From contig CBDATR010000009.1 in assembly GCA_965200155.1 (NCBI GenBank), positions 32,001 through 96,000 of the forward strand: a DNA stretch of 64,000 nt, given 5' to 3'. The notes beneath the pieces are model-generated. The model was given only the letters and a program-made list of their open reading frames with translations, had not been told where the DNA came from and did no database searches. The position numbers and the translations under genes are program-made. The DNA is from Nitrosopumilaceae archaeon (GTDB taxonomy: Archaea; Thermoproteota; Nitrososphaeria; Nitrososphaerales; Nitrosopumilaceae). This document shows, piece after piece, positions 1-64,000 of this stretch. How positions within the stretch are numbered: the first letter of the stretch is position 1; every line of letters starts with the position of its first letter.

Positions 1-278
1 GGATGCAGGGAGCTGGAGGCAATCGCCATAGAGCAGTACAAGGAACTAAAACGTTTAGCGTGCGCAAAGGAACGGTTTGACCGCAAGCATAAATACTAAT
101 TTGTTGTAAAGCTCCCGGATGGCAAACTCTTACACTGACAAGTACACAAATCTCATGGGCGCATACTAGTCAGTATCAATGGCGAGCACCAGACGTTCAA
201 CCAGATACAGACTCGTGGATCAGGAATCTGGAGACAGTAATTTACATGCAGGCTCAAATTGAAATCAAGTAAAATATT

Positions 279-461
279 ATGAGAACCCGCATACCCCACC
301 ATCCTAGAACTCCATCCCGCATAGGACTAAAAAAGCCGCACAGGCAAATGCCACGAAAACTCCCAATCCAGCGCGGCCGTAAGAATGGGCACAAGGGCCA
401 ATCCCACAACAGAAAGCCGGACAAAATAGTGCGCAAGACACCTGACAAATGCTCAAAATGC
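279..461 (+). pseudogene. IS66-family transposase N-terminal fragment, truncated at a MITE
   Basis: Translation RGRKNGHKGQSHNRKPDKIVRKTPDKCSKC resembles the IS66 TnpC GGQxGHxG..PD..P..CxxC region and stops at the MITE at 462. Confidence 0.5.
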
Positions 462-560
462 GTATGAGTTCACGTCTTCCGGAATCTTGTGCACAAAAGA
501 ACCGGTTCTTTAACTGTCGCGATCAGTTGTGCGTAAATTTAGACACAGGTGAACTCATAC
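462..560 (+). mobile_element. MITE family 1, variant A (99 bp), no TSD
   Basis: 12-bp TIR GTATGAGTTCAC/GTGAACTCATAC; flanks CAAAATGC and TAGGAGGG differ. Confidence 0.9.
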
Positions 561-1010
561 TAGGAGGGGCGTTTGTGGGCGATCTTAAATATATGTGGCC
601 ATACTGTATCATCATTCGTCATCTGTCTGTTCCCGGCTTTTTGTAGTACAGCCTGTTCCTGGACACCCCGCAGATCTCCAGTGCATGAACTACCCTGTGA
701 TGTCCTTGATCTCCTCTAAGACCTTCAGGTTGTTCCCCCCAATCATTGTTTTTTTAAATGCGTTATTAGCAAGCGTTAGCTCACCTACTGAGATTATCGT
801 TATCTTGCATCACCTTTTTCGTCTCAGAGTTTTGGGATCTTGCATTCCTGTCCAATCCCTCAGAACCGGTCTTTAGTAATCTCTTCCTCCACGTGTGTGC
901 GCGGTGATATGTTGTATCGCCTGCAGATCTCTGCGGGGACTGCTGCCGAGTATGATGACCTTCTCTTCCCGACTTCATTGGTGTTTTTTGTAAACATACT
1001 CCCCCTCTTG
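561..1010 (-). pseudogene. IS3-family transposase remnant (orfA end/orfB start)
   Basis: Frameshifted fragments VGELTLANNAFKK (orfA C-terminus-like) and VVHALEICGVSRNRLYY (orfB start-like). Boundaries approximate. Confidence 0.45.
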
Positions 1011-1102
1011 AATCTAAAAGTGTGAGTTACGATCTATTCTCAATGCCATGGGGTCCCGCCAAAGTTTGCGCAAAACACGTAATGCTTCTAGAATCTACAC
1101 TA

Positions 1103-2965
1103 TCAATCCTGCATGACAAGCCGAATCTCGTTTAAGGCCGATGTGTCCTCTATGGTAGTTATGTCTCCGGGATCATCGCCCGCCATAATTCTCTTTAGGA
1201 GTCTCCGCATTATTTTGCCACTGCGAGTCTTTGGAAGGGACCTGACTATGTGTATGGTATCCGGACGCGCTATGGGCCCTATTTGGGCAGATACCATGTG
1301 ACGCAGACTCTCCTTTATGTCTGCATTATCTGAGCCCTCCCGCAGTACGGCAAATACCACTATGCGCTCACCCTTGACCTCGTCCGGGGCTCCCACCACA
1401 GCAGCTTCGGCTACACCATCGTGGGACACCACGCAACTCTCCAGCTCCGCTGTCCCTATGCGGTGTCCTGCCACTTTTAGTATATCATCCGCGCGTCCCA
1501 GTAGCCACACATATCCGTCCGAGTCAATACGGGCATAATCGCCGGGATAATAACAACCCTCAAACCGGGACCAATACGTATCATAATAGCGGTCATCATC
1601 GCCCCACAGGGTGAGCATGATTCCCGGCCACGCATTACGTATCACAAGATAGCCTCGTGTCCCGGCAGGAACCTCATTTCCGTCACTATCCAGAACCGCC
1701 ATATCCAGACCGGGTATGGGGTATGTCCCGGAGCCGGGCTTTGGCTGTACAGTCTCAATTCCAGGCAGTGCAGATATTAGCATCCCGCCGGTCTCGGTCT
1801 GCCACCATGTATCTATTATAGGGCACCGGCCGCCACCCACTACATCATAATACCATTGCCAGACCTGCGGGTTTATGGGCTCGCCGACGCTCCCCAAGAG
1901 TCGCAGTGATGACATGTCATGGGATTTTGGCATTTCATCACCGTGCTTGATTAGCATTCGCAGTGCAGTCGGTGTAGTATACAATATGGTAGCCTTGTAC
2001 TGCTCTATTATTCTCCACATGCGGGAGGGATCAGGATAGTCGGGCGCACCCTCGTACATTATCTGGGTAGCGCCACATAACAGCGGCGCGTATGCCACAT
2101 AACTGTGACCAGTAACCCACCCTATATCAGCCGTGCAAAAGTACACATCAGAGTCCCGTATGTCAAATGCCCACCGGAACGTAGAGTGAATGTGTACCAT
2201 GTAACCGCCGGTACCGTGCAAAACTCCCTTGGGGCGGCCGGTTGTACCTGATGTATATAATACAAAGAGTGGATCAGTCGACCCCATATGTTCCGGCTCA
2301 CACTGCCCCCCTGACTTTAGTATATCATCCCAGGATACATAAGAATCACAAGAGTCCCGCTCACGATTTATCATTATTACATGCTCGATACCCGGCGTCT
2401 CCGGCAGGGTCTGCTCCACCACACCCGCCAAGTCCACCACTCCACCCCGGCGATACCCGGCATCGGCGGTAATCAGTACCCTGGAGCGGGAGTCGTTTAT
2501 CCTCTCGGCCAGCGAGGTTGCACTAAACCCGGAAAAGACCACCGTATGAATGGCTCCTATTCGTGCGCATGCAAGCATGGATATTACAGCTTCCGGTATC
2601 ATGGGCAGGTATATGGTTACGCGGTCCCCCTTTTTCACGCCCAGGGATTTTAACCCGTTGGCCACCCTCTGCACCTGCTGGTATATCTCACCATACGTTA
2701 CGGCTCTTTGTGTACCATCCTCACCCTCCCACAGTATGGCAGTCTTTTGGGGATTATCCTGGTGCACATCCAGTGCATTATACGATATGTTGGTGGTGCC
2801 CCCTGCAAACCACCGGGCAAAGGGCCGGTTCCAGTCCAGGACCGAATCCCACTTGCCGAACCACTCTAGCCGCTCAGCCTCTCGCTCCCAGAATGCCAGA
2901 TTGTTCCGGCCAGCCTCCCGGCGATACCACTCATCATGGTGCCCAAGACCGGCCACATGTTCCAT
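1103..2965 (-). CDS. acs: Acetyl-CoA synthetase (acetate--CoA ligase)
   Basis: YTSGTTGRPKG AMP-binding motif, DTWWQTETGG, PKTRSGKIMRR. Start placed at ATG 2965, downstream of a TTTATAA box. Confidence 0.95.
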   Translation of the reverse strand: MEHVAGLGHHDEWYRREAGRNNLAFWEREAERLEWFGKWDSVLDWNRPFARWFAGGTTNISYNALDVHQDNPQKTAILWEGEDGTQRAVTYGEIYQQVQRVANGLKSLGVKKGDRVTIYLPMIPEAVISMLACARIGAIHTVVFSGFSATSLAERINDSRSRVLITADAGYRRGGVVDLAGVVEQTLPETPGIEHVIMINRERDSCDSYVSWDDILKSGGQCEPEHMGSTDPLFVLYTSGTTGRPKGVLHGTGGYMVHIHSTFRWAFDIRDSDVYFCTADIGWVTGHSYVAYAPLLCGATQIMYEGAPDYPDPSRMWRIIEQYKATILYTTPTALRMLIKHGDEMPKSHDMSSLRLLGSVGEPINPQVWQWYYDVVGGGRCPIIDTWWQTETGGMLISALPGIETVQPKPGSGTYPIPGLDMAVLDSDGNEVPAGTRGYLVIRNAWPGIMLTLWGDDDRYYDTYWSRFEGCYYPGDYARIDSDGYVWLLGRADDILKVAGHRIGTAELESCVVSHDGVAEAAVVGAPDEVKGERIVVFAVLREGSDNADIKESLRHMVSAQIGPIARPDTIHIVRSLPKTRSGKIMRRLLKRIMAGDDPGDITTIEDTSALNEIRLVMQD

Positions 2966-3021
2966 TGAACGGAAAATATGATGCCCCATTATAAATGGGG
3001 GGTTAAAAATATTCAAAAAAT

Positions 3022-3774
3022 CTACTGAGCACTCATCCTGCTTAGCCAGTCCATCTTGGGCTCGCCTGTGGGTGGCTCCGGTATGGGATAGCTGGCCCTG
3101 GGTGGCGCATCAACTACAGGAGCTGTGGGAGCTTCTGGCGGCAGTGTGGCTGTTTCTTTATCGGACCTGTTCATCTCGTCGGCCAGATCCTGCAGACGTT
3201 TCTGCATATCCTCGATTTCTGATATTTCAAACTCTATATGCTCCAGCATGGTATTTGTGCCTGCCTTTGCCTCCTTGTAACTAGACTCGTCTATCTCTTC
3301 ACTACGATGCTGTATGGTAGCCTCGAACAGGAGGGACTTGACTGTCTTTGCATGTCTCTTTAGTTCTGATAACCGGTTCTCCATGTTCTCTTTTATGGTG
3401 TCCTCTATCTCATTGACCGATGCCAGCTTCTCCTCGTATCCCGCCTTTATGAATTCACCATCACTCTGTAGGTTACTGTTCTCTGCCAGTATTTTTTTCA
3501 GTGCCTTGAGGCGTCGTGCAATAATACCCTTCTCCCGCAATATCTTTTGGGAATCCAGTCTCCAGCGTGGGAGGTATATTATGGTATCATCCTGTATTAG
3601 TAATTGATCAAACTTTACCATCATGAACCCATGGAATCCGCAATCTATGCCCACTGCGGTTATGGTACCCTCAATGTCTGTCTCGGTGCCTATGGCTTTA
3701 CCCACCAGTGCACCATACATGTCCTGAATGCGCTTGCCCATTATGGGAAGTTCTCTGTCTTTCATTACATCCAT
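3022..3774 (-). CDS. cdvA: Cell division protein CdvA-like
   Basis: N-terminal GKxxxDMYG..GIDCG domain, long coiled coil, Pro-rich tail ending PEPP..DWLSRMSAQ, as in thaumarchaeal CdvA. Confidence 0.8.
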   Translation of the reverse strand: MDVMKDRELPIMGKRIQDMYGALVGKAIGTETDIEGTITAVGIDCGFHGFMMVKFDQLLIQDDTIIYLPRWRLDSQKILREKGIIARRLKALKKILAENSNLQSDGEFIKAGYEEKLASVNEIEDTIKENMENRLSELKRHAKTVKSLLFEATIQHRSEEIDESSYKEAKAGTNTMLEHIEFEISEIEDMQKRLQDLADEMNRSDKETATLPPEAPTAPVVDAPPRASYPIPEPPTGEPKMDWLSRMSAQ

Positions 3775-4157
3775 GTATTAGTATAGTATAACTAGTAATG
3801 AGTCAATTATTTTTTGCAACAGAATGGTTTTTTTGAACTAGTGTGACATTGCATAATTTGGTGTATGACCATTCTGGAAGATTGGGTAAATGGCCGCAAC
3901 CACAACTGAAGTGATACGCATACTGTGGTTGTGTGTGGGAAAAATGCCGTGCAATACTGTAATTATTCAAGTTGCCCCGCAGAATGGTCGCGCCATATAC
4001 TGATAGGCAAAGATACAGATTCAGGCTCCATGTGCGTATGACCGGTGGGGTAACCGCAAGATTGTATATATTGTCGCGTAGCCGGGCATTTTTGTCCTCC
4101 AGTCATGAGTTGGCGCGAAAGTGGTAATCAAAAATTTAAATTTTACACGGGTAGTAC

Positions 4158-4448
4158 GTGTCCATGTTACAAAAGATGGAACTGGCCCAAATACTGCGGT
4201 TTGTGTCAAAGCGCTGGAGTGATATCGCAGATGATCCGCAGAATCGCGTAATGCAGTCTCTTCCGGAAGCATTCTGGATGAATTCGGTGGGGGGCAAGGC
4301 AGGAAAAGGGCGCTGGATAACCATGCTAATGTATACCGAGAGCGAGGAAGATGCACAGGCATTCAAGGACGTGTTACTTAGGTGGCAATCCAAGGGTTCC
4401 CAGAAGCAGTCTCATCCTGATCTCATTCAGATAGGAAGAAAAGATTAA
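4158..4448 (+). CDS. Hypothetical protein
   Basis: 96-aa ORF with AT-rich upstream TTTAAA; no motif recognised. Confidence 0.45.
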   Translation: MSMLQKMELAQILRFVSKRWSDIADDPQNRVMQSLPEAFWMNSVGGKAGKGRWITMLMYTESEEDAQAFKDVLLRWQSKGSQKQSHPDLIQIGRKD

Positions 4449-4475
4449 TCACTTATCCGGCTGTGTGTTTTTTGA

Positions 4476-4880
4476 TCATATCTTGCCCCGGCCGCCACAG
4501 GCCTGACAAAATTTGGTATCCTGTACGTTTATGAATTTCCATACCTTGCGGGCCTGTACTATGACTCCCAGGCCGTCGCATTCCCGGCATTTGCTCTTGT
4601 GCTTTTGTCCTGACTGTCGCCGGGCCTGTTTTTTGGCTGCACGACCCTGTTTGCGGGGATCTTTTCTTGTGTACTTGGCAGACTGCACCTTGATGGTTCC
4701 GCCTTGGGTGGGATCATCCAGTATCTGCTGGTATGCATCCAGTATGTTCTGTAGCATGCGTCCGGCATCTGGCGCGTCGTTGCGGTCCGGGTGATATTCC
4801 AATACCAGCGCCTTGTATCGCTGGCGTATCTGATCGTGGGATGAACCGGGCTTTATGCCCAGGGTGTCATAGGGATCCAT
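4476..4880 (-). CDS. Small DnaJ-domain protein with CxxCxGxG zinc-finger motifs
   Basis: MDPYDTLG...YHPDRN J-domain; CRECDGLG and CQACGGRG. Confidence 0.85.
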   Translation of the reverse strand: MDPYDTLGIKPGSSHDQIRQRYKALVLEYHPDRNDAPDAGRMLQNILDAYQQILDDPTQGGTIKVQSAKYTRKDPRKQGRAAKKQARRQSGQKHKSKCRECDGLGVIVQARKVWKFINVQDTKFCQACGGRGKI

Positions 4881-5066
4881 ACGGGTAGTGGTTCTGTTGT
4901 GTATTAACAAGTTTACCCTGTTGGTGTTTGTGTCCACTATCAAGTCTGAAATTGCATGTGACAAATGCCTAGAGACTTGCGGCAGTTATCATTAGTTTCC
5001 CGCGTCCAAATTTGTTCCAATATTATGCGACACTGATTTGGGGACTCGGAATACGGGGCTAAAATG

Positions 5067-6224
5067 TCATTTATCGTCTATGCGAACCCACTGGCCGTCG
5101 TCTGTCTGCCAGATTTCATACTCGGCTCTTGCCAGGTCACCATACTCCGTTAGTGTGAGATCTCCAGAAGTACCCAGCGTGTGTGCCGCCACGTGTGGTA
5201 TGGCAGGGGTCAGTACGAGGGGATCAACACTCTGGGTCTGTAGTATGGCAAGGCCCAAAAGCCATATGGAGTCATATGCAGCATAGCCGTACGTACTGAT
5301 AGTTGCATTATACATTTCAGTGAACCGGGAATCAAGAGAGTCCTTTAGCCTGTTGTCGGCCGTAAGGATTAATCTGGTGGCAGTAAACTGGGTATCCTGG
5401 GCAAACTCTATGGCTGCCGGGTCCTCAAAGAAGTATGACTTTATGGACTGTGTACTGGTGGAAAACCACCTTACGTTATCCACGTTCTCGTAATTGTCCA
5501 TGGCCTGCACTAGTAATAGGAACTCGTCAGTCCCAATGTATAGCACGCCTACCCTGTCTGCACCGTACTCGTTTACAGTTCTAGCTATGATGTCATCTAG
5601 CAGGGCAGCTTCCACCGAAAAGTCCGCCGCGTCCGGGTTATACCGAAATCCTGTCACTATTGTACCGTTGTAAATCTCACTTACGGCCGCGATTAACCCA
5701 TCGCCCCAAGTATCGCCCCGGATTACCGTTACCAGGACATCTATTCCTGCATCATCTAACATTGCTATGATTGGCGGGGACTGGTTTCCGTCGTTCGGTA
5801 CCAGCCGGAATACGGAATCGTCTATTGCAAGGTGCTCGGCCGTGGACGCGTGTGATACTATCAACATGTCATTGCGATCTATATAGCTGGCGGCAAGATT
5901 GATGTGTGCGCTGAATGCCACGCCGACGATTTTATCAATCCCAGCACTCCTGAACGCCTGTATCTTGTCCATGGCCACTACACTGCGGGACTCTGCATCT
6001 TCCACATCAAGGGAGATTTGCCAATGGGCGCCAATACTATTCAGGTACTCGTTAAAGTCTTCCACGGCAATTGCGGCTGTTCGGGAACCCTCATCACCCT
6101 CGGCCCAGTTCTTATCGAATATGCCCCCTATCATTACCTCGTCGGGTATCGCCGCCAGTGCAAGACCCGCAGATGATAACAGAACTATTGTAACTAAGGA
6201 TATGGCAGTGTATACATGATTCAA
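5067..6224 (-). CDS. ABC transporter substrate-binding protein (branched-chain amino acid/LivJ-like)
   Basis: Signal peptide, DDSVFRLVPND, YAAYDSIWL, GTSGDLTLTEYGD; paralogous to 16114-17253. Confidence 0.85.
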   Translation of the reverse strand: MNHVYTAISLVTIVLLSSAGLALAAIPDEVMIGGIFDKNWAEGDEGSRTAAIAVEDFNEYLNSIGAHWQISLDVEDAESRSVVAMDKIQAFRSAGIDKIVGVAFSAHINLAASYIDRNDMLIVSHASTAEHLAIDDSVFRLVPNDGNQSPPIIAMLDDAGIDVLVTVIRGDTWGDGLIAAVSEIYNGTIVTGFRYNPDAADFSVEAALLDDIIARTVNEYGADRVGVLYIGTDEFLLLVQAMDNYENVDNVRWFSTSTQSIKSYFFEDPAAIEFAQDTQFTATRLILTADNRLKDSLDSRFTEMYNATISTYGYAAYDSIWLLGLAILQTQSVDPLVLTPAIPHVAAHTLGTSGDLTLTEYGDLARAEYEIWQTDDGQWVRIDDK

Positions 6225-6274
6225 TAATCGTGACCGATCTCTATACTATTTATATCTTGATGGAGGGTGTAGTT

Positions 6275-6408
6275 GTAACCGTTTAGGTCACCCCCGGGCA
6301 GCTGTTCAAAACACACCACCAACATGTCCGTTCTTGCTTTTTCTATCTTGCATATGCCCACGGATTTACCGTCTAAGTGTTGATCTTTAACGCGACCTAA
6401 ACGATTAC
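6275..6408 (+). mobile_element. MITE family 2, copy 1
   Basis: TIR GTAACCGTTTAGGTC/GACCTAAACGATTAC; core CATGTCCGTT..GGATTTACCGTCT shared with 14279-14386; no TSD seen. Confidence 0.75.
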
Positions 6409-6519
6409 AATTGATTTGCACGTTTAATTTTTATTGTTGTATGTATTACACTTATGTATACACATGCTGATTAACGAATACTCGTAACCAGATTATATTG
6501 GAGAAATCATACATTGATG

Positions 6520-6635
6520 GTGTGAGTTCACCTGTGTCTAAATGGAACGGGTCATTCTATAACTGATCGCGACAGTTAAAGAACCGGTTCTTTTGTGCAC
6601 AAGATTGGAACCGGTTCCAAGACGTGAACTCATAC
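6520..6635 (-). mobile_element. MITE family 1, divergent variant D (116 bp), no TSD
   Basis: TIRs GTGTGAGTTCAC/GTGAACTCATAC; internal substitutions, including an extra TTGGAACCGGTTCCAA palindrome. Confidence 0.85.
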
Positions 6636-7123
6636 CACGACTCTGCCACTAGGCTTTCTAAAGCCGGATGAGGCATACCTCTGTATGTCAGATGTGTTAG
6701 GCTATCCCGGTTATGTGGAGATAGGGTATAGCGATACTGTACTGTTTGGCAGCCAGATTCACTATATAATTGGATTTGTAATTAATAGTACTGTATATTC
6801 TGTATCATACCATACAATATCAGAGAGTCATAATGATAATCAGTCAGATATGGCACGAGTGTGCTGTGACCGGTGAGACTCTTACTGAAGTCTATGACTT
6901 ACTGGCTCCCCGGAATAAATGTGGCGGATAAGTCACGCTTCATACTGTATTATGAACCAAAGGTGTATGCCTATGCATTCAGTATGGATAATGGGAGATT
7001 TCCGGCAAATAATAGATGAAGTGAAGGAATCATGGAGCCGATGACTGTCATGAACCAAGATCCCAATGAAGCAAAATGTTATGACGGGAATTTTGGTGGA
7101 GATGCCGGATTTGGTAATTCGTG

Positions 7124-7222
7124 GTATGAGTTCACGTCTTCCGGAATCTTGTGCACAAAAGAACCGGTTCTTTAACTGTCGCGATCAGTTGTGCGTAAAT
7201 TTAGACACAGGTGAACTCATAC
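7124..7222 (+). mobile_element. MITE family 1, variant A
   Basis: TIRs; TSD AATTCGTG/AATTCATG (1 mismatch). Confidence 0.92.
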
Positions 7223-7939
7223 AATTCATGAGCTACTGGCATGATCTGATTTTCGCATGGCTGTGTAGGCCATTCTTGGGATATAGTTTCCCGGCATATC
7301 CTATATGTGCGTAACAAAGTGATCGGTGGAGTGTTGCATTGAGATACAGTCCAGCGATAAATTACTGATGTAATTCCCGCTCTCACCCGTGTCATGTTTG
7401 TCAAAATACAGCCCACATATTACAGCGGGTTCCAAAAGTCCATGACAAGTCTGGAATTATGGAGATTATACATATTGGTCAGAGTATGCAAGATGTGGTG
7501 GATTTTGTGCGTGATCGTTTTGAGCTTTGTTGTCTTAGGCCTATGTACAGCAAATGTATGCCCGGAGACTTGCGGTAGCCGCCATATGTGGATTCCAGTA
7601 TTGTCCAATCCTGTGCACGAATTACTGTTACCCGCATGGATAAACATGAATGATTCCCGAACACTTACCGCGTATCTTCTGCCAGGGCAACAGAATATGC
7701 CAAAATTATTCACATCACAATATGCCTAAAAACCATCCAGCAGACCGGATACAAGCACCTTATGACACAGCAAAATGGCGTCACACCCGCAGGGCTCCTC
7801 AAAAGGATACTAGGGAACGGGAGCCAAACCCGCCCCTTCCATACTGGTGGCCAATCTGGAATATTATGAGAGTGAGATTACCATTAGTTATAGCTAAATT
7901 TCGCAGGCATTTTATATGGACTCCTAAATCTTGTGAGTC

Positions 7940-8710
7940 ATGGCAAAGTTGGAGATCAAAGACCTGCATGTACGGCGAGAGGGCCAGGACATACTCAAGG
8001 GCGTTAATTTGAGTACGGGTCCCGGCGAGGTTCATGCAGTCATGGGTCCCAACGGTTCCGGCAAGTCAACCTTGGCATATACCCTTCTGGCACACCCCAA
8101 GTACGAGGTCATATCCGGCGACATACTGCTGGACGGCGAGAGCATACTGGAGTTAAAGGCAGATGAGCGTGCCCGCAAGGGTCTGTTCTTGGGATTCCAG
8201 TACCCAACGGAGGTATCCGGCGTCGGCTACTCACACTTTCTCCGTACCGCATACAACTCCCTCAGCAAGGCCATGCAGGGAGAGGACAGGGAAGTATTCA
8301 TCACTGTACGGGAATTCCAAAAGTACCTAAAGAGTAACCTGGAACAGGTAGGATTAGCAGACAAGTTCCTGAGCAGGTACCTCAATGAGGGATTCTCCGG
8401 CGGGGAGAAAAAGCGCTCCGAGGTATTGCAAATGGCAGTACTAAAACCCAAGATATCCATACTGGACGAGCCGGACTCTGGACTGGACATTGATGCGGTT
8501 AAGTCCGTAGCTCAGGCCATTAGCAACGTATCCACCGAGGATGCTACTGTTCTTGTCATTACCCACTATGCCCGCATACTGAAATATCTCAAGAAACTGG
8601 ATCACGTTCACGTCTTTGCTCAGGGCAAGATACTCCGTAGCGGGGATGCCTCCTTGGCAGAGGAGCTGGAGCGACGGGGCTACGAGTGGATTCAGGAAAG
8701 CGCGCAGTAA
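7940..8710 (+). CDS. sufC: Fe-S cluster assembly ATPase SufC
   Basis: GPNGSGKST Walker A, FQYPTEV, LNEGFSGGEKKR, LDEPDSGLDID. Confidence 0.95.
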   Translation: MAKLEIKDLHVRREGQDILKGVNLSTGPGEVHAVMGPNGSGKSTLAYTLLAHPKYEVISGDILLDGESILELKADERARKGLFLGFQYPTEVSGVGYSHFLRTAYNSLSKAMQGEDREVFITVREFQKYLKSNLEQVGLADKFLSRYLNEGFSGGEKKRSEVLQMAVLKPKISILDEPDSGLDIDAVKSVAQAISNVSTEDATVLVITHYARILKYLKKLDHVHVFAQGKILRSGDASLAEELERRGYEWIQESAQ

Positions 8711-8740
8711 TATAACTATTAACCATTATCATAATTCTTA

Positions 8741-9358
8741 ATGGATCCGCTCTACGACATTATCGAGTACTCATACGCGGGAATAATGCTAGTACTAGTA
8801 GCCCTGAATGCGGCCCCCCTTTTGGTGCCGCCCACATGGATAGTACTGGCATCATTTTACGCGGTGGATTCATCCCTGAGTCCGCTGTGGCTGTCCATAG
8901 TGGGTGCAACAGGGGCCACCATTGGCAGGTTCATACTCATGAAGTATAGCGGCATATTCCGCAGGTTCGTGGGAACCCAGAGGCGGGAGGGTCTGGATAC
9001 AGTGGGGAGTCTTCTTGGGAAAAATCGTTACAATTACGCGCTTGCATCCTTTCTCTTTGCTGCCACCCCACTGCCCAGCAATATGCTGTTTGTGGCATAT
9101 GGATTGATGCGGGCCAAGAATTTTGGACTGTTGGTCGGGTTCTGGTCCGGCCGTGTCATATCATATTATATCATGATATCCATTAGTAATGTAGTACTTG
9201 TTCCATTTCTACAGTTATTCGAGGAGAGGTACGTGGGCATTCTTGTGGCAGACGTATTGGGCGTGGGAACGGTAATACTCTTTGCATGTATTGACTGGGG
9301 TGTACTAGTAAGGCAGCGCCGTCTGCGGTTCATGCGGCCCCGTATATGGCGACTATAA
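8741..9358 (+). CDS. Membrane protein (VTT/DedA-like)
   Basis: Multiple hydrophobic segments; PPTW, GATGATIG, FAATPLPS motifs. Confidence 0.75.
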   Translation: MDPLYDIIEYSYAGIMLVLVALNAAPLLVPPTWIVLASFYAVDSSLSPLWLSIVGATGATIGRFILMKYSGIFRRFVGTQRREGLDTVGSLLGKNRYNYALASFLFAATPLPSNMLFVAYGLMRAKNFGLLVGFWSGRVISYYIMISISNVVLVPFLQLFEERYVGILVADVLGVGTVILFACIDWGVLVRQRRLRFMRPRIWRL

Positions 9359-10244
9359 CAGGAATCACAAAGCCCATTACCAAAAGGGTACCCGATATTC
9401 TGGAATACAGTAATGTTCTATGCATGTAGAATAATAATCTGTCATTGACAGAATGGTATATGGCCAGTCCCCGGCCACCCTGAACTACAAGGGGTAGCGC
9501 CATGAGTGACATGATACAGTATGCAGGGAAGAAACCACCCAGTACCCCGATACACACCACTACAAAGAAGCCTGCGGGGAACAGCCAGTACAATCGGGCT
9601 GCAGATTCTGGCCCATACCGGACTATAATGCCCCCTCGTCCGCCAGCCTTGTCCGCCTTGTAGTCGGGGAATGATGCCACAAATAATACCAGTGATGATA
9701 GAATACCCGCGGCCATTCCCGCCAGTATGGCACTCTCTGTAATTGTGCCTGCCTGTGTGTAGTAGGTACCCAAAACAATCATGATTCCCTTGATGGCCAC
9801 CATAATCTCTCCCAAGCCCCAGTCCACTATCTTTGTGGAGTAGAAATAGATTGACACTACGGCAAATCCCAGCAGTATACCCACAACAATCCCGTGAGTC
9901 ACGATATAGTATGCCCCTATGGCGCTGCCGGTAATCAGGCATATTACACCGGCCTTGTAGACCGATTCCGGGCGTAGCAGGCCCTCGGGCAATACGCCGG
10001 TGCCGCCGCTCATACCTGTGCGATCAGTGTTATCATCTATTCCGCGCTTGTAGTCCCGGTAGTCATTCAGCAAGTCCACGCTTGCGTGTAGCATTACGAC
10101 ACCGCAAGCCACAAGGAACATGTCCGGTATGTTGAGTGCAGAATTCAGGTATGCCGCGACCGCACCACCCAAAGTCACGCTTATGACCGATGATAGCAGG
10201 AATCGTATACGTACAGCTCTTAGCCATATTCTAACCGATGCCAA
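9330..10244 (-). CDS. UbiA-family prenyltransferase (MenA-like)
   Basis: WLRAVR N-terminus, NDYRDYKRGID and PDYKADKAGG aspartate motifs. Start placed at TTG 10244. Confidence 0.88.
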   Translation of the reverse strand: MASVRIWLRAVRIRFLLSSVISVTLGGAVAAYLNSALNIPDMFLVACGVVMLHASVDLLNDYRDYKRGIDDNTDRTGMSGGTGVLPEGLLRPESVYKAGVICLITGSAIGAYYIVTHGIVVGILLGFAVVSIYFYSTKIVDWGLGEIMVAIKGIMIVLGTYYTQAGTITESAILAGMAAGILSSLVLFVASFPDYKADKAGGRGGIIVRYGPESAARLYWLFPAGFFVVVCIGVLGGFFPAYCIMSLMALPLVVQGGRGLAIYHSVNDRLLFYMHRTLLYSRISGTLLVMGFVIPVIVAIYGAA

Positions 10245-10562
10245 GTACGTACTATAGTGGCGTGGTTGGGACTCATATCTTTTTGTGATGTAGGATACTA
10301 TAGGTCTAGTAGAATGTGTCTTCTTTCGTAATGGAATTGTTCTTGCAGATGGTCTGGTATAGTTTCGGCGCCTAGTCGGTGATGTTGTCCTTCGTGGAAT
10401 TACCACCTCCCGTTCTTGTACAAACATCTGGAATGCCTGCCCATGATGTACGACCCCCAGATACGGCATTATTTCCGTTATGAAGACCGAGAACTCGCCC
10501 CTTATTGTCCTGTACTATTATTGCCAGGCTCTCGACTGCTGATCGTAAGGACCTCAGTGTTT

Positions 10563-10663
10563 GTATGAGTTCACGTCTTCCGGAATCTTGTGCACAAATC
10601 ACATTAACTAGAACAACCTGTTCCATCAGTTGTGCGTAAATTTAGACACAGGTGAACTCATAC
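10563..10663 (+). mobile_element. MITE family 1, variant B (101 bp), no TSD
   Basis: TIRs; truncates the adjacent IS481-like copy. Confidence 0.9.
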
Positions 10664-11605
10664 GTGAGAAGTGCAACCTTCTCTCATTGTAGTAGTCCAC
10701 ATAATCCCGGAGACTGTCATAATGCCATATCTCATTGGACTCTTAAATAAGAGTCCCCTCGTCCTCAATCATTCCATGGAAGCGCTCCAGTTTGCCATTT
10801 GTCTGCGGGTGGTATGGTCTGGAATTGATTAGTATGATGTCTTGATTCAGCAGTTCTTCCTCGAATAGTGGGTTTCCAGTTCTTTTTGCCCTTTTATTGT
10901 CCTACGAAACACGCGCCGTTATCCGAGATGTAGGGGCGCCGAATCGTTTCATTGCCAGTCTCAGTAATAGAGTGGCGTTCTCTGAGGTTGCATGCTCAAA
11001 TAGTGCCGCTCCGACTATACACCTGGATGTATCATCTATGAGATTCAGTCCCCTGAAGCGCTCATCTTTTCATGACATGCCAGTGCCACATTGCATTGGA
11101 ATATTTACGCTCATAGTGTACCCACTCTGACTTTGCAGATGATGAGACTGCCGTACAGGTATGAGTTCACGTCTTCCGGAATCTTGTGCACAAATCACAT
11201 TAACTAGAACAACCTGTTCCATCAGTTATGCGTAAATTTAGACATAGGTGAACTCACACCCGTACAGTTCTTTTTCATTATGCGATATACTGCGCGATAT
11301 GTATGTCTAAGCCTCTTTGCAATATGTACTACTCCGGTGGGATCCTTGCTGTATGCTTCAGTTACCATTCGTATCTGGGTGGCGGTGATTGGTATCATAG
11401 GCCTGCCCATCTTTACTCGAGTCGTTCCCGTCCTCTGGTTCACAATCTTCGTACGTGTCTTGTTTCAGGTCTTGAGCTATTTTGGTGGCGGCAACGCCTC
11501 TTGTCTTGATTCCTCTGTTATTCTCTTTACCATCTGGCTTGTGCAATGAAATAGTCAGCTACTGTACGCCGGATCCTAAGCGGACTTACTTTTCGTACTA
11601 TTGAA
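10664..11605 (-). mobile_element. IS481-like element copy 1, decayed and truncated
   Basis: Near-identical inverted copy of 22079-22912; integrase-core INSRPYHPQTNGKLERFHG; multiple stops and frameshifts. Confidence 0.8.
11159..11259 (+). mobile_element. MITE family 1, variant B, nested in IS481-like copy 1
   Basis: Perfect TSD CCGTACAG; the equivalent site in IS copy 2 (~22410) is empty. Confidence 0.95.
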
Positions 11606-12443
11606 TACTGATTGAGTCGGGACTGACACCATCCCCTGTTGCGCATAGTATACCGTCCCCGCTTACAGAGATATCTATGATTCCGGTACTAAACCCTTCC
11701 GGTATGAGTCCCCTGACATAGGTGGAATCCTCACCAAATGTCAGGTTTGGACTATTCGAGGAAACCATGAAAGTGACGCCGCCGGGCGGGGCGGTTACAG
11801 TGTGCAATAGCGGTCCGCCAGGAATAGATGAATGATAGTCTCTGAGAGGTTGGTCCTTATCTCCTTGTTGGGATTTGGTGTCTCAAATATGCCCTCTGCG
11901 GCACGATTCGCTATGGCGACTGATGTGGTATTGGCCGGTTCCTAGCATATAGCACCGTTCTCGCCGGGTCCCACAATCCACAAGCGGGAAACTGTTCCCA
12001 CGCCGGGATGCGTCTCGACTGGTATCTCGTGTATGCTCCCGTCCGGTGTTATAACGGTAATATCGGTGGAAATCTTGCCGGTTAGAATGGTAGAGCCACC
12101 GGTAGAATGTCAAATATGGCGTGAATCGTGCCGGAATATAGTGTGACAGTTTCGGACAAAACTGACTTTGTTCTAACACAAGTCCCCCTGCCGTACCCTA
12201 TGTCGCCGTCGCATTCATCCACTCGTCGTACTCGTATGTTATCCCACTTTCGTGACTACAATTTAGTGCCCGAATACCCGCTTGAACGAGAACACTATTC
12301 TGTGATTATCTAGACCAACCATCCCCTGTTGCCACCTTCCAGATTCGCCGGTTTTCTGCCTTTTTCTCCTCTGACATGAGCTGAATGTGCACTTTTTGGC
12401 TTCTCTCAAGCTGATCCCGGACTGCAATCTATCACGCGCCGCC

Positions 12444-12839
12444 CTTTCCATTAGCGGCGGAATCTAGTCGGACCATAGTGACCTGCACGTCCAGAGTATG
12501 AGAGTACGCTGGATCTTTCCATTAGCGGCGGAATCTAGTCGGACCATAGTGACCTGCACGTCCAGAGTATGAGAGTACGCTGGATCTTTCCATTAGCGGC
12601 GGAATCTAGTCGGACCATAGTGACCTGCACGTCCAGAGTATGAGAGTACGCTGGATCTTTCCATTAGCGGCGGAATCTAGTCTGACCATAGTGACCTGCA
12701 CGTCCAGAGTATGAGAGTACGCTGGATCTTTCCATTAGCGGCGGAATCTAGTCTGACCATAGTAATCTGGTAACTATGGTAGCTTCCCACTTGAACCGCA
12801 ATGTCCATTAGCGGCGGAATCTAGTCTGACCATAGTAAT
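12444..12839. repeat. CRISPR-like neo-array: six copies of a ~36-bp segment of transposase DNA separated by 35-bp insert A (x4) and 37-bp insert B
   Basis: CTTTCCATTAGCGGCGGAATCTAGTC(G/T)GACCATAGT at 12444, 12515, 12586, 12657, 12728; a second 36-bp duplication at 12731-12766/12804-12839. Confidence 0.9.
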
Positions 12840-13214
12840 GGGCAAAATTTCCATATCCTGGCAAAATTTCATATTATTCCTGGACGCGTATACCCCAGTC
12901 AGCAACATCCTGCAGTACTCATTGCATATTTGTGGTTCTTGGTATGACTTGCCGACATCTGATTGTTTCTCACTTTCATCGGGTAGTTCCAGTACCCTGC
13001 CCACCAGCTCCCTTATGGGGGCCACCATAAGTCTCTAGATCACAAATTCAGCATTTGTCACACAGAATCCCCGTCTTACATACCATAGACTTATGGAACA
13101 TGTTATAGTAACGACGAGTCACCGGTTTGATCATCGGTGACTGCTGCATCTGCTTTCAACATCCACCAGCACTGGTGAATCTCTGTTCCACCTTCAATTT
13201 GTAGCCAATCCATT

Positions 13215-13315
13215 GTATAAGTTCACGTCTTCCGGAATCTTATGCACAAATCACATTAACTAGAACAACCTGTTCCATCAGTTATCCGTAAATTTAGACA
13301 TAGGTGAACTCATAC
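13215..13315 (+). mobile_element. MITE family 1, variant B, inside the IS5 remnant
   Basis: TSD AATCCATT. Confidence 0.93.
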
Positions 13316-13771
13316 AATCCATTTGCCACGGCTACAAGTTTCCAGTCCGGTGAATCATGGTCCGGGTTTCATCGCGATTGGTACTGGCGAGTCGCCATTA
13401 TTGATATCAAGATCTTGCATACATTGGTATATTGTAGAGTAGTACGGGGTTTGTCCCCGTTCAGCATAACCATAAAAACCAGATAGCTGCCGGTATCTAA
13501 TGCCGTGTACATTGCAGCGGGAACCATCATCCGGGCATCCAAATGGTGCACCCTCCTTGTTGGGCTTTCTAATACCACGAGGGGTCAGGCTCAAATGCGA
13601 GACTCATTCCCTGTAGGACGTACTTGGTGAATACTAGGAATATTCCCGGATATTAATGCTTGAATCTAAGATTGTAACAAAGTGGACGGAAATGAACAAA
13701 TTATTCCTCATAAGTGTGATTTGCCTACATAACTTGACCAAGTTATGCAACAATCTACACACTATAGAGCA

Positions 13772-13781
13772 TTTTTATAAA
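13772..13781 (+). promoter_or_regulatory. Archaeal TATA box upstream of srp19
   Basis: TTTTTATAAA about 20-30 bp before the ATG, which fits a leaderless transcript. Confidence 0.55.
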
Positions 13782-13800
13782 CTCATGACGAACACAACAC

Positions 13801-14091
13801 ATGAAGGATTATGACGCAATAGTGGTATGGACAGACTATTTCAACAGGGCGCTATCCCGTTCCGGTGGGAGGCGGATGGGCCGTGACATGTGCATGCATG
13901 ATCCATCTGTAACAGACCTGTCCGAGGCGGCCAAAAAAGCTGGATTGAAGGTAATTGACACGGCGCCGGATGCCCGGTATCCGCGCCGTCCACATCTGCG
14001 ATCCGGATATATCTCCCTTACAAAAACAACACCCAAGACAAAGGCATTAAGGAGAATAGCCTCCAAGCTGGTAGCTCAAAAAAAGCGATAG
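13801..14091 (+). CDS. srp19: Signal recognition particle protein SRP19
   Basis: VVWxDYF..LSRSGGRR..P....L..AA..LG..YPR motif; usual neighbour of gar1/tfb. Confidence 0.9.
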   Translation: MKDYDAIVVWTDYFNRALSRSGGRRMGRDMCMHDPSVTDLSEAAKKAGLKVIDTAPDARYPRRPHLRSGYISLTKTTPKTKALRRIASKLVAQKKR

Positions 14092-14278
14092 GTAGGTTTA
14101 CTGGCACAATGATATGGGAATATAGAAAGAGGGCGTGGAAAATTGCAACCATGTCCATAACGAACATCATGTCTAAGGCGCCGGTACCATGCTAGAACCA
14201 CAATGTAGTGACTACAAGTCTTAGTAACAAATTCTACATCTGCCACAATTCCTGTCTTGTATTGCGAGTTCCATGACT

Positions 14279-14386
14279 GTAACCGTTTAGTTCACCCCTG
14301 AACGCGAGCATGTCCGTTTTTGCCTTTCTATCATTACCATGCCCGTGGATTTACCGTCTCGGTTTAAACGCGACCTAAAAAGTTAC
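14279..14386 (+). mobile_element. MITE family 2, copy 2
   Basis: Imperfect TIR; perfect 8-bp TSD CCATGACT. Confidence 0.85.
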
Positions 14387-14399
14387 CCATGACTCTGTG

Positions 14400-14700
14400 A
14401 CAGATTTATAAAGCACCAGTACCATAGTAAACCGTACTGAAATGACACATACCGTAACACTCTCACTAAAACCGAGCAAAAAGTCTGCCTTGCCGGTTCA
14501 TAACACGAACCGGTATGAGGAACCACGCTTAACTAGGGACAGAGGAACTGGTTCTCTCCACAGAGTCCATCTGTTAAGAGGCGTCAGTTATGACGCGCCA
14601 AAGTCCAGTCACACCTTATCGGGGCGCCAGTGGGCAAGGACTATGGAGCGCGCCATGTCATTCAAGTATGGCTGACGCCGGTGACAAAGAAAAACAAAGC
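14400..14700 (+). mobile_element. Internally deleted tnpB-derived remnant with structured 3' region
   Basis: CACGCTTAACTAGGGACA (RLTRD) shared with tnpB pieces at ~24397-24414 and ~25890-25908; TATA box at 14405; several hairpins. Confidence 0.5.
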
Positions 14701-14757
14701 TAAAGGTCAAAAAAAACACACAGTATACTTTGTAAACTAATATGACATTGCCATGTT

Positions 14758-14997
14758 ATGAAAGAGACAGGAACAATATTACATGTAGCAAAAAGTGGTA
14801 GAGTTATTATCCGGCTTGCAGGGTCGGCTCCTCATGGTGACATAGTATATGATGCCAAGGGGGCCCGGGTGGCTCGGATACGGGAAATCATAGGTCCAGT
14901 GTCAGCCCCCTATGCATCCGCGGAGATACTCACCAATAACATCAAAAAGTATCTGGGACAGAGCGTTTTATCAAAGATGGAGGGCGCCCGTTCATGA
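14758..14997 (+). CDS. gar1: H/ACA RNP protein Gar1
   Basis: G.ILHVAKSGRVII..VYD..G..IGPVSAPY motif; ATGA overlap with tfb. Confidence 0.88.
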   Translation: MKETGTILHVAKSGRVIIRLAGSAPHGDIVYDAKGARVARIREIIGPVSAPYASAEILTNNIKKYLGQSVLSKMEGARS

Positions 14998-15932
14998 TGG
15001 CCAGGGCGCAGTATTGTCGCGAGTGCCGATCACCCCTAGTTGACGACTTTGATAATGGCGAGGTAGTATGCACCCGGTGCGGTATTGTTGTAGCGGATCA
15101 TATGGCATATTCGGGACCGGAGTTTAGTAATAGTGAGAACATGATGACTCGGGCTTCGGGTCAGCTGATTTACTCACAGCATGACTTGGGCATAACCACG
15201 GACATTGACGGCAGGAACACAGACTATGGCGGCAAGCCCATAAAGCACTCCATGGTGTCCAACATAACGCATCTAAGACAGTGGCAGCAACGCATAAGAG
15301 TAAACGGAACCAGGGACAGGCGCACCACAAGTGTACTTACCAAGATAAGCGACTTGTGCAGTACCATGAATCTACCAAAGAACGTATTGGACACCGCCTC
15401 CTTGGAGTATCGCAATCTGGACAGTCGCGTTGATTTGAAGAACAAGTCGGTGGTGGCCATGTCCGCGGCAGTGCTGTACATTGCATGCAAAAAGTGTGGA
15501 GTCATACGCTCCATTGAGGATATGGTAAATGTCATGTGTACGGGCAGGGATGCGCGCACAAAAGTAAAGCTGGCAGGCAGGTACTATCGTACACTGGTAC
15601 TAGCGGTGGGCAGCAAGCACAACACACTCATGCCAATAGAGAAGTACATATCCAAGATATCCAACAACATACGGGGCGAGGTCCGCATGGAGAGGCTAGC
15701 ACTACAGCTTGCCAATAAAACCCAAAACCATGCCATTATGGAAGGCAAGGATCCCAGCGGCGTGGCCGCGGCATACCTGTACATATCGGCCATACTGCTG
15801 GGGCGCGATATAGTACAACAGGACATAGCAGAGGCGGGCAACGTGACCGATGTTACGGTACGCAGCAGGTGTAAGGAGATTCTGGACAAGTATGATATCA
15901 CAATAACAGTAAGACCGTTGGCCCTAAGATAA
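14994..15932 (+). CDS. tfb: Transcription initiation factor IIB
   Basis: CxxC..GEVVCxxCG zinc ribbon, two cyclin repeats, GKDPSGVAAAYLY, VTDVTVRSR. Confidence 0.95.
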   Translation: MMARAQYCRECRSPLVDDFDNGEVVCTRCGIVVADHMAYSGPEFSNSENMMTRASGQLIYSQHDLGITTDIDGRNTDYGGKPIKHSMVSNITHLRQWQQRIRVNGTRDRRTTSVLTKISDLCSTMNLPKNVLDTASLEYRNLDSRVDLKNKSVVAMSAAVLYIACKKCGVIRSIEDMVNVMCTGRDARTKVKLAGRYYRTLVLAVGSKHNTLMPIEKYISKISNNIRGEVRMERLALQLANKTQNHAIMEGKDPSGVAAAYLYISAILLGRDIVQQDIAEAGNVTDVTVRSRCKEILDKYDITITVRPLALR

Positions 15933-16113
15933 GGGCGGGCAATAATTCTTCATCTTTTTAGGAGGTGTATGGGGGGTACCCCTTGTGTTGCACAAGATAA
16001 ACCAAAATAATACGGAAAAGCTGATCCCCGTATCTGCATTTCTTGGCAGAGTGACTTACACGCAGAGATATAGATCGTGATGAATAAATACAAAGAACTC
16101 ATTCCGATAACAA

Positions 16114-17253
16114 ATGCATAATCTTGCGATTTGTCTGGGTGTACCACTACTTGTTATAGCCGGTTTGGGATTATCCCATGCACAGATGGTGACCCTAGGG
16201 GGCGTCTTTAATACGTCTGGTTGGCCGGATGACGAGAGAAGCCAATACGCCGCAGAGCTGGCCATCGCGGACTTTAACGTGTATTCATCACAGATAGGCT
16301 CGGACATATTCATAGTAATGGTTGCAGAAGATACGGAGGATGATGATTCTATTGCTCTAAGCAAGATTCAGTCCCTTCAAAATCGGGGCATTGATCTGAT
16401 AGTGGGTGTGCCATTCAGTAATTATATCAACGTGTCATACAACTACATACATGACAATAACATGCTGGTCATATCCCATGCAGCCCAGGCTACGGAGCAG
16501 GAGATAGACGATAACATATTCCGGATCCTGCCAAACTCCGGCAAGGAGACACCGGTCCTAAGCTCCGCCATACAGGGTACGGGTATTGATACACTGGTTA
16601 CTATATCCCAGGGTAACCTGTGGGGAAATTCCATAGTGAATGGGATAAATGATACATTTGACGGCGAGGTCATAAAATCCATACAATATACAAATGACAC
16701 AGATTTTTCGCAGGAGATATCTATAATGAATGACGAGGTGGGCAAACTTGTTGAGGAACGGGGGGCAGACCGGATTGGCATACTCTTTATGGGCAGTGAG
16801 GAGGTGATTGCTATAATACAGCAGATGGCACCCTATGAGAGCCTGAATAGTGTAAGATGGTTTGGTACAGACAGACAGGCCGCGCACAAGTATATGCTGG
16901 CCGATCCAGTAACGCTGGGCTTGGCAGAGGCGGCCCAGTTTACGGCAACCACACTCGCCGTACCGGATAATGTCCTGAATCGTGCCGTGGACGAGAGATT
17001 CCTGGAAAAGTATGGCGTCATGCCCAGTACGTATAACTATGCGGCGTATGACGCTGTCTGGCTCTTGTCCTCGACCATACTGCACACACAAAGCACCGAT
17101 GTGGACACGCTGGTGAATGCATTACCGCTTGTGGCATCGCACACTGTGGGCGCCTCCGGGTACTTGGAGCTAAGCGAGGGCGGTGATCTGAATAATGCGG
17201 ATTATCAGGTATGGCAGATAGTGAACGGCGAATGGGTACAGATTCCGCGTTAG
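16114..17253 (+). CDS. ABC transporter substrate-binding protein (LivJ-like)
   Basis: Signal peptide, DDNIFRILP, YAAYDAVWL, GASGYLEL; paralog of 5067-6224. Confidence 0.85.
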   Translation: MHNLAICLGVPLLVIAGLGLSHAQMVTLGGVFNTSGWPDDERSQYAAELAIADFNVYSSQIGSDIFIVMVAEDTEDDDSIALSKIQSLQNRGIDLIVGVPFSNYINVSYNYIHDNNMLVISHAAQATEQEIDDNIFRILPNSGKETPVLSSAIQGTGIDTLVTISQGNLWGNSIVNGINDTFDGEVIKSIQYTNDTDFSQEISIMNDEVGKLVEERGADRIGILFMGSEEVIAIIQQMAPYESLNSVRWFGTDRQAAHKYMLADPVTLGLAEAAQFTATTLAVPDNVLNRAVDERFLEKYGVMPSTYNYAAYDAVWLLSSTILHTQSTDVDTLVNALPLVASHTVGASGYLELSEGGDLNNADYQVWQIVNGEWVQIPR

Positions 17254-17524
17254 CTGGCATGGCGCTTTTTGAAAACCATTCTGGCACAGGATTCCTGAAC
17301 AGTACCGTAGTGTGATCTCACCTGTGTATACACGATTAACGGTTGGTAATGTGATCAAGATACAAACTCATTGTCAGAGTGTCTGGGTATGTGATTCCAG
17401 AATTACCCTCTTCTTGGTGGCGACCAAATAACATGGATTCCCAAGAGAACTTGCGACGATCCAAACTTATATTCTATAGAAAGCATTGTGGTTAATGGGG
17501 CAAGTTCTGTCCGCTGATAAATGT

Positions 17525-18128
17525 ATGATTGCAAGGGTCTGGGACAAGGAGTACAGTAATGGAAGGTATGCCGACGACTCCCCGCCGGAATTTGTCCAAT
17601 AATCATGGAATGGTTAGAGCAGAATCCGGAGATTCGCAATTCCAGAGGTCTTTACGCTGGATGCGGGAATGGTCGCAACTATGTGACACTGACTCATTCC
17701 GGACTGGACATTACCGGACTGGATGTGTCCACAGTGGGCCTGGAACAGATAGTAACCAAGGATCCGTCGCTGGCCTCAAAGCTTGTGCAGGGGGACATGA
17801 TTGATCATGCCGGAATGTACGGCTATATCATAGCGATACAGTCATTTCAGCATGAGGATACTACAGGGGTCCATGAATATTTCAGAAAGATTGCCAGTAT
17901 GCTGAGAGCGGGAGGCATGCTCTTTGTGCGTGTGAATGCTGTCAGTACTGATATTAATCACGCCCATGTCATAACGGAGCAGGCAAGCGGGGGCTTTATC
18001 ATTCTGTACAAGAACGGACCCAAGAGCGGATTGCGCATACATTTCTTCTCAAAGGAAGAGTTACTGAGTATGGTCGCGGCTTCCGGCCTTGTGGTGAGAC
18101 ATGTAACGATGGTAACAGCTAATCATAC
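17525..18128 (+). pseudogene. Class I SAM-dependent methyltransferase, frameshifted and MITE-interrupted
   Basis: WDKEY N-terminus out of frame with the GCGNGRN..GLDVS motif I region; C-terminus cut by the MITE. Confidence 0.7.
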
Positions 18129-18227
18129 GTATGAGTTCACGTCTTCCGGAATCTTATGCACAAAAGAACCGGTTCTTTAACTGTCGCGATCAGTTGTGCG
18201 TAAATTTAGACACAGGTGAACTCATAC
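18129..18227 (+). mobile_element. MITE family 1, variant A
   Basis: TSD AATCATAC. Confidence 0.95.
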
Positions 18228-18292
18228 AATCATACTGCAGGACGGGGGTCATGGTCCCAGTGGGAGATTGTAGCAAGGCGGGAGGTAATTCC

Positions 18293-19187
18293 ATGACTGT
18301 TCTGGAACGAATAGTCATGGACAATGAACAGTCTGCGCCACTGTCTGACAAGTTATCATTGTATGCACTTTTGCTACAACTGCGACGGCCAAGCTGATAC
18401 GGGCAATAACAGCACTGGGCGCCAGCGTGTTATACGTTCCCATCTCGTAATGGTGATTCCATATCTGACATCACCAATAATCCGCGCGTCACACCGGTAG
18501 AGACTGTCTCAGAAGCGGTGAGTCTGCATCTCTCCCATGCCTACATAATACTGGAGGAGGACATGTGTATAAGCAGGGTTATCCATGATAACACGGCCGC
18601 TTACAAATGGAAGAATACACTCTACACCATAGAGCAGACCACTAGAGGAATTCACAAATTTGGGAAAGCCAGACTTCTGTACCCGGTAGTTAACTTGGCC
18701 GAGACCAATCTCAAGCGCGAGCTGGGGAACTACATGGCCACCCAGGAATTCATACTGTCATTACTTGTAATACGGGAGTCCCTTACCCTATCGGGCAAGA
18801 GTGTCCTGGTACTGGGCATGGCTCAGTGGGTAGCGGCGTATGGGCACTGTGCGCCTCGCATGGGGGTGTCGTTACAGTTGCAGAAGAGGACTCTGCGACA
18901 CGCTGTTGCAGCATCTCGTGGATACAGGACCATTCACGCGCAGGATATTGACACTATCCTTCTATACCAGGATGTGATAATCTCCTGCACGCAGAACAGT
19001 CATGGCGATACCCCGGGGTTGGATCAGATAATGTTAATGAATCATAATTCCATAATAATTAATGCGGGCATTGAGACCGGCGAAATATCTCAGGATGCAC
19101 TGATTCCCGGTACCTACAAGAGGAATGGCGCAACCATTACCAAGAATGATGACAGTTGTGTTCTGTGCAATTTTGAAAAGATGGGCA
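18293..19187 (+). pseudogene. Adenosylhomocysteinase-like pseudogene
   Basis: EQTTRG..LLYPVVNL..KRELGN..LSGKSVLVLG..IINAG resembles the AdoHcyase core/NAD-binding region; stops and frameshifts. Confidence 0.55.
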
Positions 19188-19683
19188 GTATGAGTTCACG
19201 TGTTTAGATTGGTGTAATGCATTCTACGTATGAGTTCACGTCTTCCGGAATCTTATGCACAAAAGAACCGGTTCTTTAACTGTCGCGATCAGTTATGCGT
19301 AAATTTAGACACAGGTGAACTCATACCATTCTACTACAGAAAGGCCCGGTCTGGACTTTAACTGGCCGGGAATCATTCCCGGAACACGTCCAAGAATGAT
19401 TCAATCCCCCTCAGTAATTTGCGCGGACGACCCGCAACGATTCAGGGATGATCCGGGCGTCCTGATAGCGCCCAGGTGCGGATACACACCATTCTGTGAC
19501 TCATTCCATGGTAGCCATCCATATGAACTACTTACATCATCCAAATCCAGCCACTATTCTCTACTATTCCACATGTACCATGAATTGTTCCCAGGCATAA
19601 TCGGCCCTGGAATGGTCGCCCCTTTATTTACCGCACCCAATTGGAATCATTCCCGCTCACTACTGCCGCACATTCTAGCTGGC
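19188..19683 (-). mobile_element. Decayed longer element with the MITE-1 terminus; possible IS1595-like parent
   Basis: GTATGAGTTCACGT at 19188 followed by non-MITE sequence; minus-strand fragments VVHMDGYHGMSHRMV and GIESFLDVFR. Confidence 0.4.
19228..19326 (+). mobile_element. MITE family 1, variant A
   Basis: TSD CATTCTAC. Confidence 0.95.
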
Positions 19684-19691
19684 ATTAATTC

Positions 19692-19783
19692 GTATGAGTT
19701 CACGTCTTCCGGAATCTTGTGCACAAATCACATTAACTGTCGCGATCAGTTGTGCGTAAATTTAGACACAGGTGAACTCATAC
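19692..19783 (+). mobile_element. MITE family 1, variant C (92 bp)
   Basis: TSD ATTAATTC. Confidence 0.95.
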
Positions 19784-19847
19784 ATTAATTCCGTTATGTG
19801 TACTCTGTCGGGACAGGATATACGCCAGCCTTACTGTCTTTTGGCGA

Positions 19848-20168
19848 TTGGACGGCTAGAACAGACCCGTGGCTATGCCGCCCCATGGTTGGACGGCTAG
19901 AACAGACCCGTGGCTATGCCGCCCCATGGTTGGACGGCTAGAACAGACCCGTGGCTATGCCGCCCCATGGTTGGACGGCTAGAACAGACCCGTGGCTATG
20001 CCGCCCCATGGTTGGACGGCTAGAACAGACCCGTGGCTATGCCGCCCCATGGTTGGGCGGCTAGAACAGACCCGTGGCTATGCCGCCCCATGGTTGGGCG
20101 GCTAGAACAGACCCGTGGCTATGCCGCCCCATGGTTGGGCGGCTAGAACAATTTCGTGGCTATGCCGC
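19848..20168. repeat. 41-bp tandem repeat, about 7.8 copies
   Basis: Unit TTGG(A/G)CGGCTAGAACAGACCCGTGGCTATGCCGCCCCATGG. Confidence 0.95.
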
Positions 20169-20227
20169 ACTCTCATACAAGCCGGGTTGGCATCTGAACG
20201 CGTGAGACAACTTAAACTGAGAAAAAA

Positions 20228-22025
20228 TTAACTGGTGATGGTAAAGGTTACAGTGTTGGACATGGTATGAGTTCCTGAGGGTCCAGGGGTTCTCACAAAT
20301 GCCGTATATGTGTCAGCATCTAAGTCTTCGAGGGTATAGGAGTTAGTTGATACGCGTGCTGCTCCGCCAGTAATGACTCGGTCTCTGTCCCCATCAAATA
20401 CCACCACGATATAGGTAGTATCTGCCAAGTCGTTCCAGCTTAGAGTAACATCATTGCCACTTATGGTTCTACTTAGTGTTAAAGATGTCTGATCGTCAGG
20501 TGATGTCTGATCTTCACTGCTACTAGATGATGTAGTGAACTTTAGGGTTCCCAGAATTCCAGCGGGAACACAGTCTGTAGACACAATTATGGTGTATTCA
20601 GTATCAGGTGAGAGGCCCGTAATTGTTAGAGGGTTTGATGTGAACACATGTAAATCAGCACTTGAAGGCCCGGAAGAGGTTTGGAAGATATCGGCGATTG
20701 TACAGGCTATGCTCTTTGCGTCATAGTCCTCTGAGGCGACCTCTATAGTTACAGAGGTGCTATTTTTAGTTTTGATTTGGGGTGGATCAATACCAGGATC
20801 ACTTACGGTAAGTACAAATTCATCACGTATGATGTCGCTGCCAGCAGTTGCTTTGACACGTAGAGTGTATTCTCCTGCTGCTGTTCTATCAGGCTCCAAA
20901 AGTAGGATACCACCGGATATTCCTGCAGATCCAGGTAATGTCTTGTCGTTCAGGACCTTTAAATTATATTTGATGTCCCTATCATTATAATCATTTGCAT
21001 TTAGCTTTATGTAACGTGTTGTACCCTCGTCCATGGTAATGTCTGGTATAGTATTAGTGAATCTGAGGATGGAATCAGTATTGACATCGAAGGTTTCTAA
21101 ACTTACACCTTTGCATTCGTTGACCACACTGATGGTGTAATCAGTATTAGGTAAGAGGTTTGTGATTGTCATGTTACCATGAATAGTCAGAGATTCGGTC
21201 TGCATAAGCTTCCATGGGGAAGATTCAAAGACATCAGCTACTACACAAAGAGGTGAGTCTTTATAATTTGTTGGTTCAGTTCCAGGTACTTCGATAGTTA
21301 TAGAATTTGGCGTTCTTTCTGAGATACTAGGTGGATCTATAACGTCGTCATTTACGGTAAGTACAAAGTCCTCATGTATGGGATCGCTACCACTAGTTGC
21401 TGTGACACGCAGTGAATATTGTCCACTATCGGTTCTGCCAGGAAGCAAAACAATGTGGTCTGTAATTGCACCGTCAGAAGATATGGGAGCTATGTATGCA
21501 AATCCGGGTGCAGCTGTGCCGTCCTGTTTGGTTATTGCATATGTGACAGAATCACTCGCAGGGGTTACACTGAGTGGTATGGTTTTCTTCTCGGCCTCAT
21601 TCATGGTAATGTCTGGTATAGTATTAATGGAACTAGGGGGAGGGACTTTTGTCTTAAAGAATACAAGGTTGGACTTGACAAAGCCGTCTCCAATGGTTCT
21701 GACAAATACGCTATATTGGGTGTCAGGAGTCAGTCCGGTAATATCATATGTGTCTCCTGAAGTGCGTGTTACCCCACCGGGAATTCTTTCTATATATCCA
21801 TCACGTAACGACACGACATATTCGGTATCGCCTGGGTACTGGTGCCATGTAACTGTGGCACTAGTGGAGGTGGTGTCAGATACATATATTATGATAGACT
21901 CGATTGTTTGAGCAAACGCAAGATCAGTGGCCGGTACTAATACTAGTAAAAGTGCAAGGAGGAGACCCCCCCCCCCCGATTAAAGCTTTAAGTACGATAT
22001 TGTTACGGTTAGTAGATTGTAACAT
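20228..22025 (-). CDS. Secreted fibronectin type III / Ig-like repeat protein, frameshifted at a G12 tract in the signal-peptide region
   Basis: ITGLTPDTQY/ITNLLPNTDY/ITGLSPDTEY FN3 motifs, IPDITM..G.Y.LRV.AT repeats; ATG 22025 joins the main frame if the tract is G11. Confidence 0.8.
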
Positions 22026-22078
22026 TTTGATAAAATATGGTCTACAATAATATAACTATTGTCATCACATTAGTTTGT

Positions 22079-23148
22079 TTCAATAGTACGAAAAGTAAGT
22101 CCGCTTAGGATCCGGCGTACAGTAGCTGACTATTTCATTGCACAAGCCAGATGGTAAAGAGAATAACAGAGGAATCACGATAAAAGAGGCGTTGCCGCCA
22201 CCAACATCTCAAGACCTGAAACAAGACACGTACGAAGATTGTGAACCAGAGAACGGGAACGACTCGAGTAAAGATGGGCAGGCCCATGATACCAATCACC
22301 GCTACCCAGATACGAATGGTAACTGAAGCATACAGCAAGGATCCCGCCGGAGTAGTACGTATTGCAAAGAGGCTTAGACATAATACATATCACGCAGTAT
22401 ATCGCATAATGAAAAAGAACGGTACGGCAGGATCATCACCTGCAAAGTCAGAGTGGGTACTCTATGGGCGTAAATATTCCAATGCAATGTGGCACTGCCA
22501 TGTCATGAAAAGATGAGCGCTTCAGGGGGACTGAATCTCATAGATGATACATCCAGGTGTATAGTCGGAGCGGCACTATTTGAGCATGCAACATGAGAAC
22601 GCCGTTCTATTACTGAGACTGGCAATGAAACGATTCGGCGCCCCTGCATTTCGAATAACGGCGCGTGTTTCGTAGGACAATAAAAGGGCAAGAAAAGCTG
22701 GAAACCCACTATTCTAGGAAGAACTGCTGAATCAAGACATCATACTAATCAATTCCAGACCATACCGCCCGCAGACAAATGGCAAACTGGAGCGCTTCCA
22801 TGGAATGATTGAGGACGAGGGGACTCTTATTTAAGAGTCCAATGAGATATGACATCATGACAGTCTCCGGGATTATGTGGACTACTACAATGAGAGAAGG
22901 TTGCACGTCTCACTGGATATAGATAACGGCGAAACGCCGCTTCAGGAATAAAAAGGCGGTATGAGTTCACGTCTTCCGGAATCTTGTACACAAATCACAT
23001 TAACTAGAACAACCTGTTCCATCAGTTGTGCGTAAATTTAGACACAGGTGAACTCATACAAAAGGCGACCCAGATAATTATAGCAAATGATGCAAAATGG
23101 ATGGAGCGGGATGCCAATGACTAGCGGACCGACTTTTCATACATTACA
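22079..23148 (+). mobile_element. IS481-like element copy 2, transposase pseudogene
   Basis: Imperfect TIR GTACGAAAAGTAAGTCCGCT/AGCGGACCGACTTTTCATAC; RPQTNGKLERFHG and YVDYYNERR.H motifs. Confidence 0.8.
22959..23059 (+). mobile_element. MITE family 1, variant B, nested in IS481-like copy 2
   Basis: TSD AAAAGGCG. Confidence 0.95.
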
Positions 23149-23325
23149 ATCATCATGATTCAGGACAACACTTATCTTTCTGCCTATGGGTGTGTTATAA
23201 TCGGGGAACTCGAATACTTTAACGGCCATACCATTTTGTTGTAGCTTGTTGGCCAACATTATTGCCTGTGTTTGTTTCCCTGCCTGATCTATTTCCTCTA
23301 TCGCTATTATCATAGTATAATGGTA

Positions 23326-23721
23326 TTAGTGGTCGTTTAAGAATGCCGGTCGTAGGTGGTTCAGGTACCTCGCATGGCCACGAACTACATATGCCAGCTG
23401 GTAGGCGGCACGATATACGGCCCACCACAATAGTACCATGACCGGGATTTGCAGGTAAACACCCTCTTCCGGGAATGCCACCAAGTATAGAATAGACATT
23501 ACTGCAAAGAATGTGAACGAGATCAGGATACCAGTATAGAGAGCACGCCCTCCTTGTCTCGTTGGGCTACCCAGCCATGGCGCATATTGTATTGCATATG
23601 CCGTGATACAGACAGCGGCCAGACAGACTATGAAACTAACGTCAAAGTATGCGCCCAGTATGAACAATGCAATAGACGAGGACAGTAGTCCTGCATCCAC
23701 CATTCTACGATAAGGCGGCAA
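23326..23721 (-). CDS. Hypothetical membrane protein
   Basis: 131-aa ORF with about four hydrophobic segments. Confidence 0.55.
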   Translation of the reverse strand: MPPYRRMVDAGLLSSSIALFILGAYFDVSFIVCLAAVCITAYAIQYAPWLGSPTRQGGRALYTGILISFTFFAVMSILYLVAFPEEGVYLQIPVMVLLWWAVYRAAYQLAYVVRGHARYLNHLRPAFLNDH

Positions 23722-23742
23722 TTATCTCAAATACGACTCTAA

Positions 23743-24024
23743 TCAAGTCATCCTTAAACGAGTACCCAAGAGTGCCCCTATAACTCCAGTAGTAATGGAA
23801 CCTCTAAACTTCTCGATAGTACGAAGAATTGTAAGAATTACTTCTTTTGTATTATCATATCCATCTTTAAGCAGCTGTCTCAAATCTGCCTCTATTTTGC
23901 CTAATGGTTTAGAAGCTTCAACCTCTTCATATGTTACACCATCTTTTTTTAGTGTGTCAATGATGTTGTAGGCTGTCGCCTTGGCATCAGTAAGTACAGA
24001 ATCAACGTCGGCCATATTATACAC
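23743..24024 (-). CDS. Hypothetical protein
   Basis: 93-aa ORF, co-oriented with the membrane ORF; no motif recognised. Confidence 0.55.
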   Translation of the reverse strand: MYNMADVDSVLTDAKATAYNIIDTLKKDGVTYEEVEASKPLGKIEADLRQLLKDGYDNTKEVILTILRTIEKFRGSITTGVIGALLGTRLRMT

Positions 24025-24074
24025 ACAAACGCATAAAAATATATCTAATGTTATAGTTTGTCGTATAACTGACT

Positions 24075-24500
24075 AAGTTCCCGTGTACCGATCTAGTTCC
24101 CCTAGGTCGCCGCTTTCGGCCACTCATTATACTTGTATGTTATCTCATTTTGGCGCTGTAAAGGAATGGGCGCGTGACTTGGGAACATGCTTCCGGTGAC
24201 TTGTTGGGCGGGTGAACCGCCCCTCGGTGAGTGGATGAACCGCTCCCTCGACTATGTGTTCCGTCCGGACGCCTCCGGTTGGGTGGGGAACGGTTCGGCG
24301 CCCCCGGACGACCTGCTCGGCCACCCCCATGCATGGAAACCGGTTACTGTGCGCGGTATTAATGTCCGCGTCAAACACACGGTTACATATTGAATGTGTC
24401 CCTAGTTAAGCGTGATTGACCTGATTAACAATCGGTACCTGATTCAAAATAGCCGGATCACCGATCAAATGAGTCCCTGATCATGATTTCCCATTCACAT
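24075..24500 (-). mobile_element. Internally deleted tnpB-derived remnant
   Basis: SRLTRDTF and DADINTAHSNRFPCMG match the tnpB C-terminus at 25685-26089; followed by a hairpin-rich tail. Confidence 0.65.
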
Positions 24501-24809
24501 AAAACATATTTCGATACAAGAGTATAGATTCAAGTACAGCAATGCAATATAGTATTGAGAGAGTGGAAAAGATGATGGATAGTAAAAAAGAGATTCATCT
24601 TCACGATGATTCAATGACTGATCTGAGTCTCAGACACTCTCATCATAATTATATTTTTCCGGACGTACAGCTCTCATCCATATCCTTGGCAATGATGCCC
24701 ACAGTGTGGCATCATTCAATCATGTTTGACTTCATGTCCGGCCAAAATCAAGTATACAGACATGTTTTGTTACAAGTTGATACAAATTAATACAAAATAG
24801 CATATACTG

Positions 24810-25371
24810 ATACAACCATTATTGTTCTATGAAAAGAACGGAAGTTGAAGTCAAGATAAACAATCCAGTGTACAATCAGGAGAGCCAAACAAAGAGTCAT
24901 GTTTGCCAGAACCCAGTTAATTATGAACAAGTTGGTCGTCAAGACATTCCCCGGCATCACAACGGCTGATATCAACAAATTCGTGACCGAGAACGCCCAG
25001 TGGATTGCAGACAAGCAGGCATTATATGACCAAAAGAGAGAGGCAGTTTCCAGTCTCAAACCGCAGTCAGTTCAGTGGGTCATTGAACGGACTCATGAGC
25101 TTGCCAAAATGATAGTGTGAAGCCCGCCAAGGCATCAGTGAAAAGATTCAGGGGAGGCGACTGTAGCCGTAATAACGAGATTCGCTATGAGGAGCGGCTG
25201 TTACGAGCCCCCAAACATGTGATAGAATCCACCATCATTCACGAGCTATGCCATATTGTTCACCATAACCATTCAAAACAATTCTGGACGCTAGTACACG
25301 AACATTGCCCAAACCATGACGAGACCAAGAAGTGGTTAAGGGTGAATGCCCGCGGCCTGCTCCAGTATTAG
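24810..25371 (+). pseudogene. M48/YgjP (DUF45) zinc metallopeptidase, fragmented
   Basis: APKHVIESTIIHELCHIVHHNHSKQFW motif; split over frames. Confidence 0.7.
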
Positions 25372-25381
25372 AACGGCTTTT

Positions 25382-25480
25382 GTATGAGTTCACGTCTTCC
25401 GGAATCTTATGCACAAAAGAACCGGTTCTTTAACTGTCGCGATCAGTTATGCGTAAATTTAGACACAGGTGAACTCATAC
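25382..25480 (+). mobile_element. MITE family 1, variant A
   Basis: TSD CGGCTTTT. Confidence 0.95.
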
Positions 25481-25684
25481 CGGCTTTTCATTATTTCAAT
25501 AATGGGGCCGGACACGGCCAAAAGTGATTCGTACAGAGCCGGACACGGCCGCTAGAACGGCTGATCGCTACCTTAAAAGAGCGGTCATGCACTTGAACAA
25601 GTTGGTAACTCATCGCTAACATCATGTTCTTATCATGGTAGCGGGATTTGAACCCCTGTTATGGCACTAACCGTAAGTCTTTGT

Positions 25685-27053
25685 TCACGTGGCGCCGAAA
25701 CCTCGCACGACCATCATGATGTCCACGGGATGTCGGTTTTCCGCCCCGTGAACAATGGCGCCTTTGGTCCGGTGGTGTAACCACCGATTCCAGGACGACA
25801 TGCTCTGCCGCCCCATACAGGGAAACCGGTTACTGTACGCGACATTTACGTCCGCGTGAGACTCCTGCTTACAAATAGTACAGACGAATCTGTTCCTAGT
25901 TAAACGTGATTTTTTGTCGATATTCCCGCACACATAACATGTCTGGCTCGTATACTGACTGGGGACAGGTATTAGATCGGTTCCCTTGATCTCACACTTC
26001 TGGCCCAGCTTTCGCAAGAACCCGCCAGCGTGGTTCTCTCGCATGGGACGATTCAGTCCGCGTTTCCGGTTGCCACCGTGAGTAGTCATATGGGTTTTAT
26101 CGACAGGTTCTAGACACCGACCGAGTCCACGCCATCTGCGACTGCATGAATTATTCTATTTGTGGAGTCATCAGCTACATTGTTAGCCTTCTTCCATAAC
26201 CGGCGTATCTGTTTTTCCAACCGGCGCCTCTGCCTACCCTTCAAGTATGAGAGTCGGCCTTTCAGCCGGTTGATCTTCACCAATATCTCGCGATGCCTCA
26301 TGTTATGGAATGAAATGTTCCCGGCCGAGTCATCTGTGACTGCCAAGTGTTTGCCACCGACATCCACGCCGCGATCAATGCCGGTTGACACGTGCCTTTT
26401 AGGCACCATTCCAATATTGATGTGAATCTCGAATTTGCGTTCTCCTGGAATAGTTCTCTTGTCTGTTCTCGCGACTAGTTTGAATGAGCTCATGTCCCAG
26501 TAATGATAGATTGGCTTTGTCGTTCTCGCGACACCAATGCCCGGCAGGTATAGTTCGTGAGAACCGCGCCTTATTGGCGGACTCATATATGATAGTATGA
26601 TTCTGTCACGCCGGTGTGGGATATTGTCGGAACCGTCCTCAAAGGCGCGCCTGCACGCGACAGGCGCCTGTAGTATGGCACCCCGGCCATAGTTAGCTGG
26701 TAACTCGCGCAACCACTCCAGATCACGGCGCCACTTTGTCAATTCCAGTAACAAGCCATTCTTGTTGGACGGGTAAACCGTCCCCTGATAACCGTTTTAG
26801 AACGTGGTATCTGATTCACGTATAATGAATCACCCTTCTTTAGGCCGTACGATGATCTTGAACCGTTTTTAACCTTGGCCGGGTCATGCTTCAATTCAAG
26901 AGTGGTTCCGGGTATATAGTAACTGCCCAACGTGATCTCGGACACCGCCCTGTCATATACGTAATCGGATGTGTGACCGAATATCTCGGCGCGCCGGGAG
27001 AACTCCTTATTACTCTTCAACAGTATAACGACAGTCCGAATTATGTCCTCCAT
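25685..27053 (-). pseudogene. tnpB: IS200/IS605-family TnpB RNA-guided nuclease, in three fragments
   Basis: RuvC-I GVDVG; RuvC-II Glu position is a TAG stop (VGV*NL); YTSQTCYVCG..FVCTIC..HADVNVA zinc finger/RuvC-III. Confidence 0.85.
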
Positions 27054-27426
27054 TATCTGGCGATTCTACTCTAGTAGTGATTCTATAACAGTCCTATACC
27101 CGGCAAAGACTTATGGTGGGCGCTGTACATAAGGAGATAAAAAATAGAGATAGGAAGATCGAGCTGGAAGAGTCATCTGCAAACTTAATCACACATGAAA
27201 GACGACGCATATCTTCACAAGAGAAAGCCGATCCGGACGATGTATGCCATTACGTAAATTTGGACAGTAATAAAATCTGGGTATTCTGGTACATTTGCAG
27301 TCATGTGTCAAAAAACATCAGTCACGTCTGTTGTTCAAGTATATGGATGCCAAAAACGCTGTTTCTATCTTATGATCAAAACATATGAACTCATACAAAT
27401 TATAAATTAAACTAAAAATGTAGTGA

Positions 27427-28719
27427 TTATGGATAGTAACCGGAACCGAACAGATAGCCGTCATGTTTGACCATCCAAGAACGCTTTGAGGCATCTTCGC
27501 CGGTTGATGGATCTAGGAATTCATACTCAACCCAAATACCTTCGTCCTCTTCTAGACTGCGGAACTCTTCAACAGAGACACTTGACTGATAGAACACTAC
27601 ATCGGCAGTATCGGCATCGCCTACCAAGGCTGGATCTCTCCCATGAGCTACTATTGATAGTTCATCAAGATCAAGTACAAAGGGATAGTTTGGATCAGTT
27701 GACATGAACATATTTATGGTATCAAAGGCAGTATCCGGATTCCGGTCATATAGGCGAATCATCTCCCCAACTACGCCCTGTGTTCTCACATCATCTGTCA
27801 CAGAAAGGCGAGCGCCAAAGACGTATCCGTCATAGTGTTTTAACCATCCACGTTCATAGCCAACTATATTACCTGATAGATCTGGAAGTGGATAACTAAG
27901 CCAAACGCCGTCACTATTTAGAATCAGGTCTTTAAATACTTCTATTGGCAAGAATGCATTACTTAGTAACAATTCAGTATTAAGTCCAATAAGCTCCGGT
28001 GTCGCATTGTGTGCCATAAGAATATAACTGTCCGCATCTACAACATATCCTACTACTTCAGCAGCCGGACTTACTGATGCCCTCGCATTAATCATGTCCA
28101 AGGCATCGTCGCCATTATCCATGTATAGTGTAATTAATTCATCTACGAATTCTTGGACTTCAATATCTGCCATCTCGGCTTCGGACATCTTGTCCTCCAT
28201 CATGGTATCTTCCATCATCATATTGTTATCTTCCATCGTGGAACCAGTTACTACGACCTCACCCATTGCCCATGGATGCAGGATACAACCGTACTGGTAC
28301 GTACCTACAGTATCAAACTGGAAGCCAAAGCTCTTGCCATTATCAATGAATGCGTCAAAGTCCCCATCGGGATGAGGATTGCCAGTTACCGAGTGCAGTA
28401 CGTTATCATTATTGGTCCAGACCACTTCTGTTCCGGCTTCCACTTCTATACTGGATGGCGTAAAGCAGATATCAGTATTTCTACAGGACGGAAATAGTGC
28501 GCCCTCAGGTATAGTTACATCTACAGTGGGTGGAGGAGGACCTGTCCTGACTTCTACATACTCATTAGTTGTATTACATTCGGGCATGGACTCATCACCA
28601 TTATCGTATACTATACAGATGGTAGTGACTTGCCAATAGGATGATTTCTCATCCTCTGCCATAGCAGGAATTGTGACCATACTTATCGCTGCAAGTACTA
28701 AAAGTGCATACAATTTCAT
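27427..28719 (-). CDS. Secreted cupredoxin (blue copper) domain protein with two Cache-like domains
   Basis: Signal peptide; WTNND..HSV and YGCILHPWAMG type-1 Cu ligands; two repeats of AH..P.L.G..G.W..Y..P....K/RxW..HxDGYxFG. Confidence 0.8.
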   Translation of the reverse strand: MKLYALLVLAAISMVTIPAMAEDEKSSYWQVTTICIVYDNGDESMPECNTTNEYVEVRTGPPPPTVDVTIPEGALFPSCRNTDICFTPSSIEVEAGTEVVWTNNDNVLHSVTGNPHPDGDFDAFIDNGKSFGFQFDTVGTYQYGCILHPWAMGEVVVTGSTMEDNNMMMEDTMMEDKMSEAEMADIEVQEFVDELITLYMDNGDDALDMINARASVSPAAEVVGYVVDADSYILMAHNATPELIGLNTELLLSNAFLPIEVFKDLILNSDGVWLSYPLPDLSGNIVGYERGWLKHYDGYVFGARLSVTDDVRTQGVVGEMIRLYDRNPDTAFDTINMFMSTDPNYPFVLDLDELSIVAHGRDPALVGDADTADVVFYQSSVSVEEFRSLEEDEGIWVEYEFLDPSTGEDASKRSWMVKHDGYLFGSGYYP

Positions 28720-29186
28720 TATGGGCTTAACTATTATTGAGATATATAAGTTATTTTAAAACTTGAGCTTGTTTCATAAATCAGTACAGAATGAGATCCA
28801 CATAGTGCAAATTTGATTATAACATTAAAATCTGAGAAATATTGCAACCAATTTGATGGTCTTCGACAACGCCGTTCTTGATCATGATAACATGGTTAGT
28901 TTGGGTTGGCGCTGACGCGCCAGTGGTTTACAAAATGATCAAGACACTTGAACTGTGTTATCAAATACTACTTCTCCTGTCTCTGTAACGTGTACAAGCA
29001 TGCCCTACCGCAATCATCTTTGCGGTACCAATTGCATCGTCTTTGTCATTTTCTGATCCATAATAGTGCCAGAAACCAGACTTACTTCTCCCATCTATGT
29101 TATATGCCATGTTAGAACTAGTTTTTTACAGAGGTAAAAGGCATGGTCAAGGAATGATACAAGACTAATTTATTCGGTACACTATT

Positions 29187-29287
29187 GTATGAGTTCACCT
29201 GTGTCTAAATTTACGCACAACTGATGGAACAGGTTGTTCTAGTTAATGTGATTTGTGCACAAGATTCCGGAAGACGTGAACTCATAC
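29187..29287 (-). mobile_element. MITE family 1, variant B
   Basis: TSD ACACTATT. Confidence 0.95.
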
Positions 29288-29470
29288 ACACTATTTCGTC
29301 ATCGCGTACCTCAACTATCACACCTAACAGTATTGAGACAATCTACAGTGTTGCCCATGGATTCTCCCCATCAGGTTTCTTTCCACTTATGTCATGCTAT
29401 AATGTTCCATTCTATGGTTAATGGGTTAACATGAACTGTCCTTTTATTATATCATTACTGAATTAAAATC

Positions 29471-30410
29471 ATGAATCTATTGCTGGCTCTAGCACCACTA
29501 GTGGCCGGTACCGCCCATTCCCAGGAACAAACACCTGATCAGTACATGCTGGAATTGATCAACCATGAAAGAGAAATGGCCGGACTACAGCCAGTTTCAC
29601 TTGGTAATGATATGGCGGCCCAGCAACACGCTGAAAACATGCTGGAACACTGCTACTTATCCCACTGGGGACTGGACTGCATGAAACCGTACATGCGATA
29701 ATGGGACAGGTGTCAACGCCGAGAACTTATCCGGCCTCGACTATTGCATCACTCATGATGACTGGTTCGTTCCCGTATCACCATTCCAGGACTTGGAAGA
29801 GATCATGGATGGTTTCATGAACAGCCCGGGACACCGTGATAACATACTAAACGAGCACCGCACCCATGTCGACCTGGGAATCACACATGATGATTATAAC
29901 ATGAGAGTCGTCCAACACTTTGAGTATAGTTACGTGACATTCACAGAGGCATCCATTAATGGCACCACTCTAACATTGAGCGGTCATTCCATGAGTGTTA
30001 TAGACAGCATCTCATTATATCATGACCCATTACCATACAACCTGACACGAGGACAAGTAGAGAGGACATACTGCTATGACAATGGAGTGATGGTGGCCTC
30101 CATAATACCGCCCCCCGTACCTGGAACAGGAATCAGAGACGTTAATGACACGGTGCCCAGACCCATATGATGTAGAGCGGGACGCCAGCTTCCCAGACAC
30201 CATAACATGGCGGCCGGAATACCATGAGGAACTGGTGATGATTCCCTTCATAGAGGCAGAACAATGGAGGGATGACTTTTCCATTACAGCTGACATCACC
30301 ACTATTGGAGCGGCACGGGCCGGGTGTCTATACCACTCTTCTATACGGGGATGGCATTATAATCGGTCAGGCCACCATTATGGACCCGACTTTTATTGAA
30401 CGAGTAATCG
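29471..30410 (+). pseudogene. CAP/SCP-domain secreted protein, frameshifted
   Basis: LINHER..GLQP..AAQQHAENM..SHWG and FMNSPGHRDNIL motifs in different frames. Confidence 0.75.
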
Positions 30411-30507
30411 AGGAAGTAATGGTTTCACTACATTTCATGCCGGAATCCGCCATTCACATGAAGGACAAGACCGAGATTAACATTGACTTGGGTGCAGAAC
30501 GGGTGAG

Positions 30508-30617
30508 GGCGACCATTGCCGGAATGCATCCGGGAATACATGACCCTACAACACGGAAAGAACTCACTCGAGCACCTTTCGGCGACCATTGCCGGAATGC
30601 ATCCGGGAATACATGAC
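30508..30617. repeat. 37-bp direct duplication flanking a unique 36-bp insert
   Basis: GGCGACCATTGCCGGAATGCATCCGGGAATACATGAC at 30508 and 30581. Confidence 0.92.
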
Positions 30618-30999
30618 TGGGAGCGGTGGGCCAAGAATAGAGCAATCGAGAAAATTATTCTAGGCCGCCGATACATAGAGCCGGAAGGAACAGAGCCATT
30701 CCTGGCCGCCGTTATATTATGCAGGAGAATGAATAACCATAAACTGATAGGCCGGTTCTCACATACAGAAGCACTATACTCTATCCACATGATGCAGGGA
30801 CGAAATGTATACATGACTCCCATATGCCGGGGAGGTATTAGACACAGAACCAGGCAACGATAAAGGTCTGTATACGTTGCATATCTTCCAATATTTACCA
30901 CTGGCGGTAGGCCTTGGAAAGACATGGAAGTTGATAAACCAACATATCGACAGGGGCTTTGTCCATTTGGAGCCGGACAAGTTCCTCAGATTGATGCGG

Positions 31000-31100
31000 G
31001 CATGAGTTCACCTGTGTCTAAATTTACGCACAACTGATGGAACAGGTTGTTCTAGTTAATGTGATTTGTGCACAAGATTCCGGAAGACGTGAACTCATAC
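31000..31100 (-). mobile_element. MITE family 1, variant B, inside the PriL-like gene
   Basis: TSD TGATGCGG/TGATGCAG (1 mismatch). Confidence 0.93.
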
Positions 31101-32790
31101 TGATGCAGGATGCCATTACACAGTACATCAGGAACCGTATTGAGGGAATGACCAGTATACCAGCCATTGTAGTACCAGATGATATTGAAAAGTGGTGCCA
31201 GAACCATAATGAATGGCGACACGCCCCCATGCGTAACAAAGTGCCTTGAAATGATGTCACAGGGCGGGAATTTATCACATTCAGGCCGCTTCCTTGTGGT
31301 CATATATAATCCGAATGCCAGAATCGATATTCCGTGTATTAGTGACCTGTTCCAGGGCGCCCCGGACTATAACAAGAAGATAACAGAGTATCACATCAAC
31401 CAGATAAAGAGGAGTGGTTACAAGGTTTCCCAGCTGCTCCTGGATTCGTTCTAATACATTATGTCCGGGTTGTTCCGCGACACATCCGACAAAATATACA
31501 AAAAACTAGATTGGCGGCTCTCTTCCTTCAAGTATGTCGGTGTATCATCTCGCGGAAGAACAGGCTTCTTGATCGTATCTTTCCTGACTCTACCAGCATG
31601 TCATATTCATACTGCCCCATAATGCAACCACCGGAGTATCTTACTTCCATTATACATAGTGATCAATGTATATAAGTTATATTCATTTGTATTAAATTCA
31701 GGGGAGCTCAAGAACATCATCGGCACAGTGCTTGTGAACCCAGATGTTGGCGGAATTCCTTGTCTACCTTTATCATGTCATCACACTTTATCGCAAAGTG
31801 GGCTTTCATGGTTATATACAGATATATTCTTATTATGGCGCTGTAAAGAAATCAGTACATGTTAAAAAAAGAGTACATGGATCCTGCTGTGTTTCTAGTC
31901 AGTTAGTGATGGAATGATTCACGATTTAGGAGAGATCCTCCTCAATAGGGTAGCCCCAGCTCACGGATTGATGTTTTCAGTGGATTAATGAATATTGAAT
32001 GATTCGGGCGCCACTACATTTTCGGTACCGGATAGATTCGCCGTCCAGTCATCCAGGATTCATCATGTATAGGGTCTGCGGGCTACTGATCAACTGTATG
32101 TCAAACTTCAATGACGGTTCCAGAAGTGTTCTGGTATTATGAATGCGGAACGAAATCTCCCAGCCCTCATCCAACGATACTATGATGGTATTGTGACTCT
32201 TCCGCTCTATCTCTTTTAGTCTGGTTGGCAGTTTGATATGATTCACACGTGACATGGGCTTTCGCCTGCCATCACCATGCCCTAATGAGCCATTCAGATT
32301 ATACCCCTCTATTCTTACAAGATTACACTTGTCATCATTACTTTGTAAAAATCGTGCATCCCAATCAAATACTGGAGCAGCCGTCCGGGAACCATTCCGT
32401 TACTCTCGGTCAGTCTGGTCATTACTGAATGCATCCAGGATCGGCTCATACATTTGTGAATCCTTTTCTGTCACATCTCTCCAGTGTGTGATTCCTTGGG
32501 ACTGCCACTCCTGTACTTGATCAAAAATCATCCAGATATCATTCATGTATTCACGAGAGCAGTTAACCCCGACCCACTTTACCAAAATCTATGTTGGGCG
32601 ATAACCGGGAATGCTTCAATGCTTTGTGGTTATTCTTTGCAGAGAACCCAATCTCCCAGGAGTCATCAGTTCTGGCGTTAATGACATCTCGGACATCGCC
32701 GTCCTTGCCGCGGTAGTCCGGCTGAATCTCTATCACACTACCACTGGATATCATGGGTTCCAGATTCATTATGTGAATGATGGTCGCCCT

Positions 32791-32904
32791 AGCTACCATA
32801 CTGTAATCATTCCTCTCATTTTCTGCCATCAAGGACTCGTGGGGTGTCCAAAACGATGCATTTGCAGCTGCCATACTGTAATCATTCCTCTCATTTTCTG
32901 TCAT
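32791..32904. repeat. 35-39-bp direct duplication (1-2 mismatches) flanking a ~36-bp insert
   Basis: AGCT(A/G)CCATACTGTAATCATTCCTCTCATTTTCTG(C/T)CAT at 32791 and 32866. Confidence 0.88.
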
Positions 32905-33006
32905 GGTGACCAATGCGTTCTGTGTTATCTCGTAAGATTCATCCTGGACTAGGCTGGCCCTGTTCCCGATGCAGTGTTCCAGCGCGTCTGCCAGTGCACA
33001 CTCAAA

Positions 33007-33098
33007 GTATGAGTTCATCTGTGTCTAAATTTACGCACAACTGATCGCGACAGTTAATGTGATTTGTGCACAAGATTCCGGAAGACGTGAACTCATAC
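33007..33098 (-). mobile_element. MITE family 1, variant C, inside the REase gene
   Basis: TSD CACTCAAA. Confidence 0.95.
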
Positions 33099-33132
33099 CA
33101 CTCAAAGGCCTTGTCGTTCAGGTGCTGTCTTG

Positions 33133-33952
33133 TCATGATTCCAACCCGTTTGTTACATTATGACTGAGTATCAACAACTCCCTGGAATGCTTATTCCTGG
33201 ACATGCCATACTTCCACTGTGGGGATATGATGGCGTAATTATGGTACAGGTGGCGCACCTAGAATCGGATAAGATAGTAGACGGGCTGCCCGCAGATATG
33301 ATGGTGTAATTATGGTACAGGTGGCGCACCTCTGGTGAGTCATTGTACGATAGTATCCAATTATCATACCGTTCCAGTAATGTGGCAAGTCCCTCATGGT
33401 TAAAACCGGTTGTGGTTCTATACCCGTACAGGTTGGTCCTTATATGGGGGATCAAGATAGATGAAATCATCATTCCACATCGTTCCCATGGACTGGTTAA
33501 AATCTGCTAACTGAACGGTCATGTTGGAACAACGGAATTGTTCCAGTCTCTCTATGGATGACTCTGTGAATCGTGGATGACCCGGCGACATACCGCCTCT
33601 CATAGTACTGCCAGAGAATGAGCAACGATTTATGACAAAGAATATAGCCGCTCTGGTATATTTTGACGGGGAATGATACTGTTGTAATTGGTAGAAGCGT
33701 TCCTTCTCTAGCAGATAATACTCCCGTACTAGATTGGCCAGTCTCTTCGGGTCATGGAACAGGCACTGCCAGAATTCCACTAATGGTTCAAAGTTGTCAT
33801 AGCCGTGAATAGTGATACCATTCCGGGCGCATGAGATTTCGACTGCCCCCCATGAAAGGTGAGTGTAATATTTTGACATGATCAGGGATATATTGCATGA
33901 TTTTCTTGACACCGCGGGTCTTGCCGCCTGCGTATCTCAGGGGGGAAATCAT
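33133..33952 (-). pseudogene. Dam-like (D12 class) N6-adenine DNA methyltransferase pseudogene
   Basis: SPLRYAGGKTR, SPFMGG, FVINRCSFSG, FIYLDPPY, WILSYND; ATGA overlap with the REase start; frameshifts. Confidence 0.85.
33224..33331. repeat. 37-bp direct duplication (1 mismatch) flanking a unique 34-bp insert
   Basis: GATATGATGG(C/T)GTAATTATGGTACAGGTGGCGCACCT at 33224 and 33295. Confidence 0.92.
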
Positions 33953-34093
33953 GGCGGCCATGTCACAATCGCTCTATTTATGCGGCCGCATCAGGTCAAA
34001 AGTGATTCATACAGAGCCGGGCACGACCACTAGAACGGTTACCTTTTCTCAATCCATGTATCCTTTTTTCAACATGTACCTACTTCTTTACGG

Positions 34094-34192
34094 GTATGAG
34101 TTCACCTGTGTCTAAATTTACGCATAACTGATCGCGACAGTTAAAGAACCGGTTCTTTTGTGCATAAGATTCCGGAAGACGTGAACTCATAC
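34094..34192 (-). mobile_element. MITE family 1, variant A
   Basis: TSD CTTTACGG. Confidence 0.95.
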
Positions 34193-34230
34193 CTTTACGG
34201 CGCCTTCCAGAGTCAAAGAATGTTTCTGGT

Positions 34231-34764
34231 TCATGAGGCTGGATTCCAGAGATGCTCCGGTATGTTATCATCATGGTTGACCTTTCGGGCCAGCACGAAC
34301 AGAAAGTCAGAGAGACGGTTTGTATAGCGAATACATTCGGGGTTTATGTGCTCACTCTCTGGTATACTGGTGATGTGGGTCTCGGCGCGCCGGACTATAG
34401 CCCTAGCCAAATGTAGTGCAGAGCCGGTATGGCCGCCGCCGGGCAGTATAAAGTTGGTCAGGGCTGGCAGTGTTGCATCCATTTTATCAATCATCCTCTC
34501 CAGAGAGTCGGTCATGGATGCGGTTACCTGCATGCCAACGTTATCGGGATTTGAGAGGTCTGCGCCCAGTATGAATATGTCCTTTTGAATGGAATGGATT
34601 ATGTCACGAACGGTTTTAGTTGAGTTGCAAGCGGCAAGTCCCAGCATGGCGCTGGCCTCATCCAGTGTACCGTATGCCATAATGCGGGGGTCTGATTTTG
34701 GGACCCGTTGGCCGCCGTACAGTCCCGTGTGGCCGGAATCGCCGGTCTTTGTGTATATCTTCAT
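34231..34764 (-). CDS. Cob(I)alamin adenosyltransferase, PduO type
   Basis: MKIYTKTGDSG.T, AYGTLDE, FILPGG, AR..RRAE, NRLSDFLF. Confidence 0.93.
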   Translation of the reverse strand: MKIYTKTGDSGHTGLYGGQRVPKSDPRIMAYGTLDEASAMLGLAACNSTKTVRDIIHSIQKDIFILGADLSNPDNVGMQVTASMTDSLERMIDKMDATLPALTNFILPGGGHTGSALHLARAIVRRAETHITSIPESEHINPECIRYTNRLSDFLFVLARKVNHDDNIPEHLWNPAS

Positions 34765-34785
34765 GTTTGGAATGGTGTGGAGAGT

Positions 34786-34803
34786 GATATTAAATTTATA
34801 AGA
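34786..34803. promoter_or_regulatory. Divergent promoter region (TATA-like boxes) between adenosyltransferase and reductase
   Basis: ATATTAAATTTATAAG in a ~50-bp gap between divergent starts. Confidence 0.5.
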
Positions 34804-34815
34804 GAAAGTGAATTT

Positions 34816-36618
34816 ATGATGGTGATGAGTAAACTTGGTATAGAACAGGTTGCAGGGAAGCGTATACCGGATGTGAACTGGTCCCGAATGGAGGAAGCCA
34901 ATGATTTTGCAGAGACAGTAAAAAAATTCCGCCAGGGCCAGTATCCGGAAGACATGTTCCGCCGGTATAGATTGCAGCATGGCGCGTACGGGACGCGCAT
35001 GACATCAGACTATGCAATGATACGCATCAAGATACCCGCGGGCCAGGTATATCCCATACAGCTAAAGAGGATTGCGGAGATGAGCGAGTACTTTTCAATT
35101 GGTAGTGCTCACATATCCACTCGGGAGAGTATACAACTACACTGGGTGGTATTAGAGGATGTATCAGAAGTGTTGCGGGGGTTGTCAGAAGTAGGCCTGA
35201 CATCAAGGGAGGCCTGTGGCAATGCCATAAGGAATGTAATGTGTAGCCCTACTGCCGGGGTGTGCCCCAGGGAAGCCTTTGATGCCACTCCCTATGCCAA
35301 GGCGACTGCCAAGTTCTTTTTGAGAAACCCTATGAACCAGAATCTGCCCCGGAAATTCAAGTTCACATATTCCTGCTGCGAGGAGCACGGTATGGCAAGG
35401 ATAGTGGACGTGGGATTGATACCCCAGACCAGAATGGTGAATGGCAAGACACAGCGGGGCTTTAGAATATTTGTGGGCGGCGGCTTGGGAAACAAGTCCT
35501 ATGTGGGACACCAGCTGGAGGAGTTCACACCCCAAGAGAATGTCATATATACGGCCATGGCGGTGGTCAGGCTCTTTGACAGGATGGGGAACAGGACCAA
35601 TCTGGCACGTAACCGCCTGAGGTATTTGGTGGCACAGGTAGGATGGGAGAAGTTCCGGGACATGGTACTAAAGGAGCGGGACGTGGTACGAGCCACTCAG
35701 TCTGCCATAGTGAAACTGCCCCTGGAGGATTCGGAGCCGGAGATTAGGCGACCCATCAGGGTGACAGAGGAGAATCAGGGTCAGGAGCCCGGTTATGCAC
35801 GGTGGCTTACAACCAATACCTTTGCGCAGAAGCAGGAGTCATATTATACGGTGTTTGTTGCCATGGAGGCGGGTGATATTACCGCCACCCAGATTGTGGC
35901 ATTATCGGATATAATACAAGAGTATTCTGCCGAGGGTGTCGGCAGACTGGGCTTTGTACAGAATATGGCCCTGCGGTATGTGCACGAGAGCGACTTGCCG
36001 GAACTATATTCCAAGTTGTTACAGAATGGGTTGGCTCGGTCCGGTGCGCTGAGCATGGCCGCACCCATAGGGTGTTCCGGGACCACTTCCTGTAATCTGG
36101 CGCTGACAAACTCGCACAGATTGGCAAAGGAGATACAGCGAAAATTCCTGGAGCTTGGACTGGACCAGGATGATGACTTGCGGGAGGCCAGCATAAAGAT
36201 AAGCGGTTGCCCCAACTCGTGTGGTCAGCATGGCATAGCCACTGTAGGACTGTTTGGTGGCGGGGGCCGGTTGGGCCATGACATGTATCCCTCATATATG
36301 ATGTCCATAGGGGGCAGGGCGGATCAGGATGCCATGCTAGGACATAATATGTTAAGGGTACCGGCAAAGCGCGTCATACCGGTGATATTGGAATTGGTAG
36401 CAATGTTCCGGGAGAGCAAGAATGATAATGATGATTTAAAGACATGGATACACCGTGTCTGTATGGGTGCGGATTCTATGACGGTACAGGATATACGGAA
36501 GCGGCTCAGCACATTGACCAATCCGCCCACCATGGAGGAGGATCCTGACTTTTACGCAGACTATGGTAGTGATACGTCATATCACACCAAGACCGGTCGT
36601 GGCGAGTGCGCCGCGTAA
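34816..36618 (+). CDS. Ferredoxin-dependent sulfite/nitrite reductase (siroheme, 4Fe-4S)
   Basis: LPRKFK, CSGTTSCNLA and SGCPNSCG Cys motifs, C-terminal GRGECAA. Start at 34816 or 34825. Confidence 0.9.
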   Translation: MMVMSKLGIEQVAGKRIPDVNWSRMEEANDFAETVKKFRQGQYPEDMFRRYRLQHGAYGTRMTSDYAMIRIKIPAGQVYPIQLKRIAEMSEYFSIGSAHISTRESIQLHWVVLEDVSEVLRGLSEVGLTSREACGNAIRNVMCSPTAGVCPREAFDATPYAKATAKFFLRNPMNQNLPRKFKFTYSCCEEHGMARIVDVGLIPQTRMVNGKTQRGFRIFVGGGLGNKSYVGHQLEEFTPQENVIYTAMAVVRLFDRMGNRTNLARNRLRYLVAQVGWEKFRDMVLKERDVVRATQSAIVKLPLEDSEPEIRRPIRVTEENQGQEPGYARWLTTNTFAQKQESYYTVFVAMEAGDITATQIVALSDIIQEYSAEGVGRLGFVQNMALRYVHESDLPELYSKLLQNGLARSGALSMAAPIGCSGTTSCNLALTNSHRLAKEIQRKFLELGLDQDDDLREASIKISGCPNSCGQHGIATVGLFGGGGRLGHDMYPSYMMSIGGRADQDAMLGHNMLRVPAKRVIPVILELVAMFRESKNDNDDLKTWIHRVCMGADSMTVQDIRKRLSTLTNPPTMEEDPDFYADYGSDTSYHTKTGRGECAA

Positions 36619-36769
36619 TTGTTGTGCATAAACAGAAATTTCTACTAGCGTTTGTTATGGTACAATGGTGCAATGCTGCATGAAAGTGTAGTATGAAGAG
36701 CCTAGCAGGTCTGGCGATGATGGATGAGCATATGTAATTCGATTTCTTTAACAAGTATGGTTTGGGGTT

Positions 36770-38419
36770 ATGGCTATGGCCGTAAATGATATTATGATAC
36801 CGGTTCGGATGTTGACGCAGTATGTTTATTGTAACAGGTTGGGGTATATGGAATGGTTACAGGGTGAGTTTGAGACGTCAACAGACGTGGAACAGGGCAG
36901 ATTCGTGCACCGCAATGTGGATACCATATCCGGTACAAAGAAAATCCAGCAGGATGGGGAGATACACGCCACATCCGTTATGATATCGGATGTGAAACTT
37001 GGGCTGGTAGGAAAGCTGGACTTGCTTGAGATTGAGGGTCGCGCCGCGGTGCCAGTAGAATACAAAAAAGGCAAGGTACCCGATATCCAAGGAAATGTGT
37101 ACGATAGTACACTGGTGCAGGTTTGTGCGCAGGCACTACTCTTACGCGCAAACGGTTACAAGTGCACCGAGGGCGTGGTATATTATGTGGCGTCACGGCG
37201 CCGGGTTCGCGTGATTATAGATGACATACTGATAGCAAAGACTTTGCAGGCCATATGGGACCTAAAGGAGATGGTCAAGAAGAATATCATACCGCCACCT
37301 TTGGTGGATAGCCCAAAATGTCCGCGGTGTTCACTGGTGGGCATATGTCTTCCTGACGAGGTAAATCTGTTGTCAAACCAAAAGATAAAGGTAGACTCGG
37401 TGCGTCGTATGTATCCCATCAGGGCAGATGCAGTTCCAGTACATATACAGGAGCAGGGTGCATCTGTCTCTGTAACAGGAGATACGCTACAGGTGAAATC
37501 TACCGATGGGCAGAAACGGAAAATACGCATAATCGACGTGTTGGACTTGACTGTATATGGTAATGTTCAGATAACCACACAAGCACTACGTCGCTTGCTT
37601 GAGCGTGGCATATCCGTTTGCTATATGACATATGGAGGATGGTTCGTGGGCATGACCAACGCGGGTATGAACAGGAATATCGATTTGAGAATCCATCAGC
37701 ACAGGGTGTATGATGACAAGATTTCATCGCTAGATATATGCAAAAATATTGTTTATGGTAAGATAAGAAACTGCATGACGCTCTTGAGGCGCAACCACAA
37801 GTCTGATGCTACCAGGGTATTGGGAGAGATGTCGCAGATGGCAGATAAATCTCGGGGATGTAAAAAATACGAAACGCTCCTAGGTATAGAAGGAATGGCC
37901 GCCAGACTGTATTTTTCAAATTTTGCCGGTATGCTGAAAGACGATTCGGGGTTTGATTTTAAGCAGAGAAACCGGCGGCCGCCCAAGGATCCCGTTAATG
38001 CCATACTGTCGTTTTTGTATGCGTTGCTGGCCAGGCAAGCGACAGTTACCGTGATGGGGGTGGGGCTGGACCCATATATCGGGTATCTACATACGCCACA
38101 TCATGGCCGTCCATCACTGGCTCTGGATATGATGGAGGAGTTTCGCCCAATCATATGCGATAGTGTGTGTATTAGTATGATAAATAATTCCATGCTTGTC
38201 CCATCGGATTTTACAGATGCGGCCATGGGCGTATCGATGACGCAGAACGGACGGCGACGGGTTCTGGATGCCTTTGAAACACGCATGGACACTACCATAA
38301 AACACGAGATACTGGGTTACTCGGCAAGCTACAGACGCATACTGGAGACGCAGGTAAGGCTGCTGGCAAGGCGTGTTACAGGAGAGATACAAGCATACCC
38401 ACCTTTCAGGGTGAGGTAG
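36770..38419 (+). CDS. cas1: Cas4-Cas1 fusion (type I-G)
   Basis: Cas4: YCNR, GKLD..PVEYK, Q...Q, CPRCSL..C. Cas1: LLGIEG.AA..YF, RRPPKDPVNAILS..Y, GYLH, LALDMMEEFRP. Confidence 0.95.
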   Translation: MAMAVNDIMIPVRMLTQYVYCNRLGYMEWLQGEFETSTDVEQGRFVHRNVDTISGTKKIQQDGEIHATSVMISDVKLGLVGKLDLLEIEGRAAVPVEYKKGKVPDIQGNVYDSTLVQVCAQALLLRANGYKCTEGVVYYVASRRRVRVIIDDILIAKTLQAIWDLKEMVKKNIIPPPLVDSPKCPRCSLVGICLPDEVNLLSNQKIKVDSVRRMYPIRADAVPVHIQEQGASVSVTGDTLQVKSTDGQKRKIRIIDVLDLTVYGNVQITTQALRRLLERGISVCYMTYGGWFVGMTNAGMNRNIDLRIHQHRVYDDKISSLDICKNIVYGKIRNCMTLLRRNHKSDATRVLGEMSQMADKSRGCKKYETLLGIEGMAARLYFSNFAGMLKDDSGFDFKQRNRRPPKDPVNAILSFLYALLARQATVTVMGVGLDPYIGYLHTPHHGRPSLALDMMEEFRPIICDSVCISMINNSMLVPSDFTDAAMGVSMTQNGRRRVLDAFETRMDTTIKHEILGYSASYRRILETQVRLLARRVTGEIQAYPPFRVR

Positions 38420-38587
38420 GTTGCGAAGCCTGTATATGCCCTCCACAAACTTGGCGGCGCTACTGTGCCGGAACACCTTTCAGGGTGAGGTAGGTTGCGA
38501 AGCCTGTATATGCGACTCAGGAGATGCCCGGTATCATAATGGTGAGGTATCTTTCAGGGTGAGGTAGGTTGCGAAGCCTGTATATGC
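38403..38587. repeat. CRISPR-like mini-array at the cas1/cas2 junction: three 37-bp repeats, two unique 37-bp inserts
   Basis: CTTTCAGGGTGAGGTAGGTTGCGAAGCCTGTATATGC at 38403, 38477, 38551. Confidence 0.95.
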
Positions 38588-38844
38588 TATGTTATGATGT
38601 GCGCGATCCAAAAAGACTGAACAAAGTATACAAGATGATGAATGGGTATGGGGATCCGGTGCAGTACTCGGTGTTTTTGTGTGATTTAAGCGACACCGAA
38701 ATGGTATACATGAAGCGAGATTTGACAGAATTGCTGAATTTGAATGAAGACAGGGTAATTATTGTGAATACGGGAAAAGGTGATAAAATACAGACCATGG
38801 GCGAACCGCTAAAACACAGTCGTGAATCGGCAATCATAGTATAG
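38569..38844 (+). CDS. cas2: CRISPR-associated Cas2
   Basis: YDVRDPKRL..V..MM.GYG..VQYSVF.C.L, ED.V motifs. Confidence 0.95.
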   Translation: MRSLYMLCYDVRDPKRLNKVYKMMNGYGDPVQYSVFLCDLSDTEMVYMKRDLTELLNLNEDRVIIVNTGKGDKIQTMGEPLKHSRESAIIV

Positions 38845-39010
38845 CGAGAGGCCGGGTGCCAGGGTAGTCGTGTAGTGATAATCGCTAAATAACCATATAT
38901 AGTATGACCGTATTGTACGATTATGGCGGAGGCTGAACAAAACAAACGTAAAACATATGTAATTCTTATGAATTGGAAAGTATTGTTATGATGTTGTTAA
39001 CCTGCGCAGT
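38845..39010 (+). promoter_or_regulatory. CRISPR leader
   Basis: AT-rich non-coding region before the first repeat; the degenerate repeats are at the opposite end. Confidence 0.8.
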
Positions 39011-42000
39011 ATTTCCGCAGCCTAACGGTTGCGGCCTCATTGAAGGGATGGTTATAGCCACGAATGCGGCGGGGACGTCCACGGATTTCCGCAGCCTAAC
39101 GGTTGCGGCCTCATTGAAGGGAGAATCGACACGGCTAACGGTTGAGATACTCTAAGATGCCACGATTTCCGCAGCCTAACGGTTGCGGCCTCATTGAAGG
39201 CAGCGTATACCCGCCCGCGACCGTCTCTCTAATTAGATTTCCGCAGCCTAACGGTTGCGGCCTCATTGAAGGAGACTCCCACGACATATGTCTGTACGAA
39301 CATGCGAAGATTTCCGCAGCCTAACGGTTGCGGCCTCATTGAAGGAATATATAAGATTCAATTGAATGTATTCTGCCTAATAGATTTCCGCAGCCTAACG
39401 GTTGCGGCCTCATTGAAGGAGTCAGCTGTAAGTCCTCTAATGAGCCTGTCATATTATTTCCGCAGCCTAACGGTTGCGGCCTCATTGAAGGGCGGTGATA
39501 ATAAAATAATAGGAGAAAAGGGACAGGATTTCCGCAGCCTAACGGTTGCGGCCTCATTGAAGGCAATTACACGCCTAAATTCATTTCGGACTTCCGTTAA
39601 ATTTCCGCAGCCTAACGGTTGCGGCCTCATTGAAGGCGACATGAACATTCCAAATCGTTTTTTGACGTCGCGTAATTTCCGCAGCCTAACGGTTGCGGCC
39701 TCATTGAAGGTGAGGGTTTGATGGGACAATTAGAACCGGGCACGTATTTCCGCAGCCTAACGGTTGCGGCCTCATTGAAGGAGGCTGTCTGGTGTATTTT
39801 TTGCGTGGTTTTACGCATTTCCGCAGCCTAACGGTTGCGGCCTCATTGAAGGGCCTGCCACCACTGTAATCTCTGCCTCATGATTGTAATTTCCGCAGCC
39901 TAACGGTTGCGGCCTCATTGAAGGCCGACACACGCGTGGACGCGGCGGATGTACCTGCAATTTCCGCAGCCTAACGGTTGCGGCCTCATTGAAGGATTGT
40001 GGCCGGTGTCGATCAAGGTACGCCGGATCCACATTTCCGCAGCCTAACGGTTGCGGCCTCATTGAAGGTACGGTATACGCGTATTTTGTCACCTGATTGA
40101 CATTTGATTTCCGCAGCCTAACGGTTGCGGCCTCATTGAAGGGACGGCATCCAAGAGCAGTGCATGTACGAGCCCGAACACATTTCCGCAGCCTAACGGT
40201 TGCGGCCTCATTGAAGGGACCGTCCCACCCACATTCCGTCCATATATGGGATTGCCATTTCCGCAGCCTAACGGTTGCGGCCTCATTGAAGGACCTGTTA
40301 GAGACGAGCTGGTCCATGAGCTCAATTGCTATTTCCGCAGCCTAACGGTTGCGGCCTCATTGAAGGTGACTTGAGTGTCTCCACCCTCTGCAGATATGCC
40401 TGATTTCCGCAGCCTAACGGTTGCGGCCTCATTGAAGGTGTATCAGTGGACGGCATGATCTATGTAATCAATAAAGATTTCCGCAGCCTAACGGTTGCGG
40501 CCTCATTGAAGGTAGAGGCGGCGTTCATTTGTTTGATTCGTCGACAGGTATTTCCGCAGCCTAACGGTTGCGGCCTCATTGAAGGGATGATGACTCGGAA
40601 GAATTAACAGTCCCGGGATACTTATTTCCGCAGCCTAACGGTTGCGGCCTCATTGAAGGTGATGCCTGGTATCCATGCGCGTACGACTTTGCCAGATTTC
40701 CGCAGCCTAACGGTTGCGGCCTCATTGAAGGGGCCCAGACTCATGGATTTTGCAGAATTCACGGCATTTCCGCAGCCTAACGGTTGCGGCCTCATTGAAG
40801 GTATTCAGTGCCCACATCCCGATATTCATTCAGCGGTGATTTCCGCAGCCTAACGGTTGCGGCCTCATTGAAGGCCGCCCTCCGCATTGACGCCACTCGG
40901 TGCCGGTGGGGATTTCCGCAGCCTAACGGTTGCGGCCTCATTGAAGGGGCGATATGCGACAAAAGAAACAACGACAATAGCAGATTTCCGCAGCCTAACG
41001 GTTGCGGCCTCATTGAAGGACATGTTGCATGTTCTATAATGTGCTTAAGTGCCATAATTTCCGCAGCCTAACGGTTGCGGCCTCATTGAAGGTGCCAAAA
41101 GGCATGCCAACGTGTGCTTTGTGTGACAATATTTCCGCAGCCTAACGGTTGCGGCCTCATTGAAGGAACGAGAGGGCGGAATTCCGAGTTGCGTCTTATT
41201 AAGATTTCCGCAGCCTAACGGTTGCGGCCTCATTGAAGGGCGTCTTGGATTTTCACCGCTCCTTATACCGACTAAATTTCCGCAGCCTAACGGTTGCGGC
41301 CTCATTGAAGGCAGCATCCCACTCCAACATAACCTGACCACTCTGTGATATTTCCGCAGCCTAACGGTTGCGGCCTCATTGAAGGATTGATCTCTGATTG
41401 ATTCGCACCCTTGTCGATCAGTATTTCCGCAGCCTAACGGTTGCGGCCTCATTGAAGGCTGAAAATCGGATCTTGACTTTGCCAACGCCATATGATTTCC
41501 GCAGCCTAACGGTTGCGGCCTCATTGAAGGAGTCGTAAATCCTTTAATTCCCGGATCCGTCCTCCATATTTCCGCAGCCTAACGGTTGCGGCCTCATTGA
41601 AGGATAATGCTGGAATGTAACAAGTCGTTGGGCGTTGAAATTTCCGCAGCCTAACGGTTGCGGCCTCATTGAAGGCCCGGTATCAGGATCCTCCATATAG
41701 GGCCCAATTTCATTTCCGCAGCCTAACGGTTGCGGCCTCATTGAAGGTGACTGCTTTTATGCTGGTTTCGCCGAGCATGACTGATTTCCGCAGCCTAACG
41801 GTTGCGGCCTCATTGAAGGGCGGCCGCCTCCGCGAATCCACCTGCCGCCGCGGGCCCATTTCCGCAGCCTAACGGTTGCGGCCTCATTGAAGGGCATTAG
41901 ATACGAGTGCGAGAACAATGGCAGGCACCACATTTCCGCAGCCTAACGGTTGCGGCCTCATTGAAGGGCACCCGATCTGATATATTCACACATAATGCAA

Positions 42001-45000
42001 TTATATTTCCGCAGCCTAACGGTTGCGGCCTCATTGAAGGTACGGAATGGATTTCCAACTGGCGCTCCAGCGCTACCAATTTCCGCAGCCTAACGGTTGC
42101 GGCCTCATTGAAGGAACCGTGGAATTATTCATTACATTCGCACTTTGGTATTTCCGCAGCCTAACGGTTGCGGCCTCATTGAAGGAACTACTTTGTGTAC
42201 GCCGCATATGTCATGCCATGTGATTTCCGCAGCCTAACGGTTGCGGCCTCATTGAAGGGTTATTTTGGCGATCCCACGTGATTCTGGCCCATATATTTCC
42301 GCAGCCTAACGGTTGCGGCCTCATTGAAGGTAGAAGGATCTGTCCAAGAAACGCCATATGGATATAATTTCCGCAGCCTAACGGTTGCGGCCTCATTGAA
42401 GGTAAAAGTGGAGTCTGGCAAGATCCCACTTTTTTCATATTTCCGCAGCCTAACGGTTGCGGCCTCATTGAAGGCTTACCCTCGCCGTGAACAAAGTCAC
42501 ATTCTATGCAAATTTCCGCAGCCTAACGGTTGCGGCCTCATTGAAGGTAACACATATATGGGGGTATTATGTTAAACATGTTACAATTTCCGCAGCCTAA
42601 CGGTTGCGGCCTCATTGAAGGAGGATGTGGCGACCTATATGTCGCTCACGGGACCTGATTTCCGCAGCCTAACGGTTGCGGCCTCATTGAAGGACGCAAA
42701 ATCCTTGACATGCACCGGCCATTATTCAAATTTCCGCAGCCTAACGGTTGCGGCCTCATTGAAGGACGTGAACAGTGTAATTTTGTAGAGCTTTTGAGCC
42801 AGATTTCCGCAGCCTAACGGTTGCGGCCTCATTGAAGGCGATCATATGACTCACTCCACCCCACCAAAAAATTAAGATTTCCGCAGCCTAACGGTTGCGG
42901 CCTCATTGAAGGAGGAGGACTGAGGGTAAGGACTGGCAGTCGCAATATAATTTCCGCAGCCTAACGGTTGCGGCCTCATTGAAGGAGATTCTCGCGATAT
43001 GCGATTTGTGATGCATGTACTATTTCCGCAGCCTAACGGTTGCGGCCTCATTGAAGGTAACCCTAATACTCCTCATGGTATTCGTCCTGCTACTACTATA
43101 TTTCCGCAGCCTAACGGTTGCGGCCTCATTGAAGGAAAGCTGCGGAATCCAATAGACCTTGTGCCACTGCCTGATTTCCGCAGCCTAACGGTTGCGGCCT
43201 CATTGAAGGCAAACCCTCGATTATCAATATCCTTTAAAAGAGGTGCATTTCCGCAGCCTAACGGTTGCGGCCTCATTGAAGGTGTGATCGATTTAAAATT
43301 TGCGACGGGTTTAGATATATTTCCGCAGCCTAACGGTTGCGGCCTCATTGAAGGCATGTATCTTTATTGCACGGAATCATTGTGTCGACTATTTCCGCAG
43401 CCTAACGGTTGCGGCCTCATTGAAGGGACTCATCACAAACATTAATCTATGACCCTGTGCATTGCGGCCCCGCACGTCAAACCATTTCCGCAGCCTAACG
43501 GTTGCGGCCTCATTGAAGGGACTCATCACAAACATTAATGGCGGAGGATGTCGGGATTTCCGCAGCCTAACGGTTGCGGCCTCATTGAAGGCGGTGGTTG
43601 TACTAGTTAGTAATGAATCTGCCTTGGATTTCCGCAGCCTAACGGTTGCGGCCTCATTGAAGGCTTACTGAGTAGACTCGATCTGCGATGTGGACGTAAC
43701 GATTTCCGCAGCCTAACGGTTGCGGCCTCATTGAAGGGAATTCGTAAATAATCGCGGCGTTAATAGCACAATAATTTCCGCAGCCTAACGGTTGCGGCCT
43801 CATTGAAGGACCCGAATTGCAAATCTTAATATGGCCGCCGAATGGAAATTTCCGCAGCCTAACGGTTGCGGCCTCATTGAAGGGTTAAACCAAATTCGTT
43901 TGTGCCGTCTCCGAATTCTCCATTTCCGCAGCCTAACGGTTGCGGCCTCATTGAAGGAACGAACGCTCCAAAAATTCCAATTCCGGCGTTATGTATTTCC
44001 GCAGCCTAACGGTTGCGGCCTCATTGAAGGGACCATGTTAATATTACCTGTCCACTCTGTATGACACATTTCCGCAGCCTAACGGTTGCGGCCTCATTGA
44101 AGGACTGAGTTCATGTGCTTTGATCTCATGTTTGTATTATTTCCGCAGCCTAACGGTTGCGGCCTCATTGAAGGTGTCGATACTAATATTGCCTGGGATG
44201 CTTACGAAATTATTTCCGCAGCCTAACGGTTGCGGCCTCATTGAAGGTTGTAATATTGATCGAGAGCCCGCGATTCATTATATCATTTCCGCAGCCTAAC
44301 GGTTGCGGCCTCATTGAAGGTGGCATCAGTTGCATCTTATTCACAGAGGTTGGGAGAATTTCCGCAGCCTAACGGTTGCGGCCTCATTGAAGGACATATC
44401 CATTCCATGGTCTTTGCTCATCATATTGGTATTTCCGCAGCCTAACGGTTGCGGCCTCATTGAAGGAGTCAATTAAAAGGAGATATTGAGCCGGCGTGGA
44501 ATTCATTTCCGCAGCCTAACGGTTGCGGCCTCATTGAAGGGGGGAATTTTCCATGTAAGTTATGGGTGCTAATAGACATTTCCGCAGCCTAACGGTTGCG
44601 GCCTCATTGAAGGTATACACTCACTGCATATAGAGTGGCTCCTGAGGAGATTTCCGCAGCCTAACGGTTGCGGCCTCATTGAAGGTAATGACCGGTTTAC
44701 TTATCATATTTTCACCATACTTATTTCCGCAGCCTAACGGTTGCGGCCTCATTGAAGGCACACGCGCGACTCTATAGGCATGACCCAGGCTTGAATTTCC
44801 GCAGCCTAACGGTTGCGGCCTCATTGAAGGTTTTGTCCATTTTGCTTGTTGCATACTCTAGTATACGATTTCCGCAGCCTAACGGTTGCGGCCTCATTGA
44901 AGGGACATTCTAAAAGTGACCGTACCGGGTCCACTTTTATTTCCGCAGCCTAACGGTTGCGGCCTCATTGAAGGGACAATGGCGTGACAGGCAGCGATCT

Positions 45001-48000
45001 CCGAGGCAAGATTTCCGCAGCCTAACGGTTGCGGCCTCATTGAAGGTGTTAGTAGTGTTTTAGCAAATCCATGGCTATTAAGATTTCCGCAGCCTAACGG
45101 TTGCGGCCTCATTGAAGGTAGCATAATCGTTTGTCATAAGCCATTTTTTTACGCGGATTTCCGCAGCCTAACGGTTGCGGCCTCATTGAAGGTGGACTAA
45201 TGACACACGGGCGTCCGTGGCCTGAAATATTTCCGCAGCCTAACGGTTGCGGCCTCATTGAAGGCTCCCCAATGCCGCCATTAATTTTGTCTCGCGGCGG
45301 AATTTCCGCAGCCTAACGGTTGCGGCCTCATTGAAGGACGGCAACAGGCCTTAATGACGGCACGACATATTGGATTTCCGCAGCCTAACGGTTGCGGCCT
45401 CATTGAAGGGGTGCATATTTTGTGGCCGACAGTCTGTATGGCGCTTATTTCCGCAGCCTAACGGTTGCGGCCTCATTGAAGGTGACTATTACTGCTTTTT
45501 TTGGGCTTCGCTTTTTGATTTCCGCAGCCTAACGGTTGCGGCCTCATTGAAGGTCCTGATAAAAATCGATCCTATATACTTTCCATGTGCGATTTCCGCA
45601 GCCTAACGGTTGCGGCCTCATTGAAGGACGAATGGAGGGCCTGAAAGGTAAACTGACTGGCGGGATTTCCGCAGCCTAACGGTTGCGGCCTCATTGAAGG
45701 GTCGAGTTCATGGAGATTACATCAAGCCGGGATATAATTTCCGCAGCCTAACGGTTGCGGCCTCATTGAAGGTACTATACACTCGAATCCTCGCACTCCT
45801 CATTCTACTATTTCCGCAGCCTAACGGTTGCGGCCTCATTGAAGGACTTAGTAAAAGTGACCGCCCAAGGTCCACTTTTTAATTTCCGCAGCCTAACGGT
45901 TGCGGCCTCATTGAAGGTGTGGTAAACCAAATTGGCGTGGGCGACGGCACGGATATTTCCGCAGCCTAACGGTTGCGGCCTCATTGAAGGCCCGCCCTGC
46001 ACCCCTTGCCACCATACCGCATACAAATTTCCGCAGCCTAACGGTTGCGGCCTCATTGAAGGGTTCGATGTTAGGACTGAGTCCACCGCAGGATATGGGA
46101 TTTCCGCAGCCTAACGGTTGCGGCCTCATTGAAGGACATTGTGGTTGGCAGGTCTAGTCGGCGCGGGAATGGCATTTCCGCAGCCTAACGGTTGCGGCCT
46201 CATTGAAGGTGAGATAGCAGTAGTAGGATCTTTAAGGATTTCTTTATTTCCGCAGCCTAACGGTTGCGGCCTCATTGAAGGAGGATGAGGCAAAAGCAGC
46301 AAGACGCCGCGATTATGTATTTCCGCAGCCTAACGGTTGCGGCCTCATTGAAGGTTCGAAGAGATGGATCTTACCAGAAAAAAACAATGGGCATTTCCGC
46401 AGCCTAACGGTTGCGGCCTCATTGAAGGTTGTGACCTGTCCATTACCGCTCTCTGCAATAGCAATTTCCGCAGCCTAACGGTTGCGGCCTCATTGAAGGG
46501 TGCCTATGTTGTTGCCGATGTATTTTTTTTGGCTCGAGATTTCCGCAGCCTAACGGTTGCGGCCTCATTGAAGGCGCCAGGTTCATAAAGCTCGCATTGA
46601 CCCGTGCCATATTTCCGCAGCCTAACGGTTGCGGCCTCATTGAAGGGATAATGTAACAGGTGAATTTTTGAGCGGGACAGATTATTTCCGCAGCCTAACG
46701 GTTGCGGCCTCATTGAAGGCAAATTCCATGTTGTATATTTCCCTCATGTCTTTTTTATTTCCGCAGCCTAACGGTTGCGGCCTCATTGAAGGGAACAAGC
46801 GGTCAAGTCACAATAAGTTGGAATGCCGATTTCCGCAGCCTAACGGTTGCGGCCTCATTGAAGGAATCGCCCATTGCTCATGAATGTACTTAGTTAATTC
46901 CTATTTCCGCAGCCTAACGGTTGCGGCCTCATTGAAGGTTCAATGTCCATACGGCATATGTCGGCGATTGATTTATTTCCGCAGCCTAACGGTTGCGGCC
47001 TCATTGAAGGAATCCGTAATGCTCATACGAGCCGTCAGTGTCGCTCATATTTCCGCAGCCTAACGGTTGCGGCCTCATTGAAGGTATAAAAACAACCATG
47101 CATACTGTAAAGCATGTAACAATTTCCGCAGCCTAACGGTTGCGGCCTCATTGAAGGGCCTCAACCACGTGCATCTCTTTCTTGGCGGCCTCAAATTTCC
47201 GCAGCCTAACGGTTGCGGCCTCATTGAAGGTGTTCAAGCCAAGCTTATGGTTGAATATTCAACGCCTTATTTCCGCAGCCTAACGGTTGCGGCCTCATTG
47301 AAGGTGCTTGTTGCATAGTATACATACGGCATTACGGTATAATTTCCGCAGCCTAACGGTTGCGGCCTCATTGAAGGGATCAAAGCCCTAAACCACAGGC
47401 CGCCGCGAGCATAATATTTCCGCAGCCTAACGGTTGCGGCCTCATTGAAGGTTGGCAAAATCATTGTATTATTCGTACCACCACCTATGATTTCCGCAGC
47501 CTAACGGTTGCGGCCTCATTGAAGGGTGTAAGGGCGCGCAATGCAACTGGTTGGGGTGCATAATTTCCGCAGCCTAACGGTTGCGGCCTCATTGAAGGGC
47601 GTGCGCCAGGGCTCGCGAATCGCATGGATCAATATTTCCGCAGCCTAACGGTTGCGGCCTCATTGAAGGCCTCGATATTGTTGGCCGTGTCTATAAGAGT
47701 ATTAAATTTCCGCAGCCTAACGGTTGCGGCCTCATTGAAGGTACTCAACCCAAAAGAAGTCCTCGGGTATCTGGTTCATATTTCCGCAGCCTAACGGTTG
47801 CGGCCTCATTGAAGGCGACGTTCCCTTGTATAAGACACATTTTGTTATACATATTTCCGCAGCCTAACGGTTGCGGCCTCATTGAAGGACCAAAAGTCGC
47901 TAATTACAAAAAATACGCATGGTGTATTTCCGCAGCCTAACGGTTGCGGCCTCATTGAAGGGATGGTATAGTCACGATTAATTACCTGTCCCTTTTCATT

Positions 48001-51000
48001 TCCGCAGCCTAACGGTTGCGGCCTCATTGAAGGTTAGTCGCTGTATATCTCGATATAATTTACCTAATGGGGATTTCCGCAGCCTAACGGTTGCGGCCTC
48101 ATTGAAGGCAGTTAGGAGCCATGCGGTATATTTGTGGTACAATAATTTCCGCAGCCTAACGGTTGCGGCCTCATTGAAGGAATTTGCTGGGCGTGCCTGC
48201 TCTTGCGACTCTATCTAATTTCCGCAGCCTAACGGTTGCGGCCTCATTGAAGGAGGACGCAGGCAGGGCGATATATGATGACAGCATATAATTTCCGCAG
48301 CCTAACGGTTGCGGCCTCATTGAAGGGTTGAGTGGTTTGATAATTTAGGATTGCATGGTGTATATTTCCGCAGCCTAACGGTTGCGGCCTCATTGAAGGG
48401 TGCGATGTATCTGGTTTGTTTTGGAGCGCTGTTATAAATTTCCGCAGCCTAACGGTTGCGGCCTCATTGAAGGCACATATCTGTAACCACATTGCTCGCA
48501 CTCAAAAGCAAATTTCCGCAGCCTAACGGTTGCGGCCTCATTGAAGGGCCGATTCATATTCCGTAAGAAGGTATAGCAGTGAAACATTTCCGCAGCCTAA
48601 CGGTTGCGGCCTCATTGAAGGATTACCCGCGGGAACAAAAACCAATGTGGCAATTAATTTCCGCAGCCTAACGGTTGCGGCCTCATTGAAGGTATTCCCC
48701 AAGGTGTCAATCGACGTAAAGAAAGTAGAATTTCCGCAGCCTAACGGTTGCGGCCTCATTGAAGGATGAATTACAGTTGGATCTTAATGAAACTGAACGT
48801 GAATTTCCGCAGCCTAACGGTTGCGGCCTCATTGAAGGATATTGTAATTAAGTATACATCTATATATGCCAGGCAATTTCCGCAGCCTAACGGTTGCGGC
48901 CTCATTGAAGGGCATCGGCCCAGGCACCACAGTCACATCTCTTTTTGATTTCCGCAGCCTAACGGTTGCGGCCTCATTGAAGGGTCTTTGTGGCGCGGCT
49001 CAAAACTAGTGATGTGTCCTATTTCCGCAGCCTAACGGTTGCGGCCTCATTGAAGGGGAACCAAAAGTCACGACGATATGTCGCACTTAGTATAATTTCC
49101 GCAGCCTAACGGTTGCGGCCTCATTGAAGGTATTTGCCGTGGTCACTGGCGGCAACATACTTACCCGATTTCCGCAGCCTAACGGTTGCGGCCTCATTGA
49201 AGGGCGGCGCGCCTGGCAATACAATCGGGGCCGCGGGCCTTGATTTCCGCAGCCTAACGGTTGCGGCCTCATTGAAGGGTGGAGCTGTTGGGGCTGCTAA
49301 CGGCGCCACAGGTGATTTCCGCAGCCTAACGGTTGCGGCCTCATTGAAGGCACATGGCGGCGGATCAATTGAGCAAATATATTCCAATTTCCGCAGCCTA
49401 ACGGTTGCGGCCTCATTGAAGGCAACCACCTGGTCGTCAAATATCACGGCCGCTGGCGATTTCCGCAGCCTAACGGTTGCGGCCTCATTGAAGGATTGAT
49501 CGCATGAATGAAGTGGCCGCTTATTGGCAAAATTTCCGCAGCCTAACGGTTGCGGCCTCATTGAAGGGATCTCGTGTTGTTTGTCTATTACCTCTGCCGA
49601 TACAAATTTCCGCAGCCTAACGGTTGCGGCCTCATTGAAGGTACGCGATTTGTTGCGTGGTTTTTTGACCAACACCCTATTTCCGCAGCCTAACGGTTGC
49701 GGCCTCATTGAAGGGACGTGGCCTCGGAAAAAAATGGCGTATGACAAAAGGCATTTCCGCAGCCTAACGGTTGCGGCCTCATTGAAGGTTTCCAGTATGT
49801 AATTCCACCGGGTGCGTTCTCGTAATTATTTCCGCAGCCTAACGGTTGCGGCCTCATTGAAGGTACTGTCCAACATCCACCACCGCCAATACTTCATAAT
49901 TTCCGCAGCCTAACGGTTGCGGCCTCATTGAAGGTTATCATCATGAGCATAATAGACGCGGCCAGTGTATTATTTCCGCAGCCTAACGGTTGCGGCCTCA
50001 TTGAAGGGTCTTTCCTTGCCATTGAATGGGATCTTTACATATACATTTCCGCAGCCTAACGGTTGCGGCCTCATTGAAGGGCCTCTATGAGTGCTTCTTT
50101 AAGGACTTTGTTAGTATAATTTCCGCAGCCTAACGGTTGCGGCCTCATTGAAGGTACCAAGTTGGGATGCTGCTTCGCGACTGCCTGATACAATTTCCGC
50201 AGCCTAACGGTTGCGGCCTCATTGAAGGTGGGTTATACCTACACCGCTCACATGCCTGCTCTATTATTTCCGCAGCCTAACGGTTGCGGCCTCATTGAAG
50301 GAGTAAGGCAGGGGGCGTGTGGCAAGGGGGGGTAATAGATTTCCGCAGCCTAACGGTTGCGGCCTCATTGAAGGTCTGGAGCACACAGTGCACTCAACCA
50401 AATGGCAAGATATTTCCGCAGCCTAACGGTTGCGGCCTCATTGAAGGTCTCAACAGCCGACGACGATCGCGAGGTATACGAGATTTCCGCAGCCTAACGG
50501 TTGCGGCCTCATTGAAGGTCAACCATTTCGGCCAATAAAATGTTCGATTTTTCAATTTCCGCAGCCTAACGGTTGCGGCCTCATTGAAGGGTAATGGTGT
50601 TGTTACCATTTCACCGGTATTTGGGTCATTTCCGCAGCCTAACGGTTGCGGCCTCATTGAAGGAATGTACCTTTGATTACGATACATTGCCCTATTTGTA
50701 TTTCCGCAGCCTAACGGTTGCGGCCTCATTGAAGGAATGTACCTTTGATTACGATACATTGCCCTATTTGTATTTCCGCAGCCTAACGGTTGCGGCCTCA
50801 TTGAAGGTAACGGTCACGCACACATTCGCGGCGGGGGAGGCCAATTTCCGCAGCCTAACGGTTGCGGCCTCATTGAAGGATCCCCATTATTGCTATGTTG
50901 TATTTGACTCGTATTATTTCCGCAGCCTAACGGTTGCGGCCTCATTGAAGGTTGTGATGAGGATATATTTCATGACACGATCCCGCCGATTTCCGCAGCC

Positions 51001-54000
51001 TAACGGTTGCGGCCTCATTGAAGGGTTTGAGGTTCGCTCAATTAACAGCGTAGGCACAGGGATTTCCGCAGCCTAACGGTTGCGGCCTCATTGAAGGGCA
51101 AATAGATGCATGTCATGCAACCAAACAATACATATTTCCGCAGCCTAACGGTTGCGGCCTCATTGAAGGTATATCTGCATATACGTCATGTGTCGACAGG
51201 AAGAATGATTTCCGCAGCCTAACGGTTGCGGCCTCATTGAAGGTTAGCAGTATTTGGGTTGGGCGTGCACATAACCATTACTGATTTCCGCAGCCTAACG
51301 GTTGCGGCCTCATTGAAGGCACGCATATTACTGCTACAGAGTTGGCAAAAGGAGCGATTTCCGCAGCCTAACGGTTGCGGCCTCATTGAAGGTTGGGCTT
51401 GGTGTGGATTCTGTCGTCGGCCTCAATATTTCCGCAGCCTAACGGTTGCGGCCTCATTGAAGGCGTGTGCGTATAATCGTACTCAAACTCACCAAGTATT
51501 AATTTCCGCAGCCTAACGGTTGCGGCCTCATTGAAGGGCCTCTTTCCGTCGCAATCACTTATCTGGTAAAAATATTTCCGCAGCCTAACGGTTGCGGCCT
51601 CATTGAAGGATGGCATAAGCCCAAGCACCACCGCGAATTACTTTAAATTTCCGCAGCCTAACGGTTGCGGCCTCATTGAAGGATTGTGCCCACAGAGACA
51701 GGTCAACGCAATTTGGTGATTTCCGCAGCCTAACGGTTGCGGCCTCATTGAAGGGGCAAAGGATCACAACAGGCATGGCAATTTGTGAGTAATATTTCCG
51801 CAGCCTAACGGTTGCGGCCTCATTGAAGGCATTAGACTTCCTCCACAATGGGGACTCTATATGCAATTTCCGCAGCCTAACGGTTGCGGCCTCATTGAAG
51901 GTCATCTTTCACGTCCTCAAGCAGGCCGCCTGTAAATATTTCCGCAGCCTAACGGTTGCGGCCTCATTGAAGGGGATTTTACAGCTTTTGGATCGATTGT
52001 GAGCGTGATATTTCCGCAGCCTAACGGTTGCGGCCTCATTGAAGGCGTGGTCACTGGCGGCAACATACTTACCCGATACGGGATTTCCGCAGCCTAACGG
52101 TTGCGGCCTCATTGAAGGCATTTTCCATACTCCATATGCACATGACATGTTATAATTTCCGCAGCCTAACGGTTGCGGCCTCATTGAAGGCTGAGTTCTG
52201 GCAATTTGCCGCCCTCTGCTATACCACATTTCCGCAGCCTAACGGTTGCGGCCTCATTGAAGGCGGGTGGTGCTGATATTGTGACTTGTGCCTGTGACAT
52301 TGATTTCCGCAGCCTAACGGTTGCGGCCTCATTGAAGGAGTGTAAATAATGAGAAATACATAGCACATATTGAGATTTCCGCAGCCTAACGGTTGCGGCC
52401 TCATTGAAGGGCCCAATACCGTGTCCGCACCTACCGTAACTTTACCGATTTCCGCAGCCTAACGGTTGCGGCCTCATTGAAGGAAGCGATTGTTTGTTTT
52501 CGTGCATTATCGAGTGCATTAATTTCCGCAGCCTAACGGTTGCGGCCTCATTGAAGGATGGGGACGGTCAGGTAACAATCAGGTGGAATGCCGATTTCCG
52601 CAGCCTAACGGTTGCGGCCTCATTGAAGGTGTTTGGTATTTAGCCAAATAGAAATATCCACATATTATTTCCGCAGCCTAACGGTTGCGGCCTCATTGAA
52701 GGTCATAACAGGACTAACTAATGGGGTTACGTATTGGTTATTTCCGCAGCCTAACGGTTGCGGCCTCATTGAAGGGAGACATCGTGACGGGTAACGACGG
52801 CGACGACATAGATTTCCGCAGCCTAACGGTTGCGGCCTCATTGAAGGCTGGTTTTCGACACAAAATCTGTACCTCTTCATTACTAATTTCCGCAGCCTAA
52901 CGGTTGCGGCCTCATTGAAGGAAATGACTTAAGTAGTCGCCCACACGTAAGCACGGAATTTCCGCAGCCTAACGGTTGCGGCCTCATTGAAGGCAATTCA
53001 TTAATTATATTACCATTCAATGGTATATAATTTCCGCAGCCTAACGGTTGCGGCCTCATTGAAGGGAATATACACCATAAAAGATATTAGTGTCGCATGT
53101 CAAATTTCCGCAGCCTAACGGTTGCGGCCTCATTGAAGGACGACTGCAGAATCGAGTTTAACAAATTTGGTGAGCTATTTCCGCAGCCTAACGGTTGCGG
53201 CCTCATTGAAGGATTGGTGAGTACGCGTTCGGTGCGAACAAGGCAGGATATTTCCGCAGCCTAACGGTTGCGGCCTCATTGAAGGTTGCTCTTCTCGTCT
53301 CTGGCGGTCTCTTCCTTCTAGATTTCCGCAGCCTAACGGTTGCGGCCTCATTGAAGGATTTGGGGGCAGTTCTTATAATCATGAGTCTCAAAGATTTCCG
53401 CAGCCTAACGGTTGCGGCCTCATTGAAGGAGATCTTAAAAAGTTCATTTTATCGAAAGCAGGTTCGAATTTCCGCAGCCTAACGGTTGCGGCCTCATTGA
53501 AGGTCCAATTTGCGGGTTAATTCCACATCACGCATGTTATTTCCGCAGCCTAACGGTTGCGGCCTCATTGAAGGCAACCACAAGTTAGTTAGCGGCTCCT
53601 TAGATATGACCGATTTCCGCAGCCTAACGGTTGCGGCCTCATTGAAGGGTTTCCTGGCGTTGTCTAGGGCGTTGTCAGAATGGGATTTCCGCAGCCTAAC
53701 GGTTGCGGCCTCATTGAAGGCACCAAAGATTAAACCTTGATAATTATGCGGGTGCCGATTTCCGCAGCCTAACGGTTGCGGCCTCATTGAAGGGTCGTCA
53801 TCATCGCCGCCGCCGTTACCGCCGTCATCAATTTCCGCAGCCTAACGGTTGCGGCCTCATTGAAGGCACAAAGCTACGGACTCGCTTGCCATGACAACTT
53901 GGGATTTCCGCAGCCTAACGGTTGCGGCCTCATTGAAGGTTTCACAACCCGTCAAAATCGCATGGATCAGGGGGGGGATTTCCGCAGCCTAACGGTTGCG

Positions 54001-57000
54001 GCCTCATTGAAGGCTGACAATTTTTCCAAAATCTCGTATACATCCTGGGTCATTTCCGCAGCCTAACGGTTGCGGCCTCATTGAAGGACCAACAGCGAGA
54101 CTAAAATTATCCAGAGCCTGATTAAAATTTCCGCAGCCTAACGGTTGCGGCCTCATTGAAGGCTGGTCTCACTGGTGCATTCCGGCTTACATATGGTGTA
54201 TTTCCGCAGCCTAACGGTTGCGGCCTCATTGAAGGCGACCCAGTGGCCGCATGCCGCGCATTTGTGCTTGCCAATTTCCGCAGCCTAACGGTTGCGGCCT
54301 CATTGAAGGCTTGGCATCACAGATATTGAGGATCAGCGAGTTGACATTTCCGCAGCCTAACGGTTGCGGCCTCATTGAAGGCCCATTTTGGCTTTGTTAC
54401 AGACCTCAAAGAAATATATTTCCGCAGCCTAACGGTTGCGGCCTCATTGAAGGCAGGGCTTGAATTTTAATTATCGCCGTATATATCGGATTTCCGCAGC
54501 CTAACGGTTGCGGCCTCATTGAAGGTAAATTGTATTCACCAATTTTGGCGCGGCATTACTATTTCCGCAGCCTAACGGTTGCGGCCTCATTGAAGGATTC
54601 GTTAAACCGGTGATTACTATCTCATTACTAGGAGATTTCCGCAGCCTAACGGTTGCGGCCTCATTGAAGGCAGGGGCGGAGGCATATAGGGTATATTGGC
54701 ATATTGATTTCCGCAGCCTAACGGTTGCGGCCTCATTGAAGGTATTAGACACGAATTTATCCGCCAAACAAATTAGGGAATTTCCGCAGCCTAACGGTTG
54801 CGGCCTCATTGAAGGGGCGTGAGAGCTCGCAATGCAACAGGATGGGGTGTATAATTTCCGCAGCCTAACGGTTGCGGCCTCATTGAAGGTACCAGTAAAC
54901 CCAGACAATGCATCCTTAAAGCTTTTTACATTTCCGCAGCCTAACGGTTGCGGCCTCATTGAAGGATTTTGTCATGCTGCAATGTCATGAGCCAGTCGGC
55001 GATTTCCGCAGCCTAACGGTTGCGGCCTCATTGAAGGTAATACCACATGGGCTCATATCGGTGCTAATAATGTCAATTTCCGCAGCCTAACGGTTGCGGC
55101 CTCATTGAAGGGTCTATTAATCTACTTCGTCGCGATGTGCTTGATCATTTCCGCAGCCTAACGGTTGCGGCCTCATTGAAGGCCGCCCCCGCCTATGATG
55201 TCAATTGTGACTGATCGATATTTCCGCAGCCTAACGGTTGCGGCCTCATTGAAGGTTACTAACTTCGATGCATTGAATCAAGAATCTAAGATATTTCCGC
55301 AGCCTAACGGTTGCGGCCTCATTGAAGGGGAAAATATCTCGCAAAAACAAAACACAAACAAGCTAATTTCCGCAGCCTAACGGTTGCGGCCTCATTGAAG
55401 GGGCAGAGATCACCGCAAAGGCAGGTATACAATTGTTGATTTCCGCAGCCTAACGGTTGCGGCCTCATTGAAGGAATTGATGTTAAAAAGGTGGATCCGG
55501 TTGACAATAATAATTTCCGCAGCCTAACGGTTGCGGCCTCATTGAAGGATAGACGAGACGGCTCGAGCCAAAAGAAATACATCGGATTTCCGCAGCCTAA
55601 CGGTTGCGGCCTCATTGAAGGCCTGATATACCGACAGGAATTGGATATGCACCTGGAAAATTTCCGCAGCCTAACGGTTGCGGCCTCATTGAAGGAGAGC
55701 CGAATTCGAGGACTTTGACATATTCAGCATGTATTTCCGCAGCCTAACGGTTGCGGCCTCATTGAAGGCTCCAATAATACTTGGTCTTTCCTTTACCCTC
55801 TCGGATTTCCGCAGCCTAACGGTTGCGGCCTCATTGAAGGAGATAACTTAGCATTGATGCGCGGCCATATGCGTGGATATTTCCGCAGCCTAACGGTTGC
55901 GGCCTCATTGAAGGGTCAATGCGGCCCGACCATATATCACCCGCCAGGTCATAATTTCCGCAGCCTAACGGTTGCGGCCTCATTGAAGGTCGAGGTCATC
56001 AAAAGTATCCCAAGGTGCTGTGGATATTTCCGCAGCCTAACGGTTGCGGCCTCATTGAAGGGTGCCGAATGCATATCCGCCTATGGTCCTCTCGCCGAGA
56101 TATTTCCGCAGCCTAACGGTTGCGGCCTCATTGAAGGCGCGGCAGCAGAATCTTTGCCAGCAGGATCCATGGAAATTTCCGCAGCCTAACGGTTGCGGCC
56201 TCATTGAAGGCAATCACATGGGATCCGGTAAATACCGCCACTGTATAATTTCCGCAGCCTAACGGTTGCGGCCTCATTGAAGGTCATGTAGCAAGGCAGG
56301 GAGGTGCATGGCAGGGTGGAATTTCCGCAGCCTAACGGTTGCGGCCTCATTGAAGGGCGGGGCCTCCCCCCGCTCATAATATGTGTATTCAAATTTCCGC
56401 AGCCTAACGGTTGCGGCCTCATTGAAGGATTGTTGAGGTAAATCCTCCAATGCACCAATTGCATATTTCCGCAGCCTAACGGTTGCGGCCTCATTGAAGG
56501 CTCTCTATACCACGACTTCCGTGCACAACTCGTCGATAAATTTCCGCAGCCTAACGGTTGCGGCCTCATTGAAGGGTATCTTAGAGCACCAAGGATGAGG
56601 TAACCAGGTCCAGATTTCCGCAGCCTAACGGTTGCGGCCTCATTGAAGGACCTGTCGAACTATCAAACACGCCAATACCATTACCAATTTCCGCAGCCTA
56701 ACGGTTGCGGCCTCATTGAAGGTTGTATATGAACTAAATAGCTTAACATATATCTGACATTTCCGCAGCCTAACGGTTGCGGCCTCATTGAAGGTTTGCA
56801 GGCCTCCATGATGATATTGGCCTGCGCTTGGGATTTCCGCAGCCTAACGGTTGCGGCCTCATTGAAGGTTCGGATCCGCCCAAAATCGCATGGATCAGGG
56901 GGGGGGGATTTCCGCAGCCTAACGGTTGCGGCCTCATTGAAGGAGTCGTGGGTATACCCCTTGAAGGCACGGCCGCGGCATTTCCGCAGCCTAACGGTTG

Positions 57001-60000
57001 CGGCCTCATTGAAGGTCGTTACTTGCCAAGACCCACGGATCGCCCTGATACATTTCCGCAGCCTAACGGTTGCGGCCTCATTGAAGGGCATTGTGGTGTG
57101 TCAATAAAGGATAGATCACCTCATTATTTCCGCAGCCTAACGGTTGCGGCCTCATTGAAGGAAGGCCATCTGCGACCTCCTCCAATAGATCGTCAAAATT
57201 TCCGCAGCCTAACGGTTGCGGCCTCATTGAAGGGGTTCAGAGCCACGTGGGTAGTCGTTGAGGATGATTGATTTCCGCAGCCTAACGGTTGCGGCCTCAT
57301 TGAAGGTCCGTGCCAATCCGTCCACTTCATCGCTGTATGGAGTATTTCCGCAGCCTAACGGTTGCGGCCTCATTGAAGGAAAGCCACTCACTTCGGACTT
57401 GACAATTTCTGAAAAATTTCCGCAGCCTAACGGTTGCGGCCTCATTGAAGGATGCCGCCCCATGAGTCGTCGTCGGTTCGTGTGGCTAATTTCCGCAGCC
57501 TAACGGTTGCGGCCTCATTGAAGGTCCTACTATGATGAATGCTGGTGCTCGATTAGGACAATTTCCGCAGCCTAACGGTTGCGGCCTCATTGAAGGTAAG
57601 ACGCCGCGAATATGTGGATATGGAGCAGTTCAATTTCCGCAGCCTAACGGTTGCGGCCTCATTGAAGGAAAGGGATTTGGATGTTGCCGACGATGCATAT
57701 TTGCTATTTCCGCAGCCTAACGGTTGCGGCCTCATTGAAGGAATCGCGTGCATTATATAGCACAGACATATGTGGACGCATTTCCGCAGCCTAACGGTTG
57801 CGGCCTCATTGAAGGTCGCATGGCGGCGGGACCGTGGGTGATGTATATTCTATTTCCGCAGCCTAACGGTTGCGGCCTCATTGAAGGGGGGCGCCGCAAA
57901 ATGTCATGGCCACGGGGGGTAATGATTTCCGCAGCCTAACGGTTGCGGCCTCATTGAAGGTCTACTGCATTATCTTCTTTTTTAACTTCTTTTTCATATT
58001 TCCGCAGCCTAACGGTTGCGGCCTCATTGAAGGATATGTAATGATATGTATTTACATAATGGTGATATATATTTCCGCAGCCTAACGGTTGCGGCCTCAT
58101 TGAAGGGGCTTTAAATTCTCCCGATCGTGGGCGCGTTCGTAATATTTCCGCAGCCTAACGGTTGCGGCCTCATTGAAGGATACCACTTTGTGGATCCATT
58201 CCGAATTTTGAATTTGATTTCCGCAGCCTAACGGTTGCGGCCTCATTGAAGGCACATTATTATCTGAGTATAATCCGGCAAGAGAAGGATTATTTCCGCA
58301 GCCTAACGGTTGCGGCCTCATTGAAGGATGGCAAATTAGAGGATGCTGGGCGCGCCATATATGATTTCCGCAGCCTAACGGTTGCGGCCTCATTGAAGGT
58401 GGCACTGAGTTATTTGATTATTCAACCGATCAATTATTTCCGCAGCCTAACGGTTGCGGCCTCATTGAAGGGGGTGAAAATTCATCATTAAATATATCGG
58501 TACATATATTTCCGCAGCCTAACGGTTGCGGCCTCATTGAAGGAACATTCAGTTTCTTTGCACTCCCACGTGTATATATAATTTCCGCAGCCTAACGGTT
58601 GCGGCCTCATTGAAGGAAGAAATTAATGACAAATTAGATTCGCTATTATGCAGATTTCCGCAGCCTAACGGTTGCGGCCTCATTGAAGGGTGCCCGGCTT
58701 GAATGATCTATTAGACACAGCGTACGATTTCCGCAGCCTAACGGTTGCGGCCTCATTGAAGGATTATCCACCATGAGCATGCTATTTATCCAATAGACAA
58801 ATTTCCGCAGCCTAACGGTTGCGGCCTCATTGAAGGATGGAGCGACGGGGCGTGCCGACACACGCGTGGATGCATTTCCGCAGCCTAACGGTTGCGGCCT
58901 CATTGAAGGCATTTCCACCCGTAATGATTGTAACAATGTCACTATTAATTTCCGCAGCCTAACGGTTGCGGCCTCATTGAAGGTAGGGATTATGTCGCTC
59001 AATATGTGCGAGACGAATTAATTTCCGCAGCCTAACGGTTGCGGCCTCATTGAAGGCCAGTATATTTTGCCTTTAACTTATCGATACCATCAGATTTCCG
59101 CAGCCTAACGGTTGCGGCCTCATTGAAGGTTGCGGCGAGGACATGCAATACTCCGGTTGGTATGACATTTCCGCAGCCTAACGGTTGCGGCCTCATTGAA
59201 GGTACTCAATCAGCTCTATACTTTGACTGGGTATTGCCATTTCCGCAGCCTAACGGTTGCGGCCTCATTGAAGGACGTCGCGGCCTGATCCGCATATGTT
59301 TCAGAGACTGTTAATTTCCGCAGCCTAACGGTTGCGGCCTCATTGAAGGTATAATGTTGGAATGCAATAAATCCCTTGGTGTTGAGATTTCCGCAGCCTA
59401 ACGGTTGCGGCCTCATTGAAGGTTGCCTGATCCCGACACAAGCACGTTAACGATTGAGAATATTTCCGCAGCCTAACGGTTGCGGCCTCATTGAAGGGTA
59501 ATTCAGCGTATCGTTTACCGCTTGGCCAAAGAATAATTTCCGCAGCCTAACGGTTGCGGCCTCATTGAAGGTACGTATTTGAGGCATATGAAGAAAAATA
59601 CCCGACATATTTCCGCAGCCTAACGGTTGCGGCCTCATTGAAGGCAAACATAGAGCACAAACGGCGAATGAAAAAAAGGAAGATTTCCGCAGCCTAACGG
59701 TTGCGGCCTCATTGAAGGAACACAGGCATGACGCAATTGGCAATTTGTAGGTGATATTTCCGCAGCCTAACGGTTGCGGCCTCATTGAAGGTGGTGGGGT
59801 TTGATCCCGGTTCAAAATATCATAATAAGATTTCCGCAGCCTAACGGTTGCGGCCTCATTGAAGGCGTCGGCATATGAGTCCAATACCACACCGGATAAA
59901 CCCATTTCCGCAGCCTAACGGTTGCGGCCTCATTGAAGGGAAGGAGTGGAGGAAGTGGGGCCCGACGCCGCAGAGATGGATTTCCGCAGCCTAACGGTTG

Positions 60001-60087
60001 CGGCCTCATTGAAGAATACCATTTCCACTTTGCATTTCGTGATATTACGATATTTCCGCAGCTTAATTGCTGCGGCCTCATTGAAGG
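39011..60087 (+). CRISPR. Type I-G CRISPR array, approximately 290 repeats
   Basis: 36-bp repeat ATTTCCGCAGCCTAACGGTTGCGGCCTCATTGAAGG with hairpin CCGCAGCC/GGTTGCGG and ATTGAAG 3' end; spacers mostly 35-39 bp; last two repeats degenerate. Count estimated from length divided by a ~72.5-bp period. Confidence 0.99.
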
Positions 60088-60102
60088 CTTGAGCAGCTCA
60101 AG

Positions 60103-61058
60103 CTATATACGTGTGGTCTGGGAATTACTCCATATCACCTCAGCAGGGCCAAATGTACCATAACCACCCTCCTTTGTACGACGTATTGGTGCGCCCATTA
60201 TTTTTGTAATGCCCCAAGAATCAAACCATTTTGCTCTCTTTGATTTAAAATGAGTTCCAACGTTTCGTTTTTTGGAACGTTCACCCACAGCAGGTTTGTA
60301 AAAAGAATGTGCGAGGAGGGATCTTGTGACGTTGATAGTGGTAGGACGATCCCAGATTGGCCAAGAATAATAACCACATTTCCATTTACCAGAACAACCT
60401 TGCGTGAGTGTTCCCTTTTTACCTGGAAACACAGGATGCATGCTGAGTCCTAAAACTGCTAGTGCTTCAGGTCCAGGATTGATGCGTTTTTTTCTGTCAC
60501 TTGGGTTTTCTGCCATTAATGCATATATACGCTCATCAGCTATATCCCATTTCAGCGAACTCAACTCGCAGTTATCATACTTCCACGGACCACAGAGTCC
60601 AGTATGAATATCTGCATCAGTAACATGATTCAATATATTGCGGGCAATTTCCAGAAATTTCTGTTGGCCTGCCGAAAAGTAGAGATCAGAAGGTTTTGAC
60701 TTGCCAGATCTATCTAAACTTCCCTCTGCCAACAATGCACAAGCAAGCGATCCACCACCCTCTTTTTGCGCATCTTTCAGATATTTACGGATATCATCAG
60801 CCGCCAACTTCAACTCATCGCCCTTTTTGATGTTGGGCTTCATTGCTGGCGAGTTCTTCCATTCTTCAAATACTCGTTGCGCCTGTTTTACAACTTCATC
60901 AACAGTGAATTTCTGATCAATTGTTGCATATGGTATCACACCACCCGACCACCATAAACGGGGCTGGTCTTTCTGTCCAGCATATGCAACCTGTATTCCA
61001 AGGGCAGCCAAGAACCCTAGTGGATTTGTACCATCTAGACCTCTTAACTGTAATCCGT

Positions 61059-61062
<4 letters not shown>
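60103..61062 (-). CDS. Type I-G large subunit-like protein (Cas8g2/Csb3, Cas3-extension family)
   Basis: L.GLDG.NPLGFLAALG N-terminus, F.AGQQKF, GPW.Y, WPIW; ATGA-coupled to cas3. Confidence 0.75.

Positions 61063-64000
<2,938 letters not shown>

What the first reader, a model, noticed from the sequence alone, without database searches (positions are those of the whole stretch)
12444..38587. Scattered off-target spacer integrations: Cas1-Cas2 may act as a natural insertional mutagen
Seen: five non-array loci (12444, 30508, 32791, 33224, 38403; seven distinct inserts) have ordinary coding DNA duplicated as a ~36-37-bp direct repeat (35-39 at 32791) around a unique 34-37-bp insert. The period is 71-75 bp, against a 36-bp repeat and ~72-bp period in the resident array. 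The duplicated segments are unrelated to each other, and removing one copy plus the insert restores the local reading frame. Established: Cas1-Cas2 duplicates a repeat-length target, and off-target integration making neo-arrays has been shown experimentally in E. coli. Inference: this Cas4-Cas1/Cas2 is promiscuous and has left fixed scars at high density, contributing to genome decay and seeding new arrays. I do not know of a natural case this dense or one in type I-G.
Basis: partly seen in the sequence, partly recalled or inferred. Interest (0 to 1): 0.92.

Follow-up and report, generated by a model that had tools for sequence, protein, structure and literature searches.

The report
Scattered off-target CRISPR spacer insertions
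A sponge-associated ammonia-oxidising archaeon carries about sixty scars across its chromosome where its CRISPR spacer-inserting enzyme seems to have pasted spacers, half copied from its own genome, into ordinary DNA instead of the CRISPR array, giving a rare natural record of this enzyme misfiring.

Summary
All five window loci (seven distinct inserts) are as described. A scan of the 2.38-Mb assembly finds 65 repeat pairs at 62 loci with the same anatomy: a 36-37-bp host segment duplicated around a 34-38-bp insert. Of 116 non-array direct-repeat pairs with arms of 33-42 bp, 61 have periods of 71-75 bp; no other period holds more than 2.

About half of the distinct inserts (30 of 61) have full-length matches elsewhere in the same genome, against 0 genuine self matches among 288 array spacers. 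Targets share T3, C5 and S11-12 with both ends of the canonical repeat, and five sites were hit repeatedly by different spacers.

Uninterrupted copies of the target exist for 28 of 62 loci as paralogs. For the cas1/cas2 junction, all 5 related genomes examined lack the insert. A complete type I-G system with a single cas1 is present.

The best reading is off-target Cas4/1-Cas2 integration (0.93). The mechanism is known from E. coli experiments; this natural density, the self-derived and PAM-less inserts, the archaeal type I-G setting and one site that differs between samples are new. No PAM could be shown. Cas1 dependence is inferred.

The parts
12444..12839 (.). Off-target locus A. Six copies of a 36-nt host segment (12447-12482, 12518-12553, 12589-12624, 12660-12695, 12731-12766, 12804-12839). 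One spacer is present four times through tandem amplification of a 71-nt repeat+spacer unit. A second, distinct spacer lies at 12767-12803.
   Evidence: (D4, D5). The second spacer matches C10:414241-414277 at 35/37. The amplified spacer has no other match in the genome.
30508..30617 (.). Off-target locus B. A 37-nt duplication (30508-30544, 30581-30617) around a 36-nt insert (30545-30580).
   Evidence: (D8). The insert is 36/36 identical to C51:486-521. Two uninterrupted paralogous copies of the target exist at 91-92% identity.
32791..32904 (.). Off-target locus C. A 39-nt duplication (95% identical) around a 36-nt insert. It is an in-frame 75-nt addition inside a HaeIII-like restriction endonuclease gene fragment on the minus strand.
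   Evidence: (D7). The insert is 36/36 identical to C10:478599-478564. Pfam RE_HaeIII for 32563-33018(-). Read-through ORF.
33224..33331 (.). Off-target locus D. A 37-nt duplication around a 34-nt insert (33261-33294), next to a D12-class methyltransferase fragment. In another sample the site carries a different spacer.
   Evidence: (D9). No self match. Contigs of runs X1, X5 and X6 cover it with 0-2 differences. The contig of run X3 has at least 25 substitutions and 3 one-base insertions confined to 33257-33294, with the flanks unchanged.
38400..38587 (.). Off-target locus E at the cas1 stop / cas2 start junction. Three copies of a 36-40-nt segment and two inserts (38440-38473, 38514-38547). 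Copy 1 keeps the cas1 stop and copy 3 keeps the cas2 TTG start.
   Evidence: (D6). The inserts match C10:291150-291117 (34/34) and C24:421310-421346 (36/37). All 5 related cas4/1-cas2 loci lack the 148 bp.
36770..38419 (+). cas4/cas1 fusion gene (Cas4g/Cas1g, 549 aa), the presumed integrase.
   Evidence: NCBIfam NF049935, 710.7 bits against a cut-off of 560, profile positions 1-546 of 546. It keeps every column that is invariant in 10 homologs.
38569..38844 (+). cas2 (91 aa, TTG start inside the third copy of locus E).
   Evidence: TIGR01573, 35.4 bits against a cut-off of 24.5. N-terminus MRSLYMLCYDV aligns with MRNRYIVCYDV in relatives.
38845..39010 (+). Leader of the resident array.
   Evidence: It lies between cas2 and the first repeat. 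The degenerate repeats are at the far end of the array (59980, 60052). This is inference from position.
39011..60087 (+). Resident CRISPR array: 289 repeats of 36 nt and 288 spacers.
   Evidence: Of 288 spacers, 1 has any non-array match in the genome, and that match is to the insert of another off-target locus.
61080..63791 (-). cas3 of the type I-G interference module. cas5/6 and cas7 follow beyond the window.
   Evidence: TIGR02621, 709 bits, no stops. cas5/6 TIGR02165, 284 bits at C9:95856-97451. cas7 TIGR02570, 75 bits at C9:98126-98641.

Best explanation
These loci are scars of off-target (non-canonical) spacer integration by the resident type I-G Cas4/Cas1-Cas2 integrase.

Proposed mechanism: the integrase, loaded with a prespacer of about 36 nt, attacks the two strands of ordinary chromosomal DNA 36 bp apart. 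It does so at places whose two ends weakly mimic the ends of the true repeat: T at position 3, C at position 5 and G/C at positions 11-12, counted inward from each end. Gap repair then duplicates the 36-bp target on both sides of the insert. This is what happens at the leader-proximal repeat of the real array.

About half of the captured fragments come from the cell's own chromosome. I infer that they persist at off-target sites because the new 'repeats' are not recognised for crRNA processing, so they cause no autoimmunity, whereas self-derived spacers in the real array are purged by the intact interference module.

Some sites were hit again, giving two-spacer mini-arrays, nested events and recombinational amplification of units.

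What is shown: the anatomy, the genome-wide length peak, the self origin of the inserts, the empty sites, the recurrent hits, the end motif, and the presence of a complete I-G system.

What is inferred: that Cas4/1-Cas2 is the catalyst, that the new loci make no crRNA, and that selection explains the contrast between array and off-target inserts.
For: 1. Length signature. Of 116 non-array direct-repeat pairs with arms of 33-42 nt, 61 have periods of 71-75, and no other period has more than 2. Arms peak at 36 (19 pairs) and 37 (29). Gaps peak at 35-37 (46 of 63). The array has a 36-nt repeat and spacers of mode 37.

2. Origin of the inserts. 31 inserts had a match of at least 28 nt outside the listed loci. 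Two of those best hits were further copies of the same locus; one of the two also has a true source at 36 nt with one mismatch. That leaves about 30 of 61 distinct inserts that are self-derived, mostly at 100% identity over 34-40 nt.

3. Contrast with the array. Only 1 of 288 array spacers has any non-array hit, and that hit is to an off-target insert with which it shares 26-28 nt.

4. Empty sites. All 5 related cas4/1-cas2 loci lack the 148-bp insertion. For 28 of 62 loci there is an uninterrupted paralogous copy of the target at 79-100% identity.

5. Site specificity.
- Five target families in multicopy elements were hit at the same coordinates by 2-5 different spacers, 14 spacers in all.
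- At least four loci carry two distinct inserts, and nested events were also seen.
- Half-site counts over 94 half-sites: T at position 3 in 44, C at position 5 in 40, T at position -3 in only 8.
- Motif score against 2000 random sets: 4.08 against 2.88 (sd 0.12) for the better half-site, and 2.76 against 1.82 (sd 0.11) for the worse one.
- With an orientation-matched control, matches to the canonical repeat are enriched at T3, C5, C11, C12 and C26, with z of 3.5-4.1.

6. Machinery. There is an intact Cas4g/Cas1g, cas2, cas3, cas5/6 and cas7. No second cas1 was found in the assembly.

7. Reality of the loci. The region is held by 8 runs of 2 studies. Locus D is covered by contigs in 4 runs, one of which carries a different spacer.

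8. Selection filter. Insertion length is a multiple of 3 at 33 of 62 loci, against 101 of 288 array periods (binomial p = 0.0026). Hits in SHMT, dihydroorotate dehydrogenase and an amidohydrolase lie at the ends of the genes.

9. Scale of adaptation. This genome has the largest array of the 10 genomes of the genus: 289 repeats against 75, 49, 7 and 0 in the six others, counted by a shared repeat core.
Against: - No PAM. Among the self protospacers, only 4 have TTN upstream and 3 have NAA downstream, out of 31 rows. About 4 are expected by chance. The related G. sulfurreducens system selects TTN in 50% of unique spacers (PMC6547450, passages).
- The PAM of this array could not be determined, because no array protospacer was found.
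- The orientation of the events could not be established. PAM-based and motif-based orientations disagree.
- Targets resemble the repeat only weakly overall: 13.1 of 36 positions against 11.4 at random.
- One scar-like pair (36/36) occurs in 400 kb of a relative in which no cas1 and no such array were found (G003).
- Cas1 dependence is not demonstrated.
- All read evidence is from assembled contigs, which break at the 36-nt repeats, so filled-to-empty ratios are unknown.
- The genome is a metagenome-type assembly, 87.6% complete. Some 'foreign' inserts may in fact come from unassembled self DNA.
Confidence: 0.93

Rival explanations
1. Templated insertions or local duplications made during double-strand-break repair or replication slippage, unrelated to CRISPR.
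For: Inserts are copied from elsewhere in the same genome. Unit amplification at 12444 and at C10:319716 shows that recombination or slippage does act on these loci.
Against: Repair-templated insertions have no reason to produce a fixed 36-37-bp flanking duplication and a 34-38-nt insert. Periods of 71-75 hold 61 of 116 pairs, and no other period has more than 2. The inserts are not homologous to adjacent DNA. The same coordinates were hit repeatedly by different inserts. The target ends share the motif of the repeat termini.
Confidence: 0.02
2. Another integrase or mobile element (a casposase-like or unknown transposase) that makes 36-bp target-site duplications and carries variable short cargo.
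For: The genome is rich in IS and MITE elements. One scar-like pair lies in a relative without a detectable cas1.
Against: The inserts are all different and have no terminal repeats or shared sequence. Both the duplication and the insert lengths equal those of the resident array. No second cas1 or casposase-like match was found in the assembly. I recall no transposase with these properties; that is recall and was not searched.
Confidence: 0.03
3. Assembly or binning artefact: chimeric contigs that join array-like fragments to chromosomal DNA.
For: The genome is a draft of 51 contigs that also holds low-GC contigs with microsatellites, which look like host DNA.
Against: The duplicated arms are chromosomal sequence and not the CRISPR repeat. 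The region is held at 0.89-0.94 of sampled words by 7 runs of 2 studies. Independent contigs cover locus D end to end with 0-2 differences. Paralogous and orthologous empty sites match exactly what excision predicts.
Confidence: 0.01
4. Genuine small functional CRISPR arrays of other systems.
For: The repeat-spacer-repeat architecture. Several loci have two spacers.
Against: There are 50 unrelated 'repeat' sequences. Many lie inside coding sequence, including SHMT, DHO dehydrogenase and the cas1/cas2 junction. No locus has more than two distinct spacers. Half of the spacers would target the host itself.
Confidence: 0.01

Closest known systems
Non-canonical (off-target) spacer integration that generates 'neo-CRISPR' loci in E. 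coli (Nivala, Shipman & Church 2018, Nat Microbiol 3:310). The paper is not held. I know it only through passages in citing papers: 10.1101/148544, PMC7054753 and PMC6698737.
   Same: Cas1-Cas2 inserts a spacer outside the array and duplicates a repeat-length target, so that a new repeat-spacer-repeat unit arises. [quoted passage not shown]
   Different: In E. coli the events were found with overproduced Cas1-Cas2 and supplied oligonucleotides, in a type I-E bacterium, and were rare. Here there is a wild archaeal type I-G system with a Cas4/Cas1 fusion and at least 62 retained loci (about 26 per Mb, roughly one off-target insert per 4.7 array spacers). Half of the inserts are self-derived, there is no detectable PAM, sites were hit repeatedly, and one site differs between samples.
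In vitro off-target integration by Pyrococcus furiosus Cas1-Cas2 (PMC6698737; passages read).
   Same: [quoted passage not shown] Integration points are set by motifs at the repeat borders and by spacing.
   Different: That was a plasmid assay in vitro with a 30-bp repeat. Here the scars are chromosomal with 36-bp spacing. The motif positions (T3, C5, S11-12 from each end) are inferred from 47-50 natural targets.
Geobacter sulfurreducens type I-U (now I-G) Cas4/1-Cas2 adaptation (Almendros et al. 2019, PMC6547450; abstract and passages read).
   Same: The same protein family (Cas4/Cas1 fusion plus Cas2) and a predominant spacer length of 36 bp.
   Different: There, 50% of unique spacers had an upstream TTN and about 70% came from the plasmid, and integration was scored in the array. 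Here TTN/NAA flanks only 7 of 31 self protospacers, and the integrations are outside the array. PAM selectivity was lost in Cas4-domain mutants in that study. Here the Cas4 domain looks intact.
Ectopic spacer acquisition in Streptococcus thermophilus arrays (PMC7999890; search listing and abstract start only).
   Same: Spacers inserted at a position other than the leader-proximal repeat.
   Different: Those events lie inside a genuine array, at genuine repeats. Here the targets are non-CRISPR DNA.
Transposon or casposon insertion with target-site duplication (general knowledge, recalled).
   Same: Staggered attack on the two strands followed by gap repair gives a direct duplication of the target. 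Cas1 integrases are related to casposases.
   Different: The cargo is a 36-nt captured fragment that differs at every site, and the duplication is 36 bp. No casposase-like second cas1 was found.

Membership tests
Off-target Cas1-Cas2 spacer integration (neo-CRISPR) | Direct duplication of a target of the resident repeat's length | tested here: met
   Arms peak at 36 (19 pairs) and 37 (29 pairs) of 63, against a 36-nt repeat. One extra base is what chance extension would add.
Off-target Cas1-Cas2 spacer integration (neo-CRISPR) | Insert of the resident spacer length, different at each site | tested here: met
   Gaps of 34-38 in 55 of 63 pairs, against array spacers of 35-39 in 280 of 288. 61 distinct inserts.
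Off-target Cas1-Cas2 spacer integration (neo-CRISPR) | Inserts captured from elsewhere (protospacers), not from adjacent DNA | tested here: met
   About 30 of 61 have full-length matches at distant places in the genome.
Off-target Cas1-Cas2 spacer integration (neo-CRISPR) | Existence of the uninterrupted (empty) target | tested here: met
   5 of 5 orthologous cas1/cas2 junctions. Paralogous empty copies for 28 of 62 loci. DNA-level ortholog tests for two housekeeping loci were uninformative.
Off-target Cas1-Cas2 spacer integration (neo-CRISPR) | Target preference that echoes the leader-repeat or repeat borders | tested here: met
   T3, C5, C11, C12 and C26 are enriched with z of 3.5-4.1 against an orientation-matched control. 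Half-site score is above 2000 random sets. Five sites were hit recurrently. No leader-like upstream motif was seen.
Off-target Cas1-Cas2 spacer integration (neo-CRISPR) | Intact Cas1-Cas2 in the same genome | tested here: met
   NF049935 at 710.7 bits over its full length, and cas2 TIGR01573.
Off-target Cas1-Cas2 spacer integration (neo-CRISPR) | Protospacers carry the system's PAM | tested here: inconclusive
   TTN upstream in 4 and NAA downstream in 3 of 31 rows, close to chance. The PAM of this array is unknown because no array protospacer was found.
Off-target Cas1-Cas2 spacer integration (neo-CRISPR) | Events depend on Cas1 catalysis | not testable with these tools
   This needs in vitro integration or genetics. 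One scar-like pair in a relative without cas1 (G003) neither supports nor refutes it.
Type I-G (formerly I-U) CRISPR-Cas | Cas4/Cas1 fusion plus Cas2 | tested here: met
Type I-G (formerly I-U) CRISPR-Cas | GSU0051-type Cas3, Cas5/6 fusion (Csb2) and Cas7 (Csb1) | tested here: met
   TIGR02621 at 709 bits, TIGR02165 at 284 bits, TIGR02570 at 75 bits. All are above their cut-offs and contain no stops.
Type I-G (formerly I-U) CRISPR-Cas | Cas8u/Csx17 large subunit | tested here: inconclusive
   TIGR04113 gave no match, but it also rang in none of the control genomes. The neighbouring ORFs were not examined.
Functional CRISPR array (for the new loci) | A conserved repeat recognised by the processing nuclease, a leader, and crRNA | tested here: not met
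   There are 50 unrelated arm sequences with a mean of 13.1/36 identity to the true repeat. No locus has more than 2 distinct spacers. No RNA runs were available, so expression was not tested.

The most novel reading that the evidence does not exclude
The off-target scars form a natural ledger of CRISPR adaptation that is largely free of the selection acting on the real array. On this reading, roughly half of what a wild type I-G Cas4/1-Cas2 captures is the cell's own DNA, taken without PAM selection. Autoimmunity then removes such spacers from the real array (0 of 288). The integrase would be a continuing, site-biased insertional mutagen in a sponge symbiont, adding 24-25-residue in-frame segments to proteins, splitting genes, hitting its own operon twice, and creating multi-spacer proto-arrays. 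Its activity would still be visible as spacer differences between host individuals.
Probability: 0.45. Interest if true: 0.9.

Novelty: new variant of a known kind. Interest (0 to 1): 0.82.

Why it matters
Off-target integration by Cas1-Cas2 has been demonstrated in the laboratory. According to the citing literature I could read, it is supported in nature only by circumstantial cases. Five full-text searches found no report of a genome with dozens of such scars, none in type I-G, and none in ammonia-oxidising archaea.

If the reading holds, this genome makes three things directly testable:
1. The intrinsic target code of a Cas4/1-Cas2 integrase, read from about 50 natural sites.
2. The raw ratio of self to foreign DNA, and the PAM fidelity, of acquisition before selection. 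Array spacers cannot show this.
3. How new arrays and repeat sequences may arise, and what an active adaptation module costs the genome.

It also suggests a simple signature, a repeat-length duplication plus a spacer-length insert, for screening other genomes. Three candidate scars were already seen in 400 kb of one relative.

Tried and rejected
- Orientation of events. An EM over strand and a +/-1 offset gave a motif with more information than 20 random sets (8.86 against 7.56, sd 0.19). However, its orientations disagree with PAM-based ones and are not convincing by eye. I therefore used strand-symmetric half-sites and a control matched to the canonical orientation.
- PAM. No flank motif is enriched.
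- Array protospacers. None were found in the genome or in the phage collection with the whole array in 'near' mode. The 26-nt core shared by array spacer 58 and an off-target insert had no exact match in viral contigs or metagenome contigs.
- Orthologous empty sites for the SHMT and pyrD loci. The relatives are only about 70-76% identical, and the insertion regions fall in unaligned or IS-flanked DNA, so this was uninformative.
- A cause for promiscuity within Cas4/1. There are 6 substitutions at positions invariant in 10 homologs. Other sequences in the alignment have 0-13 such substitutions, so this one is not an outlier.
- Taxon naming through the search for related loci returned only distant organisms at 38-51% identity. 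Archaeal AmoA and archaeal SSU rRNA place the genome among ammonia-oxidising archaea, and the runs are labelled sponge metagenome.
- Filled-to-empty ratios from reads. Only assembled contigs were served, and they break at the 36-nt repeats. No empty-site joint was listed, and that proves nothing.
- Loci that may be false positives of the filter: C9:12517, which lies in a repetitive stretch, and C24:370009, which has a period of 68.
- Rows dropped before counting: pairs touching the canonical repeat, low-complexity arms, tandem units whose arm is at least as long as the period, and the protein-repeat region at C10:347-349 kb. At least three amplified or nested loci were missed for this reason.
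- Supplements of papers were not consulted. Those of the Almendros paper may hold spacer-length and PAM tables that bear on the comparison.

Full report
**What is in the window.** Direct-repeat and tandem-repeat scans and the sequence itself confirm the five loci.

- Locus A (12444-12839) has six copies of a 36-nt segment. A 71-nt repeat+spacer unit is amplified four times, and one further, different spacer follows.
- Locus B (30508-30617), locus C (32791-32904) and locus D (33224-33331) each have two copies of a 37-39-nt segment around a 34-36-nt insert.
- Locus E (38400-38587) has three copies and two inserts.

That gives seven distinct inserts, and the duplicated segments are unrelated to one another. 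The resident array (39011-60087) has 289 repeats of 36 nt and 288 spacers, 280 of them 35-39 nt long with a mode of 37. Its degenerate repeats lie at the far end, so the leader lies next to cas2.

**The CRISPR system and the organism.**
- ORF 36770-38419 is a full-length Cas4g/Cas1g (NF049935, 710.7 bits), and 38569-38844 is cas2.
- Beyond the array, on the minus strand, lie cas3 (709 bits, no stops), cas5/6 and cas7. The Csx17 model found nothing, but it also rang in no control genome.
- The assembly has one cas1 only.
- The genome (2.38 Mb, 51 contigs, 87.6% complete) encodes archaeal AmoA and an archaeal SSU rRNA, and the runs that hold the region are labelled sponge metagenome.
- It is therefore a sponge-associated ammonia-oxidising archaeon with a complete type I-G system.

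**Genome-wide test.** I scanned every contig for direct repeats with periods of 22-300, using an exact seed of 18 and X-drop extension. I removed pairs touching the canonical repeat, low-complexity arms and tandem units.

- Of the 326 remaining pairs, 73 have periods of 71-75.
- Of the 116 pairs with arms of 33-42 nt, 61 have periods of 71-75, and no other period has more than 2.
- Arms peak at 36-37 and gaps at 35-37.
- After filtering there are 65 pairs at 62 loci with 61 distinct inserts and 50 unrelated target sequences.
- The filter missed at least three loci whose unit is tandemly amplified, and one nested event. One or two listed loci are doubtful.
- The two copies are identical in 49 of 65 pairs, differ at one base in 15 and at two bases in 1. 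Most events are therefore recent, but not all.

**Where the inserts come from.** BLAST of the inserts against the genome gives full-length matches, mostly 100% over 34-40 nt, at distant places for about 30 of 61 distinct inserts. Five of the seven window inserts are among them.

By contrast, only 1 of 288 array spacers has any hit outside the array. That hit is to the insert of off-target locus C25:4760, with which it shares 26-28 nt. Two overlapping fragments of one foreign sequence were therefore captured, one on target and one off target.

With an intact interference module present, the simplest reading is that self-derived spacers are lethal in the array but harmless at sites whose arms cannot be processed into crRNA. 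That step is inference.

**Empty sites.** At the cas1/cas2 junction, the five related loci with Cas4g/Cas1g (72-76% DNA identity) run straight from the cas1 stop into the cas2 start and lack the 148 bp. In the window, copy 1 retains the cas1 stop and copy 3 the cas2 TTG start, so both genes stay open.

For 28 of 62 loci the computed excised sequence is found uninterrupted elsewhere in the genome at 79-100% identity, because the target lies in a multicopy element or paralog. DNA-level ortholog comparison for two housekeeping loci was uninformative.

**Target choice is not random.**
- Five target families in multicopy elements were hit at the same coordinates by different spacers. One site in an IS66-family transposase gene received five different spacers.
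- At least four loci hold two distinct inserts, and nested events exist.
- Treating each site as two half-sites read inward, T is found at position 3 in 44 of 94 half-sites, C at position 5 in 40 of 94, G/C dominate positions 11-12, and T is rare at position -3 (8 of 94).
- Both ends of the true repeat (ATTTC... and CCTTC...) have T3, T4 and C5 and G/C at positions 11-12.
- A five-position score exceeds all 2000 random site sets for both the better and the worse half-site. Those positions were chosen after seeing the data.
- The a-priori tests also pass. Identity to the canonical repeat is 13.1 against 11.43 (sd 0.30), with a maximum of 12.51 over 1000 random sets. With an orientation-matched control, canonical matches are enriched only at T3, C5, C11, C12 and C26, with z of 3.5-4.1.
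- This fits an integrase that reads short motifs at both borders and measures 36 bp between them. The in vitro work on P. furiosus Cas1-Cas2 proposed the same kind of rule (PMC6698737).

**What does not fit neatly.**
- The self protospacers show no PAM: TTN upstream in 4 and NAA downstream in 3 of 31 rows. The G. sulfurreducens Cas4/1 selects TTN in half of unique spacers (PMC6547450).
- Three readings remain open. The PAM of this system may differ. Off-target events may preferentially use prespacers that were not PAM-processed. Or the boundaries may be blurred. The array's own PAM could not be found.
- Orientation of the events could not be settled.

**Consequences for genes.**
- Insertion length is a multiple of three at 33 of 62 loci, against 101 of 288 array periods (p = 0.0026). 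Periods 72 and 75 are over-represented and 73 and 74 under-represented, which looks like a frame filter. However, the bias is not confined to long ORFs (8 of 15 against 25 of 47).
- Computed excision gives an ORF of at least 150 aa at 15 loci. Eight of these are read through in frame and seven are split.
- Hits in SHMT, dihydroorotate dehydrogenase and an amidohydrolase lie outside or at the edge of the Pfam domain. Other hits are in an Mrr-type endonuclease, IS66 and TnpB genes, and a HaeIII-like endonuclease fragment.
- The mutagenic load that has been retained is therefore real but mostly mild.

**Population and relatives.** Eight runs from two studies hold the 9.5-kb stretch. Contigs from X1, X5 and X6 cover locus D with 0-2 differences. 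The X3 contig has the same arms and flanks but a different spacer, with at least 25 substitutions and 3 insertions confined to 33257-33294. This site was therefore used more than once in the wild population.

I scanned 400 kb from each of four genomes of the same genus:

| Genome | cas4/1g | Scar-like pairs in 400 kb |
|---|---|---|
| G005 | present | 0 |
| G001 | present | 0 |
| G006 | present | 3 (36-38 / 34-36) |
| G003 | no cas1 or related array found | 1 |

About 10.4 per 400 kb would be expected at this genome's density, so P(0) = 3e-5. The process is therefore not unique to this genome, but it is roughly ten times denser here. This genome also has by far the largest array of the genus: 289 repeats against 75, 49 and 7.

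**Comparison with what is known.** The mechanism is the one shown experimentally in E. coli (Nivala et al. 2018). I could not read that paper and cite it only through other papers' passages. One of them says natural evidence was 'circumstantial' in two other species. Five full-text searches returned no description of a natural genome with dozens of such scars, of off-target integration by a type I-G system, or of this phenomenon in sponge-associated archaea.

**Verdict.** I put off-target Cas4/1-Cas2 integration at 0.93. It is a new variant of a known kind, with high interest because it is a natural, dense and internally controlled record of integrase specificity and of self against non-self capture.

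Noticed in passing
window 12444-38587 (C9:44444-70587): Off-target loci cluster just upstream of the cas genes. There are 5 loci in 27 kb (Poisson P = 8e-4 at the genome-wide density) and 4 in the 8.5 kb before cas2 (P = 8e-5). This may be an effect of proximity to where the integrase is made or acts.
   Followed up: partly
contig C10 of the own genome: By my own tally of the rows, 16 of the 31 self protospacers lie on contig C10, which is 23% of the assembly (binomial p = 4e-4). They are spread over 28-479 kb. This could be a replication-related or copy-number hot zone for prespacer generation.
   Followed up: no
G000:C43:128228-128263 (minus strand): An orphan copy of the leader end plus one slightly diverged CRISPR repeat with no spacer, next to an IS copy near the contig end.
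   Followed up: no
window 43210-43246 and G000:C25:4797-4831: Array spacer 58 and the insert of off-target locus C25:4760 overlap by 26-28 nt. The same unknown foreign sequence was therefore sampled twice, once on target and once off target. No match was found in viral or metagenome contigs.
   Followed up: yes
G000:C43:103897-104077 and C24:352098-352297: Nested or overlapping events. A second integration used a target made of half an earlier duplicated arm plus half of the earlier insert (C43). On C24, two adjacent targets overlap by 17 nt.
   Followed up: partly
window 19848-20168: A perfect 41-nt tandem repeat of 7.8 copies, unrelated to CRISPR.
   Followed up: no
window about 30768-31401, 32987-33303 and 33938-34254, and many other places in the genome: A MITE-like element of about 90-100 nt (starting GTATGAGTTCAC...) is present in dozens of copies. 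It gives word-depth spikes of 2,000-50,000 in the laid contigs. A separate element of about 560 bp has more than 40 copies. The genome is heavily colonised by small mobile elements.
   Followed up: no
own genome, small contigs such as C2, C6, C8 and C18: Contigs with 36-41% GC that carry microsatellites and minisatellites look like host (sponge) DNA binned with the archaeon. No off-target locus lies on them.
   Followed up: no
G006:C1:867871, 1037483 and 1129538; G003:C4:29108: Candidate off-target scars in relatives (arms 36-38, gaps 34-36). One G006 insert has an 83% match elsewhere in that genome. The G003 genome showed no cas1 and no related array.
   Followed up: partly
window 36770-38419: The Cas4/1 protein has six substitutions at positions invariant in ten homologs (V22L, A73G, P274S, G290A, A316C, F431Y). 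The count is not exceptional within the alignment.
   Followed up: partly
window 34708-36618: A NirA/sulfite-reductase-like gene lies directly upstream of cas4/cas1. The adaptation genes and the interference genes sit on opposite sides of the array, in opposite orientation.
   Followed up: no

Follow-up and report, generated by a model that had tools for sequence, protein, structure and literature searches.

The window analysed here, a stretch of 64,000 nucleotides from the genome of a Nitrosopumilaceae archaeon, carries at positions 12444-12839 a tandem structure that with high probability originated by off-target full-site integration by the Cas4/1-Cas2 complex of the resident type I-G CRISPR system, predicted to be intact, followed by slippage that multiplied one of the resulting units. 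Cas1-Cas2 joins the ends of a prespacer to opposite strands of its target one repeat length apart, and repair then duplicates the target. In the mechanism that we propose, type I-G Cas4/1-Cas2 would occasionally complete both strand transfers away from the array, with the ruler of the integrase fixing the distance between the nicks at 36 nt whatever the target, so that repair would leave a 36-nt direct duplication around a spacer-sized piece of DNA. At 12444, two such integrations would have occurred 3 nt apart in non-essential relic DNA bearing a loose resemblance to the ends of the repeat. The first 71-nt unit would then have been amplified by replication slippage or unequal recombination, and two or more rounds of slippage, separated by a single point mutation, would have produced two blocks of sequence variants, either of which could be ancestral. 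Five further scars in the window would stem from the same integrase, and the scars would persist where they are harmless, i.e. in pseudogenes, in an ORF of no known family, and at the cas1/cas2 junction, where both genes are restored by the duplication.

Structure of the 12444 locus and the relic that carries it

The locus (Table 1) comprises six copies of a 36-nt segment. The first five, which start at 12444, 12515, 12586, 12657 and 12728, are separated by four identical 35-nt inserts (A), while a second exact 36-nt duplication (12731-12766 and 12804-12839), offset by +3 nt, flanks the 37-nt insert B; the two alignments are referred to below as registers A and B. One position varies, with G in copies 1-3 and T in copies 4-6. 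The minus strand of the segment translates as TMVRLDSAANGK, and in this frame the G/T change is synonymous. The net insertion amounts to 357 nt, which keeps the frame but contains stops. Within the window, neither the segment nor the inserts A and B occur again. The tandem-repeat call gives a 71-nt unit in 4.5 copies with 99% matches, the copy number being that of the assembly, and this expansion has the properties of a variable-number tandem repeat (VNTR), i.e. head-to-tail near-identical units with block-wise variants, which the inserts do not have.

Table 1. Coordinates of the features discussed, in positions of the window
Feature	Position	Strand
Target-site copy 1, G variant, register A, 36 nt	12444..12479	+
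Insert A, four times (12480, 12551, 12622, 12693), alternating with copies 2-4	12480..12727	+
Copy 5, T variant, including the left copy (12731-12766) of the register-B duplication	12728..12766	+
Insert B, 37 nt, unique	12767..12803	+
Register-B duplication, right copy	12804..12839	+
Decayed coding relic carrying the 12444 scar, limits approximate; possibly (tentative) an IS5 (IS903-group) transposase	12200..13780	-
Event C: 37-nt exact duplication, period 73, frame shift in an ORF of no known family	30508..30617	+
Event D: in-frame duplication of 35-36 nt with 1-2 mismatches, period 75	32790..32900	+
Event E: 37-nt duplication, 1 mismatch, period 71	33224..33331	+
Events F1 and F2: 37-nt segment in three identical copies around two different inserts, period 74	38403..38587	+
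cas4/cas1 fusion (Cas4g/Cas1g), proposed integrase	36770..38419	+
cas2	38569..38844	+
Leader of the host array	38845..39010	+
Type I-G CRISPR array: 289 repeats of 36 nt, 288 spacers	39011..60087	+
I-G-associated gene beside cas3g	60103-61062	
cas3g (type I-G)	61059..63836	-
MITE-like copies	462, 7124, 10563, 11159, 13215, 18129, 19228, 19692, 22959, 25382, 29287, 31100, 33098, 34192	

The initial annotation of this DNA had described the two exact 36-nt duplications, their 3-nt offset, the 35- and 37-nt inserts, the fourfold first unit and the G/T split between copies 1-3 and 4-6, all of which are borne out by the coordinates. Its reading of the locus as a hotspot struck twice, with 36 nt duplicated each time and one unit then expanded in tandem, is better supported than was known when it was made, because the window contains five more events of the same geometry. 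The four identical A spacers are not four acquisitions, and we infer the order of events, two integrations and then slippage, from the arrangement of the copies. Local slippage appears to be active in this DNA, since a 41-nt VNTR elsewhere in the window has block-wise variants and one host spacer is duplicated. The hairpin in insert A, equalled by 3 of 200 shuffles and by 13 of the 288 host spacers, was considered as a cause of the expansion and rejected; the unexpanded insert F1 folds equally well.

The relic that carries the locus is interrupted by a MITE-like element at 13215-13315. It had been labelled an IS5 transposase, and we likewise presume that it resembles archaeal IS5 transposases. 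Searches with Pfam, NCBIfam, PHROGs and phmmer, tblastn against plasmids, and searches of the PDB and the Atlas gave no IS5 hit; an intact copy or a close archaeal copy was not found in any of the searches, pairwise comparison with IS5 proteins of halophiles, a planctomycete and enterobacteria yielded no significant match, an earlier profile mixing the IS903 and ISH1 groups gave no signal on the relic, and the final protein search for IS5 comparators returned close IS903 relatives only. What stands of the label is marginal agreement with a custom profile built from 11 bacterial IS903-group transposases. Two collinear stretches of a hand-framed composite of the relic aligned to this profile, ranking only 32 of 1001 against shuffles, and in a frameshift-aware scan the score was reached by 2-6 of 130 genomic windows and by 0-5 of 200 shuffles (three parameter sets), the alignment covering the N-terminal half of the relic and stopping before the repeated segment. 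The best tblastn lead was discarded, as it lies within a 454-aa ORF that does not match the IS903-group profile, and so were two phmmer hits to repetitive, unrelated proteins. A search for a second copy in the window gave only a 44-nt, 77% match of one end (24108-24151), and no inverted pair bounding the relic was found there. The conclusion of off-target integration is independent of the IS5 label, and the transposon context is incidental: transposon DNA had been put forward as a relevant ingredient of the structure, but the other four loci lie outside this relic.

Further events of the same geometry

A scan for near-exact duplications revealed seven events at five loci in the 42,891 bases of the window outside the array. 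The periods of all seven lie between 71 and 75 nt, as do 280 of the 288 repeat-spacer periods of the host array. With 26 matches required in 34 positions at distances of 45-120, the scan returned only a 41-nt VNTR besides the seven events, and none of 20 shuffles gave a hit; with 23 of 34, one of 20 shuffles did, and no older, more decayed scars were added to the seven. When the scan was widened to 24 of 30 matches at distances of 31-2000, the only additions were MITE-like copies, the repeated domains of one gene and one pair spaced by 1.5 kb. A uniform model gives 5e-9 for the seven periods, a post hoc value that counts events at the same locus as independent. The duplications have the length of the host repeat (36 nt at A and B, 35-40 nt elsewhere), and the matched blocks of the seven events (36, 36, 37, 35-36, 37, 40 and 37 nt) fit 36 nt plus chance extension. 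All seven inserts fall within the length range of the host spacers, which are mostly 35-39 nt long with a mode of 37 nt. The duplicate copies differ by 0-2 bases across the events, which indicates that the events are recent yet of different ages.

The same geometry was sought in seven cas4/1 loci obtained from a genome scan, all of them distant and no close relative among them (38-51% protein identity, bacterial or methanogen DNA), and in four 50-kb plasmid stretches. No ectopic duplication was seen in any of the seven related I-G loci (83 kb), where all hits were array repeats, and the only hit in the plasmids was a 330-nt region with a period of 78; both comparisons are a weak baseline, because the DNA compared is distant and gene-dense.

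Several of the scars lie inside genes. Family searches with the gene at C gave no match. The gene at D is a broken HaeIII-family endonuclease gene (minus strand), in which the match to the family profile begins at the second copy, the upstream piece alone giving no score. The gene at E is a broken Dam/D12-family methylase gene (minus strand), whose alignment to a plasmid Dam-family methylase requires, as it stands, a 24-residue gap with stops; when 71 nt are removed in silico, it aligns along residues 197-268 with 50% identity over 72 columns. Each of the two genes carries one scar plus other frameshifts, and so the scars need not have been the first hits. Together these genes form a broken restriction-modification pair at 32250-33950 on the minus strand, with the HaeIII-family nuclease beside the Dam/D12-family adenine methylase.

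At 38403, the repeated segment holds the stop of cas1 and the start of cas2, and both genes are intact. This junction is single-copy in all four related I-G loci in which cas2 follows directly behind cas1, and when the window junction is collapsed, its spacing is identical to that of L002. Judging from homologues, the insert is thus the derived state at E and at F; for the 12444 locus and for C no homologue was found. The 38403 locus is a better neo-array than 12444, with one register, three identical copies and two different spacers.

A 48-codon ORF (38421-38567, plus strand) lies between the two genes, with a single base left between it and the cas1 stop on one side and the cas2 start on the other, and the coupling chain at the cas1/cas2 junction is restored after two insertions and out of frame with one; this could be due either to chance or to selection. 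Of the five scar loci, all but 12444 are at window positions 30500-38590, no more than 8.5 kb from where the array begins, a clustering that may reflect proximity to the leader or simply the location of dispensable DNA.

The integrase, its proposed targets and competing explanations

The products of cas1 and cas2 score above the NCBIfam cut-offs, and the Cas4/1 fusion can be aligned over its full length to the Geobacter protein of PDB 7mi4 (E=1e-147). The equivalents of D87, K102 and E380, residues mutated to inactivate Geobacter Cas4/1 according to the accessible text of PMC6547450, are present in the Cas4/1 protein of the window when counted along the 7mi4 alignment. The Cas4/1-Cas2 integrase is therefore predicted to be intact. 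CdvA, TFIIB and SRP19 genes in the window mark the host as an archaeon, and CdvA together with the cupredoxin content would point to the Nitrososphaerota.

The leaders of four of four bacterial I-G arrays (L001, L004, L005 and L006) share a phased set of three motifs, CGAG at -175 or -164, CTCG at -140, -139 or -129, and CTCG at -51. The leader in the window keeps one of the three, having CGAG at -166 but lacking CTCG; visual inspection shows a remnant with one mismatch at -130 and nothing at -51. The loss of leader motifs, or the lack of a bacterial DNA-bending factor in the archaeal host, might perhaps lower the specificity of integration, a link to fidelity that is drawn from four comparator leaders. 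Targeting is largely functional, as is evident from the 288 on-target spacers.

In two of the related loci (L004:11717-11900 and L005:9209-9392), leader and array come immediately after cas4/1, without an intervening cas2. The host array itself contains, at 43391-43539, a 56-nt duplication (the repeat and the first 20 nt of a spacer) around a 37-nt insert, which looks as if the spacer-side nick had fallen 20 nt beyond its proper position. Spacers 160 and 161 of the array (50628-50807) are identical, a slippage duplication of one repeat-spacer unit, and other host spacers overlap on the same or opposite strands (e.g. 139/179, 205/245, 103/227 and 84/147), which suggests that the same invaders were sampled repeatedly or by primed acquisition.

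The likeness of the 12444 segment to the ends of the host repeat, also pointed out in the initial annotation, holds for register A: its 5' end matches 5 of 6 bases of the host repeat, which 0.55% of 84,528 background 36-mers reach, its reverse 3' end matches 8 of 12 bases (0.25% of the background), and its gapped score against the host repeat in the best orientation is in the top 0.12% of the 36-mers of the window. The 38403 site is in the top 4.9% by gapped and 1.6% by ungapped likeness, while register B (12.5%) and loci C, D and E are ordinary, with a range of 12.5-73%. The two sites that were hit twice, 12444 and 38403, are the most repeat-like ones, and both begin with CTTTC. Fisher combination of repeat likeness over the five loci gives p ~0.006, with scoring parameters chosen once.

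It had also been suggested that 12444 captures the birth of an array, and for a birth in the functional sense the evidence is adverse. An array with one register and distinct spacers is found only at 38403; 12444 has two registers and one spacer present four times by slippage. Comparison of 10400-13800 with the window by blastn disclosed no likeness of the 12444 flanks to the leader, and a promoter scan gave results at chance level with a bacterial-type model, archaeal promoters being outside its scope. Folding yields an 8-bp hairpin for the host repeat (z -2.85), and none of the eight strands of the duplicated sites folded below z -1.21. The 12444 locus appears to be a scar and not a working array. 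Could it be instead the remnant of a second genuine CRISPR array, or of one brought in by a mobile element, with a repeat of its own? The sizes of repeat and spacer are CRISPR-like, and the reverse strand ends in the manner of many repeats. This origin is nevertheless highly improbable, given the two registers and the four identical spacers, the folding of the segment (z +0.5 to +1.7, versus -2.85 for the host repeat), the lack of any Rfam match in 10000-39400, and the presence of a different 'repeat' at each of the five loci, which at E and F is plainly gene sequence.

The inserts were also considered as locally copied filler, produced without Cas1 by templated insertion during break repair or by template switching. 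The region is prone to slippage, and two inserts share sequence with their targets: B contains an 8-nt inverted copy of the end of its target, as much as is found in 8 of the 288 host spacers, and F2 a 9-nt direct copy from its own target, a feature of none of the 288. This sharing may hint at homology-assisted capture. In five of the seven inserts, however, sharing with the own target does not exceed chance, the combined p value amounts to 0.17 when the target is considered and to 0.42 when 60 nt on each side are added, and repair offers no reason why seven periods should all fall within 71-75 nt; we consider templated filler very unlikely. Neither a source nor a PAM was found for any of the seven inserts, the comparison covering the window and the host spacers for all of them. 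In 50,697 phage records, insert A had chance hits only (best E=1) and insert B, for which a BLAST search had been proposed, had no match.

Another integrase, such as a casposase-like Cas1 or a transposase with tiny footprints, is about as improbable as a second array. Mobile relics abound in the window (14 MITE-like copies, IS481-like and TnpB fragments), but target duplications made by transposases are typically shorter than 15 nt, both lengths in the scars match the host array, and the 34 ORFs scanned included no second cas1. As to the assembly, from which alone the structure is known, tandem units are hard to assemble, and yet no assembler could create, at five loci, unique inserts flanked by 36-nt duplications, and the G/T blocks as well as the mismatches at D and E represent divergence after duplication. 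An artefact behind the fourfold 71-nt unit or the whole structure is thus extremely improbable; it could affect the copy number of unit A only, which is itself rather unlikely. Only Cas1-Cas2 integration predicts the lengths of the duplications and of the inserts at once, and we infer from this match that the resident Cas4/1-Cas2 is the enzyme responsible.

Known systems, consequences and the surrounding DNA

Isolated or orphan CRISPR arrays attributed to off-target acquisition reportedly have their primary account in Shmakov et al. 2020. The scars resemble such arrays in being array-like structures away from the main array; as far as the available descriptions go, they differ in having locus-specific repeats that are loosely or not host-like, one or two spacers and no leader. 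Off-target acquisition is named as one of three routes to isolated arrays in the accessible part of 10.64898/2026.04.27.721218.

The closest experimental parallel is provided by the neo-CRISPR arrays of E. coli (Nivala, Shipman and Church 2018, as represented in the accessible text of 10.1101/148544, PMC7054753 and PMC6698737), in which spacer-sized DNA was also integrated outside the array and proposed to seed new arrays. As described there, these were rare events in a type I-E system with over-produced proteins and supplied oligonucleotides, the evidence from two other species was circumstantial only, and in one of the three texts it is called unclear whether neo-arrays commonly arise. In contrast, the events in the window are natural and fixed, belong to an archaeal I-G system with a Cas4/1 fusion, and number seven in 43 kb, with several scars inside genes and two sites struck twice.

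The systems of Geobacter sulfurreducens (PMC6547450, PDB 7mi4) and Methanosarcina barkeri (PMC10274657) likewise have a Cas4/1 fusion and spacers of ~36 nt. In vitro, M. barkeri Cas4/1 alone is stated to choose the correct site in 80-90% of cases on the leader side and in 60-70% on the spacer side (PMC10274657), and the accessible text of these I-G studies (PMC6547450, PMC10274657) does not describe chromosomal off-target products in vivo. Off-target integration in vitro is said, in the available passages, to rise without HU in Thermotoga (PMC13769266), without histones in Pyrococcus (PMC13748974), and without IHF or the leader inverted repeats in type I-F (10.1101/2023.05.26.542337). Compared with these systems, the genome studied here records a possible in vivo consequence, the host factor being hypothetical in its case.

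In the full-text literature, where most subscription papers lie outside the coverage, no report of several fixed natural scars in one genome was found, and the supplements of Nivala 2018 and Shmakov 2020 may list natural cases. The process itself is known from over-expression in E. coli and from in vitro work; the natural density, the archaeal I-G setting, the hits within genes and the re-use of sites appear to be new.

A more far-reaching reading, which we regard as possible but rather doubtful, is that a bacterial-type I-G adaptation module, once transferred to an archaeon, was deprived of part of its leader targeting and has since been causing insertional mutations throughout the genome. 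If so, dispensable DNA would carry roughly one fixed scar every 6 kb, gene erosion would be helped along, restriction-modification genes included, site re-use would grow true neo-arrays, one of them within the module's own cas1-cas2 junction, and the 36/71-75 signature would make the in vivo fidelity of the integrase readable from genomes alone. The scars bear on how often Cas1-Cas2 misfires in nature, at what cost, and whether this seeds new arrays. They constitute a countable natural record, seven off-target events versus 288 on-target spacers, that spans slightly decayed and pristine scars, single and repeated hits, and hits in genes; it yields natural target sequences for a well-studied class of enzymes and a simple search signature for any genome. 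The loss of leader motifs is a specific hypothesis that can be tested in vitro.

The intergenic DNA of the window is decayed and contains 14 copies of a MITE-like element of ~100 nt with inverted ends (Table 1). Two of them bound an IS481/IS3-like integrase relic (10563-11259), a second copy of which lies near 22079-22913, and a split TnpB/IS605 OrfB gene is found at 25685-27053 on the minus strand. The 41-nt VNTR, located at 19848-20168 with 7.8 copies and an A/G variant in two blocks, adjoins a MITE-like copy.

Follow-up and report, generated by a model that had tools for sequence, protein, structure and literature searches.

Two spacer-sized, self-derived insertions at the cas4/1-cas2 junction of an archaeal type I-G CRISPR locus: a probable case of off-target integration into the integrase's own operon

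The junction between the cas4/1 fusion gene and cas2 of this type I-G CRISPR locus carries a 37-nt unit three times, with two unrelated 37-nt inserts between the copies. We suggest that this mini-array arose through two off-target integrations by Cas4/1-Cas2, that it was tolerated because the duplicated unit, carrying both the end of cas1 and the start of cas2, leaves the cas1 stop and the cas2 start in place, and that, having neither a hairpin nor a 3' handle, it is inert; we give this reading a probability of about 0.88. At each event the genome's own type I-G Cas4/1-Cas2 would have cut the 37-bp junction in a staggered fashion, one repeat-length apart, and chromosomal DNA of the cell itself, in a spacer-sized piece, would have been joined to it. 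Gap repair would then have copied the 37-bp target to give R-S1-R-S2-R, in which cas1 would end within the first unit copy and cas2 would begin within the last. The insert on the cas1 side, S1, is probably the younger. What is observed directly is how the junction is built, where the inserts come from, that both genes are intact, that reads contain the structure and that its kind recurs across the genome; the order of the two events and the lack of processing are what we infer from these, and the dependence on the integrase is deduced from the anatomy. The features of the junction are listed below by position in the window, that is, the whole stretch of 64,000 nucleotides that was analysed.

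36770..38419, + strand: cas4/cas1 fusion gene (Cas4g/Cas1g, 549 aa), ending in unit copy 1, which contains the final codons and the TAG
38403..38439, + strand: unit copy 1 (R1), 37 nt; cas4/1 end, stop, one base, decoy cas2 start
38421..38567, + strand: 48-codon open frame, opening at the cas2-type TTG of R1 and closing with the R3 TAG, a single base ahead of the cas2 TTG
38440..38476, + strand: insert 1 (S1), 37 nt; own-genome C10:291114-291150, minus strand, 37/37
38477..38513, + strand: unit copy 2 (R2)
38514..38550, + strand: insert 2 (S2), 37 nt; own-genome C24:421310-421346, plus strand, 36/37
38551..38587, + strand: unit copy 3 (R3); decoy cas1 end and TAG, one base, real cas2 start
38569..38844, + strand: cas2 (91 aa from TTG 38569; alternative ATG 38584); Pfam CRISPR_Cas2 6.1e-18, TIGR01573, PF09827

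The three copies of the unit (CTTTCAGG...ATATGC) are 100% identical, start 74 and 74 nt apart and span the junction between the cas4/1 stop and the cas2 start in the order R1-S1-R2-S2-R3; no further copy was found in the genome (2.38 Mb) when as many as 9 mismatches were allowed. Each unit contains the final codons of cas4/1, (P)FRVR, a TAG, one base and the cas2 start. Three extra bases, CAC, precede both copies 1 and 2, and we assign them to insert 1 because the genomic source of S1 likewise ends in CAC. The initial annotation had described a 37-bp unit present three times with two unique 37-bp inserts, the end of cas1 (FRVR*) and the first cas2 codons within it, and both genes intact; every one of these points was confirmed, down to the exact copies and positions, and the unit holds six cas2 codons since we place the cas2 start at TTG 38569. 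This TTG is most likely a genuine start, and ATG 38584 not the only candidate, judging from the alignment with five relatives (M-R-N-R-Y-[IV]-V-C-Y-D-V). The geometry is that of the CRISPR system itself: the duplication measures 37 nt against 36 nt for the true repeat, the inserts are as long as the most common array spacers, and the period of 74 falls inside the main-array range of 70-75. The 48-codon frame, for which no Pfam family was matched, restores the ancestral arrangement of stop, 1 nt and start; it could be translated and might conceivably act as a relay.

The integrase is encoded by the only Cas1 gene in the genome, which is full length. Cas4g/Cas1g scores 710.7 bits against NCBIfam NF049935 (cas4g_cas1g; cut-off 560), covering model positions 1-546 of 546, and Cas2, recognized by TIGR01573 and PF09827, is likewise complete. 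Cas_Cas1 (3.4e-91) and Cas_Cas4 (9.9e-19) are the Pfam matches of the fusion protein, its C-terminus, PPFRVR*, agrees with that of its relatives, and D84, E97, K99 and three cysteines are invariant in a six-sequence alignment. The locus is of type I-G, with a Cas4-Cas1 fusion, Cas2, an adjacent array with a leader, Cas3g, Csb2 (Cas5/6) and Csb1 (Cas7g); the last three are all present (TIGR02621 709.1, TIGR02165 284.5, TIGR02570 72.8 and NF049934 276.6 bits), and csb2 and csb1 follow Cas3g beyond the end of the window, with IS5-like fragments upstream of csb1. Cas8g/Csx17 (TIGR04113) had no match in this genome, and had one in 1/5 relatives with the same Cas4/1 and in 0/14 control genomes. Interference might therefore be inactive, although the same family was also missed in 4/5 relatives.

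38845..39010, + strand: main-array leader, between cas2 and the first repeat
39011..60087, + strand: main CRISPR array of the type I-G locus, with 288 spacers between 289 repeats of 36 nt; CRISPR-DR16 matched weakly, on the + strand
60103..63836, - strand: type I-G Cas3-extension protein (60103-61062) and Cas3g (61059-63836)

Both inserts derive from chromosomal DNA of the cell itself. S1 is a perfect copy (37/37) of C10:291114-291150, the match being bounded by mismatches on both sides and its source lying within the gene for an archaeal CCA-adding enzyme (TIGR03671, 304.9 bits); S2 matches C24:421310-421346 at 36 of 37 positions, within a gene for a Cache-domain protein. Both sources are thus genic, and the contigs that carry them exceed 500 kb. 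That the inserts might be diverged copies of flanking sequence, an objection raised in the initial annotation, is contradicted by these distant origins and by the lack of relationship of the inserts to the flanks or to each other. The array behaves differently: whereas 2/2 junction inserts have full-length self-matches, none of the 288 array spacers, whose most common length is 37 nt (101/288), matches its own genome at full length. Since the array spacers have no full-length self-matches and the inserts do, the contrast fits selection against self-targeting, provided that the unit is not processed; it would weigh less if interference were inactive.

A search for insert matches with a PAM, suggested at the outset, found both inserts matching their own genome beside a TTG, in canonical orientation for S1 and inverted for S2. 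TTG stands directly 5' of the S1 source in the orientation of S1, and flanks the S2 source on the opposite strand, the orientation of S2 being reversed relative to S1. A TTN PAM has been shown for the Geobacter I-U/I-G Cas4/1 system, according to the part of PMC6547450 cited here, and the TTG sources fit it; S2 runs against the canonical PAM orientation rule, as that rule is given in the cited part of PMC10504553. Among the self-derived inserts genome-wide, TTN occurred at -3..-1, on either side, in about 6/24 versus about 3 expected, which is not significant, and no clear PAM was seen in the other 22. Because these other inserts show no PAM signal, both TTGs at the junction could be due to chance.

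Insertions with the same anatomy recur across the genome. When direct repeats that lie outside the array and are exact over 30-45 nt were sorted by spacing, 53 pairs fell at a spacing of 71-75, versus 1 at 63-70 and 3 at 76-81, with a flat distribution elsewhere, and their lengths peaked at 36 (17 pairs) and 37 (20 pairs). In all, 50 repeat-spacer-repeat events were identified, each with a 36-37-nt duplication and a 35-39-nt insert; the inserts differ from one another and have no transposon ends. A source elsewhere in the genome was found for 24/50 inserts, perfect in 16, as against 0/288 array spacers (Fisher 3.5e-23), and the duplication in these source-known events is usually 36 nt long and 37 nt in about 4-5/24. 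One off-target insert, at C25:4760, shares an exact overlap of 28 nt with array spacer S58, and therefore the off-target events and the array appear to have drawn on one prespacer pool. Hot spots exist: IS-like repeat families reach 66-85 copies in this genome, and in one of them, F1, about 10 of 66 loci carry 1-3 inserts at a spacing of 71-73, while the 51 single-copy loci represent paralogous empty sites. Reads were examined for the junction; the other ~50 events are known from the assembly. Four loci of this kind lie elsewhere in the window:

12444..12839, unstranded: neo-array of a 36-nt unit and one 35-nt insert, 4.5 copies of a 71-nt period
30508..30617, unstranded: same-kind insertion, 37-nt duplication and 36-nt insert; insert equals C51:486 (36/36)
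32796..32906, unstranded: older same-kind insertion, spacing 75, copies diverged at their 3' ends; insert near C10:478559 (4 mismatches)
33225..33331, unstranded: same-kind insertion, spacing 71, 36-nt copies with one mismatch; no source found

The neo-array is followed by a different 37-nt insert (C10:414241, 2 mismatches), with the register shifted by 3 nt. There is a hint that such events cluster near the cas operon: within 10 kb, the exact events comprise 1 besides the junction versus 0.2 expected (p 0.18), and a more sensitive list gives 3 versus 0.36 expected (p 0.006), for an interval that was picked post hoc.

The initial annotation held that the integrase had recognised a mimic of the repeat in its own operon twice. 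Two integrations are strongly supported by the geometry, by the self copies beside TTG and by the ~50 recurrences, but resemblance of the unit to the repeat argues only weakly for mimicry. The ungapped alignment was reproduced, giving 16/36 identities at positions 2-5, 7, 17-23, 28, 31, 34 and 36, and an identity of at least 16 to the repeat is not rare, occurring at 37,495 of 4,756,564 genome positions. When 42 independent target families were compared with the repeat in register, the likeness averaged 12.8 versus 11.3 (of 36; z ~4.5), a modest rise; the junction ranks third in this respect. The repeat-like positions enriched across the families are T2, T3, C5, C11, C12 and C26, and the GGTTGCG block (17-23), to which the initial annotation had drawn attention, is not among them. 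The unit RNA folds at -6.3 kcal/mol (z 0.12) versus -14.3 (z -2.85) for the repeat and so forms no hairpin, only 3 of the last 8 repeat positions are matched in the ungapped alignment, so that the 3' handle is missing, and a search of Rfam with the unit at E<=1 gave no CRISPR-DR match. The unit would thus appear to be competent for the integrase and incompetent for crRNA production. Lacking a hairpin and a 3' handle, it should cause no autoimmunity through its self-matching inserts.

The possibility that the structure is an artefact of assembly, considered in the initial annotation, is contradicted by population reads, which it had also proposed as a check. In Logan contigs from runs of two studies, R1/S1, S1/R2, R2-S2-R3 and R3/cas2 were all present at depths like those of the flanks; these are k=31 contigs, which cannot count inserts per molecule. 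The respective depths were 41.1, 38.6, 47.7 and 48.2 in X1, against 50.1 for the flank, and 64.5, 79.4, 80.5 and 69.8 in X5, against 67.7. In X8, a single 151-nt record covers 38414-38564 with zero differences. None of the runs found to contain this stretch is recorded as RNA. One of the two studies may itself be the source of the assembly.

The same annotation had called for related cas1-cas2 junctions to be compared. In 5/5 orthologous loci, 1-10 nt separate the stop from the start and inserts are lacking, and the structure was seen in 0/84 other Cas4/1 loci (5 close and 79 more distant). The gap is at most 15 nt in 64/84 of these loci and longer in 20/84, three of which contain direct repeats: 38 nt twice at a spacing of 71 in L049, 35 nt twice at a spacing of 74 in L061, and a 95-nt duplication of the cas1 end in L066. 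We do not claim these three as integrase events; the intervening sequences of L049 and L061, searched against their own genomes, match nothing else there. Two congeners that have the same system were each sampled over their first 400 kb and yielded 0 events, versus 11-12 per 400 kb here. Exact matching of the 37-nt unit to JGI metagenome contigs gave no hit.

Could the mini-array instead have been selected for a function? It could supply CreA/CreR-like guides against cca and the Cache-domain gene, or it could act as an attenuator or feedback element that lowers Cas2 through decoy starts, and the initial annotation had likewise entertained a self-limiting feedback or regulatory mini-array. The element does lie inside the cas operon and is presumably co-transcribed with it, the 37-nt target of S1 is perfect and has its TTG in the correct place, the unit copies contain decoy cas2 starts, and both inserts stand at full depth in X1 and X5. 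The 48-codon frame, moreover, joins R1 to R3 and closes where cas1 normally ends, and by rough arithmetic with unbiased codons it would be open by chance about 1 time in 10. We nevertheless judge a selected function very improbable. Regulators of the CreTA/CreR type keep the handle-forming part of the repeat and pair only partly with a promoter. The junction resembles them in placing a repeat-like and a spacer-like element among cas genes, but its unit has no repeat hairpin, 3' handle or Rfam match, and its inserts are full-length copies of coding interiors; the proposed matches to cas promoters were not found, the matches being full-length and inside coding genes. A processed S1 guide would hit a presumably essential gene, the structure is missing from all 84 other Cas4/1 loci, the 5 close ones included, and it is one of ~50 equivalent insertions at unrelated sites, many of them in IS copies. 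The identical copies and the perfect S1 point to recent events rather than to a conserved element. All of this applies equally to a nascent functional array, strictly speaking a neo-CRISPR, whose transcription and processing would resemble those of the main array; we consider this the least probable of the alternatives. Its regular R-S-R-S-R layout has canonical sizes, and its polarity fits addition on the upstream side (S1 is perfect, S2 has 1 mismatch), but the unit shares only 16/36 positions with the repeat, and self-targeting by S1 with a correct PAM should kill the cell if interference works.

An origin outside CRISPR, by some other templated insertion that duplicates its target (a transposase, or template switching during repair) or as an artefact of assembly or binning, is, in our estimation, improbable to nearly the same degree as a selected function, and slightly more so. 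The link to Cas4/1-Cas2 is drawn from sequence, most self-derived inserts have no PAM, the genome is rich in IS-like repeats, and the assembly, in 51 contigs, is 87.6% complete. Yet a 36-37-nt duplication and a 35-39-nt insert coincide with the repeat and spacer sizes of this genome and with nothing else, the spacing histogram is flat outside 71-75, and the inserts are diverse and without transposon ends. One insert overlaps a bona fide array spacer, independently made contigs from two studies reproduce the junctions, and no event of this kind was seen in two congeners, for each of which 400 kb were sampled. Two accidental off-target integrations, tolerated because both genes are spared, as the initial annotation had also allowed, is the reading that we adopt.

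So understood, the junction mini-array is a natural case of a known kind of non-canonical spacer integration; what is remarkable is where it lies and how widely its kind recurs in the genome. Nivala, Shipman & Church (2018, Nat Microbiol) described off-target spacer integration giving rise to 'neo-CRISPR' loci, in E. coli type I-E with over-produced Cas1-Cas2 and, for two other species, on circumstantial evidence only, as far as the accounts in 10.1101/148544, PMC7054753 and PMC6698737 go. As there, a spacer-sized insert outside the array is accompanied by a repeat-length target duplication, giving a repeat-spacer-repeat structure, and reuse of the site can build a small array. Unlike that work as recounted in those sources, ours is a natural case in an archaeal type I-G system with a Cas4/1 fusion, inside the integrase's own operon, with inserts that are demonstrably self-derived and ~50 further events in one genome. 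Off-target integration by Pyrococcus furiosus Cas1-Cas2, in the portion of PMC6698737 that describes it, was observed in an in vitro plasmid assay, whereas the insertions described here have become fixed in a genome. The targets in our genome are, in register, modestly closer to the repeat than random sites are, though the resemblance is slight, with a mean of 12.8 of 36. With type I-G/I-U adaptation, as presented in the relevant parts of PMC6547450 and PMC10504553, our case shares the fused family NF049935, spacers of ~36 bp, possibly the TTN PAM and, for S1, the rule that the PAM end is joined at the spacer side. It departs from them in that canonical integration takes place at the leader-repeat junction, and here at a leaderless coding junction, that S2 is inverted, and that most inserts genome-wide lack TTN. 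Casposases (see PMC6977970) resemble the system in their Cas1-family integrase chemistry and target-site duplication, but no casposon takes part here: the single Cas1 of this genome is fused to Cas4 in a complete I-G locus, and the duplication has the length of a CRISPR repeat.

We further consider it likely that I-G adaptation acts as a chronic, genome-wide insertional mutagen in this sponge-associated thaumarchaeon, with more than 50 sites hit over evolutionary time, a hot spot at one 36-nt site in F1 (~10/66), clustering near the operon, amplification into the neo-array and an excess of in-frame events. Because the off-target sites would not be processed into crRNA, they would keep an unselected record of capture. 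Self DNA, largely PAM-less and skewed towards one 540-kb contig, makes up about half of this record, which autoimmunity would remove from the real array. The junction would be the newest entry, and possibly a polymorphic one. Off-target integration is known mainly from over-produced E. coli Cas1-Cas2, and its natural frequency and cost are at issue; a natural genome here offers a dated series of events, from diverged to perfect copies, two of them inside the integrase's operon. The catalogue of natural target sites is a source for the sequence rules of the Cas4/1-Cas2 integrase, and it gives a direct view of unselected prespacer choice, self versus foreign, with or without a PAM, including source hot spots. 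It also displays the mutational cost of adaptation as filtered by selection, with survivors at gene ends, in IS copies and in frame, and illustrates concretely one way in which new arrays could arise. Annotators should be aware that short 'mini-arrays' with odd repeats can be integrase scars and not functional loci.

The spacers of the main array, whose far end has degenerate repeats at 59980 and 60052, were also compared with other sequences. No protospacer was found in a phage collection searched with window positions 39011-46900, in 40 relatives searched with 39011-58900, or in IMG/VR searched exactly with three array spacers; the sole match in the search of relatives was one of 45 nt at 85-87% (window 57525-57569) to three genomes of other genera.

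A last observation concerns variation at the junction. For X2, no contig is listed over R1/S1 and S1/R2, missing cover that is uninformative in itself (sampled words, 0.79 in X2-X4 versus 0.92 in X1). The X2 contig upstream reaches 38432, and its counterparts in X1 and X5 end at 38429. An end at 38432 is what would be expected from a k=31 graph if the CAC-preceded copy (S1-R2) were absent, and as a lead only, S1 may thus be polymorphic in the population.

Three copies of a 37-nt unit, 100% identical to one another, span the boundary between the cas4/cas1 fusion gene and cas2, with two unrelated 37-nt inserts between them, as the initial annotation had described. The features of the locus, in window positions, are as follows.

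36770-38419, + strand, cas4/cas1 fusion gene, 549 aa
38403-38439, unit, copy 1 (R1)
38440-38476, insert 1 (S1)
38477-38513, unit, copy 2 (R2)
38514-38550, insert 2 (S2)
38551-38587, unit, copy 3 (R3)
38569-38844, + strand, cas2
between cas2 and the array, + strand, leader of 166 nt
39011-60087, + strand, main CRISPR array of 21 kb (289 repeats, each 36 nt; 288 spacers)
past the array, - strand, genes for a Cas3-extension protein, Cas3g, Csb2 and Csb1

The unit consists of (P)FRVR-TAG of cas4/1, one base, and TTG-CGA-AGC-CTG-TAT-ATG-C. Because Cas2 in five relatives begins M-R-N-R-Y-[IV]-V-C-Y-D-V, 1-10 bases past the cas1 stop, cas2 here probably starts with the TTG at 38569, which puts six of its codons in the unit. 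The locus is type I-G by NCBIfam (Cas4g/Cas1g 710.7 bits, cut-off 560), contains the one Cas1 gene of the genome, and has its nearest Cas4/1 relatives in Nitrosopumilus and Nitrosopumilaceae MAGs. Since the only two degenerate repeats of the main array both lie at its far end, the leader adjoins cas2.

The junction stretch is contained in eight public sequencing runs from two studies, the runs of one being labelled sponge metagenome, and it was checked in the contigs of four of the eight. Separate k=31 contigs from two runs, X1 and X5, cover upstream-R1, R1/S1, S1/R2, R2-S2-R3 and R3-cas2 at depths close to those of the flanks, although such contigs do not resolve the number of inserts per molecule and the assembly itself may come from one of the two studies. 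Run X8 adds a 151-nt record across 38414-38564 with zero differences. With every junction present, the structure is not the assembly artefact that the initial annotation had allowed for.

Both inserts are derived from the organism's own genome, from contigs that each exceed 500 kb. Insert 1 is identical (37/37) to C10:291114-291150, with mismatches bounding both sides, inside the gene for an archaeal CCA-adding enzyme (TIGR03671, 304.9 bits); insert 2 matches C24:421310-421346 at 36/37, inside the gene for a Cache-domain protein. These sources rule out the possibility that the inserts are diverged copies of flanking sequence, and the boundaries of insert 1 fix the duplicated target at 37 nt, one above the true repeat. 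A search for insert matches with a PAM, as proposed at the outset, found TTG adjoining both sources. Read along the + strand, the TTG of insert 1 is 5' to the protospacer, the canonical orientation; that of insert 2 is on the other strand, so that insert 2 is in reverse orientation. A Geobacter I-U/I-G Cas4/1 system is described as selecting TTN PAMs and 36-bp spacers (PMC6547450), and for I-G the PAM end is described as joined at the spacer side (PMC10504553).

In run X2, the upstream contig reaches 38432, three bases past its counterparts in X1 and X5 (38429), and no R1/S1 or S1/R2 contig is listed for this run. A contig would end there if X2 lacked the CAC-preceded copy 2. We take this hint of polymorphism as a lead that S1 is the younger insert and still segregating. 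Its perfect match to its source, against one mismatch in S2, would agree with this, as would growth from the upstream end, the way ordinary arrays grow.

The junction is one of many such sites. With the main array left aside, the genome has 53 pairs of exact direct repeats (30-45 nt) at spacing 71-75, a sharp peak beside 1 pair at 63-70 and 3 pairs at 76-81. Repeat lengths within the peak are themselves greatest at 36 (17 pairs) and 37 (20 pairs), and both values match the sizes of this genome's repeat plus spacer. After one low-complexity tandem on contig C2 was dropped, we count 50 events, each a 36-37-nt target duplication with a 35-39-nt insert, at about 47 sites in 42 target families; those other than the junction rest on one assembly, 87.6% complete and in 51 contigs. 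Examples lie at C10:83012, C10:288031, C24:237593, C24:500845, C34:116254, C43:106025 and C5:96434, and three sites, including the cas junction, were hit twice. In events whose boundaries are set by the source, most duplications measure 36 nt and about 4-5 measure 37 nt. A source elsewhere in the genome was found for 24 of the 50 inserts (16 perfect, 8 with 1-3 mismatches), as against 0 of the 288 array spacers (Fisher 3.5e-23), for which there were no full-length genome matches but only partial ones, of 28 nt for spacer S58 and 17 nt for spacer S100. Contig C10 supplied 13 of the 24 self-derived inserts while making up 22.7% of the genome (p 0.0008). The insert at C25:4760-4868 and S58 (43210-43246) overlap by 28 exact bases at an offset of 9 and are fragments of the same foreign DNA; therefore, the array and the off-target sites drew on the same pool of captured DNA.

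Four more events lie in the window:

30508-30617
32796-32906
33225-33331
12444/12731

The first three, two of them older and with diverged duplicated copies, lie upstream of cas4/1 at a distance of less than 8 kb, where 0.36 would be expected (sensitive list, p 0.006, with a test window chosen post hoc), and events may thus cluster near the cas operon. At 12444-12839, a 71-nt tandem array of 4.5 copies, 99% identical, is followed by a different 37-nt insert with the register shifted by 3 nt; the tandem array looks like a 36-nt target and a 35-nt insert amplified by recombination. Similar amplified units occur at C10:319716, C24:382929, C24:472912 and C31:2838. Small arrays with identical inserts have grown from some events by later amplification, and in others the duplicated copies have diverged by up to 6 mismatches; the insertion process is therefore both old and ongoing. 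Two congeners that carry the orthologous system showed no events in their first 400 kb each, versus 11-12 per 400 kb in this genome.

The initial annotation regarded the unit as a mimic of the repeat. The ungapped identity of 16/36 is real, and the targets as a group are modestly repeat-like, the 42 families averaging 12.8/36 in register versus 11.3 (sd 2.19) for 20,000 random sites treated in the same way (z about 4.5), with the junction third in rank. However, an identity of at least 16/36 is unremarkable, being reached by 0.8% of all genome positions. Outside arrays, TTTC (2-5) together with GGTTGCG (17-23) occurs in register only at the junction and one other site, a rarity that is post hoc since the motif was defined from the junction itself. 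Positions enriched across targets are T2, T3, C5, C11, C12 and C26, and 5' xTTTCC is also conserved in I-G repeats of other genomes. The junction thus has the 5'-end feature that seems to matter. The GGTTGCG block is no general determinant. Target choice is far from random, because the same sites (the junction, family F1 and others) are hit repeatedly, and the targeting rule is not simply likeness to the repeat. Multi-copy IS-like families (F1, 66 loci; F2, 85; F3, 75; F6, 74) serve as empty-site controls. Among the F1 loci, 51 have one copy of the site and about 10 carry 1-3 inserts (spacing 71-73); the 36-nt site is the same in every case and lies inside a roughly 480-aa frame, which marks this site as a strong integration hot spot; for F2, 5 of 85 loci are occupied.

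Comparison with related Cas4/1 loci argues that the junction structure is lineage-specific and recent rather than a conserved element. All five orthologous loci, which come from the same genus or family and are 58-66% identical in Cas4/1, have the cas2 start 1-10 nt from the cas1 stop, without an insert. The wider set of 84 loci comprised these five and 79 of 80 from a genome collection, one without cas2 in the fetched stretch being dropped. The median gap was 5 nt, with at most 15 nt in 64 loci and more in 20, and none of these 20 had a stop/start junction duplicated with spacer-sized inserts. The repeat-like codons of the unit, CCT-TTC (Pro-Phe) and TAG-G-TTG-CGA (stop and start), are not common to the relatives. 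Direct repeats were present in three long-gap loci. L049:2632-2741 and L061:2350-2458, in unusually long gaps of 211 and 287 nt, each contain a 35-39-nt unit twice, in diverged copies whose spacings (71 and 74) are CRISPR-like; the sequences between the copies match nowhere else in their own genomes. In L066:4239-4413 (a Thermoguttaceae MAG; gap 199 nt), a second copy of the cas4/1 3' end, stop included, lies 95 nt downstream (94% identical over 64 nt), with 30-nt sub-repeats at spacing 36, sizes that do not fit spacer integration.

Selection appears to have filtered the surviving insertions. The array spacers measure 34 (1), 35 (16), 36 (85), 37 (101), 38 (63), 39 (15), 40 (4), 42 (1), 44 (1) and 57 (1) nt, and the array's own period distribution predicts 35.7% of spacings divisible by three, against 26 of 50 among the events (p 0.013); several events that break a long frame do so within its last few codons. 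The cas junction conforms to this picture, as both gene ends are restored by the duplication itself.

Among known phenomena, the nearest match is non-canonical spacer integration, which gives "neo-CRISPR" loci and was described in E. coli over-producing Cas1-Cas2, with circumstantial evidence from two other species (10.1101/148544, PMC7054753, PMC6698737); P. furiosus Cas1-Cas2 is described as integrating in vitro at off-target sites with repeat-like features (PMC6698737). The junction has the defining anatomy of such events, and we therefore regard it as a natural case; from the sequences, we infer that the insertions depend on Cas4/1-Cas2. Three aspects are new. The insertions lie at the stop/start junction of the integrase's own genes; the inserts are proven to be self DNA; and some 50 events occur in 2.4 Mb, with hot spots and signs of selection, a scale for which we found no comparable report in the literature searched.

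A regulatory mini-array, one of the alternatives initially proposed, is not supported. If processed and loaded, S1 would guide a DNA-targeting effector to the CCA-adding enzyme gene, where it has a perfect target flanked by TTG. The unit does not form the 8-bp hairpin of the repeat (-6.3 kcal/mol, z 0.12, versus -14.3 kcal/mol, z -2.85), agrees with the repeat at 3 of its last 8 positions, which would form the crRNA handle, and has no Rfam CRISPR-DR match, where the true repeats match weakly. These defining repeat features of crRNA-like regulators are lacking, which sets the junction outside that class, and its full depth in two samples despite the perfect self target of S1 suggests that the mini-array is inert. 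A 48-codon frame opens at the cas2-type TTG of R1 and closes at the TAG of R3, a single base short of the true cas2 TTG, which reproduces the stop-1 nt-start arrangement of the ancestral junction; with a single insert, the corresponding frame would have 14 or 41 codons and end elsewhere. This may contribute to coupling the translation of Cas2 to translation upstream, and it may equally be chance, as 48 codons stay open about 1 time in 10 by rough arithmetic.

Cas8g/Csx17 was not found in this genome by a family model that also missed it in 4 of 5 relatives. Two IS5-like transposase fragments lie past the window end, upstream of csb1 (C9:98700-100400; L143:6700-8400), where the large-subunit gene would be expected. 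No array protospacers were found in a phage collection (39011-46900), 40 relatives (39011-58900) or IMG/VR (three spacers). Window 57525-57569, a spacer and its edge, has a 45-nt match (85-87%) in three genomes from other genera of the family (G019, G020, G024) and none in this genome itself. At 19848-20168 there is a 41-nt tandem repeat of 7.8 copies, 98% identical. A lone near-perfect CRISPR repeat (33/36) lies at C43:128228-128263, minus strand, beside IS-like sequence near the contig end; a leader-like end precedes it, made up of TTGTTAACCTGCGC.GT and an upstream block also present in the window's leader, and the repeat may be an orphan leader-repeat or a remnant of a second array.
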